A DNA stretch of 64,000 bases from Alphaproteobacteria bacterium (GTDB lineage Bacteria; Pseudomonadota; Alphaproteobacteria; Bin95): assembly GCA_964291285.2 (NCBI GenBank), contig OZ219787.1, positions 1,408,001-1,472,000 of the forward strand, given 5' to 3'. The notes under the pieces were generated by a model. The model was not told the origin of the DNA. It saw nothing but the letters and a program-made list of their open reading frames with translations, and searched no databases. Below are positions 1-64,000 of this stretch, one piece after another. The position numbers were made by a program, and so were the translations under genes. The number at the start of each line of letters is the position of its first letter. Within the stretch, counting starts at the first letter, position 1.

Positions 1-73
1 CAACCGTTCCCCAAAACCAAAATCCCGACATCCATAACCAATTGAATCTGTTCAACAATTCAACCGGACACTA

Positions 74-910
74 GGTCGTGTACCCATAAGGGGTTTCTTC
101 TTCAGCGAAGCTGTGATTCAAGCTCCCAACTTCAGGGAGCGAGGACATGGGCCGGTACGATCTGACGGACTTCGAATGGCGGGTGATCAAGCCGTTGCTG
201 CCGAACAAGACCCGTGGGGTGCCGCGGGTTGACGACCGGCGGGTGTTGAACGGCATTCTGTGGGTGCTTCGCGCGGGGGCGCCGTGGCGAGACCTGCCGG
301 AGCACTACGGGCCTTATACGACCTGCTACAACCGGTTCAACCGCTGGCGCAAGAAGGGCATCTGGGATCAGTTGATGGATGCGGTGGTGGAGGCTCACGA
401 CGGCAATGTGCAGATGATCGACAGTTCGAGCGTCCGGGTTCACCAGCATGCGGCGGGGTCAAAAAAGGGGGTCCGGATCGTTGCATGGGCCGTTCCCGTG
501 GCGGACTGACCACGAAGATCCACGCCGTGTCGGACGTGAGCGGCCTGCCGGTCCGCTATGACCTCAGCCCCGGCCAGGCGCACGACACCACGGCCGCCGG
601 TGCCATGCTGGCGACCCTGCCGCCCGACAGTTTCCTCGTCGCCGACAAGGCCTATGACGCCAAATGGATCCGTGACCTGATCGAGCAACACGATGCCGTC
701 CCGATCATCCCCGACCGCGAAGGCGCGAAGACCAGGCACGCTTTCTCCAAACCCTTGTATAAATTGCGAAACCGGATCGAACGCGCCTTCAACAAACTCA
801 AGCAGTTCCGCCGCATCGCCACCCGATACGAAAAGCTCGCGGCCAACTTCCTCGCCATGATCAAGATCGCTACTGTAAGGCTCTGGCTACGCGCTTATGA
901 GTCCACGGCC
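74..910 (+). mobile_element. IS5-family (IS427-like) insertion sequence
   Basis: Terminal IRs GGTCGTGTACCCATAAG / revcomp GGCCGTGGACTCATAAG (14/17), flanked by TA at 72-73 and 911-912; contains split transposase. Confidence 0.9.
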
Positions 911-913
911 TAA
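147..913 (+). CDS. IS5-family transposase, two ORFs joined by -1 frameshift
   Basis: ORF A (RYDLTDFEW...GAPWRDLP...MIDSSSVRVHQHAAG) and ORF B (GRSRGGLTTKIH, ADKAYD, RNRIERAFNKLKQFRRIATRYEK); AAAAAAG at 461-467. Confidence 0.92.
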
Positions 914-1199
914 TGATGATATGTCATGTTGTGCCAACTGAGGCTGAATTATCGCATTTTTACAGGGGGTTAGTAATTTTTGAACTAAGGCCGTCTTCAT
1001 AGCGCAAGCGGATTCGCCCAAACCGCAGTCGTTGCCTGTCCGGCCGGCCTGTATCGATTCTGACCGCCCGTAACGGTCATAATGGCCAATTGTCATCTGC
1101 CGTCGCGCATCGTCGCTGATCGATGCGAGATGGCGAAATGCCCTTAGAACTGGCGAGCGTACCACCGGCTGACAGAACATCCCTGCCCGCCGGCTGCAG

Positions 1200-1517
1200 T
1201 CAGGCCACCGCCCCGAGGCCGTTCTTCGCCACCAGCGTCAGCAACTTCAGCGAGGAGCCACGCGGGCGCTTCTCGCCACGCTCCCACTGGCTCACCAGAC
1301 CCGTCGTCACGTTTAGATAGCGCGCGAACACCGCCTGGCTCGCACGTTCACGCAGCCGCAACTCGCGGATTGCCTCCGGCGTCATCTCCTCGACGGGCGT
1401 GAGGCACATCTCGTCGAACTTGCGCATAGTCCGCTTCGACATCACGCCGGCCTCCGCCAGACCAAGCGCCGCCTCGTGCGCCGCCGCCAGCGCTTCACTC
1501 CTGTATTGCTTAGTCAT
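1200..1517 (-). CDS. HigA-like XRE-HTH antitoxin
   Basis: C-terminal HTH SQAVFARYLNVTTGLVSQWERGEKRP; overlaps upstream toxin. Confidence 0.85.
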   Translation of the reverse strand: MTKQYRSEALAAAHEAALGLAEAGVMSKRTMRKFDEMCLTPVEEMTPEAIRELRLRERASQAVFARYLNVTTGLVSQWERGEKRPRGSSLKLLTLVAKNGLGAVA

Positions 1518-1884
1518 CGCATTTCACCTCGATAATGGCTCCCGTGGCCCGCGCGGTCACAAGGCCCGCCGCGTCCAGCGACAGATACTCATCGGCCAAC
1601 AGCCGGTAGGTTGCCAACTCGTCCCGGCGCAGGTTCTCGCGGCCACTCTTGGCGAACCCATAGACGAAGAACGCCAACTCGCCCCGGCGGAACAGCACGA
1701 TTGTGCGGAACCCGCCGGACCGGCCACCGCCCCTGCGGGCAATGCGCTGCTTGATGACGCCGCCGCCAAGGTCGGCGTCGACCAGCCCCTCTCCGGCGCG
1801 CCGGACGGCCTCGCACAGCACCGTATCCTCCAGCCCTTCGCGGTCGGAGAACCGCGCGAACGCCTTGGTCTTGAACGTCTGCAA
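1510..1884 (-). CDS. RelE/ParE (HigB-type) toxin
   Basis: DADLGGGVIKQRIAR..GRSGGFRTI..FFVYGFAK motif; toxin-first order. Confidence 0.85.
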   Translation of the reverse strand: MQTFKTKAFARFSDREGLEDTVLCEAVRRAGEGLVDADLGGGVIKQRIARRGGGRSGGFRTIVLFRRGELAFFVYGFAKSGRENLRRDELATYRLLADEYLSLDAAGLVTARATGAIIEVKCDD

Positions 1885-2501
1885 CCCGGACCTCGCCAGC
1901 GTCGGCCTTCATGTCTCCTTTGTAATACCAGGTGTGGTGTTTTTCAATCCACCCGCGCGGTCTCCGACCAGCCATCGTAAGCAGCGGTACCACTTGAGCC
2001 GCCCCACCCCCGTAAACCATCGCCGAATCCAGTCCCGCTGAAGCCGGGAACCTCCCCGCGATAAACACGGCAGCTAACTTGCTAAGTTGTACAGTACGTC
2101 CTTGCCGCGACCTCCAAGGGCGCGGTTGGTCGGGTTTACCTCGTACCCCCCGAAACTCGCCAGCAGTCGAACCTCCCGGTCATCGAGCACCCCGGCCCTC
2201 TTCTTCGCGGGCAGTCCGAAGAACCCTCCCCTGACCGCGCCTCCGTCATCCGGGAAAGCCGTTTTCGGCGGCTCCGGCAGCCGACGCTGCGCACATGAAG
2301 ATCCGGGTGGGGCCAGCGACCGAAGCCCGGGTCGGACGAGGCGGCGTTCTGCGCCTTCCGCCGGGCGCCGCCGGGTCCCTGCCTTCGCGTCATGGCCCGT
2401 CTCCCTGTCCTCCGGCCCCGGAAGACCTTCACGGTCTCCGGGGTAGACGGTAGAAGGAGCCATCGATAAGGGTTCCCGTCATTAGGGGAAAGCCGGTCCG
2501 C

Positions 2502-3353
2502 ATGACCTGTCCGTCTTCACGACCCGATGCCGGCGTGGTGAATTCCGCGATGGTCAAATGGTACGATCCGTCGAAGGGTTACGGTTTCCTCGTTCCCGAT
2601 GACGGCTCGCCCGACATCTACTGCCGGGACTCGGCATTGGCCGCGGTCGGCCTCGACATCCTGCTCGCCGGCGCGACGGTCGCCTGCGAGACGGTGCAGG
2701 GTCTTCGTGGGCCCGAGGTCTCGCGGATTCTCGGCGTCGACTTTTCCACGGCACCGCCCCGGACCGCATTTCACGCCCGGACGCCCTGCAACGGGACGAT
2801 GGCGGTCGCACCCGGCGCGGGGCAGGCCGGTCCTGCCGCTTCCGGCCGCGAGGTCCGGGCAATGGTCAAATGGTTTCACGCGGACAAGGGTTACGGCTTT
2901 CTGGAGTGCGAGGATGGGTCCGGGGACCTGTTCTGCCACATGAGTGTCGTGCAGGCGTCGGGACGGGACACGCTCCCCCAGGGCGCGACGGTCACCTGCG
3001 AGATCGTGCAGGGCGACCGGGGTCTCCAGGTATCGCAGGTCCTCTCGGTCGAGGCCCCGGCCGCGGGACCCGGCTCCGCTGACCGCGGCCGGCTCGTCGA
3101 CGCCCGATATCCGGGACCGCAAGGCGGCGCACCGCCGTCTCCCGTCAGGGAGCTGCCGGGCACCGTCAAGTTCTTCGATCCGGCGAGGGGCTTCGGCTTC
3201 GTCGTGCCGGACGAAGGCGGCCGCGAGGTGTTCGTCCACGCCAGCGTCGTGTTCCGCTCGGGCATGACCGACCTGTTGCCCGGACAACGCGTCTTCGTCC
3301 GCGCCGAGAGCGTGTCGCGCGGGCTCCAGGCGACAGAGATCGAGCCGCTCTGA
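2502..3353 (+). CDS. Cold-shock protein with three CSD domains
   Basis: Three repeats of VK(W/F)(Y/F)..KG(Y/F)GF RNP1 motif separated by Pro/Ala/Gly linkers. Confidence 0.9.
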   Translation: MTCPSSRPDAGVVNSAMVKWYDPSKGYGFLVPDDGSPDIYCRDSALAAVGLDILLAGATVACETVQGLRGPEVSRILGVDFSTAPPRTAFHARTPCNGTMAVAPGAGQAGPAASGREVRAMVKWFHADKGYGFLECEDGSGDLFCHMSVVQASGRDTLPQGATVTCEIVQGDRGLQVSQVLSVEAPAAGPGSADRGRLVDARYPGPQGGAPPSPVRELPGTVKFFDPARGFGFVVPDEGGREVFVHASVVFRSGMTDLLPGQRVFVRAESVSRGLQATEIEPL

Positions 3354-3439
3354 GCAAGCCGCGCACGAACGGGGAGCCGCCGTAACGGAGGAGACGGCAG
3401 GGCCCCGTTCCGGCCGGACGATCATCACAGGAGGAAAGC

Positions 3440-3721
3440 ATGGACCAGCGGGACGCGCCGCAGTCGGCGTCAACGGAAGAGGAAGCCCGGATCGGCGAGA
3501 TGCCGGCGGTCTTCGCCAACAAGGTTTATGTGTCGCCCTTGCCGGGCGGCGCGAAGATCACATTTGCCGAGGCGCGGCGGGGGTCCGGCGAGGAGCTGGC
3601 GTCGCCGCGGGTGGCGGTGTTCCTGCAGCACGCCGACCTTGCCGCCCTGCGCCGCCTGCTCGACTGGACGGCGGGCGCCTCCGATACGCCGCCCGAGCGC
3701 TTCGGCGGCTCGATGCACTGA
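3440..3721 (+). CDS. Hypothetical protein (93 aa)
   Basis: GGAGGA RBS before ATG; protein-like core AVFANKVYVSPLPGGAKITFAE. Confidence 0.65.
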   Translation: MDQRDAPQSASTEEEARIGEMPAVFANKVYVSPLPGGAKITFAEARRGSGEELASPRVAVFLQHADLAALRRLLDWTAGASDTPPERFGGSMH

Positions 3722-3814
3722 AGTTCGCCGGGCCTTGGAATGCGAAGGCCGGACGATACCCGACCGGCATCCCGAACCGCGCCGCCAACCCGTGACATGG
3801 ACAGAGTGCGGCCG

Positions 3815-4321
3815 TCATCCGCCGTCAGAGTCACGACCCGGTAGCCATTGGAGAGGATCAGCCGGCTTGGCCCAGGTCAGCATCACCTCGCCGGCACCCG
3901 GTTCCGCCGCCAGGTTCTGCGGTACCGACGGGACGTTGTCATTGCCTGTAATGGTGACCGTGACGAGGCAGCCGTCCTCGTCGCAGGCGGTCGTCCCGTC
4001 TGCTTCGCGAAAGCTCAGCCAATCGGGCAGCGACTCCCGTTCTGCGATCCGAACGGCGAAGTCTTCGTCGGCTTCGGCGGCCGCGTCGTCGGGAATGGTC
4101 AGCTCCACCGTCTTGCGCGCTTCAAAGACCGGCCCGTCGGCCGTGAAATCCCCCGGTTGGAACAGAACCGCGGTCTCGATCGGTTCGTAGTCGTTGCCCG
4201 ACGTAGCGCCATCCGCGCTCGACGTCACCGATACGGCGAATCCAGCGCTCGCCGTCGACCGGGGCGCCGATTTCGACGTCGGCCTGTCGGGGGTGCGCTG
4301 CCGTTCATGGGCGCGGGCCAT
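3815..4321 (-). pseudogene. Fragment of Calx-beta / fibronectin type III surface protein
   Basis: DGATSGNDYEPI..TVELTIPDDAAAEADEDFAV (Calx-beta-like), then PSVPQNLAAEPGAGEVMLTWAKP (start of FN3) that stops abruptly. Confidence 0.65.
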
Positions 4322-4592
4322 GCGGAGAGCCGGTTCGTGTTAATCGGCGACGTCCATTTCGTTGGTCGTGGACCGGGACGGGAACCTCGCCGCGGGCGAG
4401 GGATTCGAGGGCAACCGGGGCTGGGCGGAGGGCCGCCTGGAGCTGCGCGTCTTGGGCGACCGGACGGTGCGCAGCATTGGTTGGCAGGACCTCGCGCGCC
4501 AACTGGGCGTGACTGCCTTGGCGTCCGGGTACAGGGGCTGAGGCGCCGGAGATGAAGGTGTCGGGGCTGCGGGGTCGGGTCGTCGGGGTTGG

Positions 4593-4775
4593 TCAGGGGA
4601 TCAGCTTGACCGCGGCCACGAGTAGGGCGTTGACGGCGGCCATGAAGCCGATAAGCCGCCATGTCGGGCGGGTTTCCAGCGCTGCCAGTTCCGTCTTGAG
4701 TCCGCCTACAGCGACGTTGAGCTCGTGGCGCGTTACCGGTTCGCCGGCAGATGCGACGCCATCAGGTGGCGCCAT
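4593..4775 (-). CDS. Small coiled-coil membrane-anchored protein (DUF1640-like, possibly truncated)
   Basis: VTRHEL..LKTELAALETR followed by hydrophobic C-terminal helix ending VKLIP. Confidence 0.5.
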   Translation of the reverse strand: MAPPDGVASAGEPVTRHELNVAVGGLKTELAALETRPTWRLIGFMAAVNALLVAAVKLIP

Positions 4776-5116
4776 TCTTCTCAGAGTCCGTTTGAGAATT
4801 TCCCGTGACGGCGACGACCCAGAGCACCCATGGCATAATCGGGAGGATCAGTTGCCACAATGCTCCTGCCGACCACAGCGTTCCCGTCGCGAGCAGCCAG
4901 ACGGCGGCGCGCGGCCCTCAGCGCAAGCTGCAAGCCGTCCGCCGCGGTCAACAGCAGATCGTCCCAGGCCCGCGAGCGCGTTGTCGCCGGGAGACGACAG
5001 GAAGTCCGATACGGCCTGCACGTTGTCGGCGAAGCCGACTCCAGCCAACGTGCTGAAGACAGGCCGTATGGACCGGCCGTTCTCCTGATGCCTTTACGGT
5101 GCCTTTCCTGCGCGGG

Positions 5117-5941
5117 TCATTGTTTCGCGCCCCATGCAGCGTCCACCTTCCAGAAGACCGGCGCACAATTGGACGAACATCCACCGAACCCGTCGGTATT
5201 CGCCGTCACTTCAGCTTTATTTTTCTTCCACTCGGCCTCGACAAGGTAGAACTTGCCGCCGATCCCCTCGGCGTTCGAACCGTAGAAGTGTCCGGAGATT
5301 GCGGCGTCCCGATACATGCGCCGAAAATTCCAGTGGTATCGCTCCTTGGCAGGCCGGGCGATCCCGCCGGGGTCCTTGTCGAAGGAGAAGGAATTGTCGT
5401 TGTGACCTATTGAACCGTTGAACCACTGACTAGGAAGGCTCACCGGGGTCGTGCCGTTGGTCCTCGGGTGAACCCTGATATCAGTGAAGCCGATGCTCAA
5501 TTGCACGCCCCTCGTGGAATCGGAGAGTTCCGCATCGAAGTTGACATTGGCGCTCACGGATCCCGTCACCGGGTAGAGCAGGCCCTGATGGCTGTCATTG
5601 TCTTCGATGGATCCGCGGCCCCACATGTGGCCGCTATAGCTGGCGGTCCCGGAGACCGGCATGTCGGAGCCCGGCGTGTGGGTTCCCGTGATGCCGAATA
5701 GCGACCGCTGGCCGCCGGTGAGCCCGATCGTGAACGGGTCGCCCCGCTGCTGGTCGTAGAGATCGACGTGAACATCCGTCCAGTAATTCGCAATCCAGTT
5801 CCCCCAGCACTCATAATCGTAGGGATGGTCGGCCTGCGACCAGTTGCAGGCCGCCATCGCCGGGGACGGCGGGAAGGCGAGGCAGACAAGGGCGAGGAAG
5901 CCCATTGTCAAGCCGAAGAAGCGGGTAGATCTGAAAGTCAT
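5117..5941 (-). CDS. Secreted transferrin-binding-protein-B-like beta-barrel protein
   Basis: Signal peptide (FFGLTMGFLALVCLAF..AMA); DMPVSGTASYSG, VSANVNFD and GHFYGSNAEGIGGKF motifs; C-terminal AWGAKQ. Confidence 0.75.
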   Translation of the reverse strand: MTFRSTRFFGLTMGFLALVCLAFPPSPAMAACNWSQADHPYDYECWGNWIANYWTDVHVDLYDQQRGDPFTIGLTGGQRSLFGITGTHTPGSDMPVSGTASYSGHMWGRGSIEDNDSHQGLLYPVTGSVSANVNFDAELSDSTRGVQLSIGFTDIRVHPRTNGTTPVSLPSQWFNGSIGHNDNSFSFDKDPGGIARPAKERYHWNFRRMYRDAAISGHFYGSNAEGIGGKFYLVEAEWKKNKAEVTANTDGFGGCSSNCAPVFWKVDAAWGAKQ

Positions 5942-6532
5942 TATTCGCTGCACCTCCATCGTGCGCTGCCGGATTGGCCGCGGCTGTCTATCCGGAGCCG
6001 TCCTGTCGCGCGTCCCCAATATCGGGTAGATTCCGAGAGAAATTCGTTCGGGGCACCGGCTCCGGAATCGACTTCCGTTATGGGACGTTTGTCGTCAGGC
6101 GCGATTTTTCCATAGCCGGTCGTCGCGCCGCGATTTTTCGTTCGCGGAGGTTCGCTGCCTACGAGAGGCCTGTTTGCCAGCCATGGTCCGCAAGTTTCCC
6201 TTGGCCCGGTTCTCCCCGGCGGAAGCCACCAACACCGCTTCGGTATTGGTCGCTTGAGCAGGGATCCACGATCCCTGGATAGGTCCGTCGCCAAGCTCTC
6301 GCTTCCGTCCGTGGTCGGCGCGGCGGCCGCCAACCTCATGCCTGGTCCGGTGCAGTTCCCGAGTGCCGGTTTCAGCGGCGTGCCCGGACGCGATAAATCG
6401 CTCCGGCGAACAACTCATTCCACGTGCATCATCGGGAACCGGGTCCCGGCGAGGGGACACCGGTGATCGCCCATTTTCAGGCGCGGTTCTTTTCCCCTTC
6501 CCTTGCTGATTGCCGATTGACCGCGGCCCCAC

Positions 6533-6718
6533 CTATGCCGTCCGCGGCGCCATCGCCTCTTCGCGCATGAGGCGGAACCCGGAGCCACCGGACACTAGGA
6601 TGTTTCCCTTCGATCCGCACAGCTCGTCGAACAGGGCGGATGCGACCGGCCAGCCCGCATCGTCGAACGCGGCCGCGTGCAGGGCCTTGAAGGCGCGCCC
6701 GAACAGGTCGTCGCGGTC
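6533..6718 (-). pseudogene. N-terminal fragment of a LuxR-type regulator
   Basis: Frame not in ORF track: DRDDLFGRAFKALHAAAFDDAGWPVASALFDELCGSKGNILV, then early stop; resembles sensor N-terminus of LuxR-HTH regulators. Confidence 0.5.
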
Positions 6719-7190
6719 CCCGTCGCCGGACCGGCCTCCGGTGCAGGTTATGGCGGCCGGCGACTTGAATTTCCGTATTCGCCGCGGCGGCCGGGATGTG
6801 CCAATCCCGGCGCCATGTCCGAACGGTGGACCGGTCCCGTGGGGTCCGTCGCTCCGGCATGCGGCGCGGGCATGAATTCGGCTTGCATCAGCATTTTTTT
6901 CGAGTTCGGGCAGCTGTTAGGGGAGTCGGTGGAATGCGCGGCGGTTCGGAGACTGCCGCCGGAGGCAGGGCCATGATGGGGTGGCGGGCACAGGAGACGC
7001 GGACATCCGGGACCGGACCGACCCCCGGACTGGCCCGACGCGCCGGGCGTCGCGGCGATCGTGCAGTACAAAAGAGAGGCCGGACGGCAGAGCGCGCTCC
7101 GGCGGGGCTACGCGTTTCCAAAAAATCCTCTGGAATCAGACAGTTGTGCCGGAAATGCCGCGGTTCAGACCGGCCTCGGCCGGCCCGGTT

Positions 7191-7222
7191 TTGCTCGCGA
7201 TAACTTTCATTATCAGGAGTAA
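7191..7222. repeat. Candidate tyrosine-recombinase core site (13-6-13 imperfect inverted repeat)
   Basis: TTGCTCGCGATAA-CTTTCA-TTATCAGGAGTAA (arms 10/13); related half-site TTGCTCACGATAA at 7385-7397. Confidence 0.5.
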
Positions 7223-7524
7223 TGTTGTCAATCCGGTTTCGATTCTGCGCCGCCCCGCCCCTGACGCAGGGCGCCGCGGGTCACGAACGCCGCAACCCGT
7301 TGAATGGCAGGCGTTTTCCGGGACGCGAAGCGGCTCCGGCGGACACTGTCGGCGCGCGGCCGCGCAGACCTGGTCGGCGGATTATTGCTCACGATAACTG
7401 TATCGTGAATCCACCCCTCGCGGGGCGCCCGCGATCCGAATCCGGCCGGCCGCCAAGCGTGGATGCCCCGCCGTCCGACACGCGATCCTAGCCGGATCCG
7501 CGCCGCCGGGCACGCCTGCGCGGT

Positions 7525-7821
7525 TCAGCCGCGCCGCTGCAGCCGGGCGAGCTGCGCGGCGCAGCCCCTGCGGGCCAGCAGCCGCTCATCGCCGTAACGG
7601 TTGACCATGGCGGTCGACTTCCAGCGCCCGGCCTGCAGGATCGCCGGCAGCTCGATGCTGGCACAGACCCGGGCGCTGTGCCCGGAAAGGCCCTCGACCA
7701 CCGCCGACGGCAGGCCGGCCCGGCGCGCCATCGCCTTGAGGATGCGCGGCACCTGGTTCGGGTCGGGGCGCCCGCCGAGCCTGCCGCGTTCAACGTCGGG
7801 TCGCTTACGGATGAGTGCCAA
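7525..7821 (-). pseudogene. C-terminal fragment of Cre-like tyrosine recombinase
   Basis: GLSGHSARV (HxxR), ILQAGRWKSTAMVNRY (W and catalytic Y); N-terminus missing, internal deletion after HSARV. Confidence 0.8.
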
Positions 7822-8016
7822 ATGACACTCTGAGGAATTCCATGGGCGGCCGGAGGAATGCGGCGCCAGGGTGCGTGCCCGTGGAAAAAATCTCCGAATC
7901 TCCCCAATCCTGGGGACGCGCAGATATGTCCAACAGGCATATCTTTCCGCCCAATTATTGGAGGCTGTTCCCGTCTGGGGGGGGGCGGCTCCGTGCTGCT
8001 TGTTGGGGGGAATAGC

Positions 8017-9414
8017 GATCGTGCCCCCGCGGGTGGTGTAAGAGCCTGGCGTCCGTAGCGGTGTCCGGCGGGTAGGGCCGGAACGCTCAGGCTGCCACGG
8101 CGGGCAACTTGACGGTTGTATTGTCGCTCACGGGAGCGATGGATTCCAGCGTCATGTATCTGGCTCTCTGGACTGCCCATTCATCGTTCTGCTCGAGCAG
8201 GATTGCGCCGATCAGCCGGGTGATGGCGTCCTCGTTGGGGAAGATGCCGACGGTGTTTGTGCGCCGCTTGATCTCGCCGTGGAGGCGTTCGAGCGGGTTT
8301 GTCGAGTGCAGCTTGGCGCGGTGCGCGGCCGGGAAGGTCATGTAGGCGAGAACATCGTGCTCGGCCTCGTCCATGATGGCGGCGAGCTTTGGCGCCTTGG
8401 GCCTGAGCTGGTCGGCGACCTGGCGCCACTGGGCGGAGGCGCTGTCTGCATCCTCCTGGGCGAAGGCGGTAGTGACGAAGGCGGAGACGACGCGCCGGCC
8501 CTGCTTGCCGGCATGGGCGAGCAGGTTGCGCATGAAGTGGACGCGGCATCTCTGCCAGGTGGCGCCGAAGATGCGGGTGGCGGCGGCCTTCAGGCCCTTG
8601 TGGTCGTCGGAGATCACCAGCTTGACGCCGCGCAGGCCGCGGCGGGCGAGCGAGCGCAGGAAGTCGGTCCAGAAGGTCTCGGCCTCGGACGCGCCGATCG
8701 CCATGCCGAGCACCTCGCGCCGGCCCTGATCGTTGACCGCCACCGCGATGGTGACCGCGACCGAGACGACGCGCCCGGCCTCGCGCATCTTCACATAGGT
8801 CGCGTCAAGCCAGAGATACGGCCAGTCGCCCTCCAGCGGCCGGTCGAGGAAGTCGCGGATCTTGTCGTCGATCTCGCCGCACAGCCGCGACACCTGGCTC
8901 TTGGAGATGCCCGACATGCCCATCGCCTGCACCAGGTCGTCCACCGAGCGGGTCGATACGCCCTTGATGTAGGCCTCCTGGATCACCGCCGTCAGCGCCT
9001 TCTCCGCCATCCGCCGCGGTTCAAGGAAGCCCGGGAAGTAGCTCCCCTTGCGCAGCTTCGGGATCTTCAGTTCGACCGTGCCGGCCCGCGTCTCCCAGAC
9101 CCGGTCCCGGTAGCCGTTGCGCTGCGTGATCCGGTCCGGCGAGCGCTCGCCGTGCGCGGCGCCCGCAAGGCCCTCAACCTCAAGCGCCATCAGACGCGCG
9201 GCCGTGAACCCGATCATCTCGCGAAGCAGGTCGGCGTCGGAACTCTTCTCCAACAGCGCCCGCAGGGTCATCATGTCGGTGGTGGTCATCGTGGTACTCC
9301 TCCGGTCAGGTGGACTGTGACAGCCCAACCCTAACCGGCACCGCGATGGCCTCCGCTGTGGGTAAGTGGCCCGCCGCCGCCTGACTCCAGACGGTCGCGG
9401 CGGCGGGCCACTTA
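8017..9414 (-). mobile_element. IS256-family element, 5' end cut by IS630
   Basis: 3' end GATCGTGCCCCCGCGGGTGGTGTAAG at 8017; other end stops at CCACTTA where the IS630 begins. Confidence 0.8.
8087..9289 (-). CDS. IS256-family transposase
   Basis: [64 protein letters not shown]. Confidence 0.95.
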
Positions 9415-10581
9415 TACCAGCGGTTGAGGGTTGAGACTCATTGAGGGGATTCCCAAGGTTATCGAGTTCTGACTCAATAGCGATTCTGCGATTGGAGGGT
9501 CGTTATGAGGGCAGCAATCCCCTTGAGGGAGGATTTTGATGCGGCGCAGTTGCGCGGCTTGGCGCAGCGGAGCCGGGATGGTTCGCAGAACCGTCGCCTT
9601 CTTGCGCTTGCGGTGATTTACGACGGTTACCGTCGTTCGGATGCGGCGCGTTTTGCGGGGGTGGGCTTGCAGATCATCCGGGACTGGGTTCTTCGCTTCA
9701 ACGCGGAAGGCCCGGAGGGATTGAAGGATCGCAAGGCCTCAGGTCCGCCGCGCAAGTTGAACGGGGAGCAGCGCGCGGCGCTGGCGGCGGTTGTGGAGAG
9801 CGGTCCGGACCCGGCGATCCACGGCGTGGTGCGGTGGCGGCGCTGCGACCTGGCGGCATGGCTCAGCGAGCAGTTCGGCATCTCGTTGGCGGAGACGACG
9901 GTCGGGCGGGAGTTGCGCCGGATGGGCTACGCCAAGCTCTCTGCGCGCCCGCGCCACTATGCCCAGGACGAAGCCGCGCTGGCAGGGTTCAAAAAAACTT
10001 CCCCGACCGCCTGAAGGAGATCCGCGCTGCACTCGGCGACGGCGTCGAGGTCGAAGTCTGGTGGCAGGACGAGGCGCGCGTCGGGCAGAAGAACAAGATC
10101 ACCCGGCGATGGGCTAAACGCGGCACCCGACCGTCAGCGCCCAAGGACCAGAGAACCATCTCGGCCTACATCTTCGGCGCCATATGCCCGCAGAAGGGCA
10201 AGGCCGCCGGCCTCGTCATGCCCCACGCCAACACGGAGGCACTCAACGCCCACCTCGCCGAGGTCGCCCTCACCGTTGAACCCGGAGCCCATGCCCTCGT
10301 CATGCTCGACCGGGCCGGATGGCACACATCCCCGGCCCTCAAAGTCCCCGACAACATAACCCTGATGCCGCTCCCGCCCCGGTCCCCCGAGCTCAATCCC
10401 GTCGAGAATGTCTGGCAGTTCATGCGCGAAAATTGGCTCTCGAACCGCGTCTTCCAGAACTACGACGACATACTCGATCACTGCTGCCAGGCCTGGAACA
10501 ATCTCGTCTCACAACCAGAACGCATCGCCTCCATCGGAACCCGAAAATGGGCCAATGGGTTCTGAACTATGCCCGCTGGTA
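9415..10581 (+). mobile_element. IS630-family insertion sequence
   Basis: Ends TACCAGCGG / CCGCTGGTA with TA at 9413-9414 and 10582-10583. Confidence 0.88.
9505..10565 (+). CDS. IS630 transposase, -1 frameshift
   Basis: ORF A HTH (RRLLALA..RDWVLRFN) and ORF B DDE (WQDEARVG, LDRAGWH, SPELNPVENVW); AAAAAAAC at 9991-9998. Confidence 0.92.
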
Positions 10582-10606
10582 TAACATTGGCAATATGGAT
10601 TTCTCT

Positions 10607-11119
10607 TCACTTTATAGCGGCGAGCTCTCGATTCTTTATCTGTTTGGAATTAAGCTTGATTTTTCGTGCAGAGAAGCAGCGATCCAGAAACGGAAGACCC
10701 TTGGACCAGTGTATTCGAAAATTGACACTGAGATTATCGGTGTTTTTGAACAGAATTTCAAGGCATCGAGTCTGACCACCAGGCACCTCCAAAAACACAA
10801 GCTTCTTTTCTTTACACTCCGACGACAAATTCTCATAAGTAAGCACAGTGTCAACATAAACACTGGCATCCGCCCGGGTGATAATTATACATTCAGCTCT
10901 GGGTGAGAGAACTTCAACGTAATCGAGAACGAGCAGTCGACTTGTCGGGTTGGACACGCTCAGTTTGTACTTGTATTTATCGCTCTCGTGGCAGACCAGA
11001 AACTCGACGGTCGGAACTTCCCGTGAGACGACTCTGGCGAAGCCGAGCACGGCAACGACAGCTGCCACGGAAGTTATGAAAGCTGCCGCGAAAGACATAA
11101 TGAGACTCAGAAATTCCAT
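10607..11119 (-). CDS. Hypothetical membrane-anchored protein, AT-rich
   Basis: N-terminal TM helix then beta-rich domain; clearly lower GC than flanks. Confidence 0.6.
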   Translation of the reverse strand: MEFLSLIMSFAAAFITSVAAVVAVLGFARVVSREVPTVEFLVCHESDKYKYKLSVSNPTSRLLVLDYVEVLSPRAECIIITRADASVYVDTVLTYENLSSECKEKKLVFLEVPGGQTRCLEILFKNTDNLSVNFRIHWSKGLPFLDRCFSARKIKLNSKQIKNRELAAIK

Positions 11120-11195
11120 CACGAAAATCCCTGCATATAATTTACAAATCGCAATATGAAGCCGTGCCGTGACTCGCTGCATGCAAGCCAGTCAC

Positions 11196-11393
11196 CTAAC
11201 TGGCCGAATCATGCCCGGCACCTGAGGCAGCAACCGGACGCGCAGGAAGGCGGACATACTCCCGGCCGGACTTTTCCTGCATTGCCCGGATGTCCTGGAA
11301 GATGGCTGCCATGTCATGGTCGAAGCGGGCCGCATGCGCATCCCGTATCGCCCACACTTCAGAAATGATCGGATCAACCGGGGTCTTGTCCAT
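11196..11393 (-). CDS. Small protein coupled to PIN gene (putative antitoxin)
   Basis: DPIISEVWAIRDAHAARFDHDMAAIFQDIRAMQ; overlaps PIN gene end. Confidence 0.7.
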   Translation of the reverse strand: MDKTPVDPIISEVWAIRDAHAARFDHDMAAIFQDIRAMQEKSGREYVRLPARPVAASGAGHDSAS

Positions 11394-11868
11394 GGTTTGC
11401 CTCCATCAGTTCGTTCGGCGTGCAGATCACCGGCGGTTCGCAACCTGCCCCCCGGCAAACCTGTTCGATCCTGGCGCGCATTGCGGCATTGGCAATATGT
11501 CGGAAGTTCCACGTCACCAGAAAATCGATGCCATTGGCAGCAGAGATGGCGATATGTGCTGCATCGTCCGCGGCCTGCCGTGGAACAGCGCCGGCTTCGA
11601 TAAGAGAATGTGCGAGATTCTCCGCCTCCGGTGTCGCATCGAGAAACGCGACAGATTCCAGCGCCTCCAGCCGGCTGCGCGCAGCCTCAGGGTCGCCCGC
11701 TCCGGCTTCCGCGACGACAAGGGCCGACGCAACAAGGTCGAACCGGTCAGGAGCGTTGCGCCACCACTCCCTGGTGATCTCTTGATATGCCGCGATAATC
11801 ATATCTCGCGACGGTCGTGCGGTCAGGTAGCTCACGACCGATGTCTCGATATACGCCGTGGGTCGCAT
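11374..11868 (-). CDS. PIN-domain (VapC-like) nuclease
   Basis: AYIETSVVSY, ADDAAHIAISA, DFLVTWNFRHI, ICTPNEL. Confidence 0.88.
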   Translation of the reverse strand: MRPTAYIETSVVSYLTARPSRDMIIAAYQEITREWWRNAPDRFDLVASALVVAEAGAGDPEAARSRLEALESVAFLDATPEAENLAHSLIEAGAVPRQAADDAAHIAISAANGIDFLVTWNFRHIANAAMRARIEQVCRGAGCEPPVICTPNELMEANHGQDPG

Positions 11869-11878
11869 CGCGACGGCC

Positions 11879-14800
11879 TCACGGTCCACCGGGGCCGGAT
11901 CGGCTGAGGCTGGCCCCTGTGAGCAGGAGGATTGAAGCGATCCGCCGCGCCGTATCGGCAAAGTGCTGCACTTCCCCGGGCAACAGGGGTCGGCCGAGGA
12001 CGGCTCGTTCACGGTAGGACAGCCATTTCTTGAGCACCTGATAGCCGCCCAGGCGGTAGGTCCACACGGCGGCGGGGACACTGCGCCAAAACGCGTCGCC
12101 GTTGAGGTAGATGTCGAAGGTGGTGTCGCCGAGAGCGGGCAATATGTCGCCTAGGTAGGCGCGTTCGGCGGGGGTGAAAGCGCGCTCGACGGCGCGGCCC
12201 TGGCCCGGCATCACCGCGTCGCCCTGACCGTAGTGGCCCCAACCCGCCGTCACCGCGAAGTCGGCACCCGCCATGTTGCGCCCGCCCACGGTGGCGGGGA
12301 CGGCGAGGGCGGCGGCCTCCGGGCGCAGAGGTGCCTGCGTCACGCCGGGGACCGGGGTGTCGGGATCGAGCAGCACGGCAAGTTCGCGCCCGCGCGCCGC
12401 CGACCGAGCGAGTTCTTCTACCGCGCCCTCATCGACGCCATCCGGCCAGCCCGGCAGCGGGATGCGCGGCCACCCCATACGCAATGCCCCAGCGTTCGCC
12501 TCACGGTAGGCCGGATCGTGCAGGGTGGCGAGGACATGGTGAAACAAGTCCTCGACGCCAAGGCAGAGATATCGGAGGTAACAGTGCGCCGCCTCGCTCA
12601 GATTGGCCCTGTGCGTGCCGACACCGTTGCCGCCGAGATCGTCGTCACGAAGCCAGGCCGGGAACAAATGGGCTCCCCGCTCGATCAGGTGCAGCGAGCC
12701 CATGTGGGAAGTGACATACGCTTGAGGTTCCGTCGCTTCTTTGCGGAGATAGCGCGCAGCGGACAGCCAGAGATTCCCCTCGAACACATGCGGCCGGTAG
12801 TTTGCGCGTTTTTCGTCGAGCAGCTTTGTGTCCTTCTCCCAGTAAAGCCACCGGATATCGAAGGGCCGATAGGCGAAGCGGATGAAACCGCCTTCATTCG
12901 GTCCTCCGCGCTTGAGCAGCCCGTCCCGCACCCGACGGGCCTCGAAACGCGCGGCATCGGTCATGGCCACTGGATAGCGCCGGGCGATATCTTCGTGGCT
13001 CAGTTTCGGGTCGAAATAGTCGGCAATCCTCGCCTTGAGCCGATCCAGATCGACATCGACCAGAAATCCGTTCCGACTGGTCTTGACACCCGGAAAGGAT
13101 ATCGGGAACAGATCGGGCAGAGACGGCCAGTCGGTCCAGTCGGCGCTGACCGCCGTTCGCACGAACGGAAGGCCGAGTGGCAGGGCTGGATCGATCCCTT
13201 CGTAGAGCACATCCGGCTCCATCTCAGCCGTCGTGGCGAGTTCCGCGCGTTTGGCCTGCCCCCAGAGATGCCGGAATTCCACCGTATCGGTGGGCCGATG
13301 ATCGGCCTTGCGCACCAGCGTCGCAATCGCCGTGCCGACCTGGATGCCCACCGGATCGCCCCCGGTGGAGAAGATGCTGGGATCGGGCGTACCGTCCGGC
13401 GCGACCTTGCCGGTCCTGTACTTGTCACCGTTCAGGCAGTCGATGCGGATCGTATCGAACGCCTCCAGATAGCGCTCCCGCATCCCGGTGAAGGAGAGGC
13501 CGTCGAGCCACGAGTAATTGGAGATGAAGCAGACCACGCCTTGCCCGGTCTTCTCCGCGATACGCCGTTCGGCCATGCGGAAGAAGCGCACATAGAGGTC
13601 GTTCAGCCCTTGCCCCTCGGGCCGGCGTACCCGCTGCGTCGTGCGGTAGGCTTCGGAGAGTTCCCGTTCCTCGTCCACCGCCATGCCGGCAAAGCCGTTG
13701 TAGGGCGGGTTGCCGAGGATGACGAGGACCGGCGCGTCCTGCTTCACCCGTTCCGCCCGGTCGCGCTCCTCCTCCAACTCCGGGAACGGCAGCGGCTTGG
13801 TCGTGCGCGGCTCCCAGCCGGTCAGCGCGTTGGTCAGGAACACCCCGGCGCGCTCGGTGTCGTCGGCGAGCGGCGCGTCGAGTTCCTGCATGGTGAGCCC
13901 AACCTGAAGATGGGCGACGACGAAGGGCGCGGGCATTATCTCGAAGCCGAACACGCGTTCCGCCGCCGCCTGCCTCACCCGCGCCCCGGCGAGCGCGCCC
14001 AAGCCCTGCCCTTCCAGATTAGAGGCGATGCGGCGCAGCACCTCCGCCAGATAGGCCCCGGTGCCGCAGCACGGATCGAGCACATAGACATGCTCCGCGG
14101 CCAGTCCGTCGGCTATGCCCAGATCGTCCCTCAGCGCCCGGTCCACTCGCGCCACCATGTAGCGCACCACCTCCGCCGGCGTGTACCAGACGCCGAGCTG
14201 TTTCCTGAGCGCCGGATCGAAGGCTTCGAGGAACGGCTCGTAGAAATAGGGCACCGCCTCGCCCTCGCCGAAGCGGGCAAAGAAGGCGGCGCGGTCCACC
14301 CGGTTGAGCGCCGCCGCCGTCCAATCCAGCACCTCGACCAGGCCGAGTGGCTGCAGGCGGCCGGGATCGGAGAGTTGCTGGAACAGTGCTCTGAGCACCG
14401 GCGCGCGCAGATGCCAGACAGCTTCGCGCCAGCGAAATGAGCCAACAGGCGGTGAAACCTGTCGCGCCCACAACACCCAGGCGGAGAAGACGCCGTAGAA
14501 CAGCGTCTGCACCAGCGTCGACCGAAAGAAGCGCGCGCCGCGCTCGCCCTCAAAGCGCACGCCGAGCGCTTCCTCCAGCGCCTGGCGTACCGCCGCCAGT
14601 TGCGGCGCATCGCCCGCCGCCTCGACCCGGGCGAGCCCGTCGCGGGCGTAGGAGGCGAGCAGCCACGCCAGATCCTTCGGCTCGGCCAGCGCGGCGCGGT
14701 GCGACAGAGCGCGGGCGAGATATTCGCTGAGGCCCGCGCCAACATCGCGGGCGAAAGCGCGGGGCTTCCCGATCCTGCGCCGGAAGTCGTCGGCGCTCTC

Positions 14801-15247
14801 AGCCAGCCGCAAGGTCTCGAGTTTCGCCGACCGGCCGGCGGCGTCCTCGCCCAGCAACACGAAGTCGCGCAGGTTAGTCACCAGCACCAGGCGATAGCGG
14901 CCCCAATAGCGGCTGACCTGATCGCCCGAGGCCGTCAGCCACGCATCGTCGGCGAGCGGTTTCACCTCGACGACGCCACACTCCGGCAACTGGCCTTCGC
15001 GAGGCCGGCCCTTCTGCATCTGGCGCGCCGCATAGAGCGCGAAGTCGGGATGCCCCGCGCCTTGGTCGGCAGGCTCCTGAACGCAGTGCACCTTCGGCCT
15101 GAGCGCTGCACCAACGGCATTCAAAAGTCCGTGAAGCGGACCGTAGCTCGACCGCTCGCCGGTAGCGCCGCCCGAGGCGTACACACGACCGAGGTCAGCG
15201 AAGTATGTTTCCGCCGCTGCCGTCAGTTTCTTGTTCGTTTCCGCCAT
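11879..15247 (-). CDS. Single-chain restriction-modification enzyme (nuclease + N6-adenine MTase + Type ISP-like TRD)
   Basis: PDFALY..VEVK (PD-ExK), GVWYTP, LDPCCGTG, GNPPY, YRPFDIRW and YRLGGYQVLKKWLSYR; no helicase motifs. Confidence 0.88.
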   Translation of the reverse strand: MAETNKKLTAAAETYFADLGRVYASGGATGERSSYGPLHGLLNAVGAALRPKVHCVQEPADQGAGHPDFALYAARQMQKGRPREGQLPECGVVEVKPLADDAWLTASGDQVSRYWGRYRLVLVTNLRDFVLLGEDAAGRSAKLETLRLAESADDFRRRIGKPRAFARDVGAGLSEYLARALSHRAALAEPKDLAWLLASYARDGLARVEAAGDAPQLAAVRQALEEALGVRFEGERGARFFRSTLVQTLFYGVFSAWVLWARQVSPPVGSFRWREAVWHLRAPVLRALFQQLSDPGRLQPLGLVEVLDWTAAALNRVDRAAFFARFGEGEAVPYFYEPFLEAFDPALRKQLGVWYTPAEVVRYMVARVDRALRDDLGIADGLAAEHVYVLDPCCGTGAYLAEVLRRIASNLEGQGLGALAGARVRQAAAERVFGFEIMPAPFVVAHLQVGLTMQELDAPLADDTERAGVFLTNALTGWEPRTTKPLPFPELEEERDRAERVKQDAPVLVILGNPPYNGFAGMAVDEERELSEAYRTTQRVRRPEGQGLNDLYVRFFRMAERRIAEKTGQGVVCFISNYSWLDGLSFTGMRERYLEAFDTIRIDCLNGDKYRTGKVAPDGTPDPSIFSTGGDPVGIQVGTAIATLVRKADHRPTDTVEFRHLWGQAKRAELATTAEMEPDVLYEGIDPALPLGLPFVRTAVSADWTDWPSLPDLFPISFPGVKTSRNGFLVDVDLDRLKARIADYFDPKLSHEDIARRYPVAMTDAARFEARRVRDGLLKRGGPNEGGFIRFAYRPFDIRWLYWEKDTKLLDEKRANYRPHVFEGNLWLSAARYLRKEATEPQAYVTSHMGSLHLIERGAHLFPAWLRDDDLGGNGVGTHRANLSEAAHCYLRYLCLGVEDLFHHVLATLHDPAYREANAGALRMGWPRIPLPGWPDGVDEGAVEELARSAARGRELAVLLDPDTPVPGVTQAPLRPEAAALAVPATVGGRNMAGADFAVTAGWGHYGQGDAVMPGQGRAVERAFTPAERAYLGDILPALGDTTFDIYLNGDAFWRSVPAAVWTYRLGGYQVLKKWLSYRERAVLGRPLLPGEVQHFADTARRIASILLLTGASLSRSGPGGP

Positions 15248-15605
15248 GCTGTCTGTTGTCGCCGACGACGGAGCGACATGCAACCACTACCGACACTGAG
15301 ATGCCGCTCACGCGATCAGCATAGCACACCCGCCGGCGGTGGACGCGAATGCGGCAGGTCCCGACCTTGATCGCTAACCACCCGGTAGTTCACGCGGGTC
15401 GGGCCGCCGTCGAATCTGCGCTCCGGCCTGTATCGTCATGTCCGCCGCATCGAAGTGACCGTGCAGCGACATGCGCACGACGCGGTTCGCCACTACAGGC
15501 AGCCATGGAACCGCGATTGTATATCGGCCGGACCGGTCGAGCCCGCACCGCCGCCGACGATACGGGCCGACCGAATGACGCTGCCGATGAACGGGACTTC
15601 GCGCA

Positions 15606-15634
15606 TTGATTTGTTCCCTCGTGCTTCCTATAGT
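15606..15634 (+). promoter_or_regulatory. Sigma70-like promoter for integrase pair
   Basis: TTGATT-N17-TATAGT. Confidence 0.55.
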
Positions 15635-15640
15635 GCCGTT

Positions 15641-16000
15641 CGGAAGCCGCGTGGCGGTTCGCAGGACTGTCTCCGCAAGTGCGCGGCGGGCGCTGTCGCT
15701 CATGCGCCGCTCGGGCTGAATGCCGATGGCACAACGGCTTTCATCGCCCGACGGGTAGAGCGGTCAGGAAGCGCGATTGGAACGCCCTTCGGCGCGGTGG
15801 TTTTCACACCCGACGCATCCTTGATGCAGGGAGCGAGGCCCGGCCGGTCTGCATCGATCGGCAGTTTTCCGTTGCGTGACAGACGGTTGGGCCTGGCCCG
15901 GCCTCTGACCGCGGTTTCGCGCGCGGGTCGCGTTGTCCGTTCAGGAGCGCCGTTCCGTTCCCCCGGGACGGACGGCGCCCGAGGGAACAGACAACGGAGA
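15641..16000 (+). ncRNA. Candidate structured leader RNA upstream of tandem integrases
   Basis: Consecutive stems: 15646-15687, nested 15688-15787, 15815-15827, 15836-15894, 15907-15929 and 15931-15996. Confidence 0.4.
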
Positions 16001-16007
16001 CACGCCC

Positions 16008-17144
16008 ATGCGCATCCATGCCCCCGTCAACGAGCGGACGGTCCGCCGCACCTTCAGGGAGAAGAAACCCGGACGATACGGCCTGACCGTCATCGACAGG
16101 GACCTGCCCGCCTTCGGCTTCACCGTCGCCGGGAACGGGACGAAGACCTTCTTCGTCCGGACCTCGCGCCAGTTCGGCGCGCCCAGGGCGATCCTCGGCA
16201 CGACCGACGACATGACCGCCGCCGAGGCGAGGGAGAAGGCCATTGCCGCCATCGCCGAAGCCAAAGCCGACCGCGAGACCGGGCCGCTGTTCGCCGACTT
16301 CGCGGCCGACTTCATGCGCCGCCAGGGGCGGCGCTGGAAATCCTCCACGAGGAAGGCAAACGCCCATCTGGTCGAGCGCCGCCTCCTGCCCTTCTTCGGT
16401 GCGATGCCCGTCGCGAAGATCGACCGCGCCGATGTGCGGCGCTGGTTCGATTCCCTCAGCGGAACCCCCGGCAGCGCCAACCGGACCCTGCCGGTGCTCT
16501 CGGTGATGATGCGGCAGGCGGAGCTGTGGGACCTTCGCCCGCAGGGTTCCAACCCCTGCCGCAACATGCGGCGCTACAGGACGGCGCCGCGCGAGCGGTT
16601 CCTGTCGCTGGAGGAACTCAAGCGCCTCGGCTTCGTCCTCGACCATGCGGAGGACCGGCAGGCCGCCGCCGCCATCCGCCTGCTGCTGTTCACCGGCGCC
16701 CGGTCGTCCGAGATCGCCAGCCTGCAATGGGACTGGATACGGGACACCCGCGCGGTGTTGCCGGACTCCAAGACCGGGCCGAAGGCGCTCCAGCTTCCCC
16801 CGCCCGCGCGGGCCGTCCTGAATGGCCTGCCGCGCGAGGGACGCTTCGCCTTCCCGAACGGGAAGGGCGACGGCCCGATGACCGACCTCGGCCTGCGCTG
16901 GCAGAAGCTGCGCGGTCTCGCCGGGCTGGACGATGTGCGCATCCATGACTGCCGGCATACCTTCGCCTCCCATGCCGTGATGAGCGGCCTCGACCTCTAC
17001 ACCGTCGGCCGCCTGCTCGGCCATGCCGATACCGCCTCCACCGAACGCTACGCCCATCTCGCCGACGAGCATGTCCGCGAGGCGGCCGGGCGCATCTCCG
17101 GGATCGTCCACGAGGCCATGACCGGGAAGGAGAGCGGGCGATGA
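16008..17144 (+). CDS. Tyrosine recombinase with arm-binding N-terminal domain (1 of 2)
   Basis: TGARSSEI, DSKTG, HDCRH, LLGH, TERYAH; RBS GGAGA. Confidence 0.92.
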   Translation: MRIHAPVNERTVRRTFREKKPGRYGLTVIDRDLPAFGFTVAGNGTKTFFVRTSRQFGAPRAILGTTDDMTAAEAREKAIAAIAEAKADRETGPLFADFAADFMRRQGRRWKSSTRKANAHLVERRLLPFFGAMPVAKIDRADVRRWFDSLSGTPGSANRTLPVLSVMMRQAELWDLRPQGSNPCRNMRRYRTAPRERFLSLEELKRLGFVLDHAEDRQAAAAIRLLLFTGARSSEIASLQWDWIRDTRAVLPDSKTGPKALQLPPPARAVLNGLPREGRFAFPNGKGDGPMTDLGLRWQKLRGLAGLDDVRIHDCRHTFASHAVMSGLDLYTVGRLLGHADTASTERYAHLADEHVREAAGRISGIVHEAMTGKESGR

Positions 17145-18490
17145 GCGGCGGCAGGCATCGTGTCCGGCTCACCGTGAAGGCCGTCGCCGCCGCCAAGCCG
17201 GCGGAACGGGAATACACCCTGTGGGACAATCTGCTGGCGCATTTCGGGGTGCGGATACAGCCCTCCGGCGTCCGGTCCTGGATCGTCCAGACCCGCGTCC
17301 GGGGACGCATGCGCAAGATCACCCTCGGGCGCTTCCCCGAACTGCCTCTCGACGCAGCCCGCCGGGAAGGCGCGGCCGTGCTCGCCCGCCTGTGGGGCGG
17401 CGAAGACGTGACGCCACCGCGCAAGGAGAAGGCGCCGCTGTTCCGGGACTTCGCCGCCCGTTACCGCGAGCGGCGGAAACACCGCTGGAAGCCGTCCTCG
17501 CTCAAGACCTTCGATAGCTACATGAAGAACCGCCTGATGCCGCATTTCGGCAGGCTCCGGCTCGACGCCATCGACCATGCGCGGGTCTCGGCATGGTTCG
17601 ACGCCGCCAGCGCGGACAGGCCCGGCGCGGCCAACCGCGCCTTCGAGATACTCCGCGCCATGCTCGGGACGGCCCGGCAGTGGGGCGACCTCGGCGAGCA
17701 TGTCCCCGATGCCTGCGCCAACATCGTGAAGAACCCCCGCAAGCCCGTCGCGCGCTACCTCAGCCGCGAAGAGCTGGAGCGTCTCGGCGCGGTGCTGGAT
17801 CGACACCGGGAGCAGCACCCCTGGCCGGTGGCGGCCATCCGGCTGTTGACGCTCACCGGAGCGCGGCTCTCCGAAGTCATCAACCTCAGGTGGGACGAGA
17901 TCGGAGAGCTGGGCGGAGACGGCGCGAGCGCGCGCATCGAAGACTCCAAGACCGGGCCGCGCACCATCTGGCTCGGACCCGAAGCGGCAAGGCTGGTCGA
18001 AGCGCTGCCGCGACCGGATGGCCGGGAGCGGGTGTTCCCCGAGACCCTCACATCGGCAAGGCTCTACACCTTCTGGTGCGGTATCCGCGACGAGGCGGGG
18101 CTTCCGGGCCTTCGCATCCACGACTGCCGCCATACCTGGGCCTCGCAGGGCGTCATGAACGGCGTCGGGCTCACCACGGTCGGACGGCTGCTCGGACACC
18201 GCAAGCGGGAGACCACCGCGATCTACGCCCATCTCGACGACAGCGCGCTGCGCGACGCCGCCGCGCAGGCCGCCGCCGTCATCGCGCGCGCCATGGGATA
18301 CAGGGCGGAGGCGCCTCCAATGCCGGACGAGGCGGAACACGGCGATGTGTCGGCTGCCACGCCCGGGCTCCCGGGTCCCGGAAAGCCAATTGCGCCAGAG
18401 GGGGAGGGGGTTCCTCTTCGGAGCAGAACCGGGGATCCGGAGCGATCGGATGCAAGCATCCGCCGAAGACCGCAGGGTATAGAGATCTGA
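17141..18490 (+). CDS. Tyrosine recombinase with arm-binding N-terminal domain (2 of 2)
   Basis: REYTLWD..FGVRIQPSG..KITLGRFP; TGARLSEV, DSKTG, HDCRH, LLGH, TAIYAH; ATGA overlap with gene 1. Confidence 0.92.
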   Translation: MSGGRHRVRLTVKAVAAAKPAEREYTLWDNLLAHFGVRIQPSGVRSWIVQTRVRGRMRKITLGRFPELPLDAARREGAAVLARLWGGEDVTPPRKEKAPLFRDFAARYRERRKHRWKPSSLKTFDSYMKNRLMPHFGRLRLDAIDHARVSAWFDAASADRPGAANRAFEILRAMLGTARQWGDLGEHVPDACANIVKNPRKPVARYLSREELERLGAVLDRHREQHPWPVAAIRLLTLTGARLSEVINLRWDEIGELGGDGASARIEDSKTGPRTIWLGPEAARLVEALPRPDGRERVFPETLTSARLYTFWCGIRDEAGLPGLRIHDCRHTWASQGVMNGVGLTTVGRLLGHRKRETTAIYAHLDDSALRDAAAQAAAVIARAMGYRAEAPPMPDEAEHGDVSAATPGLPGPGKPIAPEGEGVPLRSRTGDPERSDASIRRRPQGIEI

Positions 18491-18714
18491 GTTTGTCGCG
18501 GACGTCGAGCTGATCGGGGAGCGCCAGGCAGGGTCTTTGGCCATGCGCCCTGATCGGGTTGCCGGTCGTCCCGCCAGTTCCAGGGAAAGGGCCCGTCGAG
18601 CCGGCTCTGCGGCGTTCCGGCGATGCGGGCGGGCACATCGACGAGCCAAGCCTGAGGATCGGCCTTGTTGAGCCTAGCGGTGCCGATCAGGGTGTACATG
18701 GCCGCGGCGCGCCT
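18452..18714 (-). pseudogene. IS66 remnant (TnpC C-terminus and terminal IR)
   Basis: RAAAMYTLIGTARLNKADPQAWL..PWNWR; GCAAGCATCCG at 18452 resembles the IS66 end GTAAGCATCCG. Confidence 0.75.
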
Positions 18715-18824
18715 GATTGCGCTCAACTCATTGCAATAAATAGCTCATACTACCATCCGCACACCTCCCAGATCGCCGATCAGGAACATCAAAACAGGCC
18801 GAAGTGGTTCGCAAGGGCGCTCTA

Positions 18825-19648
18825 GGCAGAATCGACATTCATCGCATCCAGAGGATAGCAGAAGCGATGTGTATGAAGGCGAGGAAGTATATTGCTTTTC
18901 GGTCGTATCGGGTTGCGATGCGGCGGAAGTGTTTGATCTTGTTGAAGTAGCGCTCGATGCGGTTTCGGTGTTTGTAGATTTCGGCGTCATAGCCGATGAG
19001 GCGCTTTCGCGTTGGATTGCAGGGGATGACGGCCTCGGCCTCGATGTCGGCGATGCGGTTGCGGATGGCATTGGCGTCGTAAGCAGCGTCGGCGAGCACA
19101 TGGCGGGGCCGAAACCCCTCCATCAACGCCAGGGCCCTTGGCGCGTCGCCGGCCTGTCCGGGCGAGAGGATCACGCGGAGCGGTCGTCCGAGAGTGTCGC
19201 AGGCGATGTGTATTTTGGTCGTCAGTCCGCCTCTGGAACGCCCCAGAGCCTGATCCCGGCCCCCCTTTTCCGGTCGCCGCCTGTTGATGCGCGCGCACGA
19301 TGGTGCTGTCGAGCATGAGATAGCCATTGTCGCGATCCGCCGTTAGGGTATCGAACACCCTCTCCCACACGCCCACTTTGGCCCAGCGTGTGAAACGCTT
19401 GTGCACCGACTTCCACTTCTCATAGCGCGGCGGCAGGTCGTGCCAGTGGGCGCCCGAACGAAGCACCCACAGAACCGCGTTGACGAACAACCGGTTGTCT
19501 GCTCCCGAACGCCCCGGATCGCCCGGCTTGCCCAGAAGCAGACCTTCGATGCGGACCCACTGCGCATCCGTCAGCTCATAGCGCTTCACCATACGCCCAA
19601 CTCCAACCGAAAATCAGTTGGAGCGTCATGAATCACATAATGTCTTCC
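18825..19648 (-). mobile_element. IS5-family (IS427-like) insertion sequence
   Basis: Bounded by CTAG at 18822-18825 and 19648-19651; degenerate IRs GG..GACATT. Confidence 0.75.
18839..19592 (-). CDS. IS5-family transposase, frameshifted
   Basis: RYELTDAQW..MLDSTIVRAHQQAA and GRSRGGLTTKIH, ADAAYD, RNRIERYFNKIKHFRRIATRYD; GAAAAGGGGG at the junction. Confidence 0.9.
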
Positions 19649-19761
19649 TAGGTCCTGTGGACGGATTTGATCAAGATGAAGGCAGCGGCGAGTGCGACGA
19701 AGGAGCTGAAGTTTGTGGCGGTCTTTTCGCAGCGCAGGGCGATGCGTTTGAAGCGTTTGAT
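19648..19761 (-). pseudogene. 3' fragment of another IS5-family transposase
   Basis: IKRFKRIALRCEKTATNFSSFVALAAAFILIKSVHRT*. Confidence 0.8.
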
Positions 19762-20264
19762 TTGAATGGCATGACGGATGATGGGTTGAATTAATACAGC
19801 AATTACAATCCATTACAGTGAGAACACAGGATATTTCCAGAAACGTATCAACACTATGTCATCACGAAGACCGCATCGTCGCGGAAAGCTGTGCGGGGAA
19901 GGCAACCCGCGGGTCTCATAAGGCTCGTGTTGCCCGGCGACCCTCCAGCATTGAGAATGCGGACATGTGTCTCTGGAGCATTCATCCCGGGCATCTTGCC
20001 CCCCGCGGGCTGGCCGTGCTGTGGAGGAGTTGTCACGCGAGGCGGAAGCCCTGCGCGGACGCTCGAACGACCGGCAACAGCCGGATTCCCGGCGCCGCTC
20101 AGGCCTGCGCTGCCGACAGGGCCGACGAACGGCTCCCTGAGCCGAACCGGGCCGTATGAACGGCGGATTGGCGGAAGGTTGGGTACCTCTGTCGGAATTG
20201 GGACTGCCGCAGCGCTCCTATGGCAAGGGCCGTCTCTTCGCTCGGCATGATCGGGACATGGAAA

Positions 20265-20292
20265 GTGCGATATAGCATTTGCTATGTCGCAC
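20265..20292. promoter_or_regulatory. Palindromic operator upstream of defence operon
   Basis: GTGCGATATAGCA-TT-TGCTATGTCGCAC (12/13 arms), 54 bp before the ATG of the HTH-helicase. Confidence 0.6.
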
Positions 20293-20346
20293 GAGATGGT
20301 CTAATCCTTGCGCCCCATGTAATCGAGAAACGACGGGCGACCGGGA

Positions 20347-23300
20347 ATGGGCGACATTCCGGAAGACTATCCACTCCGGGTCAAGGACTTGCGTGGGCGG
20401 TTGGGGCTCACGCAGGCGCAGATGGCGGAGCGCGTCGGCGTGTCGTTCGCGACAGTGAACCGCTGGGAGAACAGCCAGTCCAGGCCCGGGCGCCTGGCGT
20501 GGCGCGGGATCGTCGATCTGGAAGCCGAGGTCCGGCACTTGACCCGGCCGGCCGAGCCGCCCGCCGCTTCGGCGACGCCAACACTCGACTTTGGCTCCGA
20601 GCCGGCAGCGGTGGCTGCCGTTGCGGCGGCGACGCGGCTCGCCTACGGCCACCTGTCCAACCCGGCTTTCGCCAGCGAGATATCCTCGATCGACCCGTTG
20701 CCGCACCAGCGTATCGCCGTCTACGAGCACATGATCGGCCAGTCGCCGCTGCGGTTTCTCCTTGCCGACGACGCCGGCGCCGGAAAGACGATCATGACGG
20801 GGCTGTATCTCCGCGAGATGCTCGTGCGACGGCTGGTGACCCGTGTGCTTGTGGCGGCGCCGGCCGGGCTGGTCGGCAACTGGGAACGCGAGATGCGCAC
20901 GCTGTTCCGCCTCCCCTTCCGCATCGTGCGCGGTCCCGACGCCCGCGCCGGGAACCCGTTCGTCGGGCCGGAGAGCGACCGCGTCGTCGTCAGCGTCGAC
21001 ACGCTTGCCGGCGAACGCATGTTCGGGCGCCTGCGCGAGGCGGTGGAAACGGGCGCCGCGCGGCCCTATGACCTCGTGGTGTTCGACGAGGCCCACAAGC
21101 TGGCCGCCGCCCGCGAGCAGGATTTCCGAGTCCGCAAGACCGGCCGCTACCGCCTCGCCGAGGCGCTGGCCGGCCTGCCCGCCAACTGCGCGCGCTGGCG
21201 ACTGGGCTGGTCGGCACCCAACATCCTGCTGCTGACCGCGACGCCGCACATGGGCAAGGACTTCCCCTACTACTGTCTGTGGCGCCTGCTCGCGCCGGAC
21301 GCGCTGGCGACCTTCGAGGCGTTCGCGGACTTCCCCGAAGCGCAGCGCCGCCGCCACTTCATCCGCCGCACAAAGGAAGAGATGGTTCACGCCGACGGCC
21401 GCCCCCTCTACCCGCAACGCAAGTGCGACACCCTCAGCTACGTGCTCGCCCCGGCCGAACAGGAGCTTTATGACGCGACCACGCAGTACATTGAGGAAAC
21501 CTGCAACAAGGCGCGCATTCTGAACCGTTCCGCGGCCCGTCTTGCGATGAGCGTGTTCCAGCGTCGGCTCGCCAGCTCGACCTATGCCGTGATGCGCTCG
21601 TTCGAGCGCCGCCTCGCCCGCCTGGACGAGGCCGTCGCGCTCGTCCGGGCGGGCCGCAGCGAGGAGCTGGAGCGGGGCCAGACCCGGCTCGGTAAGACAC
21701 CGGATTTCTTCGAATCCCGCACCGCCGACGAGGAGGCGGACGACAGCGGCGAACGGGAGCGCCACGAGGAATTCGAAGAGGCCGCGCTCGGCGGTTTCGC
21801 CGCGCTCACCCTGACGCAACTCCGGGAGGAGCGGGCGGAGGTCGAGGTCCTTCTGTTCCAGGCGCGCCGCCTCGCCGAAGCTGGCGAGGACTCCAAGTTC
21901 GAGAAGCTGCGCGCGGTCATGGGCGATCCGGCCTTCGCCCGGGAGAAGCTCATCGTCTTCACCGAGCACCGCGACACGGCGGCGTTTCTGGTGCGCCGCC
22001 TGGAAGGTCTCGGCTTCGCCGGGCGGGTCGCCCTGGTCCACGGCGGGCTGGACTACCGCGCGCGCGAGGCGCAGGTGGAACTGTTCCGGCGTCCGGCGGA
22101 GCGCGGCGGCGCCAGCTATCTGGTCGCGACCGATGCCGCCGGCGAGGGCATCAATCTCCAGTTCTGCTGGCTGATGGTGAATTACGACCTGCCCTGGAAC
22201 CCGGCGCGGCTGGAGCAGAGGATGGGGCGCATCCACCGCTACGGGCAGACGCGCGACCCGGTGGTGATCGTCAACCTGGTCGCCGGGGAGACGCGCGAAG
22301 GCCGGGTCCTCAAGGTGCTGCTCGACAAGCTCGAGGCGATCCGCAAGGAACTCCGCTCGGACAAGGTGTTCGATGTCGTCGGGCACCTGTTCGAGAATCT
22401 GCCGCTCAAGGACTATCTGGAGCAGGCGGTGACGGAGGCTGGCGCCCGCGCCGCTGTCGAGGCGTTCGAGGCCAATCTGACGCCGGAACGGGCGGTCGCC
22501 ATTGAAGCGCGGGAGCGTGGCCTCTACGGCAGCGGCGAGGTCCGCGCCCGCCTTCCCGAACTCAACGCGACCATGGAGCGGGAACAGTATCGCCGCCTGC
22601 TCCCCGGCCATGTCCGCCACTTCGTCGAGACCGCGGCCCCCTTGATCGACCTGCGGCTGGAGGGCGACGCGGGCGGCGTGTTCGACTTCGTGCCCCAACG
22701 CCCGCGCGCCGCCGACGATATGCGCGCCGCGATGGACGTCTACCCCGAAGCGATGCGGGGCCGGTTGACGTTCCAGCGTCCGGAATCTGGCGGCGACACC
22801 ATCTGGATGCATCCCGGCGAGCCGGTGTTCGAGTGCTTTCACGCCGCTCTGCTGGCGCGCCACGGCGGCGAGGCGCTGCGCGGCGCGATATTCGTCGATC
22901 CCCACGCCGAGGAACCCTACCTCTTTCACCTGGCCCGGGTCTCGGTGGTGCGGCGCGGCCGGAACCGGGTGGAGACGGTCGAGATACGCCCGGTCGGGCT
23001 GCGGCAGGAGAGCGACGGCGCCGTTTCGCCCTGCCCGCCGGAGCATCTGCTCTTGTTGCGCGGCATTGGCGGCGTCGCGCCCGGCAGCATACCGCTGGCC
23101 CGCGCGGCGCACAGGCTCACGGAGAACGCCAGGGCGTCGCTGAAGGAGACTGCACTGCGCATGGCGGCGAAACATCGCGTGCGCCTTGAGGAGGCGCTGC
23201 CGGAACGGCGCCGTTGGACCGCGCGCGGCTACGACTACAAGACCGCCGAATTGATGACGAGGCGCCGGAGCATGAGCGGGGAGGCCCGCCAGGGCGATTC

Positions 23301-23901
23301 GCAAGCGCAAGCGGAGCTCGCCATCGTGAAGGAAGAGCAGAACCGCCTGGTCGCGGAGCAGCGCTGCCATCTGGCGGCGCTGGAGGCGGAGCCTGCCTCG
23401 ATCGGGCCCGGCGAGGCAGCGATGATCGCCCATGCACTGGTCCTGCCGACCGGTGACCCGGAAGAGCGGCAGCGGCACGACGCCGAAGTCGAGGCGATCG
23501 CCATGGCCCATGCGCGCGCCCATGAGGAAGCGGCGGGGGCTTCGGTTCGAGACGTGTCGCGGCCCGCGCTGGCGCGGCGCGCCGGCTTGGGCGACTGGCC
23601 CGGCTTCGACCTTCGTTCGCTGCGCCCGGCCGGAGCGGGCGGGCCGGCCGAGGACCGCGCCATAGAGGTCAAGGGCCGCGCCGGATCGGGCGCGGTGGAA
23701 GTGAGCGAAAACGAATGGGCGGCGGCCTGCAACCTGCGCGAGCGCTACTGGCTCTATGTCGTCTTCGATTGCGCCGGGCCGCGCCCCCGCCTGGTCAGGG
23801 TGCGCGACCCCTTCGGCCGCCTGCTGGCCCGGACGAAAGGCGGCGTCGTCATCTCGGCGTCGGAAATCTTGTCGGCAAGCACGGACGAGAGGGTGGCGTA
23901 A
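20347..23901 (+). CDS. XRE-HTH + SNF2 helicase + DUF3883 nuclease fusion
   Basis: LTQAQMAERVGVSFATVNRWE; LADDAGAGKT, FDEAH, TATPH, EGINLQ, EQRMGRIHRYGQ; GFDLRS..AIEVKGR..YWLYVV. Confidence 0.9.
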   Translation: MGDIPEDYPLRVKDLRGRLGLTQAQMAERVGVSFATVNRWENSQSRPGRLAWRGIVDLEAEVRHLTRPAEPPAASATPTLDFGSEPAAVAAVAAATRLAYGHLSNPAFASEISSIDPLPHQRIAVYEHMIGQSPLRFLLADDAGAGKTIMTGLYLREMLVRRLVTRVLVAAPAGLVGNWEREMRTLFRLPFRIVRGPDARAGNPFVGPESDRVVVSVDTLAGERMFGRLREAVETGAARPYDLVVFDEAHKLAAAREQDFRVRKTGRYRLAEALAGLPANCARWRLGWSAPNILLLTATPHMGKDFPYYCLWRLLAPDALATFEAFADFPEAQRRRHFIRRTKEEMVHADGRPLYPQRKCDTLSYVLAPAEQELYDATTQYIEETCNKARILNRSAARLAMSVFQRRLASSTYAVMRSFERRLARLDEAVALVRAGRSEELERGQTRLGKTPDFFESRTADEEADDSGERERHEEFEEAALGGFAALTLTQLREERAEVEVLLFQARRLAEAGEDSKFEKLRAVMGDPAFAREKLIVFTEHRDTAAFLVRRLEGLGFAGRVALVHGGLDYRAREAQVELFRRPAERGGASYLVATDAAGEGINLQFCWLMVNYDLPWNPARLEQRMGRIHRYGQTRDPVVIVNLVAGETREGRVLKVLLDKLEAIRKELRSDKVFDVVGHLFENLPLKDYLEQAVTEAGARAAVEAFEANLTPERAVAIEARERGLYGSGEVRARLPELNATMEREQYRRLLPGHVRHFVETAAPLIDLRLEGDAGGVFDFVPQRPRAADDMRAAMDVYPEAMRGRLTFQRPESGGDTIWMHPGEPVFECFHAALLARHGGEALRGAIFVDPHAEEPYLFHLARVSVVRRGRNRVETVEIRPVGLRQESDGAVSPCPPEHLLLLRGIGGVAPGSIPLARAAHRLTENARASLKETALRMAAKHRVRLEEALPERRRWTARGYDYKTAELMTRRRSMSGEARQGDSQAQAELAIVKEEQNRLVAEQRCHLAALEAEPASIGPGEAAMIAHALVLPTGDPEERQRHDAEVEAIAMAHARAHEEAAGASVRDVSRPALARRAGLGDWPGFDLRSLRPAGAGGPAEDRAIEVKGRAGSGAVEVSENEWAAACNLRERYWLYVVFDCAGPRPRLVRVRDPFGRLLARTKGGVVISASEILSASTDERVA

Positions 23902-25835
23902 TGCCGTGGAATGACGATTTACACGGTGCCGCGCTTAACATTGCTGCGTCAGACGCATCACCCCTGCGTGTACGTGCAGGCCCTGGCACCGGCAAGACTT
24001 TTACGTTGATGCGCCGGATCGCGCGTTTCCTGGAGCAGGGAATCGAACCAGAGCGCATTCTTGTATGTACATTTACTCGGACAGCCGCGGCTGATCTGAA
24101 AGAAGCCGTCGTTGCGTTGAATGCGCCTGGAGCAGATAGTGTAAAAACGACTACCATCCATGGCCATTGTTTCGGAATCCTCATGCGAGATGATGTTTTG
24201 GCTTCGACCTCTCGGGTTCCTCGGCCGCTATTGGAGTTTGAGCGGCGCTTTCTCTTGGAGGATCTACCGGGAAACGCCTTCGGCACGATCCACGGCAAGC
24301 GGAAACGGCTCATGGCCTTTGAGGCGGCTTGGGCGAGACTCCAAGACGAGCAGCCAGGTTGGCCAAACGATGCAACGGATAAGGCTTTCCAAGCCGCGCT
24401 TCTTGATTGGTTGCGCTTTCATGGGGCAATGTTGATCGGCGAACTTGTACCGGAAGTCTTGCGTTATCTTCGGAACAACCCCGCGGCACGGGACTTTGAT
24501 CAGTTCACGGAGATTCTCGTTGACGAGTATCAAGACCTGAACGTCGCCGAGCAGGAGGTGATCGATCTACTTGCCATAGACGCGAAGTTGACAGTTATTG
24601 GTGACGAAGATCAATCGATCTATTCTTTCAAGTGCGCACACCCGGAAGGGATCGAGGAGTTTGACCTGAGAAATACCGGAACTGCAGACGAAACGTTGGA
24701 GGTATTTCGGCGGTGCCCAACCACAATTGTCGCACCGGCCAATGAATTAATCAGCAACAATAACGATAGAGTCAATCGATCTCTGTTGCCGCATGTGGAA
24801 AACGGCCAAGGGGAAGTCCATATCGTCCAATGGACAGATATCGAGGCGGAGGCGAACGGGTTAGCTCAATTCATCCGACAGCGTATCGTCGATGAACGAG
24901 TCCATCCCGGTCGGGTTCTCGTTCTCGCTCCACGCCGGGTGTTCGGCTATGCGGTTCGTGATGCCTTGACGGCGCTAGATGTGCCGGCCCACAGCTTCTT
25001 TCAGGAACAGGCGCTCGAAGGCGATCCAAAGAGCAGGGACGGTAGCAAGAAGCAGCAGGTATTTACCCTTTTGACGCTTGCGGCCGATCCAACTGACGCA
25101 GCAGCGCTTCGCTGCTGGTGCGGTTTCGGCAATCACTCTCTTCACGCCCCCGCTTGGGGACGGATTCGCGAATTGTGTCAGCAACCGGACCATTCCCTAA
25201 CGGATGTGCTTGAAGGCATTCGGGATGAGCGCATTTCGTTGTGTTATGGCAACTCTCTCCGCGACAGGCTTTCTGAACTTCGACAGCGGCTACAGGTTCT
25301 TGAGAATTTGGTTGGCCAAGCTTTTGTGGATGCATTGTTTCCAGCGGACGACTCCGACTTTGAGGAGCTTCGCGAACTGACTTCTAGTCTTCCTGAGGGT
25401 GCCGATGCCAAATCTCTCCTGGATATACTTCGCACACGCATCACCCAACCTGAATTGCCGACAGATGTCAATTATGTTCGCGTAATGAGTCTGCACAAAT
25501 CAAAGGGTCTGACCGCCGATCTCGTAATCGTGATGGGTTGTGTTGAAGGACTAACTTCACACGTTGGTGATTCGCTATCGGAGGCAGAGAAGAACAAGGA
25601 TCTCGAAGAACAACGGCGACTGTTCTATGTTGCCGTGACTCGTTCACGTGATACACTAATTCTGTCGAGCGTCACACACTTGCCTCGAAACTTGGCTTAT
25701 CAACTTAAAGTGCGTATAACCGGTCGAAAGAATGTTGTTCCGACCATTACCTCACGCTTCATCCACGAGCTGGGTCCTAGAAGACCGAATCCGGTCAAAG
25801 GCGCGCAACTGCTCGAAACAGGGATTGGCGTATGA
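23901..25835 (+). CDS. UvrD/Rep-family SF1 helicase
   Basis: AGPGTGKT, CTFTRTAA, VDEYQD, GDEDQSIYSF, MSLHKSKGL, RRLFYVAVTR; lower GC. Confidence 0.9.
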   Translation: MPWNDDLHGAALNIAASDASPLRVRAGPGTGKTFTLMRRIARFLEQGIEPERILVCTFTRTAAADLKEAVVALNAPGADSVKTTTIHGHCFGILMRDDVLASTSRVPRPLLEFERRFLLEDLPGNAFGTIHGKRKRLMAFEAAWARLQDEQPGWPNDATDKAFQAALLDWLRFHGAMLIGELVPEVLRYLRNNPAARDFDQFTEILVDEYQDLNVAEQEVIDLLAIDAKLTVIGDEDQSIYSFKCAHPEGIEEFDLRNTGTADETLEVFRRCPTTIVAPANELISNNNDRVNRSLLPHVENGQGEVHIVQWTDIEAEANGLAQFIRQRIVDERVHPGRVLVLAPRRVFGYAVRDALTALDVPAHSFFQEQALEGDPKSRDGSKKQQVFTLLTLAADPTDAAALRCWCGFGNHSLHAPAWGRIRELCQQPDHSLTDVLEGIRDERISLCYGNSLRDRLSELRQRLQVLENLVGQAFVDALFPADDSDFEELRELTSSLPEGADAKSLLDILRTRITQPELPTDVNYVRVMSLHKSKGLTADLVIVMGCVEGLTSHVGDSLSEAEKNKDLEEQRRLFYVAVTRSRDTLILSSVTHLPRNLAYQLKVRITGRKNVVPTITSRFIHELGPRRPNPVKGAQLLETGIGV

Positions 25836-25906
25836 CCGCGCGCCGCAAGATTCTGATCATCACCGGGCCGACCGGACCCGCACAGCCGCGCGGCGCCGCC
25901 CCATGA
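25832..25906 (+). pseudogene. 24-codon remnant, probably the start of a P-loop ATPase
   Basis: MTARRKILIITGPTG..., with ATGA overlaps to both neighbours. Confidence 0.4.
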
Positions 25907-28900
25907 CCGCCGAGCGCGACACCCGCCTGATCGAGGTGGATTTTCCGCTGGAGCGGGTCTCGATCGACTCCGTGCATGAGAAGAACGTCCGGCACGGGCA
26001 TATCTCGACCCTGCATATCTGGCCGGCGCGGCGACCCTTGGCGGCGTGCCGGGCGGCGCTGGTGGCGACGCTGCTGCCCGATCCCGGTGATGCGGCGGCA
26101 CGGCAGGCCCTCTACAGCCGGCTGGCGGGCGAGGTCATCGAGACGGTCAAGGCCGAACGCCGCGGCGGCCGCGCGTTGGATCAGCACCGACGCGAGACCT
26201 CAGGCGGCCTGCTGCACTGGGGGCGCGAGGACGGCCCGGACCTGCAATGGTTCCGCGAGCGCATCCGCCAGGCCCATGGCGGACGCGCGCCCAGGGTGCT
26301 GGACCCGTTCGCCGGCGGCGGCGCGATTCCGTTGGAGGCGATGCGGCTGGGCTGCGAGGCCACCGCCATCGACATCAACCCGGTCGCCTGGTTCATCCTG
26401 AAATGCACGCTCGACTATCCGTACCGCCTTGCTGGCGAGGCCCTCCCGCTGCCTGATTTTGCGCGCGCCGACAGCGACTTCATGGCGGCGTTCCTCAAGG
26501 CCAGGGGGTTCAAGGGCAAGGCCCTGGCCCGCCAACTTGCCGCGCTCGGCCTAGGCGAGGACGCTGGCGATGCGGAGCCGGGGCTGCTCGACGACGCCCC
26601 GGAAACCGGCGGCGATCTTCTCCAGGCCGACCTCGCCTGGCAGTTGCGCGCCTGGGGCCGATATGTGCTGGCCCGCGTCCGCGCGGCGCTGGCGGAGCGC
26701 TATCCCACCTATGCCGAATTCCAGGCGCTCGTGCCCGGCGGCAAGTCCTGTGAGGAACGGCCGCTCGCGCTGCTGGCGCCGGATGAAAGGGGCGAGACTG
26801 ACGCCGGGCCATTGAACGACAGGTTCGACGGGGCACATCTGGAGGACCCGCGCAACCCGCGCTGGGTGCCGAAACCGACAGTGGCGTATCTGTGGGCGCG
26901 CACGGTGCGCTGCAAGGGCTGCCGGGCGACATTGCCCCTGCTCAAGACGCGCTGGCTCTGCAAGAAGGACAACAAGCGTATCCTGCTCACGATGGCGTCG
27001 AACGCGGACGGCACCGGCGTCGATTTCGGCGTCGAGACCGACGTGCCACGGGCTGGCGGCAATGCGGCGCAGCAGCGCGAGCACGACAAACGGCTCGGCG
27101 CAGGCACGATGAGCCGCAGCGGTGCGCGCTGCCCTTGCTGCCCAACGATCATGACCATGGAGGATATCCGCCTCGAAGGCCGCGCCGGGCGGCTGGGCGC
27201 TATCATGACCGCCGTGGTCGTGGACGGGCCGAAGGGCAAGGAATACCGGCTGCCGCAAGACGAGGAACTGCGCGCCGCGGAAGTCTCCGCCGACGAACTG
27301 GAAGCGCTGTATGCCGACATTCCCTTCGGGCTGCCGATGGAGCTAACACCGCGCCAGGGGCGGGGCGCTGCCCGCGCCTTCTCGGTGGAGAATTACGGCC
27401 TCGACCGCTGGGGCAAGCTGTTCACCGACCGGCAGCTTCTGGCGCTGGGTTCGGTGCTGCGGGAGATGCGCCGGTGCGCCGACGCGATGGCGGACCTCCC
27501 GCCAGAATGGCGGGAGGCTATCCTGGCCTGTCTGGCCCCGTCGCTCGGCCGCCTCGCCGACCGGGGCAGCGCGCTTGCGACCTGGACCAACGACCCGGAG
27601 AAAATCCGCAGCACGTTCGCTCGTTTCGCGCTGCCCGTCGTCTGGGACTTCGCCGAATCCTGTCCGCTAGCCGACACCACCGGCGGCTTCGTCCAGGCCG
27701 TCGAGTGGATCGCCCGCGTCGTCGAACATCTGCAAGACGCGACAAACGGCGCGCCCAGCGTAACGGTGCTGCGGCAGTCGGCCCTCGCATCCGTTCCCGG
27801 CGGTTTCGACGCCATCGTCACGGACCCGCCCTATTACGACGCCATCCCCTATTCGGACCTGATGGATTTCTTCCATGTCTGGCTGCGCCGGGCGCTGCAT
27901 GGCGTCGTGCCGGACGCCGAACCGGCGTTCGCCGACCCTCTCGGCCCGAAATGGAATGCGGCCGGCAGCGACGGCGAACTGATCGACGACGCCAGCCGGT
28001 TCGGCGGCGACCGGGCGGCGTCCAAGCAGGCCTATGAAGACGGCATGGCCCGCGCCTTCCAGGCCTGCCACGAGGCGCTGAAGCCGGAGGGCCGGCTGGT
28101 CGTCGTCTTCGCGAACAAGTCCCCCGACGCCTGGGAGACCCTGGTCGCGGCGCTGATCCGCGCCGGGTTCGTCGTCACCGGCTCCTGGCCGATCCAGACC
28201 GAGATGCAGACCCGGCAGCGTTCGCTGTCCTCTGCCGCCCTCGCCTCCTCGGTCTGGCTCGTCTGCCGCAAGCGCCCGCCGGCCCGGCCGGGCTGGGACA
28301 GCGCGGTGCTGGCCGAGATGCGCGAGAACATCGTGCGGCGGCTGCGCGGCTTCTGGGATGCCGGCATCCGCGGGCCGGACTTCGTGTGGGCCGCGACGGG
28401 GCCGGCGCTCGAAGCCTTCTCCCGGCATCCGGCGGTGAAGAAGGCCGATGCGCCCGGCGAGACCATGGCGGTCTCCGAATTCCTGCGCGAGGTGCGCCGC
28501 ATGGTGGTCGATTTCGTCGTCGGCCGGGTGCTGACCGGCGACGGCGACCCCGAGGCGGTGCGCGGCCTCGATGATGTGACGACCTATTACCTGCTGCACC
28601 GCGGCGATTTCGGCCTGGGCGAGGCCCCCGCCGGGGCCTGCATCCTCTATGCGCTGTCCTGCAACCTGTCCGACCGCGACCTCTCCGACCGATTCGCCAT
28701 CCTGTCACGACCTGGCCGCGTCCAATCCGACGAATCAGATGACGACGGGACCGGCGAGGAAGACGAGGACGGCGGCGGCGCTGCGGGTGCCGGCGGCGGG
28801 GGCGGCAAGGCGAAGCTGCTGCCCTGGAACCGGCGCAAGGCCAGAGGGCTGGGACTCGAAGGTCCGGGCGGGCGCCCCGCGCCGCTGATCGACCGGGCGC

Positions 28901-29124
28901 ACCGGCTGATGCAGCTCTGGCGCGCGGGCGACGAGGCGAAGGTGAACGCCTATATCGACGACAGCGGCCTCGCGCGCCACGCCCTGTTCGCGCGGCTGCT
29001 GCAGGCGCTGATCGAACTGGCGCCAGCCGGCTCGGAGGAACGCGCGATCCTCGAATCCCTCTCCAACCACCTCGCCACCCGCGCCGGCCTCGCCGCCCCG
29101 CGCCAGGCAAGGCTGGAAGTCTAA
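25903..29124 (+). CDS. DUF1156 N6-adenine DNA methyltransferase with Zn ribbon
   Basis: LIEVDFP, LHIWPARRPLAACRA, DPFAGGG, CKGC..CPCC, TDPPYY. Confidence 0.9.
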   Translation: MTAERDTRLIEVDFPLERVSIDSVHEKNVRHGHISTLHIWPARRPLAACRAALVATLLPDPGDAAARQALYSRLAGEVIETVKAERRGGRALDQHRRETSGGLLHWGREDGPDLQWFRERIRQAHGGRAPRVLDPFAGGGAIPLEAMRLGCEATAIDINPVAWFILKCTLDYPYRLAGEALPLPDFARADSDFMAAFLKARGFKGKALARQLAALGLGEDAGDAEPGLLDDAPETGGDLLQADLAWQLRAWGRYVLARVRAALAERYPTYAEFQALVPGGKSCEERPLALLAPDERGETDAGPLNDRFDGAHLEDPRNPRWVPKPTVAYLWARTVRCKGCRATLPLLKTRWLCKKDNKRILLTMASNADGTGVDFGVETDVPRAGGNAAQQREHDKRLGAGTMSRSGARCPCCPTIMTMEDIRLEGRAGRLGAIMTAVVVDGPKGKEYRLPQDEELRAAEVSADELEALYADIPFGLPMELTPRQGRGAARAFSVENYGLDRWGKLFTDRQLLALGSVLREMRRCADAMADLPPEWREAILACLAPSLGRLADRGSALATWTNDPEKIRSTFARFALPVVWDFAESCPLADTTGGFVQAVEWIARVVEHLQDATNGAPSVTVLRQSALASVPGGFDAIVTDPPYYDAIPYSDLMDFFHVWLRRALHGVVPDAEPAFADPLGPKWNAAGSDGELIDDASRFGGDRAASKQAYEDGMARAFQACHEALKPEGRLVVVFANKSPDAWETLVAALIRAGFVVTGSWPIQTEMQTRQRSLSSAALASSVWLVCRKRPPARPGWDSAVLAEMRENIVRRLRGFWDAGIRGPDFVWAATGPALEAFSRHPAVKKADAPGETMAVSEFLREVRRMVVDFVVGRVLTGDGDPEAVRGLDDVTTYYLLHRGDFGLGEAPAGACILYALSCNLSDRDLSDRFAILSRPGRVQSDESDDDGTGEEDEDGGGAAGAGGGGGKAKLLPWNRRKARGLGLEGPGGRPAPLIDRAHRLMQLWRAGDEAKVNAYIDDSGLARHALFARLLQALIELAPAGSEERAILESLSNHLATRAGLAAPRQARLEV

Positions 29125-29125
29125 C

Positions 29126-31852
29126 ATGCGCACCAGCGGCGAGAGACAACGCAAGACGAAGGCGGCGACCAGTCCGACAATTGCAGGATCCGAGCCATTG
29201 GAAGCCGCCCGGCTGCTGCCGAACGGCGCGCGCTTCTACCGCTGCGCCCTGCAGGTCAATCCGTTCGCCTATCTCGAGCGCCACGGCAAATCGACCAACT
29301 TCCGTTCGGAGGCGGACTACAATGCGGCGATCGTCCGGGCTTGTTGCAAGGCCGGTATCGAAGTCGTGGCGGTCACCGACCACTACCGCGTCGAGACGTC
29401 CCGGGCGCTCTTGCGGGCCTGCCGCGAGGCCGGCCTTTTCGCGTTCACCGGCTTCGAGGCGGTTACGAAGGACGGCGTCCATTTCCTTTGCATTTTCGAC
29501 CCGGAGCAGGAAGCAAGGCTGGAAAGAGTGATCGGGGACTGCGGCGTCCACGATTCGAGCGCAGCTTCTCCCGTGGGAAGCCTCGACTCTCTTGAATTAC
29601 TGGCGAAGGCGCGTGAGTGGGGCGCGGTCGCCATCGCCGCGCATGTGGCTTCCAATGGCGGATTGCTGAAAACCCTCAGCGGGCAGCCCCGGATCAATGC
29701 CTGGACCTCGCCGGATCTGCTTGCCTGCGCGCTGCCGGGAGCGACCGTGAAGGCGCCGGATGGGATCCGACGAATCCTTGAGAACAAGGATCCCCAGCAC
29801 CGGCGCACCCGCGCGGTAGCGGTTGTCAACGCCTCGGATGTCAACGACCCGGCGGATCTGGAGAAAGACAGCGCATCCTGCTTCATCAAGATGTCGAAAG
29901 TCTCGGTCGAGGCATTCCGCCAGGCGTTCCTCGATTCGTGGTCGCGAATCCGGTTGCACAGCGACCCACCGTCTGAACCCCATGCCGAACTGGTCGCCGC
30001 AGCGTGGGAAGGCGGGTTTCTGGACGGCGTGTCCGTTCGCTTCAACGGCAATCTCAACACGTTGATCGGCGGCCGCGGCACCGGCAAGTCCACGGTGATC
30101 GAGAGCATACGCTACGCGCTCGGCCTCGACCCCCTGGGGGACGAGGCGCGCAAGATGCATGAAGAGACGGTCAGGCATGTCCTGAAACCGGGAACGAAGG
30201 TCTCGCTTCTGGTCCGCTCGCATCACCCGTCCGAAGCGCATTATGCAATCGAGCGCACCGTGCCCAATCCGCCGGTCGTCAGGGACGATGCGGGCAACCT
30301 GCTGGCCATGGCGCCGAGAGAGCTGATGCCGGGCGCGCAGGTGTTCGGCCAGCACGAAATCTCCGAACTGACAGGGAGCCCGGAAAGACTGACAAGCTTT
30401 ATCGAGCGCCGTGCGGGACGCGATGCATCGCTCTCGGCCCACAAGGCGGAAATGAGGTTGGTGCTCGAGAAATCGCGCCTGCGTATCGTGGAAACCTGGC
30501 GGGAAATCGAGGAATTGATGGCCCGGCTTGACGCCCTGCCCGGCCTGGAAGAGACACAGAAGCGCTTTCGCGAAGCGGGGCTGGAAGAGCGGTTCAGGGA
30601 GCGAAGCCTCCTCGTCAGGGAGGAGCGGCTGTTCTCGATTCTGGACGAACGGCTCGAACCCTTTCGGGCGTTGCTCAGGGCGTTGGGGGAGGATCTTCCC
30701 ATCGACGCCGCATTCGTTTCCGCCAGGGCGCTGGCCTCTCTGCCGAACGCGGATATCTTGCGCGAGACGGGCGATGTCCTGCAAACCCTGGGCGCACGGC
30801 TCGACGAGGCCCGCGCCGGGTTCGCCGCTGCCCTGACCGAGGCCGATGCGGCGATTACAGATATCCGGGAACGCTGGGACGAGCGGCGCGGCGCTATCGA
30901 AAGCGCGTATGAAAAACTGCTGCGCGATCACCAGAAATCCGGCATCGACGGCGCGGAATTCATCGAGCTGCGCAAGCAGCTCGAATATCTGCGCCCGCTG
31001 AAGGACCGGCTGGAACATCTCCGCAAGGATATGGAGATGCACGAAGCGCACCGCCGCGATCTGGTTTCGGAATGGGAGGATATCAAGGCACGGGAATATC
31101 GTGCGCTGGCGAAGGCGGCGAAGGAGATAAACGGCAAGCTCCGCCAGCAGGTCAAGGTCGAAGTCAGAATGGCGGGCGACCGCGAACCTCTGGAAAATCT
31201 GCTTCGGACGGTCGTCGGGGGAAACCTTGCGGCCGCGCTTGAGCGCCTGCACAAGTCCGACCCGTTATCGCTGCCCGGGCTTTCGCAATGCTGCCGGGAA
31301 GGCAAGGACTCCCTGATCTCGACTTACGACCTCCCGCCGGGCGCTGCGGAACGGATCGCCGACGCCGGCCGGGACCTGCACATGAAAATCGAGGAGCTCG
31401 AACTACCCGCGACAACCCATATCGAATTGAACACGGCTCCCAAGGGCGAACCGGAGGCATGGCGCCCGCTGGAAGCGCTCTCCAAGGGGCAGAAGGCGAC
31501 GGCGGTCCTGCTGCTTCTGCTGCTCGACGCCGAGGCGCCTCTGGTGATCGACCAGCCTGAAGACGATCTCGACAACAGGTTCATCACCGAGAGGATCGTT
31601 CCGATCGTGCGGCGCGAGAAGCGGCGGCGGCAGTTCGTTTTCTCGACGCATAACGCCAACATTCCCGTCCTCGGCGACGCCGAACTGATCCTCGGCCTCG
31701 CCGCGTCCGGCGAGGCCGGCGGCGGTCAAGCGAATATCGCGCCCGAGCATATGGGATCCATCGACTCGGAAGCTGTCCGTGAACTGGTCGAGGAGACGCT
31801 GGAAGGCGGCAGGAACGCCTTCGAGATGCGCCGCTCGAAATACGGGTTCTGA
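29126..31852 (+). CDS. PHP domain + ABC/SMC-like ATPase (Ppl/TrlF-like)
   Basis: AVTDHY, GFE, GVHFLCIF, IAAHV; GGRGTGKST, coiled coil, LSKGQK, IDQPEDDLD, STHNAN. Confidence 0.85.
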   Translation: MRTSGERQRKTKAATSPTIAGSEPLEAARLLPNGARFYRCALQVNPFAYLERHGKSTNFRSEADYNAAIVRACCKAGIEVVAVTDHYRVETSRALLRACREAGLFAFTGFEAVTKDGVHFLCIFDPEQEARLERVIGDCGVHDSSAASPVGSLDSLELLAKAREWGAVAIAAHVASNGGLLKTLSGQPRINAWTSPDLLACALPGATVKAPDGIRRILENKDPQHRRTRAVAVVNASDVNDPADLEKDSASCFIKMSKVSVEAFRQAFLDSWSRIRLHSDPPSEPHAELVAAAWEGGFLDGVSVRFNGNLNTLIGGRGTGKSTVIESIRYALGLDPLGDEARKMHEETVRHVLKPGTKVSLLVRSHHPSEAHYAIERTVPNPPVVRDDAGNLLAMAPRELMPGAQVFGQHEISELTGSPERLTSFIERRAGRDASLSAHKAEMRLVLEKSRLRIVETWREIEELMARLDALPGLEETQKRFREAGLEERFRERSLLVREERLFSILDERLEPFRALLRALGEDLPIDAAFVSARALASLPNADILRETGDVLQTLGARLDEARAGFAAALTEADAAITDIRERWDERRGAIESAYEKLLRDHQKSGIDGAEFIELRKQLEYLRPLKDRLEHLRKDMEMHEAHRRDLVSEWEDIKAREYRALAKAAKEINGKLRQQVKVEVRMAGDREPLENLLRTVVGGNLAAALERLHKSDPLSLPGLSQCCREGKDSLISTYDLPPGAAERIADAGRDLHMKIEELELPATTHIELNTAPKGEPEAWRPLEALSKGQKATAVLLLLLLDAEAPLVIDQPEDDLDNRFITERIVPIVRREKRRRQFVFSTHNANIPVLGDAELILGLAASGEAGGGQANIAPEHMGSIDSEAVRELVEETLEGGRNAFEMRRSKYGF

Positions 31853-31854
31853 GC

Positions 31855-33063
31855 ATGACGACACGGACAGAGCTTCTGGAGATCATTGCGAACGGCGAGA
31901 ATTCCGGCGTCGAGTTCAAGCGCGACGATGTACGAAACCACGATCTCGCCAGGGAACTGGTCGCATTCTCCAACCTCGAAGGCGGCATGGTCCTGCTCGG
32001 TGTGGACGATGACGGGTCCGTCGTCGGGCTGACGCGGGACCGTCTGGAGGAATGGGTGATGACTGCGTGCCGGGACAAGATCAGGCCGGGCATTATCCCG
32101 TTCTTCGAGACAGTCAGGGAGGTGCGCCCCGGCGCTGACGTGGCGATCGTGCGGGCGCCACGCGGTGTCGATGTGCACAGCCAGTGGCACAACAACAGAA
32201 ACGCCTATTTCATCCGGGTCGGTACGCAGAGCCGGGAGCCGACGCCCCAGGAATTGAGCCGGCTCTTCCAGCAGCGAGGCGCCTTCCGCGTCGACCTGCG
32301 GCCGGTGCACGGGGCGGCTGTCGGCGATCTGGACCGTCGTCGGCTCGAAGAGTATTTCAGGTCGATCCGTCAACAGGATGTCCCCGCTGACGACGACGAA
32401 ACGGGTTGGCGGACCTTGCTGGTCAACACGGAGATCATGGTCGAGGGCAGCGCGAGCCTTTCAGGCCTGCTGCTCTTCGGGACCGCGCCTAATCGCTTCC
32501 TGCCGCAGGCGGGCATCGATGCAGCGGCGTTTCCCGGATTGGAAAAGGACTACGCGGCACTTGAGCGGAAAACGCTGCGCGGCCCGATGACCCCCCTCAT
32601 GGACGGCAAGGGCAATCTTCTGGAAGCCGGCCTCGTCGAGCAGGCGCTGGCGTTCGTCGGGCGCAACACGCCGGTGGGCGGCGGCCTCAAGGACGGCGCG
32701 CGCCGCGCGCAGCGCCCGGCCTATCCGGATGAAGCGGTGCGCGAAGCTGTCGTGAACGCCCTGATCCACCGGGACTATCTCCTGGCGAATACGGATATCG
32801 AACTGGCAATATATCGAAACCGGCTGGAGATCGTCTCGCCCGGGAGGCTTCCCAACGGCATAACGACCGAACGCATGCGCGCCGGGACCAGAGCCGCCCG
32901 AAACCAGCTGTTGAAGGACGTGATGCGGGACTATGGCTATCTTGAGCATATGGGGATGGGAGTGCCGAGAAAGATCGTTCGCGGCATGAAGCAGCACAAC
33001 GGAACGGAACCCGATCTCGTCGAGGACGGCGAGCGGTTCGTCGTACGCCTCTTCGCCCGATAA
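31855..33063 (+). CDS. Schlafen/AlbA_2 + HATPase_c_4 protein
   Basis: GENSGVEFK, VAFSNLEGGMVLLGVDDDG; AVREAVVNALIHRDY, EIVSPG, ARNQLL. Confidence 0.85.
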   Translation: MTTRTELLEIIANGENSGVEFKRDDVRNHDLARELVAFSNLEGGMVLLGVDDDGSVVGLTRDRLEEWVMTACRDKIRPGIIPFFETVREVRPGADVAIVRAPRGVDVHSQWHNNRNAYFIRVGTQSREPTPQELSRLFQQRGAFRVDLRPVHGAAVGDLDRRRLEEYFRSIRQQDVPADDDETGWRTLLVNTEIMVEGSASLSGLLLFGTAPNRFLPQAGIDAAAFPGLEKDYAALERKTLRGPMTPLMDGKGNLLEAGLVEQALAFVGRNTPVGGGLKDGARRAQRPAYPDEAVREAVVNALIHRDYLLANTDIELAIYRNRLEIVSPGRLPNGITTERMRAGTRAARNQLLKDVMRDYGYLEHMGMGVPRKIVRGMKQHNGTEPDLVEDGERFVVRLFAR

Positions 33064-33283
33064 TGGGCACCACGATTTCATTGATGCCTGGAGGCGGCGA
33101 TCGCGGATTCCATTCGGCTGGAGCAGGCGCAGTCCCCGCAAGCCGAGCCTGCATCGGCCGGGAAGCCCTCGGAATTGCGCGATCCGTGCACAACGATCTG
33201 ACGGCCCGCCGGGCGCGCCGCAACGGCTCCGACGCGCTCGCCCGGCGCCTCGACGCCGCCTGAACCCATCGAGCGAGGACGAC

Positions 33284-36200
33284 ATGGCGCAAAGACCACC
33301 CCGGACGCCCTGGCATGAGGTCGTGACGCTGCGCGAGGATGTGCGCACGGGCGCGCTCTCGCTGGCCGACTTTGCCGCCGACCTTCACGATGTAGCGATG
33401 CAGAAGGGCGCGCGGCCGGTCTATGAGGATCCGGGCCGGTTCTTTGCGCTGACCTATCCGACCTTCCCGTTGCGGGAACTCGCGCGCGACGTGGCGCTGC
33501 GCCTCGCCGGCAGGAACACCAAAGCGATCCGCCAGCTCGAACTTACCTATGGCGGAGGCAAGACCCATACGCTGGTGACGCTCTACCATTTGGCGCACGA
33601 TCCGCAGTCGTTGCCGACGCTCCCGGCAGTCGAGCAGTTCCGCTCCCATGTCGGTGCACCCCTGCCGGCGGCGCGTGTCGCGGCGCTCTGCTTCGACAAG
33701 CTCGATGTGGAAAAAGGCATGGAGGTGCGCGGCCCCGGCAGCGGGCTGCGCTGGCTCAAGCATCCCTGGAGCGTGCTGGCGTTTCAGCTGGCGGGCGAGG
33801 AGGGCCTGCGCGCGCTTCATCCCGACGGCGCGAACGAGGAGCGGGAAACGGCGCCTGCCGAGCCGCTGCTCGCCGAGCTGCTGTCGCGGCCGCAGGCAAG
33901 CGGGCTCGCCACCCTGGTGCTGATCGACGAAGTGCTGATGTATGCCCGCGAGAAGGCGGCGATGGAGGAGGGCTGGCATGCGCGGCTGACCGACTTCTTC
34001 CAGTATCTGTGCCAGGCGGCGGTCAGGGTGGACCGCTGCGCCCTCGTCGCCTCGCTGCTCGCCTCCGATCCCGCGAAGAGCGACGCGCTCGGCAAGCAGC
34101 TGACCCGGCAGATTTTCGACATTTTCAACCGGCAGCGCGAAGAGGGGATCCAGCCGGTGCAGAAGGAGGATGTGGCCGAAGTGCTGCGCCGGCGCTTCTT
34201 CGAGTCCGGTTCGATCGCCGATCCCGACGCCTTCCGCCCCCATGTCACGGCGGCAGTCGCCAATATCGCCGGGGTCGACGAAACGGTCGGCAAGAACAGG
34301 GCAGGCGAGGAACAGCGTTTCCTCGACAGCTACCCCTTCCATCCAGGGCTGACCGATATTTTCTATGCCAAGTGGACCCAGCTGGACGGGTTCCAGCGTA
34401 CGCGCGGCATCCTGAGGACCTTCGCCATCGCGCTGCGCGACGCCGAGAAGTGGGACAGGGCGCCGCTGGTCGGCCCCAATGTCCTTTTGCCCGCACCCGG
34501 CGAAAACGCTCTCTCCGAGGCGGCGCGCGAGCTTGCCGGCACCGCCACGCGCGAGGTCACGGAGGGCGCCGGCAATGTGTGGAGCGCCGTGCTGGAGGGC
34601 GAGCTTGCGAAGGCGCGGGCCGTGCAGGACGATCACCCGGCGCTGAAGTTCCGCGAAATGGAGCAGGCGGTGTGCGCCGTGTTCCTGAGTTCGCAGCCTA
34701 TCGGCCAGAAGGCGCACACGCCGGAGTTGATGGCGCTTGTCGGCGCGGCAGGCCCGGACCGGATCGATGTCGAGAAGGGCCTGCGCCGCTGGACCGAACT
34801 CTCCTGGTTCCTCGACGAGGCGGAGTTCGCCGACGCCGCGACGCTGCCCCGGGCGTGGCGTCTCGGCAACAGGCCCAACCTCAGGCAGATGCATGACGAC
34901 GCCTGCGCCAACCGGGTCGCGGCGGAGCAGGTGGAACAGGCGCTGCTGGAGGAGGTGCGGCGGGCGAAGAGCCTCACCCAGGGTGCGGCGGCGGCAGGCG
35001 CAAGGGTGCACATGCTGCCGGAGCGGCCGCGCGACATCGGCGACGACGGAGAGTTCCATTTCGCCGTCCTGGGGCCGGACGCGGTTTCCGATTCGGGCCG
35101 GCCGAGCGCGCAAGCGCGGCGCTTCATCGACGAGACGACGGGGCCGGACCGGCCGCGAATCCGACGCAACGCCGTGGTTCTGGCGGTACCTTCGCGCGAC
35201 GGCCTGGACGCCGCCCGGGCAAGCATCCGCGAATATCTCGGCTGGGAGGAGGTGCGCCGCCAGCTCGACGGCCAGGGCGGCGATCCGGTACGTGAAGGGA
35301 TGCTCGCCGCCTCGACGGAGAAAGCGCGCAAGCGCATCCCCGGTGCGATCCGCCAAGCCTGGGCCATGGTCGTCGCCGTCAACGAGCACAACGACATCCA
35401 GGCGTTCAAGACAACCATCGGCGCGGAACCGCTGTTTGCGGTCGTCAAGGCGGACCGGCGGGCGCGCATCCAGGAGACCGCGATCAGCGCCGAAGCGATG
35501 CTGCCCGGCGGCCCCTACGATCTCTGGCGCGCCGACGAGGTATCGCGCCGCGTGAAGGATATTGCCGGCGCCTTCGCGGAGAATCCGAAACTGCCGAAGA
35601 TGCTCCGGCGAAGGGATATCCTCGGCACGATCGACCGGGGTGTGCGCGACGGCGTCTTCGTTGCGTCGCTGGTCAGGCCCGACGGATCGGTCAGAACCTG
35701 GTGGCGGACGCCGGTCGACGAGCAGGCCCGGTCGGATCCGGCATTGGAGCTGTTCCTGCCCGACAGGGCCACGCTGTCGGAACTCGACCCGCAGGCGCTG
35801 GCACCGGATGTGCTGCCGGAACTGTGGACTGGCGCCTCCGTCGCGGTGGCGGACCTCGCCGCCTACTTCGCCGGCGGGCGGATGGTAACTGTGCAGCGAG
35901 AGGGCTATGCGGAACCGGTCGGTATTCCGGCCTGTCCCCGCGCCGCCGTCGAAGCAGCCGTCGCGGAAGCCGTCCGCCAGGGTGTGCTGTGGCTTGTGAA
36001 CGGCCCCGCAAGCTTCCAGGACGAAACGCTGCCGCCCGGCATTCTGTCGGACGCCGCCGAACTGCGCGCGCCTTTGCCGCCGCTATCGGTGAACCGGTTG
36101 ACGAAGGATTCGGCGCCAGAGGCATGGAAAGACGGACAGGCCAGCGCCTTGGCCCTTTCCGCTGCGCTCTCGGTGCAGGCCGGCGCACCGCTGCCCTGGT

Positions 36201-36601
36201 CGATCCTGCGCCGGGCGATCAACGACGCGCTCGACGGACGGTGGCTCGCCCTGGCGCCCGAAAGCGGCGCCTGGCCGTGCCCGGCCGCAGGTGCGGCAAC
36301 CGTCATGCTGCGGGAACCCGAACCCGCCGGCTTCGAGGACGGCGGCAGCGAACCCGCGTCGGTTCGCAAGGGCCTGCACATCGGCTCTGCCGATCTTGCG
36401 CCCAACGAGTTGCAGGATCTGGTTGAAGCGCTGCCGGAAGTCATCACTGCCGCCGCTGGCGTCCCCTTGCGGTTCCATCTTCGCATGACGCTGGGGGACG
36501 GTGGCGAACTACACGCCGAAACGGCGGCATCCATCAACGATATCCTGAAAAGCGCCAACCCCGGCCTGCGCTTGAGCGGAGCCGAAAAGCCGAACGGGTG
36601 A
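33284..36601 (+). CDS. DUF499 AAA+ ATPase (BrxC/PglY-related)
   Basis: PWHEVVTLREDV..FAADL, TYGGGKTH, LVLIDE, VLRRRFF, YPFHP, FQRTRGILR. Confidence 0.88.
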   Translation: MAQRPPRTPWHEVVTLREDVRTGALSLADFAADLHDVAMQKGARPVYEDPGRFFALTYPTFPLRELARDVALRLAGRNTKAIRQLELTYGGGKTHTLVTLYHLAHDPQSLPTLPAVEQFRSHVGAPLPAARVAALCFDKLDVEKGMEVRGPGSGLRWLKHPWSVLAFQLAGEEGLRALHPDGANEERETAPAEPLLAELLSRPQASGLATLVLIDEVLMYAREKAAMEEGWHARLTDFFQYLCQAAVRVDRCALVASLLASDPAKSDALGKQLTRQIFDIFNRQREEGIQPVQKEDVAEVLRRRFFESGSIADPDAFRPHVTAAVANIAGVDETVGKNRAGEEQRFLDSYPFHPGLTDIFYAKWTQLDGFQRTRGILRTFAIALRDAEKWDRAPLVGPNVLLPAPGENALSEAARELAGTATREVTEGAGNVWSAVLEGELAKARAVQDDHPALKFREMEQAVCAVFLSSQPIGQKAHTPELMALVGAAGPDRIDVEKGLRRWTELSWFLDEAEFADAATLPRAWRLGNRPNLRQMHDDACANRVAAEQVEQALLEEVRRAKSLTQGAAAAGARVHMLPERPRDIGDDGEFHFAVLGPDAVSDSGRPSAQARRFIDETTGPDRPRIRRNAVVLAVPSRDGLDAARASIREYLGWEEVRRQLDGQGGDPVREGMLAASTEKARKRIPGAIRQAWAMVVAVNEHNDIQAFKTTIGAEPLFAVVKADRRARIQETAISAEAMLPGGPYDLWRADEVSRRVKDIAGAFAENPKLPKMLRRRDILGTIDRGVRDGVFVASLVRPDGSVRTWWRTPVDEQARSDPALELFLPDRATLSELDPQALAPDVLPELWTGASVAVADLAAYFAGGRMVTVQREGYAEPVGIPACPRAAVEAAVAEAVRQGVLWLVNGPASFQDETLPPGILSDAAELRAPLPPLSVNRLTKDSAPEAWKDGQASALALSAALSVQAGAPLPWSILRRAINDALDGRWLALAPESGAWPCPAAGAATVMLREPEPAGFEDGGSEPASVRKGLHIGSADLAPNELQDLVEALPEVITAAAGVPLRFHLRMTLGDGGELHAETAASINDILKSANPGLRLSGAEKPNG

Positions 36602-36674
36602 ACCGAACGCAATGCCTGCGCGCAGCAAAGCCGGGATTCCGATACGACACCGCCTGGTCGCCTTGCGCAGCAGA

Positions 36675-36699
36675 AACGGGGCGGCCTTTCCGCCCCGTT
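36675..36699. terminator. Hairpin between convergent operons
   Basis: AACGGGGCGG-CCTTT-CCGCCCCGTT; U-tract weak. Confidence 0.4.
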
Positions 36700-36991
36700 A
36701 TCCTCCAGCGCCGACGGCGGTCCGAAACGGTTATCGTCATTCGGAATCGGCACAACCTGCCAGAGTGGTTGCGCCGCGGCTGAATGGCACGACTGTGCCG
36801 CCGTGCTTGGCGGAACCTGCCGGGCGTTTCAGGTTCGGTAGTGTGACAATGTCGGCGGCTGCCGTTGTCATGTAATACCACCGGCCACAGATAAGAACCG
36901 ATTAGCCTCTCTCGGCGGAGATTACCTCTTGCAGTAGGAGGCCTCGGCTCAGGAGGCGAGCTGCGGAGGGCGGCTCTGCTATAGGTTCCAA

Positions 36992-38098
36992 TCAACGACC
37001 GTTGGTATAACCGCGCGGCAGGCCGCACAAGGATTCTATATCCGGTCCGTGAAGCCGGAATTCGCAGATCAGGTTCTCGCGGTTGCGGACCTTTTCGTCA
37101 ATCAAGAGGCGCACCGATCGGCTCAGCAGGCGCGGCTGCTCCGGCGCCAGCGCTTCGTCATGGGGTTCGCTCTTCCTCCAGCCGCGTGCGCTGAAGGACT
37201 TCCAGAGACGCCGCTGATGTTCCTCGCTCAACATGTTGAGCTTGGCACAGCGCATGATCATTGCGCCGATCGAGACTTTCCAGCGTTCCTTGAGTGCAAC
37301 GAATTCATTGAGTGAAGGTGACCAGATCTCCGCAGCAAAACTCTCCGCAGGCATCAGGAATGCTCCACCGAAATCGAATGCCTGACGTTCGATTTCCTTG
37401 AAGTGTGCAGCGTTGTTCAGAGCCCTGGAGCCGAGATGACGGTGCAGAACCAGATGACCGAGCTCGTGCGCCGCATCCATACGCGAGCGCACGCATGAGT
37501 CCTTGTCCCGCGCGATCAGCACGTATGGACGCCCGTCCATCGCGGACCAATTCGACAGGCCATCCATCTTGACGGTCCCGGTTTCCTCTTTGAAAACCAC
37601 GATGCCGGCGTTCTCGAGAACGAGCAGAACATCGGAAATCGGTCCAATGCCGAGGTTCCAGCGGTCACGACATTCGGTCGCCATCCGCTCCACGTCTTCA
37701 TCCCGGATTTCCCGGTGGTCCGCTACGTCGAGGCATGGAACATCCACTTCGGGGAGATCCACCCAGTCTTGAAGACACAGGGCGATATCCTGGGCCCATC
37801 GCAGTCTTGACCGCATACGCTTGCGGATCGATTGCGCGGTGCTTGCCATGGACCGAAAGAACATCGGAGCGGAGCCGTGCGCAGGCAACGGTCTCATGAA
37901 GAACGCGGTCGGCAGATTGAGCGCGCCTGCAAGCGCGTCCAGTGCCTCCGGTTCGGGGGACTGACCGCCACCCTCCCAGCGCGAGATGCTGGAACTCGTC
38001 CTGTTGATCAGTTCGGCCAGTGCTACCTGTGTGAGGCCCCGGGAATCCCGGGCCTCGACCAGTCGCTCGGCCTGGAACCCCGGTGTGCCGCTGCGCAT
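36992..38098 (-). CDS. XRE-HTH + ImmA/IrrE zinc metallopeptidase (RmrA-like antitoxin)
   Basis: LTQVALAELINRTSSSISRWE; AAHELGHLVLH (HExxH); ERQAFDFGGAFLMP. Confidence 0.9.
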   Translation of the reverse strand: MRSGTPGFQAERLVEARDSRGLTQVALAELINRTSSSISRWEGGGQSPEPEALDALAGALNLPTAFFMRPLPAHGSAPMFFRSMASTAQSIRKRMRSRLRWAQDIALCLQDWVDLPEVDVPCLDVADHREIRDEDVERMATECRDRWNLGIGPISDVLLVLENAGIVVFKEETGTVKMDGLSNWSAMDGRPYVLIARDKDSCVRSRMDAAHELGHLVLHRHLGSRALNNAAHFKEIERQAFDFGGAFLMPAESFAAEIWSPSLNEFVALKERWKVSIGAMIMRCAKLNMLSEEHQRRLWKSFSARGWRKSEPHDEALAPEQPRLLSRSVRLLIDEKVRNRENLICEFRLHGPDIESLCGLPRGYTNGR

Positions 38099-38111
38099 GG
38101 TCCGTTTCCCT

Positions 38112-38794
38112 TCACTCCGTTGCCGGGGTCTGGTTCTCAGGACCGCCGCCCGATGTCTTTTTGACGCGTGGAAAGGCCCTGTCCTTTACGATGATCTCGG
38201 CTTCGGCCGGCGCACGGATCCTCGTTTCAAGATCATGATAGAGGCCCAGCAGCTTCCGGATGGGTTCCAGTATCACCCACCCGGACAGGTCGGAACGCGG
38301 AATACCGAGTCCCACAAAGGCTGGCAAGCCGGAACCGCCGGTCCTTCTGTGCGCCGTCACTACGATTATCCCGCAAAGCCGGTCTGCGGAAGGCTCGGCA
38401 TCGCTTTCAGGAGATCAAGCTGGAGTGGATCGAGCCAGGCATTGAGGGCTGCCCACTCGCTGCGGAACCTCGTCGGACGGGGCGTTCCGCAATGCGACTG
38501 AACGTTACCGCGAATCATGTACACATCGCCGTGACTGACCACGCTATAGCGTCCGCCGGCGGGTCTGGTATGACGCGCAGCCGCCTTCAGTCCCGCATCT
38601 TGCGCGGCCATCCTGAAGCCTTCCTCGCAAAGGGCGTGGCGCATCTGGCCGAGCATGTTGGCGCGTTCGGGTTCAGCGTAGTCCCGGTGCGTCAGGCGGT
38701 AAGCCTTGGCAAAGGCTGCATCCGTGTGTTCGGAGAGGCCATGGAAGAACTTGGCCGGATAGCTGCTCAGAACACGGGAGATCGGATCGGTCAT
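38112..38794 (-). pseudogene. Frameshifted putative toxin upstream of the peptidase (RosmerTA-like)
   Basis: ORF 38366-38794 continues in another frame as EPSADRLCGIIVVTAH..PAFVGLGIP; shift near 38400. Confidence 0.6.
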
Positions 38795-39186
38795 GTTGAT
38801 CTCGGCAGATTGCGTTATAAGGATAATATCAGTCAATTTTTGCGTTTACAATAGAAGATCACAGGCTGATACAGCCATCCGGCTGCACCGCCCGACTGCA
38901 GCCGCAAACTCGACCGCAGAACCAGTCGGATAGACGGGCACGAATGGTCCATGTCCCGCGCTTCTCCTGGCTGCGCGCAGAACCCCAGCGCCGGCAACGA
39001 GGTTGGCGCGAAGCTGCGGAGCTCGTCAGGCGATGTCAATGTCTTCGGAGACTCGCCCGGCCACGGATGCCGCCGCTTCATCCAGCTCGCCCTGCCGTAG
39101 AGTGCGGCCGTCGTCCAGAAGATGCGCAGCCATGTATGGTTTTCATCTAGGTAGAGGTGACCGATCACATATCAACAGGCGTCTCG

Positions 39187-41125
39187 GAGGCGTGTGCGCT
39201 GTTTGGAAGTGCTTTCTGAGCAAGGCATTGCGGAGGGTCTGGATTTTTCTTACCCCGTCAGGATGGCTGATTTCCGGGGTTTTTGCGGTTTGAAGGGAAA
39301 GGTTTTGTGGATTTCCACCCCATGGCCGTGCGCGGGCTGGTTTTCGGGCGCGTCGCGTTGAGGCGCGGGACTGAGTAGAAGGTGTCGCCATCGGGCCTGC
39401 GGCCCCTGTTCCATCCACCGGCGCTGGTTGGGAGAACGTGATGGCGACAGCGGAGAAGTTAGCCTTTTCGTGGTGGTCTGTGGAGGGCCTTGCGGACCTT
39501 GAGCGTCTGCGTGTGGTGCTCGACACGCTTCCCGACGAGAAGGTTGTGGCTGCGCTTGAGGCGGGTCGAGGCCGGGGTCGCAACGACTACCCGGTGCGGG
39601 CGATGTGGCGGGCTCTGATCGCGGGGATCGTGTTCCAGCATGCCTCGATGCAGTCGCTGCTGCGTGAGCTGGGCCGCAACCCGGCATTGCTTGAGATTTG
39701 CGGGTTCGAGGCGCTGCCCTTGCAGGGTGCGCCGGTGGTGGCGCTTTGCGCGGGGCGGGTGGTGAGGTATCCGGCGCCGTTGCGCTCGACGGTGCCGGGC
39801 GCCTGGAACTTCTCGCGGTTCCTGGGGCGCGTGGTGCGCCTTGAGGACGAGCGCGGCCTTGTGTCGGGGATGATCGGGCGTCTGCGCGCCTCGCTGTTCG
39901 AGGAGTTGCCGGACTTCGGTCGCCATCTCGGGTATGACGGCAAGGCGGTGGCGAGCCACTCGACGGGCCGGGTTGCCGGGGCCAGGGGGCAGACCTCGGA
40001 CCCCGATGCGGACTGGGGCAGGCACGAGACGGGCGGGGTGAACGCGAAGACCGGCGCGGTGTGGAAGAAGGTGAAGTCGTGGTTCGGCTACGGGCTGCAC
40101 CTGATCGCCGACACGGACCACGAGGTTCCTGTGGCCTTCGAGGTGACGCGGGCGTCGGCATCGGAACCCGGGGTGCTGTCCGGGATGCTGGAGGAGTTGT
40201 TCGCCGAGGCGCCGGAGATGGCCGGGCGCTGCGCCGATTTCAGCGCCGACCGCGGTCTCGACAACGCCCGCCTGAAGGCGCGGTTGTGGGACAGGTGGCA
40301 TATCCGCCCGCTGATCGACACGCGCCTGATGTGGCGGGCGGAGAAGAAGGAGCCGGGCCATGACCCGGCCCGGCCGATCACGCGACCGCTGTTCCCCGGG
40401 CGCGCCGACGTCATCGTTCATGACGAACGCGGCCGGGTGTCCTGCGTGTGCCCGCAGACCGGCGAGGTCCGCGCCATGGCCTTCCAGGGGTTCGAGGTCG
40501 GGCGCGGCGTCTGCGGCACGCTCAAATACCGCTGCCCCGCAGCCGCCTTCGGCTTCGAGTGCAAGGGACGCCGGGCCTGCCATCGGGCGGGTGGGGTGAA
40601 GTCCGGCGAATACGGCCGCATCCTGCGCGTCGACCTCGACAGCCATGACCGGCGTATCTTCACGCCCACGCCCTGGGGCAGCCCGTCATGGCGGCGCGGA
40701 TACAACCGGCGCACCGCCATGGAGCGGATCAACGCCCGCCTCGACCGCAGCTTCAACTTCGAGACCCATTACATCCGCGGACGCGCGAAGATGAAGACCC
40801 GCATCGGGCTGGCCCTGGCGGTCATGATGGCCATGGCGCTTGCACAGGCCCGCGCCGGACGCGTCGCACGCATGCGCTCCCTGGTCGGCCCGGCGCCATA
40901 CCTCGATACCGGCTGACCCCTCAGCCGACTGCCGACAACGCTGACCCAACCCGCCGGACCCCGGCATACGGACAAACGCGACCGAAGGCCGGCGATGCTG
41001 CCGGGCTGGGCCGCTCAAGTTCGAAAAGCAACCGCGGCGACCGCCTCGAACGCCGGAACAAACAACATCAACACCCGGACCCAACGTCCCATCCGACCGG
41101 AAAAACCCCACAGCGCAAATTTCTC
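39187..41125 (+). mobile_element. IS element (IS1182/IS5-like DDE)
   Basis: IRs GAGGCGTGTGCGCTGT / GAGAAATTTGCGCTGT; 6-bp direct repeat GTCTCG at 39181-39186 and 41126-41131. Confidence 0.75.
39441..40916 (+). CDS. DDE transposase (DUF772 N-terminus, IS1182-like)
   Basis: GRNDYPVRAMWRALIA, YDGKAV, SDPDADWG, FGYGLHLIAD, ADRGLD, YNRRTAMERINARL. Confidence 0.85.
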   Translation: MATAEKLAFSWWSVEGLADLERLRVVLDTLPDEKVVAALEAGRGRGRNDYPVRAMWRALIAGIVFQHASMQSLLRELGRNPALLEICGFEALPLQGAPVVALCAGRVVRYPAPLRSTVPGAWNFSRFLGRVVRLEDERGLVSGMIGRLRASLFEELPDFGRHLGYDGKAVASHSTGRVAGARGQTSDPDADWGRHETGGVNAKTGAVWKKVKSWFGYGLHLIADTDHEVPVAFEVTRASASEPGVLSGMLEELFAEAPEMAGRCADFSADRGLDNARLKARLWDRWHIRPLIDTRLMWRAEKKEPGHDPARPITRPLFPGRADVIVHDERGRVSCVCPQTGEVRAMAFQGFEVGRGVCGTLKYRCPAAAFGFECKGRRACHRAGGVKSGEYGRILRVDLDSHDRRIFTPTPWGSPSWRRGYNRRTAMERINARLDRSFNFETHYIRGRAKMKTRIGLALAVMMAMALAQARAGRVARMRSLVGPAPYLDTG

Positions 41126-41170
41126 GTCTCGACAGGGAAAATTTTTAGTCGAACCGCGGGCTTTGTCTGA

Positions 41171-42101
41171 GAGCCTGACTCGAAACTCGCTGAAGTTTTT
41201 CAAGGCCTTGCGAGTCGGCGTGTTGTGAGCCGGATATGGGCGATGTTGATCCATGCTTCGCTTGAGGCGATGGATTTTTCCCAGTCTTTTGCCAGCCTGC
41301 GGCAGCGCCCGAGCCATGCGAAGGTGCGTTCGACGACCCATCGTCCGGGGAGGACTTCGAAGCCGTTGGCGGTGTCGGAGCGTTTGACGATTTCGAGCGT
41401 CCACTTGCCGATCCTGTCGAGGGCGCCGCGCAGTTTCGGCCCGGCATATCCGCCATCGGCGAACAGATGACGCAGCCAGGGGCAGGCGTGGCGGATGGAT
41501 TTCAGCACGGCCGGGGCGCCGTCGCGGTCCTGAACGTCGGCGGCATGTACGACGAGGCCGAAGAGCATGCCGATGGTGTCGACGACAGCGTGGCGCTTGC
41601 GCCCTTTGACCTTCTTGCCGGCGTCATAGCCGCTAACCCCGCCTGCCTCCGTGGTTTTCACCGTCTGGCTGTCGATCACGCCCGCGCTCGGCTGGGCCTC
41701 GCGCCCCTCGCGTTCGCGCGCCTGCACGGCCAGGTGGAACCGGATCGTCTGCCACAGCCTGTTGTCGCGCCACTCGTAGAAATAGCGCTGCACCGTCGAG
41801 ACCGGCGGAAAGTCCTTCGGCAGCTGGCGCCACTGACAACCGGTCGTGGCCATATACAGCACCGCATTTACGACCTCGCGCAGATCGGTCTGGCGCGGGC
41901 GACCGATACGGCAGGGCAACGGCATGAAGGGCTCGATCAGAGACCACTCAGCGTCGGTCAGATCGCTTGCATATCGTGGGCAGTCCCGCCGATACTCCCG
42001 GCGAGCGGTTTCGGTCCAGGGCATTCGTGGCTCCGTTCAGATGCATAACCGAACTGAATCACAATCCCTTGAAACCGCTCAACTCTTTTTGGGTCAGGCT
42101 C
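41171..42101 (-). mobile_element. IS5-family (IS1031-like) insertion sequence
   Basis: IR GAGCCTGAC / GTCAGGCTC; TGA duplicated at 41168-41170 and 42102-42104. Confidence 0.9.
41200..42024 (-). CDS. IS5-family (IS1031) transposase
   Basis: RYASDLTDAEW, GCQWRQLP, IDSQTVK, KGRKRH, ADGGY, RWVVERTFAW. Confidence 0.95.
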   Translation of the reverse strand: MPWTETARREYRRDCPRYASDLTDAEWSLIEPFMPLPCRIGRPRQTDLREVVNAVLYMATTGCQWRQLPKDFPPVSTVQRYFYEWRDNRLWQTIRFHLAVQAREREGREAQPSAGVIDSQTVKTTEAGGVSGYDAGKKVKGRKRHAVVDTIGMLFGLVVHAADVQDRDGAPAVLKSIRHACPWLRHLFADGGYAGPKLRGALDRIGKWTLEIVKRSDTANGFEVLPGRWVVERTFAWLGRCRRLAKDWEKSIASSEAWINIAHIRLTTRRLARP

Positions 42102-42270
42102 TGAGTGATTTCGGTCTGGCTGCCGGTGTTTTGGGGAACCCCAGACGTTTCTGGCCGCCGTCATGGTGGTTTCTTGATGCCGCGGTCCAGTGTTTTCGTC
42201 CTCGACGGGCGCAGTTGTTTTGCTGCGCCGTTCTTCGGCCCGAGCCTGTATTGCGGTGGGGGGTGGGGTA

Positions 42271-44067
42271 TCAGCCGCTGGGCGCGATCATAATCGCGTC
42301 GAGGGCCTCTTGGGCGCGGGCGGCGTAGTGCCGGTTGGCCTCGGGTACATATCGGAAGCGTCCGTCGCAGCGCACGATAGCGATGGCCGCGTTGCTCAAG
42401 CAGGCCAGATTTCCGGGCAGGTGGCGCACATATGCCCGGCAACGGTCTTCGTCATAGGTGAAGTCACGCACATAGTGCACACGGTTCTCGATGTGCCAGT
42501 GGTTGCGCACCAGATCGAGAAGCTCCTTGGGGCCGGCTCGCTCTGCGCCAAGCGACGTCAGGCTCCAGGTGACCTCGATGCTGCGCTTGCCGGTTTTGAG
42601 CATCTTGCGCTCGCGTTCCATGCGCATTGCCTGGCGGCGCCCGTGAAGGTGGGCGTAGCCGTCCCACTCGGCAGCGCAGAGGTCGACGACGGCGCAGCGT
42701 CGGCGCTCAATGCGACCATGGCCCTTGTCGACGGTTTCGTGCCAGGGCGCATCGCTGAAGTCGATCGCCTTGAGGTCTTCGAGGATGGTCTGCTGGTTGC
42801 CCTTCACCGCGCTGACCACGTAGTCGGCACGGCGTTCGAGCAGGCAACGCGCGGTCTCGTGCTGGGCGTGCATCGCATCGATGGTGACGATCCGGCCTGT
42901 GAGGTCGAGACCGCTGGAAAGTTCGCGCACGGCCGGGATTTCGTTGCTTTTGGAGCTGACTTCGACCTGCCCGAGGACCACGCCGGTGTCATGCGCCACC
43001 GCAGCGACCATCCTCCTGCGCCGGTCTTCGGTCTGCTTCGAGGCACCGCGCAAATCCTTTCCGTCCATGGCCACAGGCGCGTGCGCACTGCTGTGCTGTC
43101 CGGCCCACTGGCCGATGGCATTGTCCAGGGTCTGTGGCGGCAGGGCGGCGAGGATGTTGTGGAAGGTGGTGACCGCCGGCGGCGTGTAGCACTGCCTGGA
43201 TGGGCTCCAGAAGGCGCCCACCGCCTTGAGTTGCTTCTGGGAGAGCAGGGCGGCGAACTGGGCGAAGGCGTTCACACCCCGGTATCCGGCAAGCCGGGCG
43301 GCAACGGCCAGCGTCAGAATGGTGGTGAGCGCATAGCGCTTGCCCCGGGCATGGCGGTATTCGGGCACCTCGCCCAAACACTCGAACAGGCTGCGCAGCC
43401 GGGGCGCCGCCATCGGCTCGGTGTGCTGCTCAGCGTTCCAGTCTGCCGGTATCTCGGGATGGCTCAGCGCCTCGGGGGCGCCGTGTGTCAGTTCGAACAC
43501 GAAGACCTCCTTGGGCTGGCCGTGGTGACGCCAGCGCGCCACCCCTCCGGGCTCGCGGGCAAAGCCGCGCGTCAGACCCAGAGAGCGCCAGTTGGCCGCG
43601 CGGTAGCAGGTGCCGGCGAAGCGCGAGACGTCCACAAACGTCTCCGCCACAACAGCCGGATAGCCATGCGCCGCCCGCAGGTCCTGCGACAGCCGCCGCA
43701 CGCTCAGCCCCAGCACCCGCGAGGCAAGGTTGGGAACCCGCTCAGGCGTCAGGATGACAAAGCGCGAGTTGTTGGCAACCAGATGCAGGCGACGGAACTG
43801 CTGCTCCGCCGACCACCCGATCCAGCGGTCCCGCGCTCCCACCTTGAACGCTCCAGGCTGCCAGCCAACCAGGGCAAGCCAGGCCTCGCCATGAACCGCG
43901 ACATGGCGCAGACCCTTGCCGATGATGCCGTGGAACCGCAGATAGTGGTGCGCCGCTACCAAATCGTCCCAGCGCCGGTGCTCCCGTGCCCCCCAGGTCG
44001 GGCGCACCGTGACCGCGCGAAGATCAACCCAAACACCCGCAAACAGAAACCTCGCCATGACCGGCAC
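42271..44067 (-). CDS. DUF4338 (DruA-like) domain fused to ISAs1 transposase
   Basis: N-terminal HHYL, RDRWIGW, ANNSRF, PNLASR, ETFVD, GTCYRAANW; C-terminal AMDGKDLRG, KSNEIP, TIDAMH, VKGNQ, HGRIERR, RNHWHIENRVHYVRD. Confidence 0.9.
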   Translation of the reverse strand: MPVMARFLFAGVWVDLRAVTVRPTWGAREHRRWDDLVAAHHYLRFHGIIGKGLRHVAVHGEAWLALVGWQPGAFKVGARDRWIGWSAEQQFRRLHLVANNSRFVILTPERVPNLASRVLGLSVRRLSQDLRAAHGYPAVVAETFVDVSRFAGTCYRAANWRSLGLTRGFAREPGGVARWRHHGQPKEVFVFELTHGAPEALSHPEIPADWNAEQHTEPMAAPRLRSLFECLGEVPEYRHARGKRYALTTILTLAVAARLAGYRGVNAFAQFAALLSQKQLKAVGAFWSPSRQCYTPPAVTTFHNILAALPPQTLDNAIGQWAGQHSSAHAPVAMDGKDLRGASKQTEDRRRRMVAAVAHDTGVVLGQVEVSSKSNEIPAVRELSSGLDLTGRIVTIDAMHAQHETARCLLERRADYVVSAVKGNQQTILEDLKAIDFSDAPWHETVDKGHGRIERRRCAVVDLCAAEWDGYAHLHGRRQAMRMERERKMLKTGKRSIEVTWSLTSLGAERAGPKELLDLVRNHWHIENRVHYVRDFTYDEDRCRAYVRHLPGNLACLSNAAIAIVRCDGRFRYVPEANRHYAARAQEALDAIMIAPSG

Positions 44068-44411
44068 ACTGACATATCAAGAAAAAAATGGCCACCCCGG
44101 ACCCCACCTCAACATGGCCCACAGGCAGACAATTAATTCGCCCTGCTCGTCTCGACCATATGGTTGACAGGTGTAGGTGACGGTCGTAAAAGGCGCTTAT
44201 TTGCTGGCGTTGCGCGTTTTTGCGGGGCGTGATGATCGCAGTGATTGTGGTGCGGCGGTGTTTGTGACGGGGGCCTGGGACGGAAGGAGGGCGTAGCCCG
44301 ACTGGAGTCGCCGGCCCCCGTCGCGTTGATATTTTCGCCTGCCGAGGGGAGGGTGTCCTGGCGCTGTCGGCGGGGGTCGCCGGGCTGCGCGAGGGGGTAG
44401 ACTGGGGCTGC

Positions 44412-44540
44412 TGAGAACGATGCGGCGCCGGCCCCGTTTGCTAGGTGGCAACGACCGGCGCCGCACCCCCCGAGCCATGCAAGGCACGGCCCGTATGCGC
44501 AGTATCGTAGGCGTTCGGGCGTGGGTCCACCCCGTTCTCA
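44412..44540 (+). ncRNA. Candidate multi-stem RNA in the IS21 leader
   Basis: Outer stem TGAGAACG/CGTTCTCA enclosing TGCGGCGCCGG/CCGGCGCCGCA and two smaller hairpins; TAGACT about 10 nt upstream. Confidence 0.4.
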
Positions 44541-44552
44541 TCGGTCTTTGCG

Positions 44553-44987
44553 ATGAGGAACGCCGCCCGCCTGTTCACCTGCGCTTCGTGCCATCGCCAG
44601 GTTGTGCTGTGCCGGCGGTGCGACCACGGCAACATCTACTGCTCGCGTCCGTGCAGCGGCCGGGCGCGGCGGCGCTCGCTGCGCCTTGCCGGGCGTCGCT
44701 ACCAGAACAGCCGGCGGGGCCGTCACAAGCATGCCGAACGCCAGCGGCGCTACCGCGAGCGCCGTCGCGTCCGTGCGCCTGAGGAGGGGCGCCGTGCGCA
44801 GAAAGTGACGCATCACCCTTTGACCCGTTCACCGCGCCGTCCTGTTGTGGCGGGCATGCCGGCGGGGCGCTCGGGAAGGAGGCCCTTCGGACCCGACCGT
44901 CCCGCCGGAGTGTTCCGCTGCGATCACTGCGGGCGGTTCTGCGCCCGGGCGGTCTATCCGGGCCTGCGCCCGGCGCGAAGGGAGTGA
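44553..44987 (+). CDS. Cys-rich, Arg-rich accessory protein (putative Zn finger)
   Basis: CxxC..CxxC..CxxxC, basic helix and C-terminal CDHC; stop 1 nt before istA. Confidence 0.7.
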   Translation: MRNAARLFTCASCHRQVVLCRRCDHGNIYCSRPCSGRARRRSLRLAGRRYQNSRRGRHKHAERQRRYRERRRVRAPEEGRRAQKVTHHPLTRSPRRPVVAGMPAGRSGRRPFGPDRPAGVFRCDHCGRFCARAVYPGLRPARRE

Positions 44988-44988
44988 G

Positions 44989-46494
44989 ATGGCGATCGAC
45001 CAGCAGACCCGGGCCGAGATCCTGCGGCTGTATTTTGCCGAGAAGTGGCGGATCGGCACGATCGCGCGCCAGCTCGGCGTCCACCACGGCACGGTCGAGC
45101 GCGCGGTGGCGGCCGCCGGGGCGCCCACGCCTGAGAAGCGGCGCAGATCTTCGATGATCGATCCGTTCCTGCCCTTCGTCCGCCAGACCCTGGCGGTCTG
45201 GCCGAAGTTGCCCTCCAGCCGGCTCTACCGGATGGCGGTCGAGCGCGGTTACCGGGGGTGCGAGAGCCACTTCCGGCGCATGATCGCGCCCGAGCGTCCG
45301 CGGCCGGTGGCCGAGGCCTATCTGCGCCTCAAGGCCCTGCCCGGCGAGCAGGCCCAGGTCGACTGGGCCCACTTCGGCAAGGTGAGGATCGGGCGTGCGG
45401 AGCGCCCGCTGATGGCCTTCGTGATGGTGCTCGGCCACTCGCGCCGCCTCTTCCTGCGCTTCTACCTCAACGCCGGGATGGACAACTTCCTGCGCGGCCA
45501 TGTCGAGGCCTTCGAGGCTTGGCAGGGCGTGCCCCGCGAGCTCTGGTACGACAATCTGAAGAGCGTCGTGCTGGAGCGGCGCGGCGACGCCATCCGCTTC
45601 AATCCCCGGCTTCTCGACTTCGCAGGCGCCTACCGCTTCCTGCCGAAGCCGGTCGCGGTCGCCCGAGGCAACGAGAAGGGCCGCGTCGAGCGGGCCATAC
45701 GCTATGTGCGCGACAGCTTCTTCGCCGCCCGCGCCTGGCGTGACCTCGACGATCTCAACGCCCAGGCCCGGGAGTGGTGCGAGGGCGTCGCCGCCGACCG
45801 CCCCTGGCCGGACGACCGCTCCCTCACCGTGAGCGAGGCCTTCGAGCGCGAGCGCGGCTCCCTGATGGCGCTGCCCGACGACCGTCCCCCCGTCGACGAG
45901 AGGGTCGAGGTCAGGATCGCCAAGACCCCCTATGCCAGGTTCGACCTCAATGACTACAGCGTCCCGCATACCCATGTCCGGCGCACCCTCACCGTGGCCG
46001 CGACGCTGGAAGAGGTGCGCATCCTCGACGGCATGGAGGTCATCGCCCGCCATCCGCGCAGCTTCGACAAGGCGGCCCGCATCGAGAACCCCGAACACAT
46101 TGAGGAGCTGGTCAGGCGCAAGCGTCACGCCCGCAGCCTGCGCGGGCAGAGCCGGCTGCTCCAGGCCGCGCCCAACAGCGAGCGCCTGATCGCCGAGGCC
46201 GCCCCCCGCGGCGCTTATATCGGCGCCACCGTCGCCGCCCTGCTGCGCCTGCTCGACCAATACGGCGCCGCCGAGCTCGAAGCCGCCATCGACGAGGCCC
46301 TCGAACGCGGCGTCCCCCATCCCAATGCCGTGCGCCTCAGCCTCACACGGCGGCGCGAACTGCAGGACAGGCCGCCGCCGATCCCCATCGACCTGCCCAG
46401 GGACCCGCGCGTGCGCGACATCGCCGTGCGCGATCACGATCTCGGCGGATACGACGGGCTGGCCGGCTACCATGAAAAGGACAGCGAAGAATGA
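44989..46494 (+). CDS. istA: IS21 transposase IstA
   Basis: PGEQAQVDW, GVPRELWYDN, EKGRVERAIRY. Confidence 0.95.
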   Translation: MAIDQQTRAEILRLYFAEKWRIGTIARQLGVHHGTVERAVAAAGAPTPEKRRRSSMIDPFLPFVRQTLAVWPKLPSSRLYRMAVERGYRGCESHFRRMIAPERPRPVAEAYLRLKALPGEQAQVDWAHFGKVRIGRAERPLMAFVMVLGHSRRLFLRFYLNAGMDNFLRGHVEAFEAWQGVPRELWYDNLKSVVLERRGDAIRFNPRLLDFAGAYRFLPKPVAVARGNEKGRVERAIRYVRDSFFAARAWRDLDDLNAQAREWCEGVAADRPWPDDRSLTVSEAFERERGSLMALPDDRPPVDERVEVRIAKTPYARFDLNDYSVPHTHVRRTLTVAATLEEVRILDGMEVIARHPRSFDKAARIENPEHIEELVRRKRHARSLRGQSRLLQAAPNSERLIAEAAPRGAYIGATVAALLRLLDQYGAAELEAAIDEALERGVPHPNAVRLSLTRRRELQDRPPPIPIDLPRDPRVRDIAVRDHDLGGYDGLAGYHEKDSEE

Positions 46495-47285
46495 CCGACA
46501 CCCTCATGAACCGCGCCCGCGCGCTGGGCCTGCACGGCCTCCTCGCCCATTGGGGCGAAGTCGCGGAGCGCGACTGGCTCGCCTCCCTGATCGCGTGGGA
46601 AGAAGATGAGAAGCGCGCCCGAAGCCTCAAACGCCGCCTCGCCGACGCCCGCCTCGGACAGTTCAAGCCGCTCGCAGACTTCGACTGGGACTGGCCAAGG
46701 CGCTGCGACCGCATGGCCGTCGAGGACCTCATGACCCTCGACTTCCTCAAGGAGGCCGCAAACCTCGTACTGGTCGGACCCAACGGCGTCGGAAAGTCCA
46801 CCATCGCCGCCAATATCGCCCACCGCGCCGTCCTCGAAGGCCACATCGTGCGCTTCGCAACCGCCGCCAGCCTGCTCGGCGAACTCGCCGCCATCGACTC
46901 CGACACCCTGCTCCAGCGCAGGCTGCGCTTCTACGCCCGACAGCACCTGCTGGTCATCGACGAAGTCGGATATCTCTCCTACTCCAACCGCCACGCCGAC
47001 CTGCTGTTCAACATCGTCTCAAGCCGCAGCCAGCAGAACTCAACCATAATCACCACGAACCGCCCCTTCGCCGAGTGGAGCGAGGCCTTCCCAAACGCCG
47101 CCTGCCTGGTCGCCCTCGTCGACCGGCTCGTCCACAACGCCGAGATCGTCGCCATCGACGGCGACTCCTGGCGCCGCAAGGAAGCCGAGGAACGTCAGAA
47201 GCAGCGCAGCGCCGAACGCCGCCGCCGGCGCGGACCGAAAGCCGGGCAAAGCACTGGAAAGGCGAACCCGGTCCCGTCGCCATAG
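46491..47285 (+). CDS. istB: IS21 AAA+ helper ATPase IstB
   Basis: GPNGVGKS, LLVIDEVGY, ITTNRPFAEW, DRLVHNA. Confidence 0.95.
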   Translation: MTDTLMNRARALGLHGLLAHWGEVAERDWLASLIAWEEDEKRARSLKRRLADARLGQFKPLADFDWDWPRRCDRMAVEDLMTLDFLKEAANLVLVGPNGVGKSTIAANIAHRAVLEGHIVRFATAASLLGELAAIDSDTLLQRRLRFYARQHLLVIDEVGYLSYSNRHADLLFNIVSSRSQQNSTIITTNRPFAEWSEAFPNAACLVALVDRLVHNAEIVAIDGDSWRRKEAEERQKQRSAERRRRRGPKAGQSTGKANPVPSP

Positions 47286-47287
47286 CC

Positions 47288-48160
47288 ATGCATCCCTCCC
47301 GCCCCCGCGAGCGGCGGGTGCGGGCCGAGAGCCTGCGGGGCTATCCCCTCGAACCCGTCGCCCGAGCCCTCGGCTACCGCAGCGATCCCGACAATGCCGT
47401 GCGCTGGAGACGGCCAGGATCGGTCCTCTCCATCAACCGCTTCATGTTCTACGACCATCTGCGCGCAGAGGAGGGAGCCGGGGCTATCGAACTGGCGGTC
47501 CATGCGCTCGGATGCACCCCGCCGGACGCCATCGACTTCCTCGCCGAACTGTCCGACCTCTCAATGCCCCCAGGCGGCCGCCGGCAGGCGCCGGCCAAGG
47601 ACCCCCGCTGGCCCAACCTCCGGCGATACCTCGTCGAGCGGCGCGGCCTCGCGGACGCGCTCGTCATCCTGTGCCGCGACCTCGGCCTGGTCCATGCCGA
47701 CCCTCACGGCAACCCCGTGTTCGTCCGCCGAAACGCCGCCGGCGAGGCTACCGGCATCGAAACCGTCACCGCTGACCGCAAAACGACCGCGGGCGGCGGC
47801 TTCTGGATGTCCTGGGAGACCGAATGGCCACACGCCGTCATCCTGGCCGGCAACGCCCTCGACGCACTCTCCATCCTCTCCCTCCACCTCGGCCCGGTAA
47901 AACGCACCGAATGCGCCACCGTCTCCACCGGCGCCGTCGCCACCAAAGTCCCCAAATGGATCGAGGCATGGAACCCGCGCCTCATCTTCTGTGCATACGA
48001 CGCCACCACAAACGGCGATCACGCCGCAAGGCGCCTCGCCCGCAACGACACCAGAATCGTCCGGCTGCGACCCGCACTCGACAACCGGGACTGGAACGAC
48101 ATGCTCATCCGCGACCGAGCCGGCGAACCAATCGAAACCGATGACCAACAGATCAACTGA
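47288..48160 (+). CDS. DUF3991/Toprim primase-like protein
   Basis: GAGAIEL, YLVERRGL, VILAGNALDALS, IFCAYDAT..G..AA, RLRP..DWNDML. Confidence 0.75.
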   Translation: MHPSRPRERRVRAESLRGYPLEPVARALGYRSDPDNAVRWRRPGSVLSINRFMFYDHLRAEEGAGAIELAVHALGCTPPDAIDFLAELSDLSMPPGGRRQAPAKDPRWPNLRRYLVERRGLADALVILCRDLGLVHADPHGNPVFVRRNAAGEATGIETVTADRKTTAGGGFWMSWETEWPHAVILAGNALDALSILSLHLGPVKRTECATVSTGAVATKVPKWIEAWNPRLIFCAYDATTNGDHAARRLARNDTRIVRLRPALDNRDWNDMLIRDRAGEPIETDDQQIN

Positions 48161-48238
48161 AAAACCGCAACCGGCCGAAAAATGTCAGCGAATAGGCGCG
48201 CTCTGTAACCGTCGCTAACAGGCAGGCAGATTACGACG

Positions 48239-48790
48239 TCAAGCGTCGCCGGCCGGTCCGCCTGCGCCCCTGTAGAACAGATCGGGCTGCGGCGGGGTTG
48301 TCCGACCGGTTCCGTCATCGGACCCTGACCCCGCCGGCCTGACCGGTGCTTTCGACACTTCCGCCGTTTCCTCTGCCGTCTCCGGCAGAACGGCTGCCGC
48401 GACTATTGCAGCGCGCTTTTCGCCGAGCACCCGGCGAAGCAGTTCGAGTGCCTGCTCGCGTCGACCGTCCCGATCCATCGCCTTGAACCGCGCTTCCAGC
48501 AGGGCGCGCATGCCGTCCGCGAGATTCGACGGCGCTTCGCCGCCGCAACGCAGATCGCGGGCAGCCGCCGTCATGGTGCGGGAGAGGTCGCGCTGCTCGC
48601 CTGCATCGAGGACCAGCGGCCGGGCAGCCACCGTCTCCGGAAACGGGTCCACGGTGAGCGCACATTCGCAGAACCAGGGTGAGAACTGCTTTCCGCGCTC
48701 GGCCGCCCAGGCGCCGATTTGCTCCCGCTCTTCCCTGGTCAGGGAGACCGTACGGTTCATTCCGGGCTTTCGGTTGCGAGGCTTCGTCAC
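48239..48790 (-). CDS. Hypothetical protein with RHH-like N-terminus
   Basis: RTVSLTREEREQIGAWAAERGKQFSPWF; GTGA overlap with upstream gene. Confidence 0.6.
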   Translation of the reverse strand: MTKPRNRKPGMNRTVSLTREEREQIGAWAAERGKQFSPWFCECALTVDPFPETVAARPLVLDAGEQRDLSRTMTAAARDLRCGGEAPSNLADGMRALLEARFKAMDRDGRREQALELLRRVLGEKRAAIVAAAVLPETAEETAEVSKAPVRPAGSGSDDGTGRTTPPQPDLFYRGAGGPAGDA

Positions 48791-49119
48791 GAGAGGCCTT
48801 CCTCTTCGGCAAGAAGCAGCAGCCGGACCGCTTCCCCGACCGTGACAGTCGCCGTTCCGCCTCCCGGAGCGCGAAAGACGAACCGACCGGACCGCGAGGC
48901 ATACAGGGCGTCCTCGCAGAGGCGACTCTGCCTGTCCTCCGTAAGCACAAGCGGATGCCCGGACGGCTTCGGGGCCTCGCCCGCGCCTTCGCCCGCCGCC
49001 CGCCGGCAACACAGATACCCCAGGCGCGAGATCGGCATCTTCCACTTCCTGGCCCGCCTGCGTATCCGTTCCCAGACCTCCGGCGAGCAGTAGACGCAAT
49101 AACGCTTCGCGAGCTTCAT
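48787..49119 (-). CDS. Hypothetical protein with RHH-like N-terminus
   Basis: RYCVYCSPEVWERIRRRARKWKMPISRL. Confidence 0.6.
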   Translation of the reverse strand: MKLAKRYCVYCSPEVWERIRRRARKWKMPISRLGYLCCRRAAGEGAGEAPKPSGHPLVLTEDRQSRLCEDALYASRSGRFVFRAPGGGTATVTVGEAVRLLLLAEEEGLS

Positions 49120-49124
49120 CCGAC

Positions 49125-49304
49125 CTAACCCGCTCCCGGCCTCATCGAACCCTTCAGCTCCCCCCAGTCGAGCAGCACCCGCACGACATATTCGGAGATC
49201 GACAGCCCCTCCGCATCGGCGTCTTCGCGGATCGCATCCCACTCGGTCTCGGTCGCCAGCACGCAGCGCTGCCTGCGCTTCTCTCCCCGGGTTCTTCTCG
49301 CCAT
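49125..49304 (-). CDS. Small ribbon-helix-helix (MobC/CopG-like) protein
   Basis: RCVLATETEWDAIREDADAEGLSISEYV; RBS AGGAGG. Confidence 0.65.
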   Translation of the reverse strand: MARRTRGEKRRQRCVLATETEWDAIREDADAEGLSISEYVVRVLLDWGELKGSMRPGAG

Positions 49305-49732
49305 TCGTCCGCCTCCTGATCGGTTGCACCAGTTACCCCGTCCATATAAGCTGTACTGAAAATGGATGCTAGATTCGATTTCACCCATATCGTCTTTCAG
49401 CGCCTCAAGCCGACAGGAGATGCCATGCAATTATCCATATAATAGAGCTGAAGATCAACCTCAATCAATATCTCATGATCGTTCTGCTCGGCCATGCCTT
49501 GTCACCTTCCCGGCATGCCTTCCTCAACACCGATATGTGACGATTTTTCATCAGAGCTTATACAGACTCAATGGACAGTCTGTCAACGAATATATGGTTG
49601 ACATGCTCGATAACATACTGTATCAACAAAGAAGAAATGGGAGTCCATTGAGCTTCATGCAGGCATGGTGAAGGCAACTTAGTAGTCGTCTTTAACCACA
49701 CATCTCGTGTTGGCTTGCGTCCGGCGCGCCCG

Positions 49733-49858
49733 ACGGCCCGGCTGCTCGGGCACTCCAAACTGCGCATGACCCTGCGCTACGCCCATTTCGCCGACCGCGA
49801 CATCGAAGCCGCGGCCGAACGGGTCGGGGAAACCATCGGTTCGCTCATGGGCCTCTAG
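49733..49858 (+). pseudogene. 3' remnant of tyrosine recombinase
   Basis: ARLLGHSKLRMTLRYAHFADRDIEAAAERVG. Confidence 0.75.
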
Positions 49859-50554
49859 GGGTTCTGGAGGGGGCCCGTCTTCAAGTGGCGTGCTGGTTCC
49901 AGCGCGGGATGGCCTGCTGGTGCTGCCGGCCGTTGAGACAGAAGTAGAGCTTGGACCGCTGGTAGTCCGGGAGGAAGGATACGACGCTTCCAAGGCAAGC
50001 GGCGCGCCTGGAAGTGGTTTTGGACACCGGATGCCGCTGACCCCGCGACACGGTCGTCCCGCCGGTCCGGATCGCGCATGGGCTCCAGTTCATGACAACC
50101 GGCCCAGGCTCTCCACTATCATCCTGCCGCTAACGAACCCTGGTTCGCTGGAAGTGCGGTATGCGACTGGCAACGAATCGGTTTTGGGACTGCCTGTTCG
50201 CTGCGGGAGCGCTTTACGGCCTTATAATCCTGCGTTCCGATGTTCTTTCCGGATGACGGCTGTCACGCGTGAGCTGCCAGCCTTTCTTGCGACACACTTG
50301 CAGATGTGCCGTGCTGGTGGACGCCATGGAGATGCTGCCGTTCAGGGTGGATCGAATTTCGGCGGACGATCGACTTCGCTATACCGCCTTAAAGTGGACC
50401 AGCAACTCTTGCGCGCCATCAACTCGCCGGCCTTGGAGCTACCCGGTCCACAGATCCGTGAGGTCTGGAGAAAACCGGTCGTTCCCGGCCGTTTTCGGTT
50501 CGCATCCGGCAGGCTTCCCCGGGCTCCGAGGCCGGGGCGGCGATACGGACCGGA

Positions 50555-50935
50555 CTACTCGAAGGTCCGGAGATACGCGATCACGTTTATCCGGTCCTTC
50601 TCCTTGCGCAGGCCCGCAAAGCTCATCTTGCCGCCCTTGATGACATTCTTGGGCTTGGTCAGATAGGCGTCGAGCGCCTCGGCGGTCCACACGAACCCCT
50701 CTTCCTTCATGGCCAGGGCGGGCTTGGAGTATTTGTAGCCTTCCACGGAAGCGATTTCCCGGTCGACGACCCCGTTCAGGATGGGGCCGATCTTGTTCCT
50801 GGCCTTCTCGCCGACGGCGTGGCAGGCCTTGCACTTGCGGAAGACCTTCTTGCCCTTGGCCGGGTCGCCCTCCGCGAGGACGGGACCCGCAAGGCCGAGG
50901 CCGAGCGCGACGATCAGCAGTCCGGCAATCTTCAT
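50555..50935 (-). CDS. Class I cytochrome c (NosC-like)
   Basis: Signal peptide, GDPAKGKKVFRKCKACH, GPILNGV, GKMSFAG. Confidence 0.9.
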   Translation of the reverse strand: MKIAGLLIVALGLGLAGPVLAEGDPAKGKKVFRKCKACHAVGEKARNKIGPILNGVVDREIASVEGYKYSKPALAMKEEGFVWTAEALDAYLTKPKNVIKGGKMSFAGLRKEKDRINVIAYLRTFE

Positions 50936-50964
50936 CCTTTTCCTCCTCTTCCCTGAAACGGGGC

Positions 50965-51897
50965 TCAGGCGACGAGCGCCTCCAGCCTTGCTCGCGGGTG
51001 ATGCGCCAACGCGCGGTCGATGGCGCGGCGGCCCATGATGCAGAATGCGGTCGAGAGGGCGTCCGCGAGCGCGGCCTGCGGCGCCGATACCGAGGCGAGC
51101 CGCCAGCGCACGGCGGGCCTGCCGGTGCGGGGATCGAGGATGTGCCCGAGCCCTCTCCCGGCATCCAGAAGGGTTGCATGCGGCGCGGAGGTCGCGAGTG
51201 CGCGGTCGGAAAGCACCGTGCGGCGGACGGGCGTTCCGTCCGCAAGCGCGATTCCGGCGCGCCAGGGCCTGCCGTCCTCCCGGCTCCCGAGCGCCTGGAT
51301 TTCCCCGGTGTCGATCAGCAGGTCCGTCAGTCCCTGCGCGCGGAGCAGGCGGGCGACCCGGTCCGCGATATAGCCCTGCGCGATCCCGTTGAGGGTGAGC
51401 GCCATACCGGGCTGGTCGAACCGGACGAGGCCGGCCCCGGACCGCACATGCCGCCAGCCGACGCGCGCAAGCGCCGCCGCGATCTCGCGAGAGGCCGGCG
51501 CCCTGCCCTCGGCCGCCGCCCTCGCATGAAGCTGCCAGAGCGGCTGCACCGAGGCATCGAACGCGCCGCCGGTGGCCGCGTTGGCGAGCCGGGCGAGGTC
51601 GAGGAGCTCGAGCATTTCGTGCGAGGGATGGCGGAGCCGGCCCGCGCCGTTCAGCCGACGGAGTTCGGAACCGGTCCTGTAGAGGCTGAAAATGTCTTCG
51701 AGCCGCGCAACTTCCGCCTCGACCCGCCGGGCGATCCGGGATGCCGCGGCGCGGTCGAGGCCGGTGAGCGTCAGCGAGGCTTCCGCCCCGAGCGCCCGCC
51801 ACCGCCGGCGGAACGGCCGGGCCCCGGCCGGTCCGGCCAGCGCCACGCCGGCCACAGCGGCCGACATGGCGAGGAAGCGCCGCCGCACGGTCCTCAT
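50965..51897 (-). CDS. nosX: FAD:protein FMN transferase NosX (ApbE family)
   Basis: Tat RRRFLA; FDASVQPL, TLNGIAQGY, GHILDPRTG, ADALSTA. Confidence 0.92.
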   Translation of the reverse strand: MRTVRRRFLAMSAAVAGVALAGPAGARPFRRRWRALGAEASLTLTGLDRAAASRIARRVEAEVARLEDIFSLYRTGSELRRLNGAGRLRHPSHEMLELLDLARLANAATGGAFDASVQPLWQLHARAAAEGRAPASREIAAALARVGWRHVRSGAGLVRFDQPGMALTLNGIAQGYIADRVARLLRAQGLTDLLIDTGEIQALGSREDGRPWRAGIALADGTPVRRTVLSDRALATSAPHATLLDAGRGLGHILDPRTGRPAVRWRLASVSAPQAALADALSTAFCIMGRRAIDRALAHHPRARLEALVA

Positions 51898-52406
51898 TGC
51901 CGGCCTCCCGAGGCGAGGTCGATCTCGGCGGGCGAAAGAAAGGCGGCGTCCGGGATATCGGCAAGCGCCAGCACGGCGCCGCCATGCCGTTCGGCAAAGC
52001 GGGCGGCGGCGTCGGCCGAGGCGAACGGCACGATTTCGGACGCGCCCATGCCGCCCCGCACATCCGCGCCGACCACGAAGCGGGCGTCGCGGGCGAGAAC
52101 CCAATTGTCCGCGCCCGGCGCCTCCCAGCTCGGCGCAGCACCCATGTCGGACACGTAGAAGGCGCGCAGTTCGGCCTCGCGTTCCGGGCCCTTCGCATAG
52201 ACGAGCGCGTCGCGGACCTGCACGAAGAAGAGCGGCTCGGGGTAGCCGTCCAGGTGGATCTGCGACTTGGGGCCAGCATGGTCGAGGACGGTCATCCTGC
52301 AATAGTGGCCGACCGCCTCGGCCGTCAGGCGGACCGGGTCGGGCAAGGCGGTCTCGTCCTCGCCGCAGCCGGCAAGGAGCGCAAGGAGGAGAAGCAGCCG
52401 CCTCAC
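51894..52406 (-). CDS. nosL: Copper chaperone lipoprotein NosL
   Basis: Lipobox LAGC; HYCRM..HAGPKSQ; GGMGA. Confidence 0.92.
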   Translation of the reverse strand: MRRLLLLLALLAGCGEDETALPDPVRLTAEAVGHYCRMTVLDHAGPKSQIHLDGYPEPLFFVQVRDALVYAKGPEREAELRAFYVSDMGAAPSWEAPGADNWVLARDARFVVGADVRGGMGASEIVPFASADAAARFAERHGGAVLALADIPDAAFLSPAEIDLASGGRQ

Positions 52407-53227
52407 GGGTCGGTCCTCGAAATGGCGAGCCGGGCGAGGCCCAGCGCGGCGACCGGCCAGAGGAGGAGCGAGGCGAGCGGCGCCCCGCCCGGCAGGGCGT
52501 CGGCAGCGCCGGTCATGCCGGTTGCGAGCGCTATCTGCCCGGACGCGGCGACGTTCCAGAGGCGGAAGGCATCGGCCGGGTTGAGCGTCAGCAGCCACGG
52601 GAACAGCTCCTGCGTGAAGAAGCCGCCATCGTCCGCGACCACGGCCCCGAGCAGGCCGAGATCGTAGAACACGACCAGCACCAGCCACACGCCGACGGCG
52701 GCCCCGGCGCTTCCCGCCATGCTGCCCGCGAGCGCGGACACCGCATAGCCGATGGCAAGGAAGGTCGCGCCCAGCAGGATCGAGGAGCCGATCAGCCGGG
52801 CCAGCGCCAGGACGCTCTCGGACCCGGCCCCGCCGGCCGCCGCCGCCGCGAGCCCGGCTGCGCCGAAGCCCGCCGCCATCGCGACCGCCAGCACGGCCAA
52901 GTGGGCGATGAGCTTACCCGCGAGGAGCTCGCCCCGCGTCAGCCGGTAGCTCAGCAGCAGGGCGAGGCTGCCGCGCTCCTTCTCGCCGGAGACGGCATCG
53001 AAGGAAAGCAGCAGGGCGAGCAGCGGGGTCAGATAGACGGCGAGCGTGGTCATCGAAGCGACCGAGACGGTGAGCAGATCGACGCCGAGCGTTCCGGTCG
53101 GCGCGGAGCCGGCGAAAGTCAGCGCGAGCGCGAAGAGCAGCATCAGCAGGGCCGCAGTCAGTGCCCAGCGGTTGCGCCGCGCAATGCGGAATTCGGCGAG
53201 CGCGACGACAAGCGCGCGGGCGGTCAC
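52403..53227 (-). CDS. nosY: ABC permease NosY
   Basis: RNRW, GEKERGSLALLLSY, LNPADAFR; multiple TM helices. Confidence 0.93.
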   Translation of the reverse strand: MTARALVVALAEFRIARRNRWALTAALLMLLFALALTFAGSAPTGTLGVDLLTVSVASMTTLAVYLTPLLALLLSFDAVSGEKERGSLALLLSYRLTRGELLAGKLIAHLAVLAVAMAAGFGAAGLAAAAAGGAGSESVLALARLIGSSILLGATFLAIGYAVSALAGSMAGSAGAAVGVWLVLVVFYDLGLLGAVVADDGGFFTQELFPWLLTLNPADAFRLWNVAASGQIALATGMTGAADALPGGAPLASLLLWPVAALGLARLAISRTDP

Positions 53228-54123
53228 GGGCCTGCCCCCTCGGAATAGTGCCGGTAGATGTCGTCCAGGTCCGGCTGGATGACGTCAAAGTCGGCTACCA
53301 GGGCCCCGAGTGCGGCGACCTCCGCAAGGCGGGCCATCTTCTCCGAGGGCGGGCACAGGATCTCGACCGACGCCCCGTTCAGCCGCTCGCCGCCGAGGCG
53401 CGCCTGAATGTCCGAGGCGCGCTCGCCCGCCGCAGTCACACGCAGCCGGACCGGGAGGCCCGCCGCCTCCCTCAGCCGGCCCAGCCTGTCGCAGGCGGCC
53501 ATGCGGCCCTCGCGCAGGATTGCGATGCGGTCGGTCTGCGCCTCAAGCTCCGTCAGCGCGTGGCTGGCGATCAGCACGGCGGCGCCCTCGCCCGCCAGTT
53601 CGTCGATGATGGCGTAGAGCTCGCGGCGCGAGACTGGGTCGAGGCCGCTCGTCGGTTCGTCGAGCAGGGCCACGGCCGGGCGGCCGAGCAGGACCTGGGC
53701 CAGGCCGAGCCGCTGGCGCATGCCCTTCGACCAGGTTCCGATGCGCCGGTCGGCGGTGCCGGCGAGGCCGACGCGGTCAAGCAGGGCCGGCGCCGACGCC
53801 CGCGGGACGCCGGCCAGGCTCGCGAACAGGCCCAGCTGCTCGCGGCCCGTAAGCGCCGGATGAAAGGCCGGTGCCTCCGGCAGGTAGGCGGCCGCGGCCC
53901 TGGCGGCCGGGGAGCCGGCAGCGGCGCCCCCGACCGAAACGGTCCCGCCGTCGGCGCGAATGAGCCCGAGCGCGAGCTTCATCAAGGTCGTCTTCCCGGC
54001 CCCGTTATGGCCGAGCAGCGCCACCCGCTCGCCGGGGGCGACGGCCAGCGAGACGTCCTGCAGGACCCGGCGCGAGTCGTAGGCCTTGCCCACGGCGTCG
54101 AGCCTGAGGACGCTATCCGCCAT
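53224..54123 (-). CDS. nosF: ABC ATPase NosF
   Basis: GHNGAGKTT, SKGMRQR, LLDEPTSGLD. Confidence 0.93.
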   Translation of the reverse strand: MADSVLRLDAVGKAYDSRRVLQDVSLAVAPGERVALLGHNGAGKTTLMKLALGLIRADGGTVSVGGAAAGSPAARAAAAYLPEAPAFHPALTGREQLGLFASLAGVPRASAPALLDRVGLAGTADRRIGTWSKGMRQRLGLAQVLLGRPAVALLDEPTSGLDPVSRRELYAIIDELAGEGAAVLIASHALTELEAQTDRIAILREGRMAACDRLGRLREAAGLPVRLRVTAAGERASDIQARLGGERLNGASVEILCPPSEKMARLAEVAALGALVADFDVIQPDLDDIYRHYSEGAGP

Positions 54124-55372
54124 CGCCCTGCTCCCAATGCGGCGCCGGCGGCTCCACGGGCCGCATCAGGGGGTGGCTGTCGATGACGCCGCCCGGAAGG
54201 AGGGCCGGAAAGGCCGACTGAGACCAGCGCACGAGCTGGACCGCCGGGGCGCCGAGCAGCCACTTGGCCGCGGGCTGGCGCCAGAGCACCCGATCCATGG
54301 CGTCGTTCGGGCGGTAAGGGGCGTCCGCGACGCCGTCGCCGTCCAGGTCGAAGGCGGCGAAGTCGGACCAGTGGTTGCCGCGGCCCTTCACGGACCAGTC
54401 GATCCAGCGGGAGCCCGCATATTTCACCTGGGTGCGGTTGCCGATGAAGGCATTGCCGACGATAGTGTTGCGCTCGGAGCCCGCGGTGAAGTGGATGCCG
54501 ATGGCGCAGCGTTCGAACCGGTTGTCCTCGATCCGGTTCTTGTGGGCGTTGTAGATGAAGGCGCAGCGGTTGGCGCCGTCCAGCACCCTGTTGCCGCGAA
54601 CCACTGAGCTGTTGGTGTAGTTCAGCATGATCCCGTGCTCGGCGTCCCCGATGGAGGTGTTGCCGATCACCTTCACCCGCTTGGAATACATGATGGCGTA
54701 GCCGAGATCGTTGCCGACCGAGAGGTTGTCCTCGACCGTGCTGTTGTGCGCATACATGTAGTGGACGGCGAAGCGCAGGTCGCGGAAGCGGTTCCTGCGG
54801 AAGATGTTCTTCTTGGAGGTGTTGATGAAGATGCCGTCGCGCCCCCAGCGGATGTCGTTGCCTTCGACCGCCGCGCCCGGCGCGTTCCAGACATAAACCC
54901 CGTTGCCGCGGGCGTTGACGCGGCGGTCCCTGCGTCCCTCGATGACATTGCCGGCGACGCGCGCGCCGCGCGCGCCGTGGATATCGACGCCGTGGAGATT
55001 ACCCACCAGCTGGTTGCCCTCGACCACCGCGCGGGCGGCTTTGCGGCCAAGCTTTATTCCGGAATCGAGGGTTTCGTGAGAGGAGCCGGAGCCGCGTATC
55101 TCCAGCCCGCTGATCTCGACATCGGGCGCCCGCACCGTAATCGTGGAGCCGGCTCCGGGACCAGCGACGACCGCCCCGGTGCGGCCCCGCAGGGTCAGCG
55201 GCCGGTCGATCTCGACGCCGCCCGTGTGAACCCCGGCGGCGAGGATCAGCACATCTCCGTCCGCCGCCGCGGCGATGGCCGCCGCCAGCGCGCCGGGCCG
55301 CGCCGGCACCTCCCGCTCCGCCGCCAGCGCGGGCGAAGCCAGAAGTGCCAGTGCCAGCCCGGCGCGGCGCAT
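54113..55372 (-). CDS. nosD: Periplasmic maturation protein NosD
   Basis: Beta-helix; RGNGVYVWN, RDGIF, RFAVHYMY, GNHWSD. Confidence 0.95.
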   Translation of the reverse strand: MRRAGLALALLASPALAAEREVPARPGALAAAIAAAADGDVLILAAGVHTGGVEIDRPLTLRGRTGAVVAGPGAGSTITVRAPDVEISGLEIRGSGSSHETLDSGIKLGRKAARAVVEGNQLVGNLHGVDIHGARGARVAGNVIEGRRDRRVNARGNGVYVWNAPGAAVEGNDIRWGRDGIFINTSKKNIFRRNRFRDLRFAVHYMYAHNSTVEDNLSVGNDLGYAIMYSKRVKVIGNTSIGDAEHGIMLNYTNSSVVRGNRVLDGANRCAFIYNAHKNRIEDNRFERCAIGIHFTAGSERNTIVGNAFIGNRTQVKYAGSRWIDWSVKGRGNHWSDFAAFDLDGDGVADAPYRPNDAMDRVLWRQPAAKWLLGAPAVQLVRWSQSAFPALLPGGVIDSHPLMRPVEPPAPHWEQGDGG

Positions 55373-57276
55373 CACGCGGCTCTCGGCTCGACGAACATCC
55401 GCCCGCGCATCTCCATGTGGAGCGCGTGGCAGAACCACTGGCAGTAGAACCAGTGGACGCCCGGGCGGTCGGCCGTGAAGGTGACGGAGGCCGTCGCCTG
55501 TGGCGGGATCTCGAAGGCGATGCCGTAGTTCGAGAGGCAGAACCCGTGGGTCACGTCATCCACATCGTCCAGGTTGGTGATGTAGATCGTGACCTCATCG
55601 CCCTGGCGGACGGTGAACTTCTCCATCGAGAACTCGGGCGCCACCGAATACATGTAGACGCGCACCTTGTTGCCGTCCCGGATCGGCTCCTCGGCGCCGT
55701 CCTCGAGATCGACACCGTCCGCCGCCGCCTGCCGGACGGCGTCGGAGAAGGTCGGATCGTCCCGGTCCCATATGGTCTTCGGGTTCACGATGTCGCGGCG
55801 CACGATGATGCAGTCATGCGGCTCGGCGAAGGTCGGCCCGTCATGGACCACCTTCATCTCGTCGGACGAAATGTCGATGAGCTGCTCGTTCTCGGGCTTC
55901 AGCGGCCCGACATTGATGAAGCGGTCCTTGGAGAACTTGTTCATCGAAACGAGCCATTCGCCGTCCGCCTCGGCCGTCTCGCCCATGGTGGAGTGGTTGT
56001 GTCCGGGCTGGTAGTGGACATCGACCTTGGAGATGATCGGGTCCACATCCTCGCCGGCATAGGCGCGGATGGCCTTCTCGACGTCCCATTTCACGATCTG
56101 GCTGTCGAGGAAGAGCGTGGTGAAGGCCCCGCCCTTGCCGTCGAACGCCGTGTGGAGCGGCCCCAGGCCGAGCTGCGGCTCGGCGACGATGCAGGAGCGC
56201 GGATCGGCATTCTCCGAGAAGAGCGCATCGACCTTGGTCACGTCGATCACCGAGACCGTGGGCGAGAGCTTGCCGTTGATGACGACATGGCGCTTGTCCG
56301 GGGCGGTGTTGCAGCCGTGCGGGCTATTCGGGATCGGTACGTAGCGTGTGTATTTCGAGCCCTTGCGCCCGTCGAGCACGCGCACGCCCTTCAGCATCTG
56401 CCCGTCGCCGGCGGCCACGCCCGCCTCGATCGCCTTGATGTCGAAGATGACGCAATGGTCGGTCTCACTGGCGGTCATCTCGGCCAGGTTCATGCCCATC
56501 TCGGAGTTGTAGCTGGTCGAGAAGGCGTATTTGCCCTGGTAGTCGGCGTCGCAATTGTCGAGATTGCCGGAGACGATCACCTGCCAAGCGACCGTCATCG
56601 TGTCGCCGTCTATGGCGGTGAAGATGTTGACGTAGTCCTCCGGGCTGTCGAGGATCCTGCCGTCGTTGACAAGCGGCGTTTCGTGCTCGCCATTGGCGAA
56701 GATGTAGCCGGTGCGCGGATATTTCTGCGGGCGCAGGCCGTGGATGTCCGCTGCGTTCGGAATCTCGATGATCTTGTCGCACTTCATGATGTCGCAGCGC
56801 ACGCGCGCGACGCGGGTGTTGGCCTTGTCGTTCATGAAAAGGTAGCGCCCGTCATAGGTGCCGTCCGTGAACGACATGTGCGGGTGGTGGAGGTCCCCGT
56901 TGTCGTAGGTGACGCGGCCTCTCGCGGCCAGGAACTCCCTCGTTTCCGGCAGGAGGCCCTCGGTCAGCACCTTGAGGCTCTCGTTGGTCTGGCCCCAGCC
57001 GGTCGCGGAACAGCGGTTGAAGACCGGCACGCGCATCAGCTCGCGCATGGAGGGCACACCGATAATGCGCAGCTCGCCAGCATGGCCGGACGACCAGAAG
57101 CCGTAATACTCGTCGAGCTGTCCGGGGCCGAGGGCATGGCTGCCGGTCGCCGCCCGCGCCGGTCCCGGCGCCGCGACGCCTGCGGCCGCCGTTGCCGCCG
57201 CCGCCACGGCGCCGCCGGCGGTAGCCCGCATCAGGCCGCGCCGGGTGACACTGAATTCGCTGGGCTTTTTCGTCAT
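55372..57276 (-). CDS. nosZ: Nitrous-oxide reductase, clade I (Tat)
   Basis: TRRGLM Tat motif; DLHHPH, PHGCN, VHYQPGH, EPHD, Cu[13 protein letters not shown]. Confidence 0.98.
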
Positions 57277-57280
57277 GGGT

Positions 57281-59437
57281 TCACTCCTTCGGGGATGTGG
57301 GAGGGTCGGGTGCGCGGGCAAGTGCCGCCTTGAGGGCGCCGGTGCTCCGGGCGAGCCGCTCGCGGCTCCGCTCCCGCTTGATGCAGACCGGGCACTTGGC
57401 TGTGGACTGGTAGAGCACCTGGCAGTGCAGGCAGTTCACGCATTCGTTCGGGTTGATCTCGCCCGTCGGGTGGATGGCCTGGACGGGACATTCGTTCGCG
57501 CAGAGCTGGCAGGGATGGCCGCACTCGTGGTACCGCTTTAGCCAGGCGAACATGCGAATTCGGGCCGGGATCGCAAGCGCGGCGCCCAGCGGACAGAGAT
57601 AGCGGCAGAAGAAGCGCTCGACGAACAGGCCGGTGGCCAGCAGTGCGACCGCGAACAGCACGAACGGCCACTCGCGGACGAATTTCAGCACGATGGCGGT
57701 CTTGAAGGGCTCGACCTCGGCGAAGGTCTCCGCGAGCGGGATCGAGGCCAGCGAGATGCCGAACAGGCCGAGGAAGAGTACATATTTGACCGGCCAGAGG
57801 CGCTCGTGCAGGCTCCAGGGCAGCTCCCATTGCGGCACGCGCAGCGCGCGGGCGGCCTTGTTGGTCAGTTCCTGGAGCGCGCCGAACGGGCACAGCCACC
57901 CGCAATAGGCGCCGCGGCCCCAGAAGATCAGCGCCGCCGCTACCGAGAACCAGAGGATAAAGACCAGCGGGTCGAGCAGGAAGGCGTCCCAGACGAAGCC
58001 CGTGCGCAGGCTGCCGAACAGCGCCATCAGGTTCACGACCGAGAGCTGGGCGTTCGCATACCAGCCGAGGAAGAAGAGCGTGGCCGAGAGGAACCCCATG
58101 CGCAGCCAGAAATAGAGCCGGGCGTTCCTCGTCACCTGGCGCTGGAAGAAGAAGATCGCGGTCAGCAGCGCGAGCATGACGGCGAGCCCGGCGATCTCGA
58201 ATCGCCGGTCGTGCCAGACCCGCTGCCAGAGCGCCGCTTTGGCCTCGGCCTCGCCGGTTGCCGCCTCCGCCGCGAGGACCGGCGGCAGGAGGTAGTGCTC
58301 CGGCAGGCGGTAGCCGAGATCGAAGGTGAGGAACCGCTTGTCTACCGCGCCCACCGCGCGCTGTACCAGGAGCTGCAGGCGCCACGGCTCGCCCGGCTCG
58401 AACGCCGCATGGGCGGGAATGCGGAAGATATCCAGCTCCGTGAAGGCGGGCGCGCCTGCCGCGGCGATCTCGCCGAGCCGCTTGTGGTCGCGGTCGAAGA
58501 AACGGATCGACCGGTCGCCCTGGATGAGCTGGATGCGGTCGAAGATGCCGCCCCGCACATAGCCCGAGCCCTTGAACGAATAGCGCCCGCGGCCTGCGAC
58601 CAGGATGGCGTGCCCGCCCTCGCCGACCCACTCCCTCAGATTGGCGTATTCCGCTCCGCCCAGCAGGCTGAGTCCGATGGAGGGTACGCTCGCCAGCGCC
58701 GCGCGCAGGTCGATGAAGGTCTCTTCGGGCGCGCCCCGCTCGGGCCGGGCGATGGCCTTGGGATCGCCCGTGGCCTCGAAGGCCGCATTGACCTGGGACA
58801 GATCGAGGGACAGCGCCCGCACCGAGCCGTCCCCGGCGAGCGAGGCCCAGTCGAAAACCTCCTCCCTTGCCATGTCCGGCTTGCGCGCCGGACCGGCGGC
58901 GGCTTCGGGCGCAAGCCCGCCCAGGCCGAGCGCGCGGGCCACCTTGAGCCCGGCTCTGATGACCGAATCGTCGATCACCATCACTGTCACCGTGGCCCCG
59001 GAGACGATGTCGAGATCGTGCGCCGAGCCTCCTTCGGCGGCCTCGGCCTTCAGGTCGATGCCGGCATAGCCTTCCGTCAGCCGGCGCATCTTCGCGTCCG
59101 GGATGCCGATCAGCACGATCGGCTCCGAATGCTCGACCAGCCGGACGCCGGCGAGGACGGCGTCGGGGGAAATCGCGGCGACGACATGGATCGGCTTGCC
59201 GGAATAGCCGGTCGTGCCGACGAAGTCGGATGTGAGGAATGCCCAGCCGACCGTGTCTCCACCGGCCAGGACGGGTGCAACGGGGAGGTCGCTGCGGACC
59301 GGCCCGTAGCCGGTCGCCCCGGGGACGAGCGCCTCCGGCGCGAGCCCGCCCAGAAAACGCGGCAATTCGGACCCCCACGCGGCAATCGGCAAAGCCGACA
59401 GCCACAGGAGCAGGCCGACGATCGAGCCGCGGGACAC
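57281..59437 (-). CDS. nosR: NosR FMN/Fe-S membrane protein
   Basis: [36 protein letters not shown], two ferredoxin Cys motifs. Confidence 0.96.
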
Positions 59438-59468
59438 CGGATGTTCCTCCGTGCTGCGGGCGGAAACC

Positions 59469-60191
59469 CTAGCGACTTCGGTTCCTACGCTCCTTGACGC
59501 GGGTCAAGCGAATTCCTCGCAGGACGGCTCCCTGTGCTTCTTCGCAGTCTTCTGCTTTCCGGCGCGGCGAAGTGCCGGTCCGCAGCGCCCGGCAGAACGC
59601 GGTGCTGACCTCCGCCTTATTCAACGTGTAGATGTGGAAATCCGTCACACCCTCGGCGGCGAGGCGCCGGCACCGCCCGGTCGCCACCGCGGCAGCGACG
59701 GCCGCGCGCGCCTGAGGCCGCTCGTCCAGGTCCTCGAGCATGCGCTCCATCCAGTCGGGTATCGAAGCCCCGCACCTGGCCGAAAATCGCTTGAGCCCGC
59801 CGAAATGGCCGACCGGCATGATGCCCGGCACGATCGGCGCACCGATCCCGGCTGCCCTGGCGCGGTCGATGAAGCGCAGCACCGTTTCCGTGTCGAATGC
59901 ATATTGCGTGATCGCGAAGCGGGCGCCGGCATCGAACTTGCGTTTGAGGTTGTCGATATCCGCCTCGAGGCTCGCCGCCTCCGGGTGAACCTCCGGGTAG
60001 GCGGCCACGGCGATGTCGAAATCGGCGACGCGCATGAGCCCCTCGACCAGATCGACCGCGAAGGGATAACCGCCCGCGGATGGGCGGTAAGGCTCGATCC
60101 CCGGCGCATCGCCCCGTAGTGCGACGATGCGCCGGATGCCGGAGTCCCAGAGTTCACGGGCGAGCGAGTCGATCTCGCCCCGGCGCCTCAC
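59469..60191 (-). pseudogene. metF: 5'-truncated methylenetetrahydrofolate reductase
   Basis: IVALRGD, AAYPEVHP, KFDAGA..AITQ, FHIYTLN present; N-terminal SFEFFPP/SVTYGAGG/AHLTC absent. Confidence 0.8.
59494..59507. promoter_or_regulatory. FNR/NNR/DNR-type box for the nos operon
   Basis: TTGAC-GCGG-GTCAA, about 57 bp upstream of nosR. Confidence 0.7.
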
Positions 60192-61882
60192 TCCGGCTTG
60201 CGGAAGAGCTGGATGCCCCAGGCCAGATGTCCGGCATCCGCGGCCTTCACCCAGTTCTCAAGGCCGATGGTCATCTTGTCGAGATACCCGGCCGAGGCGC
60301 CGTTTTCGCGCAACTCGTCGTAACGGGCCGTGAGGTCCTCCCGCACCCGGTCGTAGTGGGTGCGGAGATGGCCGGTCATGTTCTCCTGCGCCAACACCTC
60401 GAAACCCAGTGCCTGCGCTGCTTCGCGGTAGAAGCGCGCGGAGCCGAGGCTGTTGAGCTGGAGCCGGTCGTAGACGGGCTGGAGCACGCCGTCCGGCACG
60501 TCGTCGGCCTGCATCGGGTCGGTGAAGACGAAGTAGCCGCCCGGCTTCAGAACGCGCCAGACTTCGGCCAGCACCCTGTCGCGCTGGTCCGAGTGCAGGA
60601 TGGCGTCCTGACTCCATACCGCGTCGTAGCTGGCGTTCGGATCGGGGATGTTCTCGAAGACGCCGTGCACCACCGATATCCGGCTGCCGAGCTTCGCCTG
60701 ACGGTTCCTGGCCCGGTTGGTGTCGTTCTGCGTCTCTGAGATGTTCAGGCATGCGGCCGTGCAACCGGTCCGCTTGACGAGGCGCCGCATCGAACCGCCG
60801 TAACCGGCCCCGATGTCCAGGACGCGGGTGTCGGGGCCGACATGCGGCAGCATCGCCATCATCCGGTCGACGGTTTCGGTGCTGGCCTCGCGAATGTCCC
60901 GCGTCGTCTCGTAGATGCCGATATGCAGATCCTCGCCGCCCCAGACCATCGAGTAGAACGTGTCGGCGTCGTCGCTGTCGTAATAGTCCTCGGTGGCGTC
61001 GCGAACGTCGCTCTCACCCTCTTCGCGGACGCCGCCGCCCCAGCGTACGACATGCAGCGTGGATTTCTCGGCGACATGAATGAAGAAGTCCGGCTCGTTC
61101 TCTGCGTAGGTCTCCTGGAAGTCGCCATAGGTGCGCACCCGTGCGAAGCCCGCCTCGCTGAGCAGGCGGCGCACGTAGTTCTTGCGAATCGGACTGAGGT
61201 TGAGCGTGTAGCTGGAACCGTCGGCGAAGCTGTATTTCATCCGGACGAGGCTGTCGTCGATATATTCGGGTTCCGCATTCACCTCGTCGCCGCAATAGTA
61301 GTATTTGTGCTTGGATGAGAAGCCCTCATCCAGCATGGCGTCGTAGTTGCGCTGGTCCAAGATCAGCATCCCGTCATGCTTCAGCGCGGCGTAGAACTCG
61401 GCCAGGGCCCGGCGGCGGTCTTGCTCGTCATGGAGGTGGGTGAACGAGTTGCCAAGGCAGATGATCGCGTCGTACTTGCCCTGGATGTGACGGTTCAGCC
61501 AACGCCAGTCGGCCTGGACGGTCTTGAGGATCAGCCCGCGCGCCCTGGCATTGTCGAAGGCCTTGGCCAGCATCGTGGCCGACCCGTCGCTCGATGTCAC
61601 ATCGAAGCCGGCCTCGGTCAGCCGCACCGAGTGGAAACCCGTGCCGCAGGCGACGTCCAGCACGGATTCCTTACCGCGGGCGCGAAGCACGTCGATGAAG
61701 AACTGCCCCTCGCTCTCGGCGCGCGCCGCCCAGTTAATCAGCTCGTCCCACTTCTCCACAAAGGACAGGATGTACTCGCCGCGGTAGAGATCGGTTTCGC
61801 GGTCCTCGAGCGGGTCGTCGCTGTAGCTCTGACGATCGAGCGCGAACTCCGAGTTCCTCGTCAACAGGGACGCATTTTCCAT
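60188..61882 (-). CDS. Fused glycine/sarcosine + sarcosine/dimethylglycine N-methyltransferase (betaine synthesis)
   Basis: Domain 1 FVEKWDELI, LDVACGTG, CLGNSFTH, LDQRNYD; domain 2 YYDSDDADTFY..WGGEDLHIG, DIGAGYGG, WSQDAILH. Confidence 0.9.
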   Translation of the reverse strand: MENASLLTRNSEFALDRQSYSDDPLEDRETDLYRGEYILSFVEKWDELINWAARAESEGQFFIDVLRARGKESVLDVACGTGFHSVRLTEAGFDVTSSDGSATMLAKAFDNARARGLILKTVQADWRWLNRHIQGKYDAIICLGNSFTHLHDEQDRRRALAEFYAALKHDGMLILDQRNYDAMLDEGFSSKHKYYYCGDEVNAEPEYIDDSLVRMKYSFADGSSYTLNLSPIRKNYVRRLLSEAGFARVRTYGDFQETYAENEPDFFIHVAEKSTLHVVRWGGGVREEGESDVRDATEDYYDSDDADTFYSMVWGGEDLHIGIYETTRDIREASTETVDRMMAMLPHVGPDTRVLDIGAGYGGSMRRLVKRTGCTAACLNISETQNDTNRARNRQAKLGSRISVVHGVFENIPDPNASYDAVWSQDAILHSDQRDRVLAEVWRVLKPGGYFVFTDPMQADDVPDGVLQPVYDRLQLNSLGSARFYREAAQALGFEVLAQENMTGHLRTHYDRVREDLTARYDELRENGASAGYLDKMTIGLENWVKAADAGHLAWGIQLFRKPE

Positions 61883-62475
61883 AGTTCGATCCTTCTCCCG
61901 GTTATCCGCCGGTCCCGTCCGGACCGGCTTGTCATGGACCGACCCGGTATGGGGCCGATGCTCGTCGGATGCCGTTTGCGCCATAAGCCGGGATCGGGCC
62001 TGCAATTCGGCCCCGTCCCCTCAAAAGTCCGGCGCGTCCCGCCCAGGCAAGCGCTTGCGCCGTTGCAAGGATGCCGGCAGGGGCTCGTTGCGGCCAACTC
62101 GGCCGCTGTGGAGGCCGCAATCGATGACAACGATGCGGCGCTCTCGAAGTCAGTTCAATGACAAGGGAAGCTCCCGGGACCGTTCGGTCGCCCGGGCGAG
62201 CCACAGCTTCCCCCTAGAGACGGAACGACGATATTATGGGATGAGGCTCTTGTAAAACCAGCCCCTGCCGTCCTCGCTTACCGGCACGCCGCTCAACCGG
62301 GCGGTTCGGGAACACGCCGCCCCTGTTGCCGCTCGCGCTCGCGACGTCGAGTTCGGGGTTCTCCTGCGTGACGTCCGATCTCCGGGCGGCGGCGCCGCGG
62401 TCGAAGGAGGCGGCGCCAGCCTCCACCCGCTATAGCGAGCTGGAGACAGAACGGCGCAAGAAGTAGCGTCGCCGG

Positions 62476-62640
62476 ATGCTCAGGGTCCTCGCCCATATCG
62501 CAGCGATCGCCGCGCTCTGGTTTGTCTTTTCCTTCGCGCTGTTCCTCGGGCTCCAGGTGGATCCCCTCTACGGCAATATCGGGATCGGGGTGACGGTCGC
62601 GCTCGCGGCGGCCTACGTCTATTTCGGGTGGCTCCGATGA
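62476..62640 (+). CDS. Small two-TM membrane protein (54 aa)
   Basis: MLRVLAHIAAIAALWFVFSFALFLGLQVDPLYGNIGIGVTVALAAAYVYFGWLR; below ORF-track cutoff. Confidence 0.6.
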   Translation: MLRVLAHIAAIAALWFVFSFALFLGLQVDPLYGNIGIGVTVALAAAYVYFGWLR

Positions 62641-63315
62641 GGTGCTTGCCAGCGTTGCCACCGACTTGTCGGTATCGACGATCTGAATCAAGGTCTTCGT
62701 CCGCCGGGTGAGCAGAACGAACAGTCAGCTGATGAACGTGCGCAACCCGCGCATGTCGAGGAATGCGCCCGGTACAAAGCGCCAGGCCGACGCCCTCATG
62801 GACTCCAGGGCGAACCGGAAATCTCCCGCTACCCGTCGCAGGCTGCAAACACGCCAATGGTAGGTCAGTGGGTTTGAGGCAGTCCGCTCTTGGCCGGATA
62901 AGTGATAACCCTCGGCCATTGGGAGGCCGAGGGTTTGACGATGAGGATAATGACCACAGCCCGGTGGATGATCGTGAGTCTGAGGATGAGTATCGATCCC
63001 TCCGCTTGCCACCGACAGCAAGCGGTCCAGTTTCCTTTGCTGCTGGACGGCACGTAACCCCACTCGCCTCGAAGGCCGTTGTCGGTTCAAACCGTCGAGG
63101 AAAAAATTTCGGATCACGTCACGGCTTCGGCTTCCCCAGAAAGAGACTCTCCTTCCATGTTTCCTCCGTCTTCGCTGTTGCCCGGTGCGGTGCTTGGACG
63201 CCGATCAGCGCCATAAGCCATTGATCGCATTCGATCATGAAGGGTCAGAGCCCAGTGCTTAACGACACCCACCACTATCCCGAGTAACGGCTCCAGCTGC
63301 CTATCGAGGGGCGGT

Positions 63316-63414
63316 CCTTCGATACGCGCCCGCTGGCGCGGTCGCTACTCAGGACTAGGGAGTTGGCGGCCCCATGTCGTCGCCCCGGACCCCGATCCGG
63401 GGACGAGCCGGGGT
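63316..63414. repeat. Alphaproteobacterial REP/RPE-like palindromic units
   Basis: CCTTCGATACGC..GCTACTCAGGA and CCCCGGACCCCGATCCGGGG resemble common intergenic palindromic repeats. Confidence 0.4.
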
Positions 63415-63531
63415 CTCCCGACGAAGGCTTACCCCTGTTGCACGAGGCTTCGGATCGCCGCTGACGCGCCGTCCGGGACAACGACTGGGGCTCTCTACCG
63501 ACGGGCCCTGTCAACCCGAACGGATCGTGCT

Positions 63532-64000
63532 CTAACGCTCGGCGGCGCCCGTGGCGGCAAAGCGGCTGACCCGGCGGTTGACGACGAAGCGCAGGATCGG
63601 GTCAGGCGGCAGGAGCGTGGCGCGCGGCAGCGATAGCACCACCTGCAGCAGCTCGCTGTCCTCCCCGCAGATATGCTCGGCGAGCAGCTTGCCGCCGATG
63701 GCGCCCTTGGTCATGGGCGCGACGTCGCAGGACATGAGCGCCCAGAGTCCTTCGCGGACGGAACCGAAGATCGCGCCCTCGTTGCGCGTGAAGCCGAGTA
63801 TGCCGCCCCAGGTGCCGGCGAAGCCTATATCGCCCAGGTCCGGCCAGCGGGCCTCGATGCTGCGGCGGTGAATATCGGCGACGCGCTCCATCAGCGCCAG
63901 CGGGAAGCGTTTTCCGCGCGCATACCAGAGCGTGTTGCGCATCAGGATGCGGCGGTCCCGGGTCAGGCGGACCGTGCTGCCGTTCGAATGGGCGGGCAGC
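63532..64000 (-). CDS. FAD-dependent oxidoreductase (DadA/PuuB-like), 5' part outside window
   Basis: STVRLTRDRRILMRN, TWGGILGFTRN, GAIGGKLLAEHICG. Confidence 0.8.
   Translation of the reverse strand, partial: LPAHSNGSTVRLTRDRRILMRNTLWYARGKRFPLALMERVADIHRRSIEARWPDLGDIGFAGTWGGILGFTRNEGAIFGSVREGLWALMSCDVAPMTKGAIGGKLLAEHICGEDSELLQVVLSLPRATLLPPDPILRFVVNRRVSRFAATGAAER

Follow-up and report, generated by a model that had tools for sequence, protein, structure and literature searches.

Tandem tyrosine recombinase genes behind a 14-bp core at which differing DNA segments meet: the probable integrase end of an integrative island family

Two adjoining tyrosine recombinase genes of an alphaproteobacterial genome lie downstream of a short core sequence at which differing DNA segments are joined. 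The window, i.e. the whole stretch of 64,000 nucleotides analysed here, carries at 15804-18490 a segment that we interpret from sequence comparisons, with a probability of about 60%, as the integrase end of integrative islands that are ~17-31 kb long and form a family with variable defence, restriction-modification and toxin-antitoxin cargo. The integrase unit runs from 15804 to the stop codon of int2 and consists of a 14-bp core, an untranslated stretch of ~190 nt and the two genes int1 and int2. A previous sequence-only reading had placed a single structured leader of about 370 nt in front of the two genes. This leader is not a single RNA but a junction, since its two halves are independently distributed units that meet at 15804. 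The features discussed below are, in window coordinates:

15523..15803, + strand: block A, a separately conserved module of ~280 bp ending in a small hairpin and a T-run (homologue matches)
15606..15634, + strand: sigma-70-like promoter TTGATT-N17-TATAGT, oriented towards the core and the integrase genes (consensus match)
15783..15804, + strand: terminator-like hairpin CGCC-CTTC-GGCG followed by GGTGGTTTT, just before the core (sequence reading)
15804..15817, + strand: common core TCACACCCGACGCA, proposed crossover (att core) site (junction comparisons)
15815..15827, + strand: hairpin H0, GCATC-CTT-GATGC, overlapping the 3' end of the core (covariation)
15818..16007, + strand: int1 5'UTR and putative integrase-proximal att arm (conserved alongside the integrases)
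15935..15992, + strand: hairpin next to the ribosome-binding site (RBS), given as 15931-15996 in the sequence-only reading (covariation)
16008..17144, + strand: int1, tyrosine recombinase of 378 aa (Pfam matches, catalytic motifs)
17141..18490, + strand: int2, tyrosine recombinase of 449 aa (int1 paralogue whose start overlaps the int1 stop, ATGA)
18825..19652, - strand: downstream IS4/IS5-family insertion sequence (DDE_Tnp_1 and DUF4096 ORFs)

The left border of homology between the window and 47 foreign loci falls within 15798-15813 in 28 of them, whereas homology extends into block A in 10 and starts later or is truncated in 9. Something other than block A precedes 15804 in 28/47 foreign loci and in 9 of the 11 copies of the own genome; block A stands immediately 5' of the pair in 2/11. 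A census of the core in the own genome gave 24 pattern matches, 22 with recognisable flanks. The left partners of these cores comprise four block types and one unique flank, and the right partners fall into six types: the untranslated region of the integrase pair (11 occurrences, including one variant copy), a segment called "Xdown" (5) and four others (2, 3, 1 and 1). A given left type is found with more than one right type, and vice versa. Differing DNA segments meet exactly at the 14-bp core TCACACCCNACGCA; several left and six right partners joined precisely at this point are the signature of a site-specific crossover site, and we infer that the core is the site used by Int1 and Int2. The core motif also occurs 17, 8, 6 and 3 times in four other genomes, with 0-1 occurrences of the reversed control. 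Metagenome contigs likewise diverge upstream of 15804 and downstream of 15817. In four public runs, whose contigs are fragmented, loose ends were found at both positions and no bridging joint was seen. Neither an excised circle nor an empty site nor an attB/attP pair was encountered, and no obvious inverted recombinase-binding repeats flank the core. Five additional 27-mers were considered as empty sites of the pair and rejected: no integrase pair is ever followed by their downstream flank, and their upstream 460 nt are unlike those of the integrase copies.

That the pair belongs to a mobile element, as the sequence-only reading had proposed, is borne out by the 11 copies in the own genome and the 47 loci elsewhere. 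Over 15804-16010 the own-genome copies share 94-100% identity, which extends through int1 and int2. Orthologues of int1 with 69-97% identity were present in 47 of the 48 loci retrieved from contigs of metagenome-assembled genomes. The placement of these genomes was checked by RpoB comparison in four of them, where RpoB is 57, 57, 59 and 50% identical to the RpoB of the own genome (on a contig other than that of the locus in 2/4) and int1 is 91, 86, 79 and 80% identical. The unit has evidently been transferred across bacterial classes or phyla, and an int1 identity of 79-91% in the face of 50-59% for RpoB points to a recent and wide horizontal spread of the defence cargo. A megablast search of the plasmid collection gave no match.

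Both proteins are clear tyrosine recombinases, scoring ~62 bits each with PF00589 against a cut-off of 27.1. The sequence-only reading had seen two translationally coupled integrases with arm domains and full sets of catalytic residues, and these points hold, for the arm domain of Int1 only tentatively: the genes overlap at ATGA, both products match Phage_integrase, SAM_3 and Arm-DNA-bind_3 in Pfam, and pairwise alignment reveals TGAR, DSKTGP, HDCRH, LGH and YAHL in Int1 as well as Int2, which are 39% identical to each other. For Arm-DNA-bind_3 (DUF4102), Int2 reaches 47.8 bits, over the cut-off of 27, and Int1 25.3 bits, just under it. Residues 10-95 of Int2 match the N-domains of the CP4-like integrases 3jtz and 3ju0 (PDB). 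NCBIfam models for XerC/XerD give 46-56 bits, far below their cut-offs of 330-335, and the integron integrase model TIGR02249 gives 29-36 bits against 265. In the ten other own-genome copies int1 is 98% identical and free of stops. Both ORFs are intact in 10/11 own copies and 23/47 foreign loci, with an overlap of -4 or -11, which supports the view that int1 and int2 are maintained together as a co-translated pair. The C-terminal tail of int2 evolves fast, being variable from ~18350, and many homologues finish in a conserved ...LDWL. A compact 2.55-kb transposon ending at ~18365 was considered and discarded: the apparent border is only this fast-evolving tail, across which homology is still recognisable. 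The DNA 3' of int2 differs among copies and contains no conserved third gene. The literature searched yielded no description of paired arm-domain integrases, although the supplementary tables of PMC3414803 may list such pairs.

The leader had been described as highly structured almost from end to end. Over 15640-16010 it does outfold shuffled sequences (z -3.43; 0/100 shuffles as good), but this property resides in the integrase-side part, 15804-16010 (z -3.87; 0/200), and is missing from 15641-15803 (z -0.37; 71/200 shuffles fold equally well). The minus strand of 15640-16010 scores the same as the plus strand (z -3.72), so that folding energy alone is uninformative on the strand. The 5'UTR is conserved with the integrases in 43/43 aligned homologues, at a mean column identity of 72%, and contains the invariant motifs GAGCGAG (15831-15837), TTTCC (15866-15870) and CGCGCGGGTCGCGTTGTC. 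Within it, two hairpins are preserved through compensatory changes. In H0, 3/5 pairs show such changes among the 43 sequences (CG to UA in 16, AU to GC in 4). The hairpin previously noted next to the RBS is conserved as well; in its helix 6, 4/10 pairs are compensatory (UA to CG in 10 sequences), and many one-sided changes yield U·G, whose opposite-strand counterpart is C·A. It is followed by the Shine-Dalgarno GGAG at 15996-15999 and the int1 ATG at 16008. Across the 43-homologue alignment, 97.1% of cells are paired, compared with 36-53% when partners are slid by 1-3 columns. Changes on both sides of a pair amount to 38 cells against 14.5 +/- 2.8 in shuffles (0/500 reach 38), a comparison that overstates support among related sequences. 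Part of the upstream region holds conserved structure, most likely acting as RNA. The proposal of a conserved leader structure is supported for these two covarying hairpins and finds no clear support in block A: the previously named stems within 15646-15760 do appear in a consensus fold of 24 homologues, but only 2/40 pairs are doubly changed and the covariation term is ~0. With covariation about nil, the idea that block A is a proven structured RNA was set aside. Another stem of the earlier description, AGGCCCGGCCG/CGGTTGGGCCT, is absent from the consensus of the 43 homologues. A second internal terminator or attenuator at 15843-15870 was dropped too: a hairpin before the T-run is limited to some of the homologues, the fold being a different one in other lineages. 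Rfam 15 contains no match to 15523-16010 at E <= 1; two weak matches within 14800-19500 fall outside this interval.

Block A itself is found in relatives and in metagenome-assembled loci at 72-93% identity, independently of the integrases. Only three copies were detected in the own genome (nhmmer), whereas the module is multicopy in relatives, many of which carry it without the pair. The promoter-like site recognised earlier at 15606-15634 is the sole match in 15250-16100, where 0.2 are expected from shuffles, and the -35 TTG and -10 TA...T are retained in at least 90% of 24 block A homologues. Between this promoter and int1 stands the terminator-like hairpin. Most of the 43 homologues, as judged from the alignment by eye, also have a GC hairpin of different sequence and then a T-rich stretch before the core. 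In relatives, block A and the core adjoin housekeeping-type genes (GreA; NUDIX and NIPSNAP) or a different, convergent integrase; an arm-type integrase of this kind follows block A in 3 of the 11 loci examined. Its 5' neighbours are cargo-type genes (type ISP or MmeI-like restriction-modification, HigB/HTH, YAcAr), with core-type genes on the far side of the core from block A. An arrangement with block A 3' of YAcAr was seen in just a few loci. Word depth over 15606-15839 is 5-8x that of the bins just upstream in three of the four public runs.

The extent of the islands is suggested by further cores on the same strand, 22-31 kb 3' of 3/11 own copies and 16-17 kb 3' of 2/4 copies in another genome. 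In one example the order is core, int1, int2 (cut short at 178 aa), RES, type I restriction-modification, PIN/FitA, SSB, DUF4326, core. A YAcAr/SSB module is immediately 5' of the core in 8/11 own copies and 14/47 foreign loci, and defence-type or toxin-antitoxin domains occur within 2.3 kb 3' of int2 in 15/37 loci, two of them weak or ambiguous. Genes beyond the main ORFs of the window were called with a GC3-based ORF picker. The sequence-only reading saw neither conjugation genes nor an excisionase. The former is correct for the immediate flanks, but other copies carry NikA-like mobilisation proteins and the SSB/YAcAr module, and a NikA-like gene is present in the window at 49128-49430. The latter agrees with our scan, in which no excisionase Pfam domain was found among the ORFs of at least 60-80 aa around the copies. 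ARAGORN found 0 tRNA or tmRNA genes in the window. The insertion sequence at 18825..19652 has 99%-identical copies elsewhere in the genome, with contig joints at 18824 and 19652; it is outside the element and interrupts its cargo side.

Three other explanations were weighed against the island reading. The whole leader, transcribed from the 15606 promoter, might be one ~370-nt guide-like or recombinase-associated RNA serving a heteromeric recombinase. The promoter motif kept in block A homologues, the folding of the whole stretch beyond shuffles and the cases in which block A does directly precede the pair (2/11 own copies, with homology into block A in 10/47 foreign loci) are in its favour. 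We nevertheless regard it as very improbable, given that other DNA precedes 15804 in 9/11 own and 28/47 foreign loci, that block A exists without the pair in many relatives, and that the 5' half folds no better than shuffles, shows next to no covariation and, like the rest, has no Rfam family. Complementarity of a loop to att sites, on which a guide function would depend, was looked for: no UTR column shows complementary covariation with columns 42 and 43, at which the core varies (maximum mutual information 0.39 bits, with no consistent pairing), and a guide-like RNA is not supported.

The hairpins could also act in DNA, the core and H0 being recombined as folded single strands in the manner of integron attC sites or during conjugative entry, and the 190 nt being a protein-binding att arm only. 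Consistent with this, other right partners also have a hairpin starting from the GCA of the core (e.g. GCGCC-AGG-GGCGC and GCATC-GAT-GATGC), SSB and NikA-like genes occur on the islands, arm-binding domains are assigned to both integrases, and the two strands fold equally well. Yet many of the changes accepted by the RBS-proximal hairpin are of the T·G type and maintain pairing on the + strand alone, its end lies 4 nt upstream of the Shine-Dalgarno, as would suit a role in translation, and the integron-integrase scores are far under the NCBIfam cut-offs; we consider a purely DNA-level function unlikely. Block A, finally, may be an independent small-RNA gene (promoter, ~160 nt, terminator) whose 3' end is a chromosomal attachment site for several integrase families, just as tRNA and tmRNA genes serve as chromosomal attachment sites for integrases. 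Its conserved promoter and terminator-like end, its multiple copies in relatives, the convergent integrases behind it and the raised word depth would suit such a gene. The absence of folding beyond shuffles (z -0.37), of double changes in all but 2/40 pairs and of an Rfam match speak against it, as do upstream neighbours that are cargo-type rather than core genes, with the core-type genes beyond the core; this too seems improbable.

In the preferred reading, that of an integrase end of mobile islands, Int1 and Int2 would be translated from a shared mRNA and cooperate. Their 190-nt upstream region would double as a structured 5'UTR and as the integrase-proximal att arm, both proteins matching arm-binding domains, and translation of int1 may be controlled by the hairpin adjoining the RBS. 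Repeated CCGTT motifs are candidates for arm-type sites. Block A and its promoter would belong to the other end of the islands (the P-arm side), often occupied by an SSB...YAcAr module. As block A faces outward, transcription from its promoter would enter the integrase genes only once two ends have come together, in a circle or in tandem islands, and the window would then show such a joined configuration. The same "attP-like" arrangement is found in 8/11 own copies with no recognisable integrase pair upstream, which requires tandem accretion with other island types or another explanation. A bolder extension, possible but on balance doubtful, is that a heteromeric Int1-Int2 acts on an asymmetric 14-bp core common to several island types, that defence islands are thereby combinatorially swapped and stacked across phyla, and that the 5'UTR and the far-end promoter let the integrases be made only while ends are joined, in circular or tandem form. 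If two arm-type integrases do act as a pair on one short core, they would represent a class of site-specific recombination machinery that we did not find in the literature searched. The combinatorial joints at the core offer a concrete, testable site for island assembly, and the RBS-proximal hairpin, with its covariation, is a candidate element for controlling integrase translation in cis.

Several known systems share parts of this organization. Bridge-RNA-type recombinases differ from it in that no RNA columns here covary complementarily with the core. Tn554, RIT, GInt and SE elements resemble it in that an operon at one end of the mobile element encodes two or more tyrosine recombinases. In PMC3414803 and PMC10214605, RIT and GInt are described with three recombinase-like genes, SEs with intA-tfp-intB plus srap, and Tn554 with tnpC; translational coupling is noted for SEs (PMC10214605), and BIM denotes one recombinase with a non-recombinase protein, not a recombinase pair (PMC3414803). 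Exactly two adjacent recombinase genes are present here, unlike the three of RIT, and the gene layout sets the pair apart from Tn554 and SEs, as int1 and int2 overlap directly with no conserved gene after them. The islands are closest in outline to those of the P4/CP4-57 type, with an integrase at one end beside the attachment site, an N-terminal arm-binding domain (putative in Int1), variable cargo, putative direct core repeats and mobilisation-type genes nearby. They depart from these in having two paralogous co-translated integrases instead of the usual single one, no recognised excisionase, no tRNA target (0 tRNAs in the window) and a core shared with other integrase types. The direct core repeats expected of ICEs and IMEs may correspond to the same-strand cores at 16-31 kb in 3/11 own copies and 2/4 copies of another genome; no empty site or circular junction was found. 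In ICEclc, an outward promoter drives the integrase only after circularisation. The far-end outward promoter proposed here would similarly reach the integrase genes only in the joined form, although in this case a terminator-like hairpin separates it from int1. As compared with XerC/XerD, the present proteins have arm-binding domains and ride on a mobile multicopy unit; like XerC and XerD, they are paralogous tyrosine recombinases, and the two could recognise dissimilar half-sites within a single short core.

The roughly 370 nt preceding the two tyrosine recombinase genes, int1 and int2 (together, the int pair), had been proposed in a sequence-only reading to form a single structured leader. 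Using positions 15600-16010 as query against the genome from which the window comes (5 contigs, 6.1 Mb), we found 11 places matching query positions 205-411 (window 15804 onward) at 94-100% identity, all of which extend across int1 and int2. The first 204 query bases, left of 15804, were matched by only one of the 11 besides the window. Several related genomes, as well as metagenome-assembled ones, carry homologues (72-93% identity) of block A, the promoter-carrying module on that side (~15523-15829), frequently in multiple copies and without the int pair. Judged by these sequence distributions, the "leader" is the junction of two units that join at 15804 and are distributed independently, in this genome and in its relatives. 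The separate fold energies of the two halves agree with this split: 15804-16010 folds better than dinucleotide shuffles (z -3.87), whereas 15641-15803 does not (z -0.37). The whole stretch (15640-16010) gave z -3.43, equalled by its reverse complement (z -3.72).

Features around the junction, in window positions.
15606-15634, + strand: TTGATT-N17-TATAGT promoter-like site, located as proposed and the sole match in 15250-16100 (1 found, 0.2 expected)
15804-15817: 14-bp core motif
15815-15827, + strand: hairpin H0, overlapping the 3' end of the core; 3 of 5 pairs changed (CG to UA in 16 sequences, AU to GC in 4)
15949-15976, within 15935-15992, + strand: helix of the RBS-proximal hairpin; 4 of 10 pairs changed (UA to CG in 10 sequences)
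16008-17144, + strand: int1, tyrosine recombinase, 378 aa
17141-18490, + strand: int2, tyrosine recombinase, 449 aa, starting inside the int1 stop (ATGA)

Five further places in the same genome carry the integrase unit's initial 27 bases unchanged, without integrases. With a looser pattern, CACACC..AC[GA]C, we obtained 24 matches versus 12 for the reversed control, 22 of the 24 having recognisable conserved flanks. To the left of the core lie four conserved kinds of block and one unique flank; to the right lie six kinds of partner, namely the int-pair 5'UTR (11 copies, including one with a core beginning ATACACC), a sequence termed "Xdown" (5 copies) and four other types (2, 3, 1 and 1 copies). 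One left type joins different right types at the core, and vice versa. Agreement of public-run contigs with the window breaks off immediately left of 15804 and immediately right of 15817, and in four other genomes holding the pair TCACACCNNACGCA occurs 17, 8, 6 and 3 times (reversed control, 0-1). The 14-bp joint is well defined. Homologous recombination needs more than 14 bases, and we therefore infer that the core is a site-specific crossover site; neither a circle nor an empty site was seen.

For the 5'UTR of int1, we aligned 43 distinct homologues of the stretch 15783-16013. The consensus fold has 31 pairs, with 97.1% of cells paired, falling to 36-53% when partners were slid by 1-3 columns. 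Two-sided changes were counted in 38 cells, versus 14.5 +/- 2.8 in column shuffles (0/500 reached 38), a control inflated by sequence relatedness; the case for conservation of the hairpins as RNA structure is therefore good but not conclusive. Compensatory changes are confined to two helices, H0 and the RBS-proximal hairpin. The latter, already noticed as touching the RBS, is kept among the homologues, with compensatory changes in 4 of its 10 pairs, and ends four bases 5' of GGAG (15996); another proposed stem, AGGCCCGGCCG/CGGTTGGGCCT, is not retained in the consensus fold. Frequent one-sided changes in the RBS-proximal hairpin are U·G, where the opposite strand would have C·A, and this points to action on the + strand, most simply in the int1 mRNA. 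Pairing would also be possible between the conserved TTTCC at 15866-15870 and GGAGA at 15996-16000, but the 43 homologues show no covariation there. The suggestion of a guide-like RNA found no echo: 0 UTR columns covary complementarily with the two variable core positions. Block A may itself be an RNA; its consensus fold (24 homologues) has 40 pairs, of which only 2 show a double change, and a covariation term of ~0.

Both integrases match Phage_integrase, Phage_int_SAM_3, Phage_int_M and Arm-DNA-bind_3 in Pfam, the last clearly for Int2 (47.8 bits) and slightly below the cut-off of 27 for Int1 (25.3). They are paralogues (39% identity across 345 residues), and the expected catalytic sets are borne out by the TGAR, DSKTGP, HDCRH, LGH and YAHL motifs shared in their pairwise alignment. 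NCBIfam Xer and integron models scored far under their cut-offs on both proteins, and the closest solved structures are generic integrases and CP4-like N-domains. The 10 further int1 copies in the genome show 98% identity and no stops. Coupling of the two genes was likewise upheld, both frames being intact in 10/11 own copies and 23/47 foreign loci with an overlap of -4 or -11; the remainder are frameshifted or truncated, in part perhaps through assembly errors. The C-terminal ~45-90 residues of Int2 (18350-18490 and homologous loci) evolve very fast, and the window copy lacks the LDWL end conserved in many homologues. Further sequences 41-48% identical to int1, at G000:C1:1169867-1170973 as well as in G002, G004, G005, G015 and G016, occupy open frames of ~740-800 aa, most with one internal stop, which suggests that additional, different tandem integrase pairs exist in this genus.

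The int pair had been assigned to a mobile element, and its copies bear this out. Besides the 11 own copies, a search for related loci returned 48, of which 47 encode int1 at 69-97% identity; homology to the window spans both genes in nearly all 47. Its left border falls at 15798-15813 in 28 loci and further left, within block A, in 10; in the other 9 it comes later or the homology is truncated. The titles of the records refer to several classes and phyla. In four checked genomes RpoB is 57, 57, 59 and 50% identical to that of the window genome, and int1, in the same order, 91, 86, 79 and 80%; in two of the four, RpoB and the int locus lie on different contigs, and binning errors are possible there. 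These comparisons argue for wide horizontal spread of the integrase unit.

An SSB and YAcAr (SLOG) module precedes the core in 8/11 own copies and 14/47 foreign loci, and block A lies on the same side. Genes upstream of block A are of the cargo type (type ISP or MmeI-like R-M, HigB/HTH and, in one relative, YAcAr), and past the core in relatives lie GreA, NUDIX and NIPSNAP (housekeeping-type), or a convergent, different arm-type integrase; on this gene content we take block A to belong to an island's far end, its promoter directed outward. By eye, the short pre-core blocks of other own copies resemble degenerate block A, with a promoter-region remnant and a common CTGTTACCTC; nhmmer with block A did not recognise them. 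Downstream of 3/11 own copies, at 22-31 kb, there is a second core on the same strand; in another genome this holds for 2/4 copies, at 16-17 kb. One core-to-core unit reads core, int1, int2 (truncated, 178 aa), RES, type I R-M, PIN/FitA, SSB, DUF4326, core. Cargo adjoining int2 varies by locus: defence-type domains (R-M, abortive-infection, toxin-antitoxin, other) lie within 2.3 kb in 15/37 loci, two of them weak or ambiguous, and the other scanned loci have IS elements or unknowns. Several copies have NikA-like mobilisation proteins encoded nearby, and an IS4/IS5-family element lies 3' of int2. What weakens the island model is the arrangement of most copies, which are in a joined configuration (far-end module, core, integrases) without an int pair further upstream. 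Stacking in tandem of different island types with a common core would explain such copies, an idea that the convergent integrases beside block A fit.

A type ISP R-M gene (Type_ISP_C, N6_Mtase; 11879-15283, - strand) lies directly upstream of block A, and this flank has a second copy on contig C5 in the same arrangement (~92% DNA identity). In 3/4 public runs, block A and core (15606-15839) have a summed contig depth 5-8x that of the bins immediately upstream, which fits a sequence in high copy in those samples. A large defence-type cluster (20347-36601, + strand), which we take to resemble the helicase-methylase-ATPase type, encodes an HTH-SNF2 helicase with NOV_C (1184 aa), a UvrD-like helicase, DUF1156 (1130 aa), AAA/AbiEii-like (908 aa), Schlafen-AlbA (402 aa) and DUF499 (1105 aa) proteins; ORFs of equal size and domains lie in inverted order on another contig (L116 2195-18449, - strand), beside an integrase-less core site. 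A 598-aa ORF (42274-44067, - strand) with Druantia DruA, DDE_Tnp_1_assoc and DDE_Tnp_1 transposase domains has a second copy at L117 1329-3122. Insertion sequences (IS4/IS5-type, Mutator-family, DDE_3 and an IS21-like pair of Mu-transposase C-domain and IstB) abound in 1-11000, 18825-19652 and 39438-47285, and 1203-1884 holds a RelE/HTH pair. The segment 49128-49858 starts with a NikA-like mobilisation gene (49128-49430, - strand), continues with a gap richer in AT and closes with a 3'-terminal fragment of a different tyrosine integrase (~49700-49858); a nitrous-oxide reductase cluster (52406-59437) lies further on. This segment appears to mark the outer boundary of the mobile region as a whole.

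The interest of the element lies in the combination of a paired-integrase island, a 14-bp joint, a covarying 5'UTR hairpin and wide horizontal spread. PMC3414803 describes recombinase trios (RIT), pairs of the Tn554 type, in which an abnormally long recombinase accompanies a normal-sized one, and BIMs, which combine one recombinase with a protein that is not a recombinase; ICE/IME, SE (intA-tfp-intB plus srap), GInt, RIT and Tn554 are tabulated in PMC10214605. No system among these consists solely of two overlapping arm-type paralogues. A full-text literature search, confined to text outside supplementary tables, returned no description of paired overlapping arm-type integrases. The element would represent a new variant of integrative island, working like those with P4/CP4-57-type integrases and differing from them in that the integrase is doubled, a doubling that recalls XerC/XerD by analogy only.

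Follow-up and report, generated by a model that had tools for sequence, protein, structure and literature searches.

The six co-oriented genes lying between positions 20347 and 36601 of the window (the whole 64,000-nucleotide stretch of contig OZ219787.1 that was analysed) are a three-gene system plus two independently gained cargo units, not a single six-gene system, since the inserted genes differ among homologues and the architecture is already catalogued. The best explanation, to which a probability of about 0.8 is assigned, is that the locus is an Hma/Type-1 DUF499-centred BR system (hmaABC) into which cargo was inserted twice, independently, at the junctions habitually used for it. The original prediction had read the six genes as a new layered system, in which a restriction-like core is backed by nucleotide-depleting or RNase effectors. 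The restriction-like core and the defence-type character of the extra genes were upheld, while the novelty and the nucleotide depletion were not.

All six + strand ORFs are present at the limits first proposed (ORF check; Table 1), and their GC3 values (0.53-0.87) are of the coding type. The tight arrangement that had been described, with gaps of 2 nt or less, one junction through a mini-ORF and 220 nt before the DUF499 gene, is confirmed by the ORF limits and the junction sequence. hmaA and the UvrD gene overlap by 1 nt (TAATG), a short ORF with an ATGA overlap at each end bridges the UvrD gene and hmaB, and spacers of 1 and 2 nt separate hmaB from trlF and trlF from the Schlafen gene, respectively. 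The bridging ORF has no protein-level match across the fetched loci and is probably merely a coupling device or an insertion scar. Because the genes are co-oriented and their junctions coupled, they can be regarded as a putative operon.

Table 1. Coordinates of the genes, spacers and boundaries of the locus within the window.
Feature	Position	Strand	Description	Basis
IS remnant	19648..19760	-	113 nt; exact left boundary of the 17-kb unit	copy comparison
hmaA upstream region	19761..20346	+		blastn
hmaA	20347..23901	+	HTH_3 + SNF2 + Helicase_C + NOV_C, 1184 aa	Pfam, PADLOC
UvrD/PcrA-family SF1 helicase gene	23901..25835	+	embedded cargo 1, 644 aa	Pfam, composition
Bridging ORF	25832..25906	+	24 codons	sequence
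hmaB	25903..29124	+	DUF1156 N6-adenine DNA methyltransferase, 1073 aa	Pfam, PADLOC
trlF	29126..31852	+	PHP-ABC ATPase, cargo 2a, 908 aa	NCBIfam
TrlG-like Schlafen gene	31855..33063	+	AlbA_2 Schlafen + HATPase_c_4, cargo 2b, 402 aa	Pfam
Spacer	33064..33283	+	220 nt	no Pfam match
hmaC	33284..36601	+	DUF499 AAA+ (ORC/STAND-like) ATPase, 1105 aa	Pfam, PADLOC
Right end of the 17-kb unit	36602..36644	.		comparison with C4 copy

The core genes, found without DUF3780 or PglZ, identify the system as the one called Hma in PADLOC, renamed Type-1 BR (BREX-related) in 2026. HmaA covers 1070 of the 1176 positions of its PADLOC profile (5.6e-154) and combines an N-terminal Xre-type HTH, common to most of 80 relatives, with the Pfam domains SNF2-rel_dom, Helicase_C and NOV_C, the latter a C-terminal PD-(D/E)xK nuclease; its motifs are AGAGKT at 144, DEAH at 247 and D...EVK near 1093-1115. 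HmaB matches DUF1156 (Pfam, 6.4e-18) and the PADLOC HmaB profile (3.7e-112), and across 15 homologues its motif I (FAGGG, 136-140) and motif IV (DPPY, 641-644) do not vary. The hmaB start at 25903 is backed by its homologues, which are about 1070 aa long and share an invariant M1, and on these grounds a longer ORF from 25732 was rejected. HmaC matches DUF499 (Pfam, 1.7e-15) and, with residues 8-705 against profile positions 4-683, PADLOC HmaC (1.4e-71); it carries the Walker motifs GGGKT at 92 and LVLIDE at 211 and lacks an N-terminal HEPN extension. The NCBIfam equivalog DUF499_antiphage gives 80.7 bits against a cut-off of 1200, but this model represents another branch, and the PADLOC HmaC profile fits.

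These Pfam and PADLOC matches support the BREX-related core of DUF499, DUF1156 and SNF2-nuclease proteins that had been proposed. The predicted lack of PglZ holds genome-wide, the positive control giving matches; that of DUF3780 is also genome-wide, although it is a weaker negative because its control matched in no genome. BREX proper is ruled out, since there is no PglZ in the genome and the ATPase is of the DUF499 type and not BrxC (DUF6079-type). The window member shares with Hma (PADLOC; Payne et al. 2021, 2024) or Type-1 BR (PMC12839542) the same three core proteins in the same order, the embedding of co-oriented genes between hma genes and the absence of DUF3780 and PglZ, and differs in none of the family-defining features. 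The order hmaA-hmaB-hmaC is kept in 80 of 80 HmaB-anchored loci. What the window member has of its own is the cargo set, UvrD plus TrlF-TrlG.

With respect to function, HmaB would mark host DNA by N6-adenine methylation, the ORC/STAND-like ATPase HmaC would recognise or load onto invader DNA, and HmaA would translocate by its SNF2 motor and nick or cut by its C-terminal PD-(D/E)xK domain. The nicking or cutting step, like protection against phage, has been demonstrated only for the HmaA homologue of Halomonas against T4, and a test for an effect of the HmaB methylase in the Halomonas system was negative. That the core follows a restriction-modification logic is still a model.

Composition and comparison with relatives indicate that the three extra genes represent two separate insertions, UvrD at the A-B junction and TrlF-TrlG at B-C. 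GC content drops from 70% in the core to 64% in trlF plus the TrlG-like gene and 53% in the UvrD gene, and core GC also exceeds cargo GC in two related loci (L024, L030) and in a same-genus orthologue (G014). In the latter (76-83% amino acid identity), A-B is occupied by a DUF2806 gene and B-C by an AAA_21 ATPase gene. The locus is a clean natural case of an Hma/BR system with two cargo insertions stacked in it, and since different cargo occupies the same two junctions within the genus, it comes with an internal control.

In a junction survey of 80 related Hma loci, in which a gap of more than 400 nt was scored as cargo, the A-B junction was filled in 67 of 76 loci and B-C in 56 of 68; both were filled in 50 of 66 and neither in two of 66. 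Cargo families among the relatives include AAA_21, DUF2806, Zeta-toxin-like, AbiJ, OLD-TOPRIM, TIR, SIR2, GmrSD and SMODS. The UvrD, PHP-ABC and Schlafen/AlbA_2-HATPase proteins are extra defence-type modules, as originally proposed, but their combination with the core, considered undescribed, belongs to a type of embedding already in print (Payne et al. 2024; Liu et al. 2024; NAR 2026). Embedded defence genes were found in 931 of 1,485 Hma systems (Payne et al. 2024), insertions, Ppl included, in 66.5% of hma systems (Liu et al. 2024), and Schlafen-histidine-kinase genes adjoining BREX/BR loci in at least 1,017 taxa, for which a layered backup-effector model was proposed (NAR 2026, PMC12839542). 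The embedding habit itself, the presence of Ppl in Hma loci and the proximity of Schlafen-kinase genes to BR systems have thus each been published. What is new is modest: the mobility of TrlF-TrlG, the loss of PHP histidines in its clade, the UvrD fusions and the multi-copy 17-kb unit.

The first cargo is a UvrD-family helicase (Pfam UvrD-helicase, 1.6e-38; GTGKT at 29, DEYQ at 205) that would be translationally coupled to hmaA. Its gene has 53.3% GC and a GC3 of 0.53, versus 70% and 0.87 in the flanks. The helicase partially matches GajB profiles (PADLOC, 1.2e-46), and true embedded pairs of GajA-like and UvrD-like genes occupy the same junction in three relatives (L033, L036, L038). However, in the window the helicase gene follows hmaA directly and precedes hmaB, and Gabija (an OLD-ABC-TOPRIM protein, GajA, plus GajB) is ruled out because a TOPRIM/OLD gene is absent from the operon (Pfam, PADLOC).

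It is conceivable, if rather doubtful, that the helicase is not free cargo but an accessory Hma subunit, a second motor working with HmaA. One relative (L024) has a 74%-identical gene at the equivalent, stop/start-overlapped junction, in two proteins (P0230, P0233) a UvrD of the same subfamily is fused with an HmaA-like C-terminus (NOV_C), and in another (P0241) a DUF1156 domain is fused with a distant UvrD. In addition, three UvrD homologues and HmaB homologues have matching longest-contig figures (78908, 3261019, 12448), and no GajA-like partner stands beside UvrD at the locus. The recurrence at the hmaA 3' end and the fusions to the HmaA C-terminus and DUF1156 mean that UvrD may be a core part, and this subfamily may serve Hma as a dedicated second motor. 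However, a close homologue occurs in just one of the 80 related loci, three further loci have a distant UvrD after a GajA-like gene (ordinary embedded Gabija), and the low GC marks a recent arrival. Frameshifts or gene-calling errors on short contigs may have produced the fused proteins, and in each of two runs there is one contig that skips UvrD, passing from 23890 to 25917 with intervening letters possible.

The whole locus is part of a 17-kb unit that is multi-copy in the genome, with six copies or fragments, two of them full. All six begin at the identical base while their left flanks differ, and the boundary is formed by the 113-nt remnant, of which about 20 further sites exist in the genome with 90-100% identity (most 98-100%). 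Read on the - strand, 19648-19800 ends in a stop, as would be expected at a reading frame's 3' end, and we take the remnant to be a terminal piece, the transposase gene end, of a high-copy IS5-family element. On the right, homology with the C4 copy ends at 36641-36644, beyond which the flanks differ; an inverted repeat of the left end was not found there (best inverted match 6, random mean 6.3). The two full copies have each kept the six ORFs intact, and over the 21.6-34 kb stretch they differ at a single base. Truncated 1.78-kb fragments of the unit are also present, and the genome is extremely IS-rich.

The cargo genes could be "genomic sink" passengers that do not cooperate with Hma, the multiple copies being an IS by-product and some of them perhaps silent. 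Such a sink has been discussed by Payne et al., and the IS density of the genome, the IS end at the start of the unit and its truncated fragments speak for it. This reading is nevertheless considered unlikely, since the full copies have kept every ORF intact with a single base of difference, the junctions are translationally coupled, and identical cassette types sit at identical junctions in distant hosts (L024, L030).

The second cargo is a pair. TrlF matches the NCBIfam model NF045780 over its full length (466.6 bits, cut-off 350; residues 33-907 against profile positions 1-944) and has Walker A at 315-322, the signature at 785 and Walker B at 806. A predicted model of its N-terminal 300 aa (pLDDT 85.6) matches PHP phosphoesterases, EndoQ, RNase AM and the PHP of Pol III alpha (E 8e-08 to 1e-03, TM 0.41-0.56). 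In the PHP site, HxH has become QxN and DxH has become DxN, with the loss of three metal-ligand histidines; these replacements are common to the window TrlF and its five closest relatives, and H86, E111, H119, H173 and D238 are retained. No result points to the nucleotide-depleting effector first suggested, PHP being a phosphoesterase/nuclease fold that here has lost those three ligands. TrlF resembles Ppl in the fusion of an N-terminal PHP fold to an ABC ATPase (PADLOC Ppl, 5.6e-38, C-terminal part), but identity with Ppl (NF042955) was rejected at 160.2 bits against a cut-off of 1000. Ppl, a PHP plus ABC ATPase single-gene defence that reportedly goes back to Gao and co-workers in 2020, stands alone, whereas the window protein belongs to the TrlF family and has a Schlafen partner.

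This partner combines SLFN_AlbA_2 (1.2e-16) and HATPase_c_4 (3.6e-21). It contains the Schlafen tRNase motif Ex4(E/D)xK as defined by Taboada et al. (2025 preprint), in the form E15-x4-E20-x-K22; across 17 homologues, conservation of E15 and K22 is at least 90%, and the N-box residues E297, N301, H305, R306 and D307 are invariant. The same architecture defines the HisKinase class of that preprint, the commonest prokaryotic Schlafen class (34% + 19%). However, its main text mentions no ATPase partner or operon (0 occurrences), whereas the partner of the window protein is conserved. Only two of the seven Schlafens tested in the preprint gave defence, which counts against the explanation favoured here.

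In a phylum sample, 18 of 30 loci have the Schlafen gene immediately after trlF; trlF also precedes it in 22 of the 30 best Schlafen matches, a sample biased by a query that was itself made from linked pairs. The pair is found alone in one genome (G001), in two copies beside an integrase and a relaxase in another (G013), at B-C in L030 and upstream of hmaA in L034. By this distribution, TrlF-TrlG is a widely conserved mobile pair that moves as a unit.

The pair also resembles the TRL operon (trlR-trlF-trlG) of Photorhabdus laumondii, in which a TrlF-family PHP ("histidinol phosphatase")-ATPase gene is followed by an AlbA_2 + HATPase_c_4 gene, and the domain positions of the window protein match those published for TrlG (PMC7554251), a likeness judged by the NCBIfam model and the published domain description. 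There are differences. The small trlR regulator is not upstream of the window trlF, which starts 1 nt after the hmaB stop; the Photorhabdus pair lies between polA and dsbA and not within Hma; and the three PHP histidines are replaced in the window clade.

As a working model patterned on PARIS (AriA ABC ATPase plus AriB nuclease), TrlF, an ABC ATPase with a degenerate PHP, would act as sensor or restrainer, and TrlG, a Schlafen-type RNase with a histidine-kinase-like ATPase, as growth-arresting effector. PARIS serves only as an analogy: both pair an ABC ATPase with a growth-arresting nuclease, and ATPase-nuclease pairs of this kind make up the most frequent cargo of Hma and BR loci, but the TrlG effector has a Schlafen and not a TOPRIM fold, and TrlF carries a PHP domain. 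The model would fit the published loss of trlG function that permits Photorhabdus growth at 36 C; against the sensor or restrainer role, there were no trlF mutants among heat-tolerant clones, and the authors could not assign a role to TrlF (PMC7554251). Tentatively, and with the odds somewhat against it, the TRL pair can be read as a widespread mobile PARIS-like abortive-infection module in which TrlF, its PHP domain a pseudo-enzyme in this clade, holds back the Schlafen tRNase TrlG or serves as its sensor while, separately, UvrD may be the second motor of Hma. If so, the heat growth arrest of Photorhabdus would be off-target firing of a phage-defence effector, and therefore only trlG mutants, never trlF mutants, would be recovered. 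Histidine-kinase-type Schlafens might also need their upstream ATPase when tested.

It is improbable that the AlbA_2-HATPase_c_4 protein is instead a DNA-binding transcriptional regulator of the operon. Such proteins have long been annotated as regulators, a C-terminal wHTH is attributed to this architecture (NAR 2026, PMC12839542), and Photorhabdus trlG is "recG" in automated annotation (PMC7554251). However, Ex4ExK, catalytic in Schlafen RNases, is present, the protein travels with TrlF and not with any single operon, and the relief of growth arrest upon trlG loss fits a toxic effector (PMC7554251). A single integrated and undescribed system of six interdependent proteins is more improbable still: the junctions are tight (0-2 nt), all genes are co-oriented and the 17-kb unit was copied whole with six intact ORFs in both full copies, but the genes fall into three composition classes, the same-genus orthologue has other cargo, cargo differs across the 80 loci, TrlF-TrlG is found without Hma, and the architecture has been published.

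The main use of the locus, an otherwise ordinary member of the published Hma anti-phage family, is that it links the Photorhabdus TRL, prokaryotic Schlafen defence and Hma/BR embedding literatures. The available texts of these three do not cite one another, and the main text of the TRL operon paper mentions neither phage nor Schlafen (PMC7554251). If the link is true, a genetically tractable growth phenotype would become an assay for a Schlafen-based defence module.

For the putative operon, terminator-like sites number 6, against a chance expectation of 12.4. ORF 19818-20159 has no Pfam match and no tblastn match among the fetched loci, and a 66-codon ORF (33063-33263) in the spacer before hmaC is not conserved in relatives. 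Upstream of hmaA, just 20216-20335 is shared with the closest relative (L018; blastn, 83% identity over 120 nt), where the matching stretch is also immediately upstream of hmaA. Of the spacer before hmaC, only its end, 33227-33283 (about 57 nt), matches relatives (L018 at 95%, L011, L024 and L020); in all four the match sits just upstream of hmaC, making this stretch a conserved hmaC leader.

On sequence grounds, the three large genes of the locus (hmaA, hmaB and hmaC) are those of the Hma system of PADLOC. Hma was named by Payne et al. (2021) and, in the consulted sections of a study on BREX diversity (NAR 2026; PMC12839542), it is reclassified as the Type-1 DUF499-centred BREX-related (BR) system. 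Every sequence-level defining feature of Hma is found in the core, so that the label "BREX-related" of the original prediction was right. HmaA carries the SNF2 motifs AGAGKT and DEAH and the nuclease motif D...EVK, HmaB the motifs FAGGG and DPPY, which are invariant in 15 homologues, and HmaC the motifs GGGKT and LVLIDE. A profile search of the whole 6.1-Mb genome gave no match for PglZ, whose positive control was matched; there was also none for DUF3780, a weaker blank because its control was matched in no control genome. The N-terminus of HmaA (residues 12-47; window 20380-20487) is an Xre-type HTH, whereas the passages on Type-1 BR HmaA seen in the NAR 2026 paper describe a TUDOR domain at this end and mention no HTH. 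In at least 7 of 80 relatives the HmaA alignment begins at residue 80, and these proteins seem to be devoid of the HTH.

The six predicted ORFs were confirmed at their limits, all of them on the plus strand and with a third-position GC of coding type. The tight junctions that had been claimed are also borne out by the sequence, including the mini-ORF and the 220 nt before hmaC. The genes hmaA and that of a UvrD-family helicase overlap by 1 nt (TAATG). Between the helicase gene and hmaB there is a 24-codon ORF (25832-25906) with ATGA at both ends, the first combining the UvrD stop with the ORF start and the second the ORF stop with the hmaB start. The hmaB start was placed at 25903 because homologues are about 1070 aa long and the first methionine is invariant. 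Spacers of 1 nt (hmaB/trlF), 2 nt (trlF/Schlafen gene) and 220 nt (Schlafen gene/hmaC) follow. The six genes would be co-transcribed. Promoter and terminator scans gave nothing above chance, terminator-like sites being fewer than expected by chance (6 vs 12.4), and no tRNA genes are present in the window.

Genes of the Hma locus and extra copies of the hmaB 5' end in related loci
Feature	Position	Strand	Evidence
hmaA: Xre-type HTH + SNF2 helicase + Helicase_C + NOV_C nuclease	20347-23901	+	Pfam; PADLOC HmaA 5.6e-154
UvrD-family helicase	23901-25835	+	Pfam 1.6e-38
hmaB: DUF1156 methyltransferase	25903-29124	+	PADLOC HmaB 3.7e-112
trlF: ABC ATPase	29126-31852	+	NCBIfam TrlF equivalog
Schlafen gene: SLFN_AlbA_2 + HATPase_c_4 protein	31855-33063	+	Pfam
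hmaC: DUF499 ATPase	33284-36601	+	PADLOC HmaC 1.4e-71
Extra hmaB 5' copies	L024:7839-7940, L043:6515-6619, L047:492-617, L065:7993-8094, L088:3890-4012		

Two small ORFs were rejected as genes due to their lack of real conservation. The 24-codon ORF has no tblastn match in related loci; a 66-codon ORF (33063-33263) has just two marginal ones (E 0.001) and no Pfam match either. The sole part of the 220-nt spacer common to close relatives is 33227-33283, the last ~57 nt before hmaC (95% identity with the related locus L018). This confinement of conservation indicates that an insertion ends there and that the own leader of hmaC begins.

Two insertions account for the extra genes, which do not form one six-gene design with the core: the helicase gene at the hmaA-hmaB (A-B) junction, and trlF together with the Schlafen gene at the hmaB-hmaC (B-C) junction. 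Four lines of evidence agree in this: base composition, comparison within the genus, a survey of 80 related loci and the content of their gaps. The core genes have a GC content of 69-70% (GC3 0.83-0.87), the helicase gene of 53% (GC3 0.53), and trlF and the Schlafen gene of 64% each (GC3 0.78-0.79). In relatives, core GC also lies above cargo GC, with the same offset. A genome of the same genus (G014) possesses orthologues of hmaA, hmaB and hmaC at 76-83% amino-acid identity, with a DUF2806 gene at A-B and an AAA_21 ABC ATPase gene at B-C. The reading of the six genes as one layered system is improbable in view of these three GC classes and of the different cargo found at both junctions in G014 and among the 80 loci.

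The surveyed loci were anchored on HmaB relatives of 52-88% identity from many phyla. The gene order A-B-C is kept in all 80. Leaving out the loci in which the partner gene lies beyond the available DNA or hmaB is cut (4 for A-B and 12 for B-C), the gap exceeds 400 nt in 67/76 loci at A-B and in 56/68 at B-C; of 66 loci, 50 are filled at both junctions and 2 at neither one. The ORFs found in the gaps (minimum length 90 aa) number 330, of which 274 lie on the operon strand, and form 147 clusters; 34 of the 80 listed cluster representatives were compared with Pfam. An AAA_21 ABC ATPase is the most frequent cargo; it is present in 46 loci, mostly at B-C, and accompanied in 28 loci by a 191-aa family-less partner. 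Next in frequency are DUF2806 in 14 loci and a Zeta-toxin-like kinase in 11, and AbiJ_NTD4, OLD-TOPRIM ATPases, TIR, SIR2, GmrSD, SMODS and HATPase_c_3 proteins were also found. This is the pattern described by Payne et al. (2024), who report, in the portion consulted, embedded genes in 931 of 1,485 Hma systems, 376 cassette types and co-orientation in 96.7%. Similarly, the part of Liu et al. (2024) available gives insertions in 66.5% of hma systems, with Septu, PARIS and Ppl among those in Halomonas. Thus, the original prediction was correct about the kind of system (Hma/BR) and mistaken about its novelty, since embedding in Hma is already published in these two papers.

Short copies of the hmaB 5' end (the first ~35-41 codons) lie within the A-B cargo of 5 of the 80 loci, 2-6 kb upstream of the genuine gene. 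A piece of the hmaA 3' end (L088:4049-4352) comes after the copy in L088. These fragments look like scars of cassette stacking or of recombinational exchange in the conserved gene ends.

The second insertion is, judging by family models and motifs, a TRL pair (TrlF plus a TrlG-type Schlafen protein). Along its entire length the ABC ATPase matches the TrlF equivalog of NCBIfam with 466.6 bits (cut-off 350) and fails the Ppl equivalog (160 bits, cut-off 1000). Its first 300 residues are predicted to adopt a confident fold (pLDDT 85.6) that matches PHP phosphoesterases, endonuclease Q, RNase AM and the PHP domain of Pol III alpha (E 8e-08 to 1e-03), which shows that its earlier description as a PHP-ABC ATPase was correct. 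A PDB sequence search retrieved weak SMC/ABC matches only. In an alignment of 35 TrlF-family members, the PHP ligands D-x-H-x-H, TDH, E, H, H and D-x-H are present in most. In the TrlF of the window and its five nearest relatives, Q-x-N replaces H-x-H and D-x-N replaces D-x-H, while H86, E111, H119, H173 and D238 are retained. The ABC motifs are intact. The Schlafen protein carries the motif E-x4-E-x-K, given as the Schlafen catalytic motif in the sections seen of Taboada et al. (2025), and an intact N-box in HATPase_c_4. Complex prediction with TrlF 300-908 and residues 1-390 of the Schlafen protein, run without controls, scored 0.00 and counts neither for nor against an association of the two.

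TrlF and the Schlafen gene travel together. The pair occurs without Hma in genome G001 and twice in genome G013, where an integrase and a TrwC relaxase are its neighbours. Among the related Hma loci, L030 has the pair between hmaB and hmaC with the same 2-nt spacer, and L034 upstream of hmaA. The TrlF family is found above cut-off in 33 of 401 genomes of the phylum sample. A Schlafen-HATPase_c_4 gene is the immediate downstream neighbour of trlF in 18 of the 30 loci returned, and all four partners scanned have both domains. Conversely, a TrlF C-terminus lies directly upstream in 22 of the 30 best Schlafen matches (the window being one of the 30), a count that leans towards linkage because the query was built from linked pairs. 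A further Schlafen-HATPase_c_4 paralogue is encoded at another site of the genome (G000:C3:95982-97187, minus strand; 380 bits to the family model).

The "temperature restriction locus" of Photorhabdus laumondii consists, in the text consulted of Hapeshi et al. (2020; PMC7554251), of trlR, trlF and trlG in this order; trlF is annotated there as a histidinol phosphatase and trlG encodes AlbA_2 and HATPase_c_4. Strains with a point or stop mutation in trlG, or with the operon deleted, can grow at 36 °C, and no trlF mutants were recovered. The words "phage", "Schlafen" and "abortive" are absent from the main text of that paper, as are "ATPase" and "operon" from the main text of the Schlafen preprint of Taboada et al. 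(2025). According to the portion seen of the NAR 2026 paper, at least 1,017 taxa have Schlafen-histidine-kinase-wHTH genes next to BREX/BR loci; pairs of ABC ATPases with other nucleases are described as well. The PHP-ABC/Schlafen dyad was not found named in that text, and its supplements may show it. Full-text searches found no paper that treats Schlafen, PHP and ABC ATPases together. The value of the locus is that it links the TRL operon, prokaryotic Schlafens and Hma/BR cargo, besides several side observations.

With respect to the first insertion, all SF1 motifs checked are present in the helicase, and Pfam and PADLOC detected neither a nuclease domain nor a GajA-like neighbour. Close relatives (E≤1e-60) occur in none of 400 other genomes of the phylum sample. 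One metagenome scan with the UvrD protein gave 2 distant relatives (28-29% identity); metagenome homologues at E≤1e-30 number 2,862 of 8,000 scored candidates, the top 120 having 53-77% identity. Only one of the 80 Hma loci, L024, has a similar helicase (74% identity), in the same place and with the same stop/start overlap and MPWN start. In L033, L036 and L038 a distant UvrD-like gene (27-29% identity) lies immediately 3' of a GajA-like gene, indicating an embedded Gabija; L091 has another distant UvrD-like gene.

In the database proteins P0230 and P0233, a UvrD of the subfamily of the window helicase is attached to an HmaA-type C-terminus with its nuclease domain (NOV_C), and in P0241 a distant UvrD is attached to a DUF1156 methylase domain. 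These may be genuine fusions or artefacts of gene calling; in either case, the same adjacency occurs elsewhere. Joined proteins of both kinds leave some room for the less likely alternative that the helicase works with HmaA instead of as an independent unit.

Contigs from public sequencing runs of the same coded organism join window 23890 to 25917, skipping the helicase gene (runs X1 and X2), and 33057 to 33299, skipping the 220-nt spacer (X1-X3). These joints hint at alleles with other cargo or none; a UvrD-less allele is not provable from them because their sides are only 37 nt long and intervening letters are possible. Depths of the read contigs are not usable as copy number.

In a working model for the locus, HmaB would methylate self DNA, HmaC would act in sensing or loading, and HmaA would cut unmarked DNA. 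The sections consulted of the Halomonas work (Liu et al. 2024) report that HmaA alone lowers T4 about 100-fold, that helicase motif VI is required and, in the abstract, that the nuclease domain's nickase activity is essential. Against the marking step, the same work saw no methylase-type protection by HmaB. TrlF and TrlG could form a semi-autonomous sensor-effector pair in which RNA cleavage stops growth. A Schlafen-Ig protein is described, in the literature seen in part, as cleaving tRNA upon sensing of a phage protein, and trlG activity causes growth arrest in P. laumondii (PMC7554251); against TrlF as the sensor, the text seen of Hapeshi et al. (2020) gives TrlF no role. The helicase would serve HmaA as a second motor or else form one more independent unit. 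The nucleotide depletion originally proposed is supported by no result.

The locus belongs to a repeated unit of 17 kb (19648-36644). A second full copy on contig 4 (G000:C4:653151-670146) is 99.6% identical and has all six ORFs intact. Its 66 differences cluster within codons 185-386 of hmaA and within hmaC; between 21.6 and 34 kb just one base differs. This looks like patchy recombination, as far as sequence comparison tells. Diversifying selection between the two copies is not indicated (21 synonymous and 15 non-synonymous differences in HmaA, 16 and 5 in HmaC). Two more copies are cut by contig ends (C3:2199427-2209665 and C4:784576-796972), and two 1.78-kb 5' fragments exist (C4:9027-10808 and C5:358140-359922). 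All six copies and fragments share the left-end base and differ in the DNA to its left. This end consists of a 113-nt remnant of the terminus of a putative element with about 20 other copies, which we take to be of the IS5 family from its likeness to IS5-type transposase C-termini. At the right end of the unit, the best inverted match to it does not exceed chance.

Several flanking genes are also repeated. Tandem tyrosine-recombinase genes (15933-17144 and 17141-18490; window 15799-18632) recur in about 10 other places of the genome at 95-98% identity and appear to be a mobile element in their own right. They adjoin the gene of a 1134-aa N6-methylase (11879-15283, minus strand) whose C-terminal specificity domain is of Type ISP and in which neither a helicase nor a nuclease part was seen. 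A stretch comprising ~2.2 kb of the methylase 5' part and the recombinase pair (13037-18633) has a 92%-identical counterpart on contig 5. On the other side, a DDE_Tnp_1 transposase (42271-44076, minus strand), whose N-terminus matches the Druantia DruA domain (2.1e-19), belongs to an element of about 10 copies with >99% identity. Just beyond the repeated unit lies an Xre-HTH plus M78 peptidase (ImmA/IrrE-like) gene (36992-38098, minus strand). Nothing of comparable strength (>60 bits) is among the matches listed for the 80 other loci; in G014 the position after hmaC is likewise taken by a distant homologue (27% identity).
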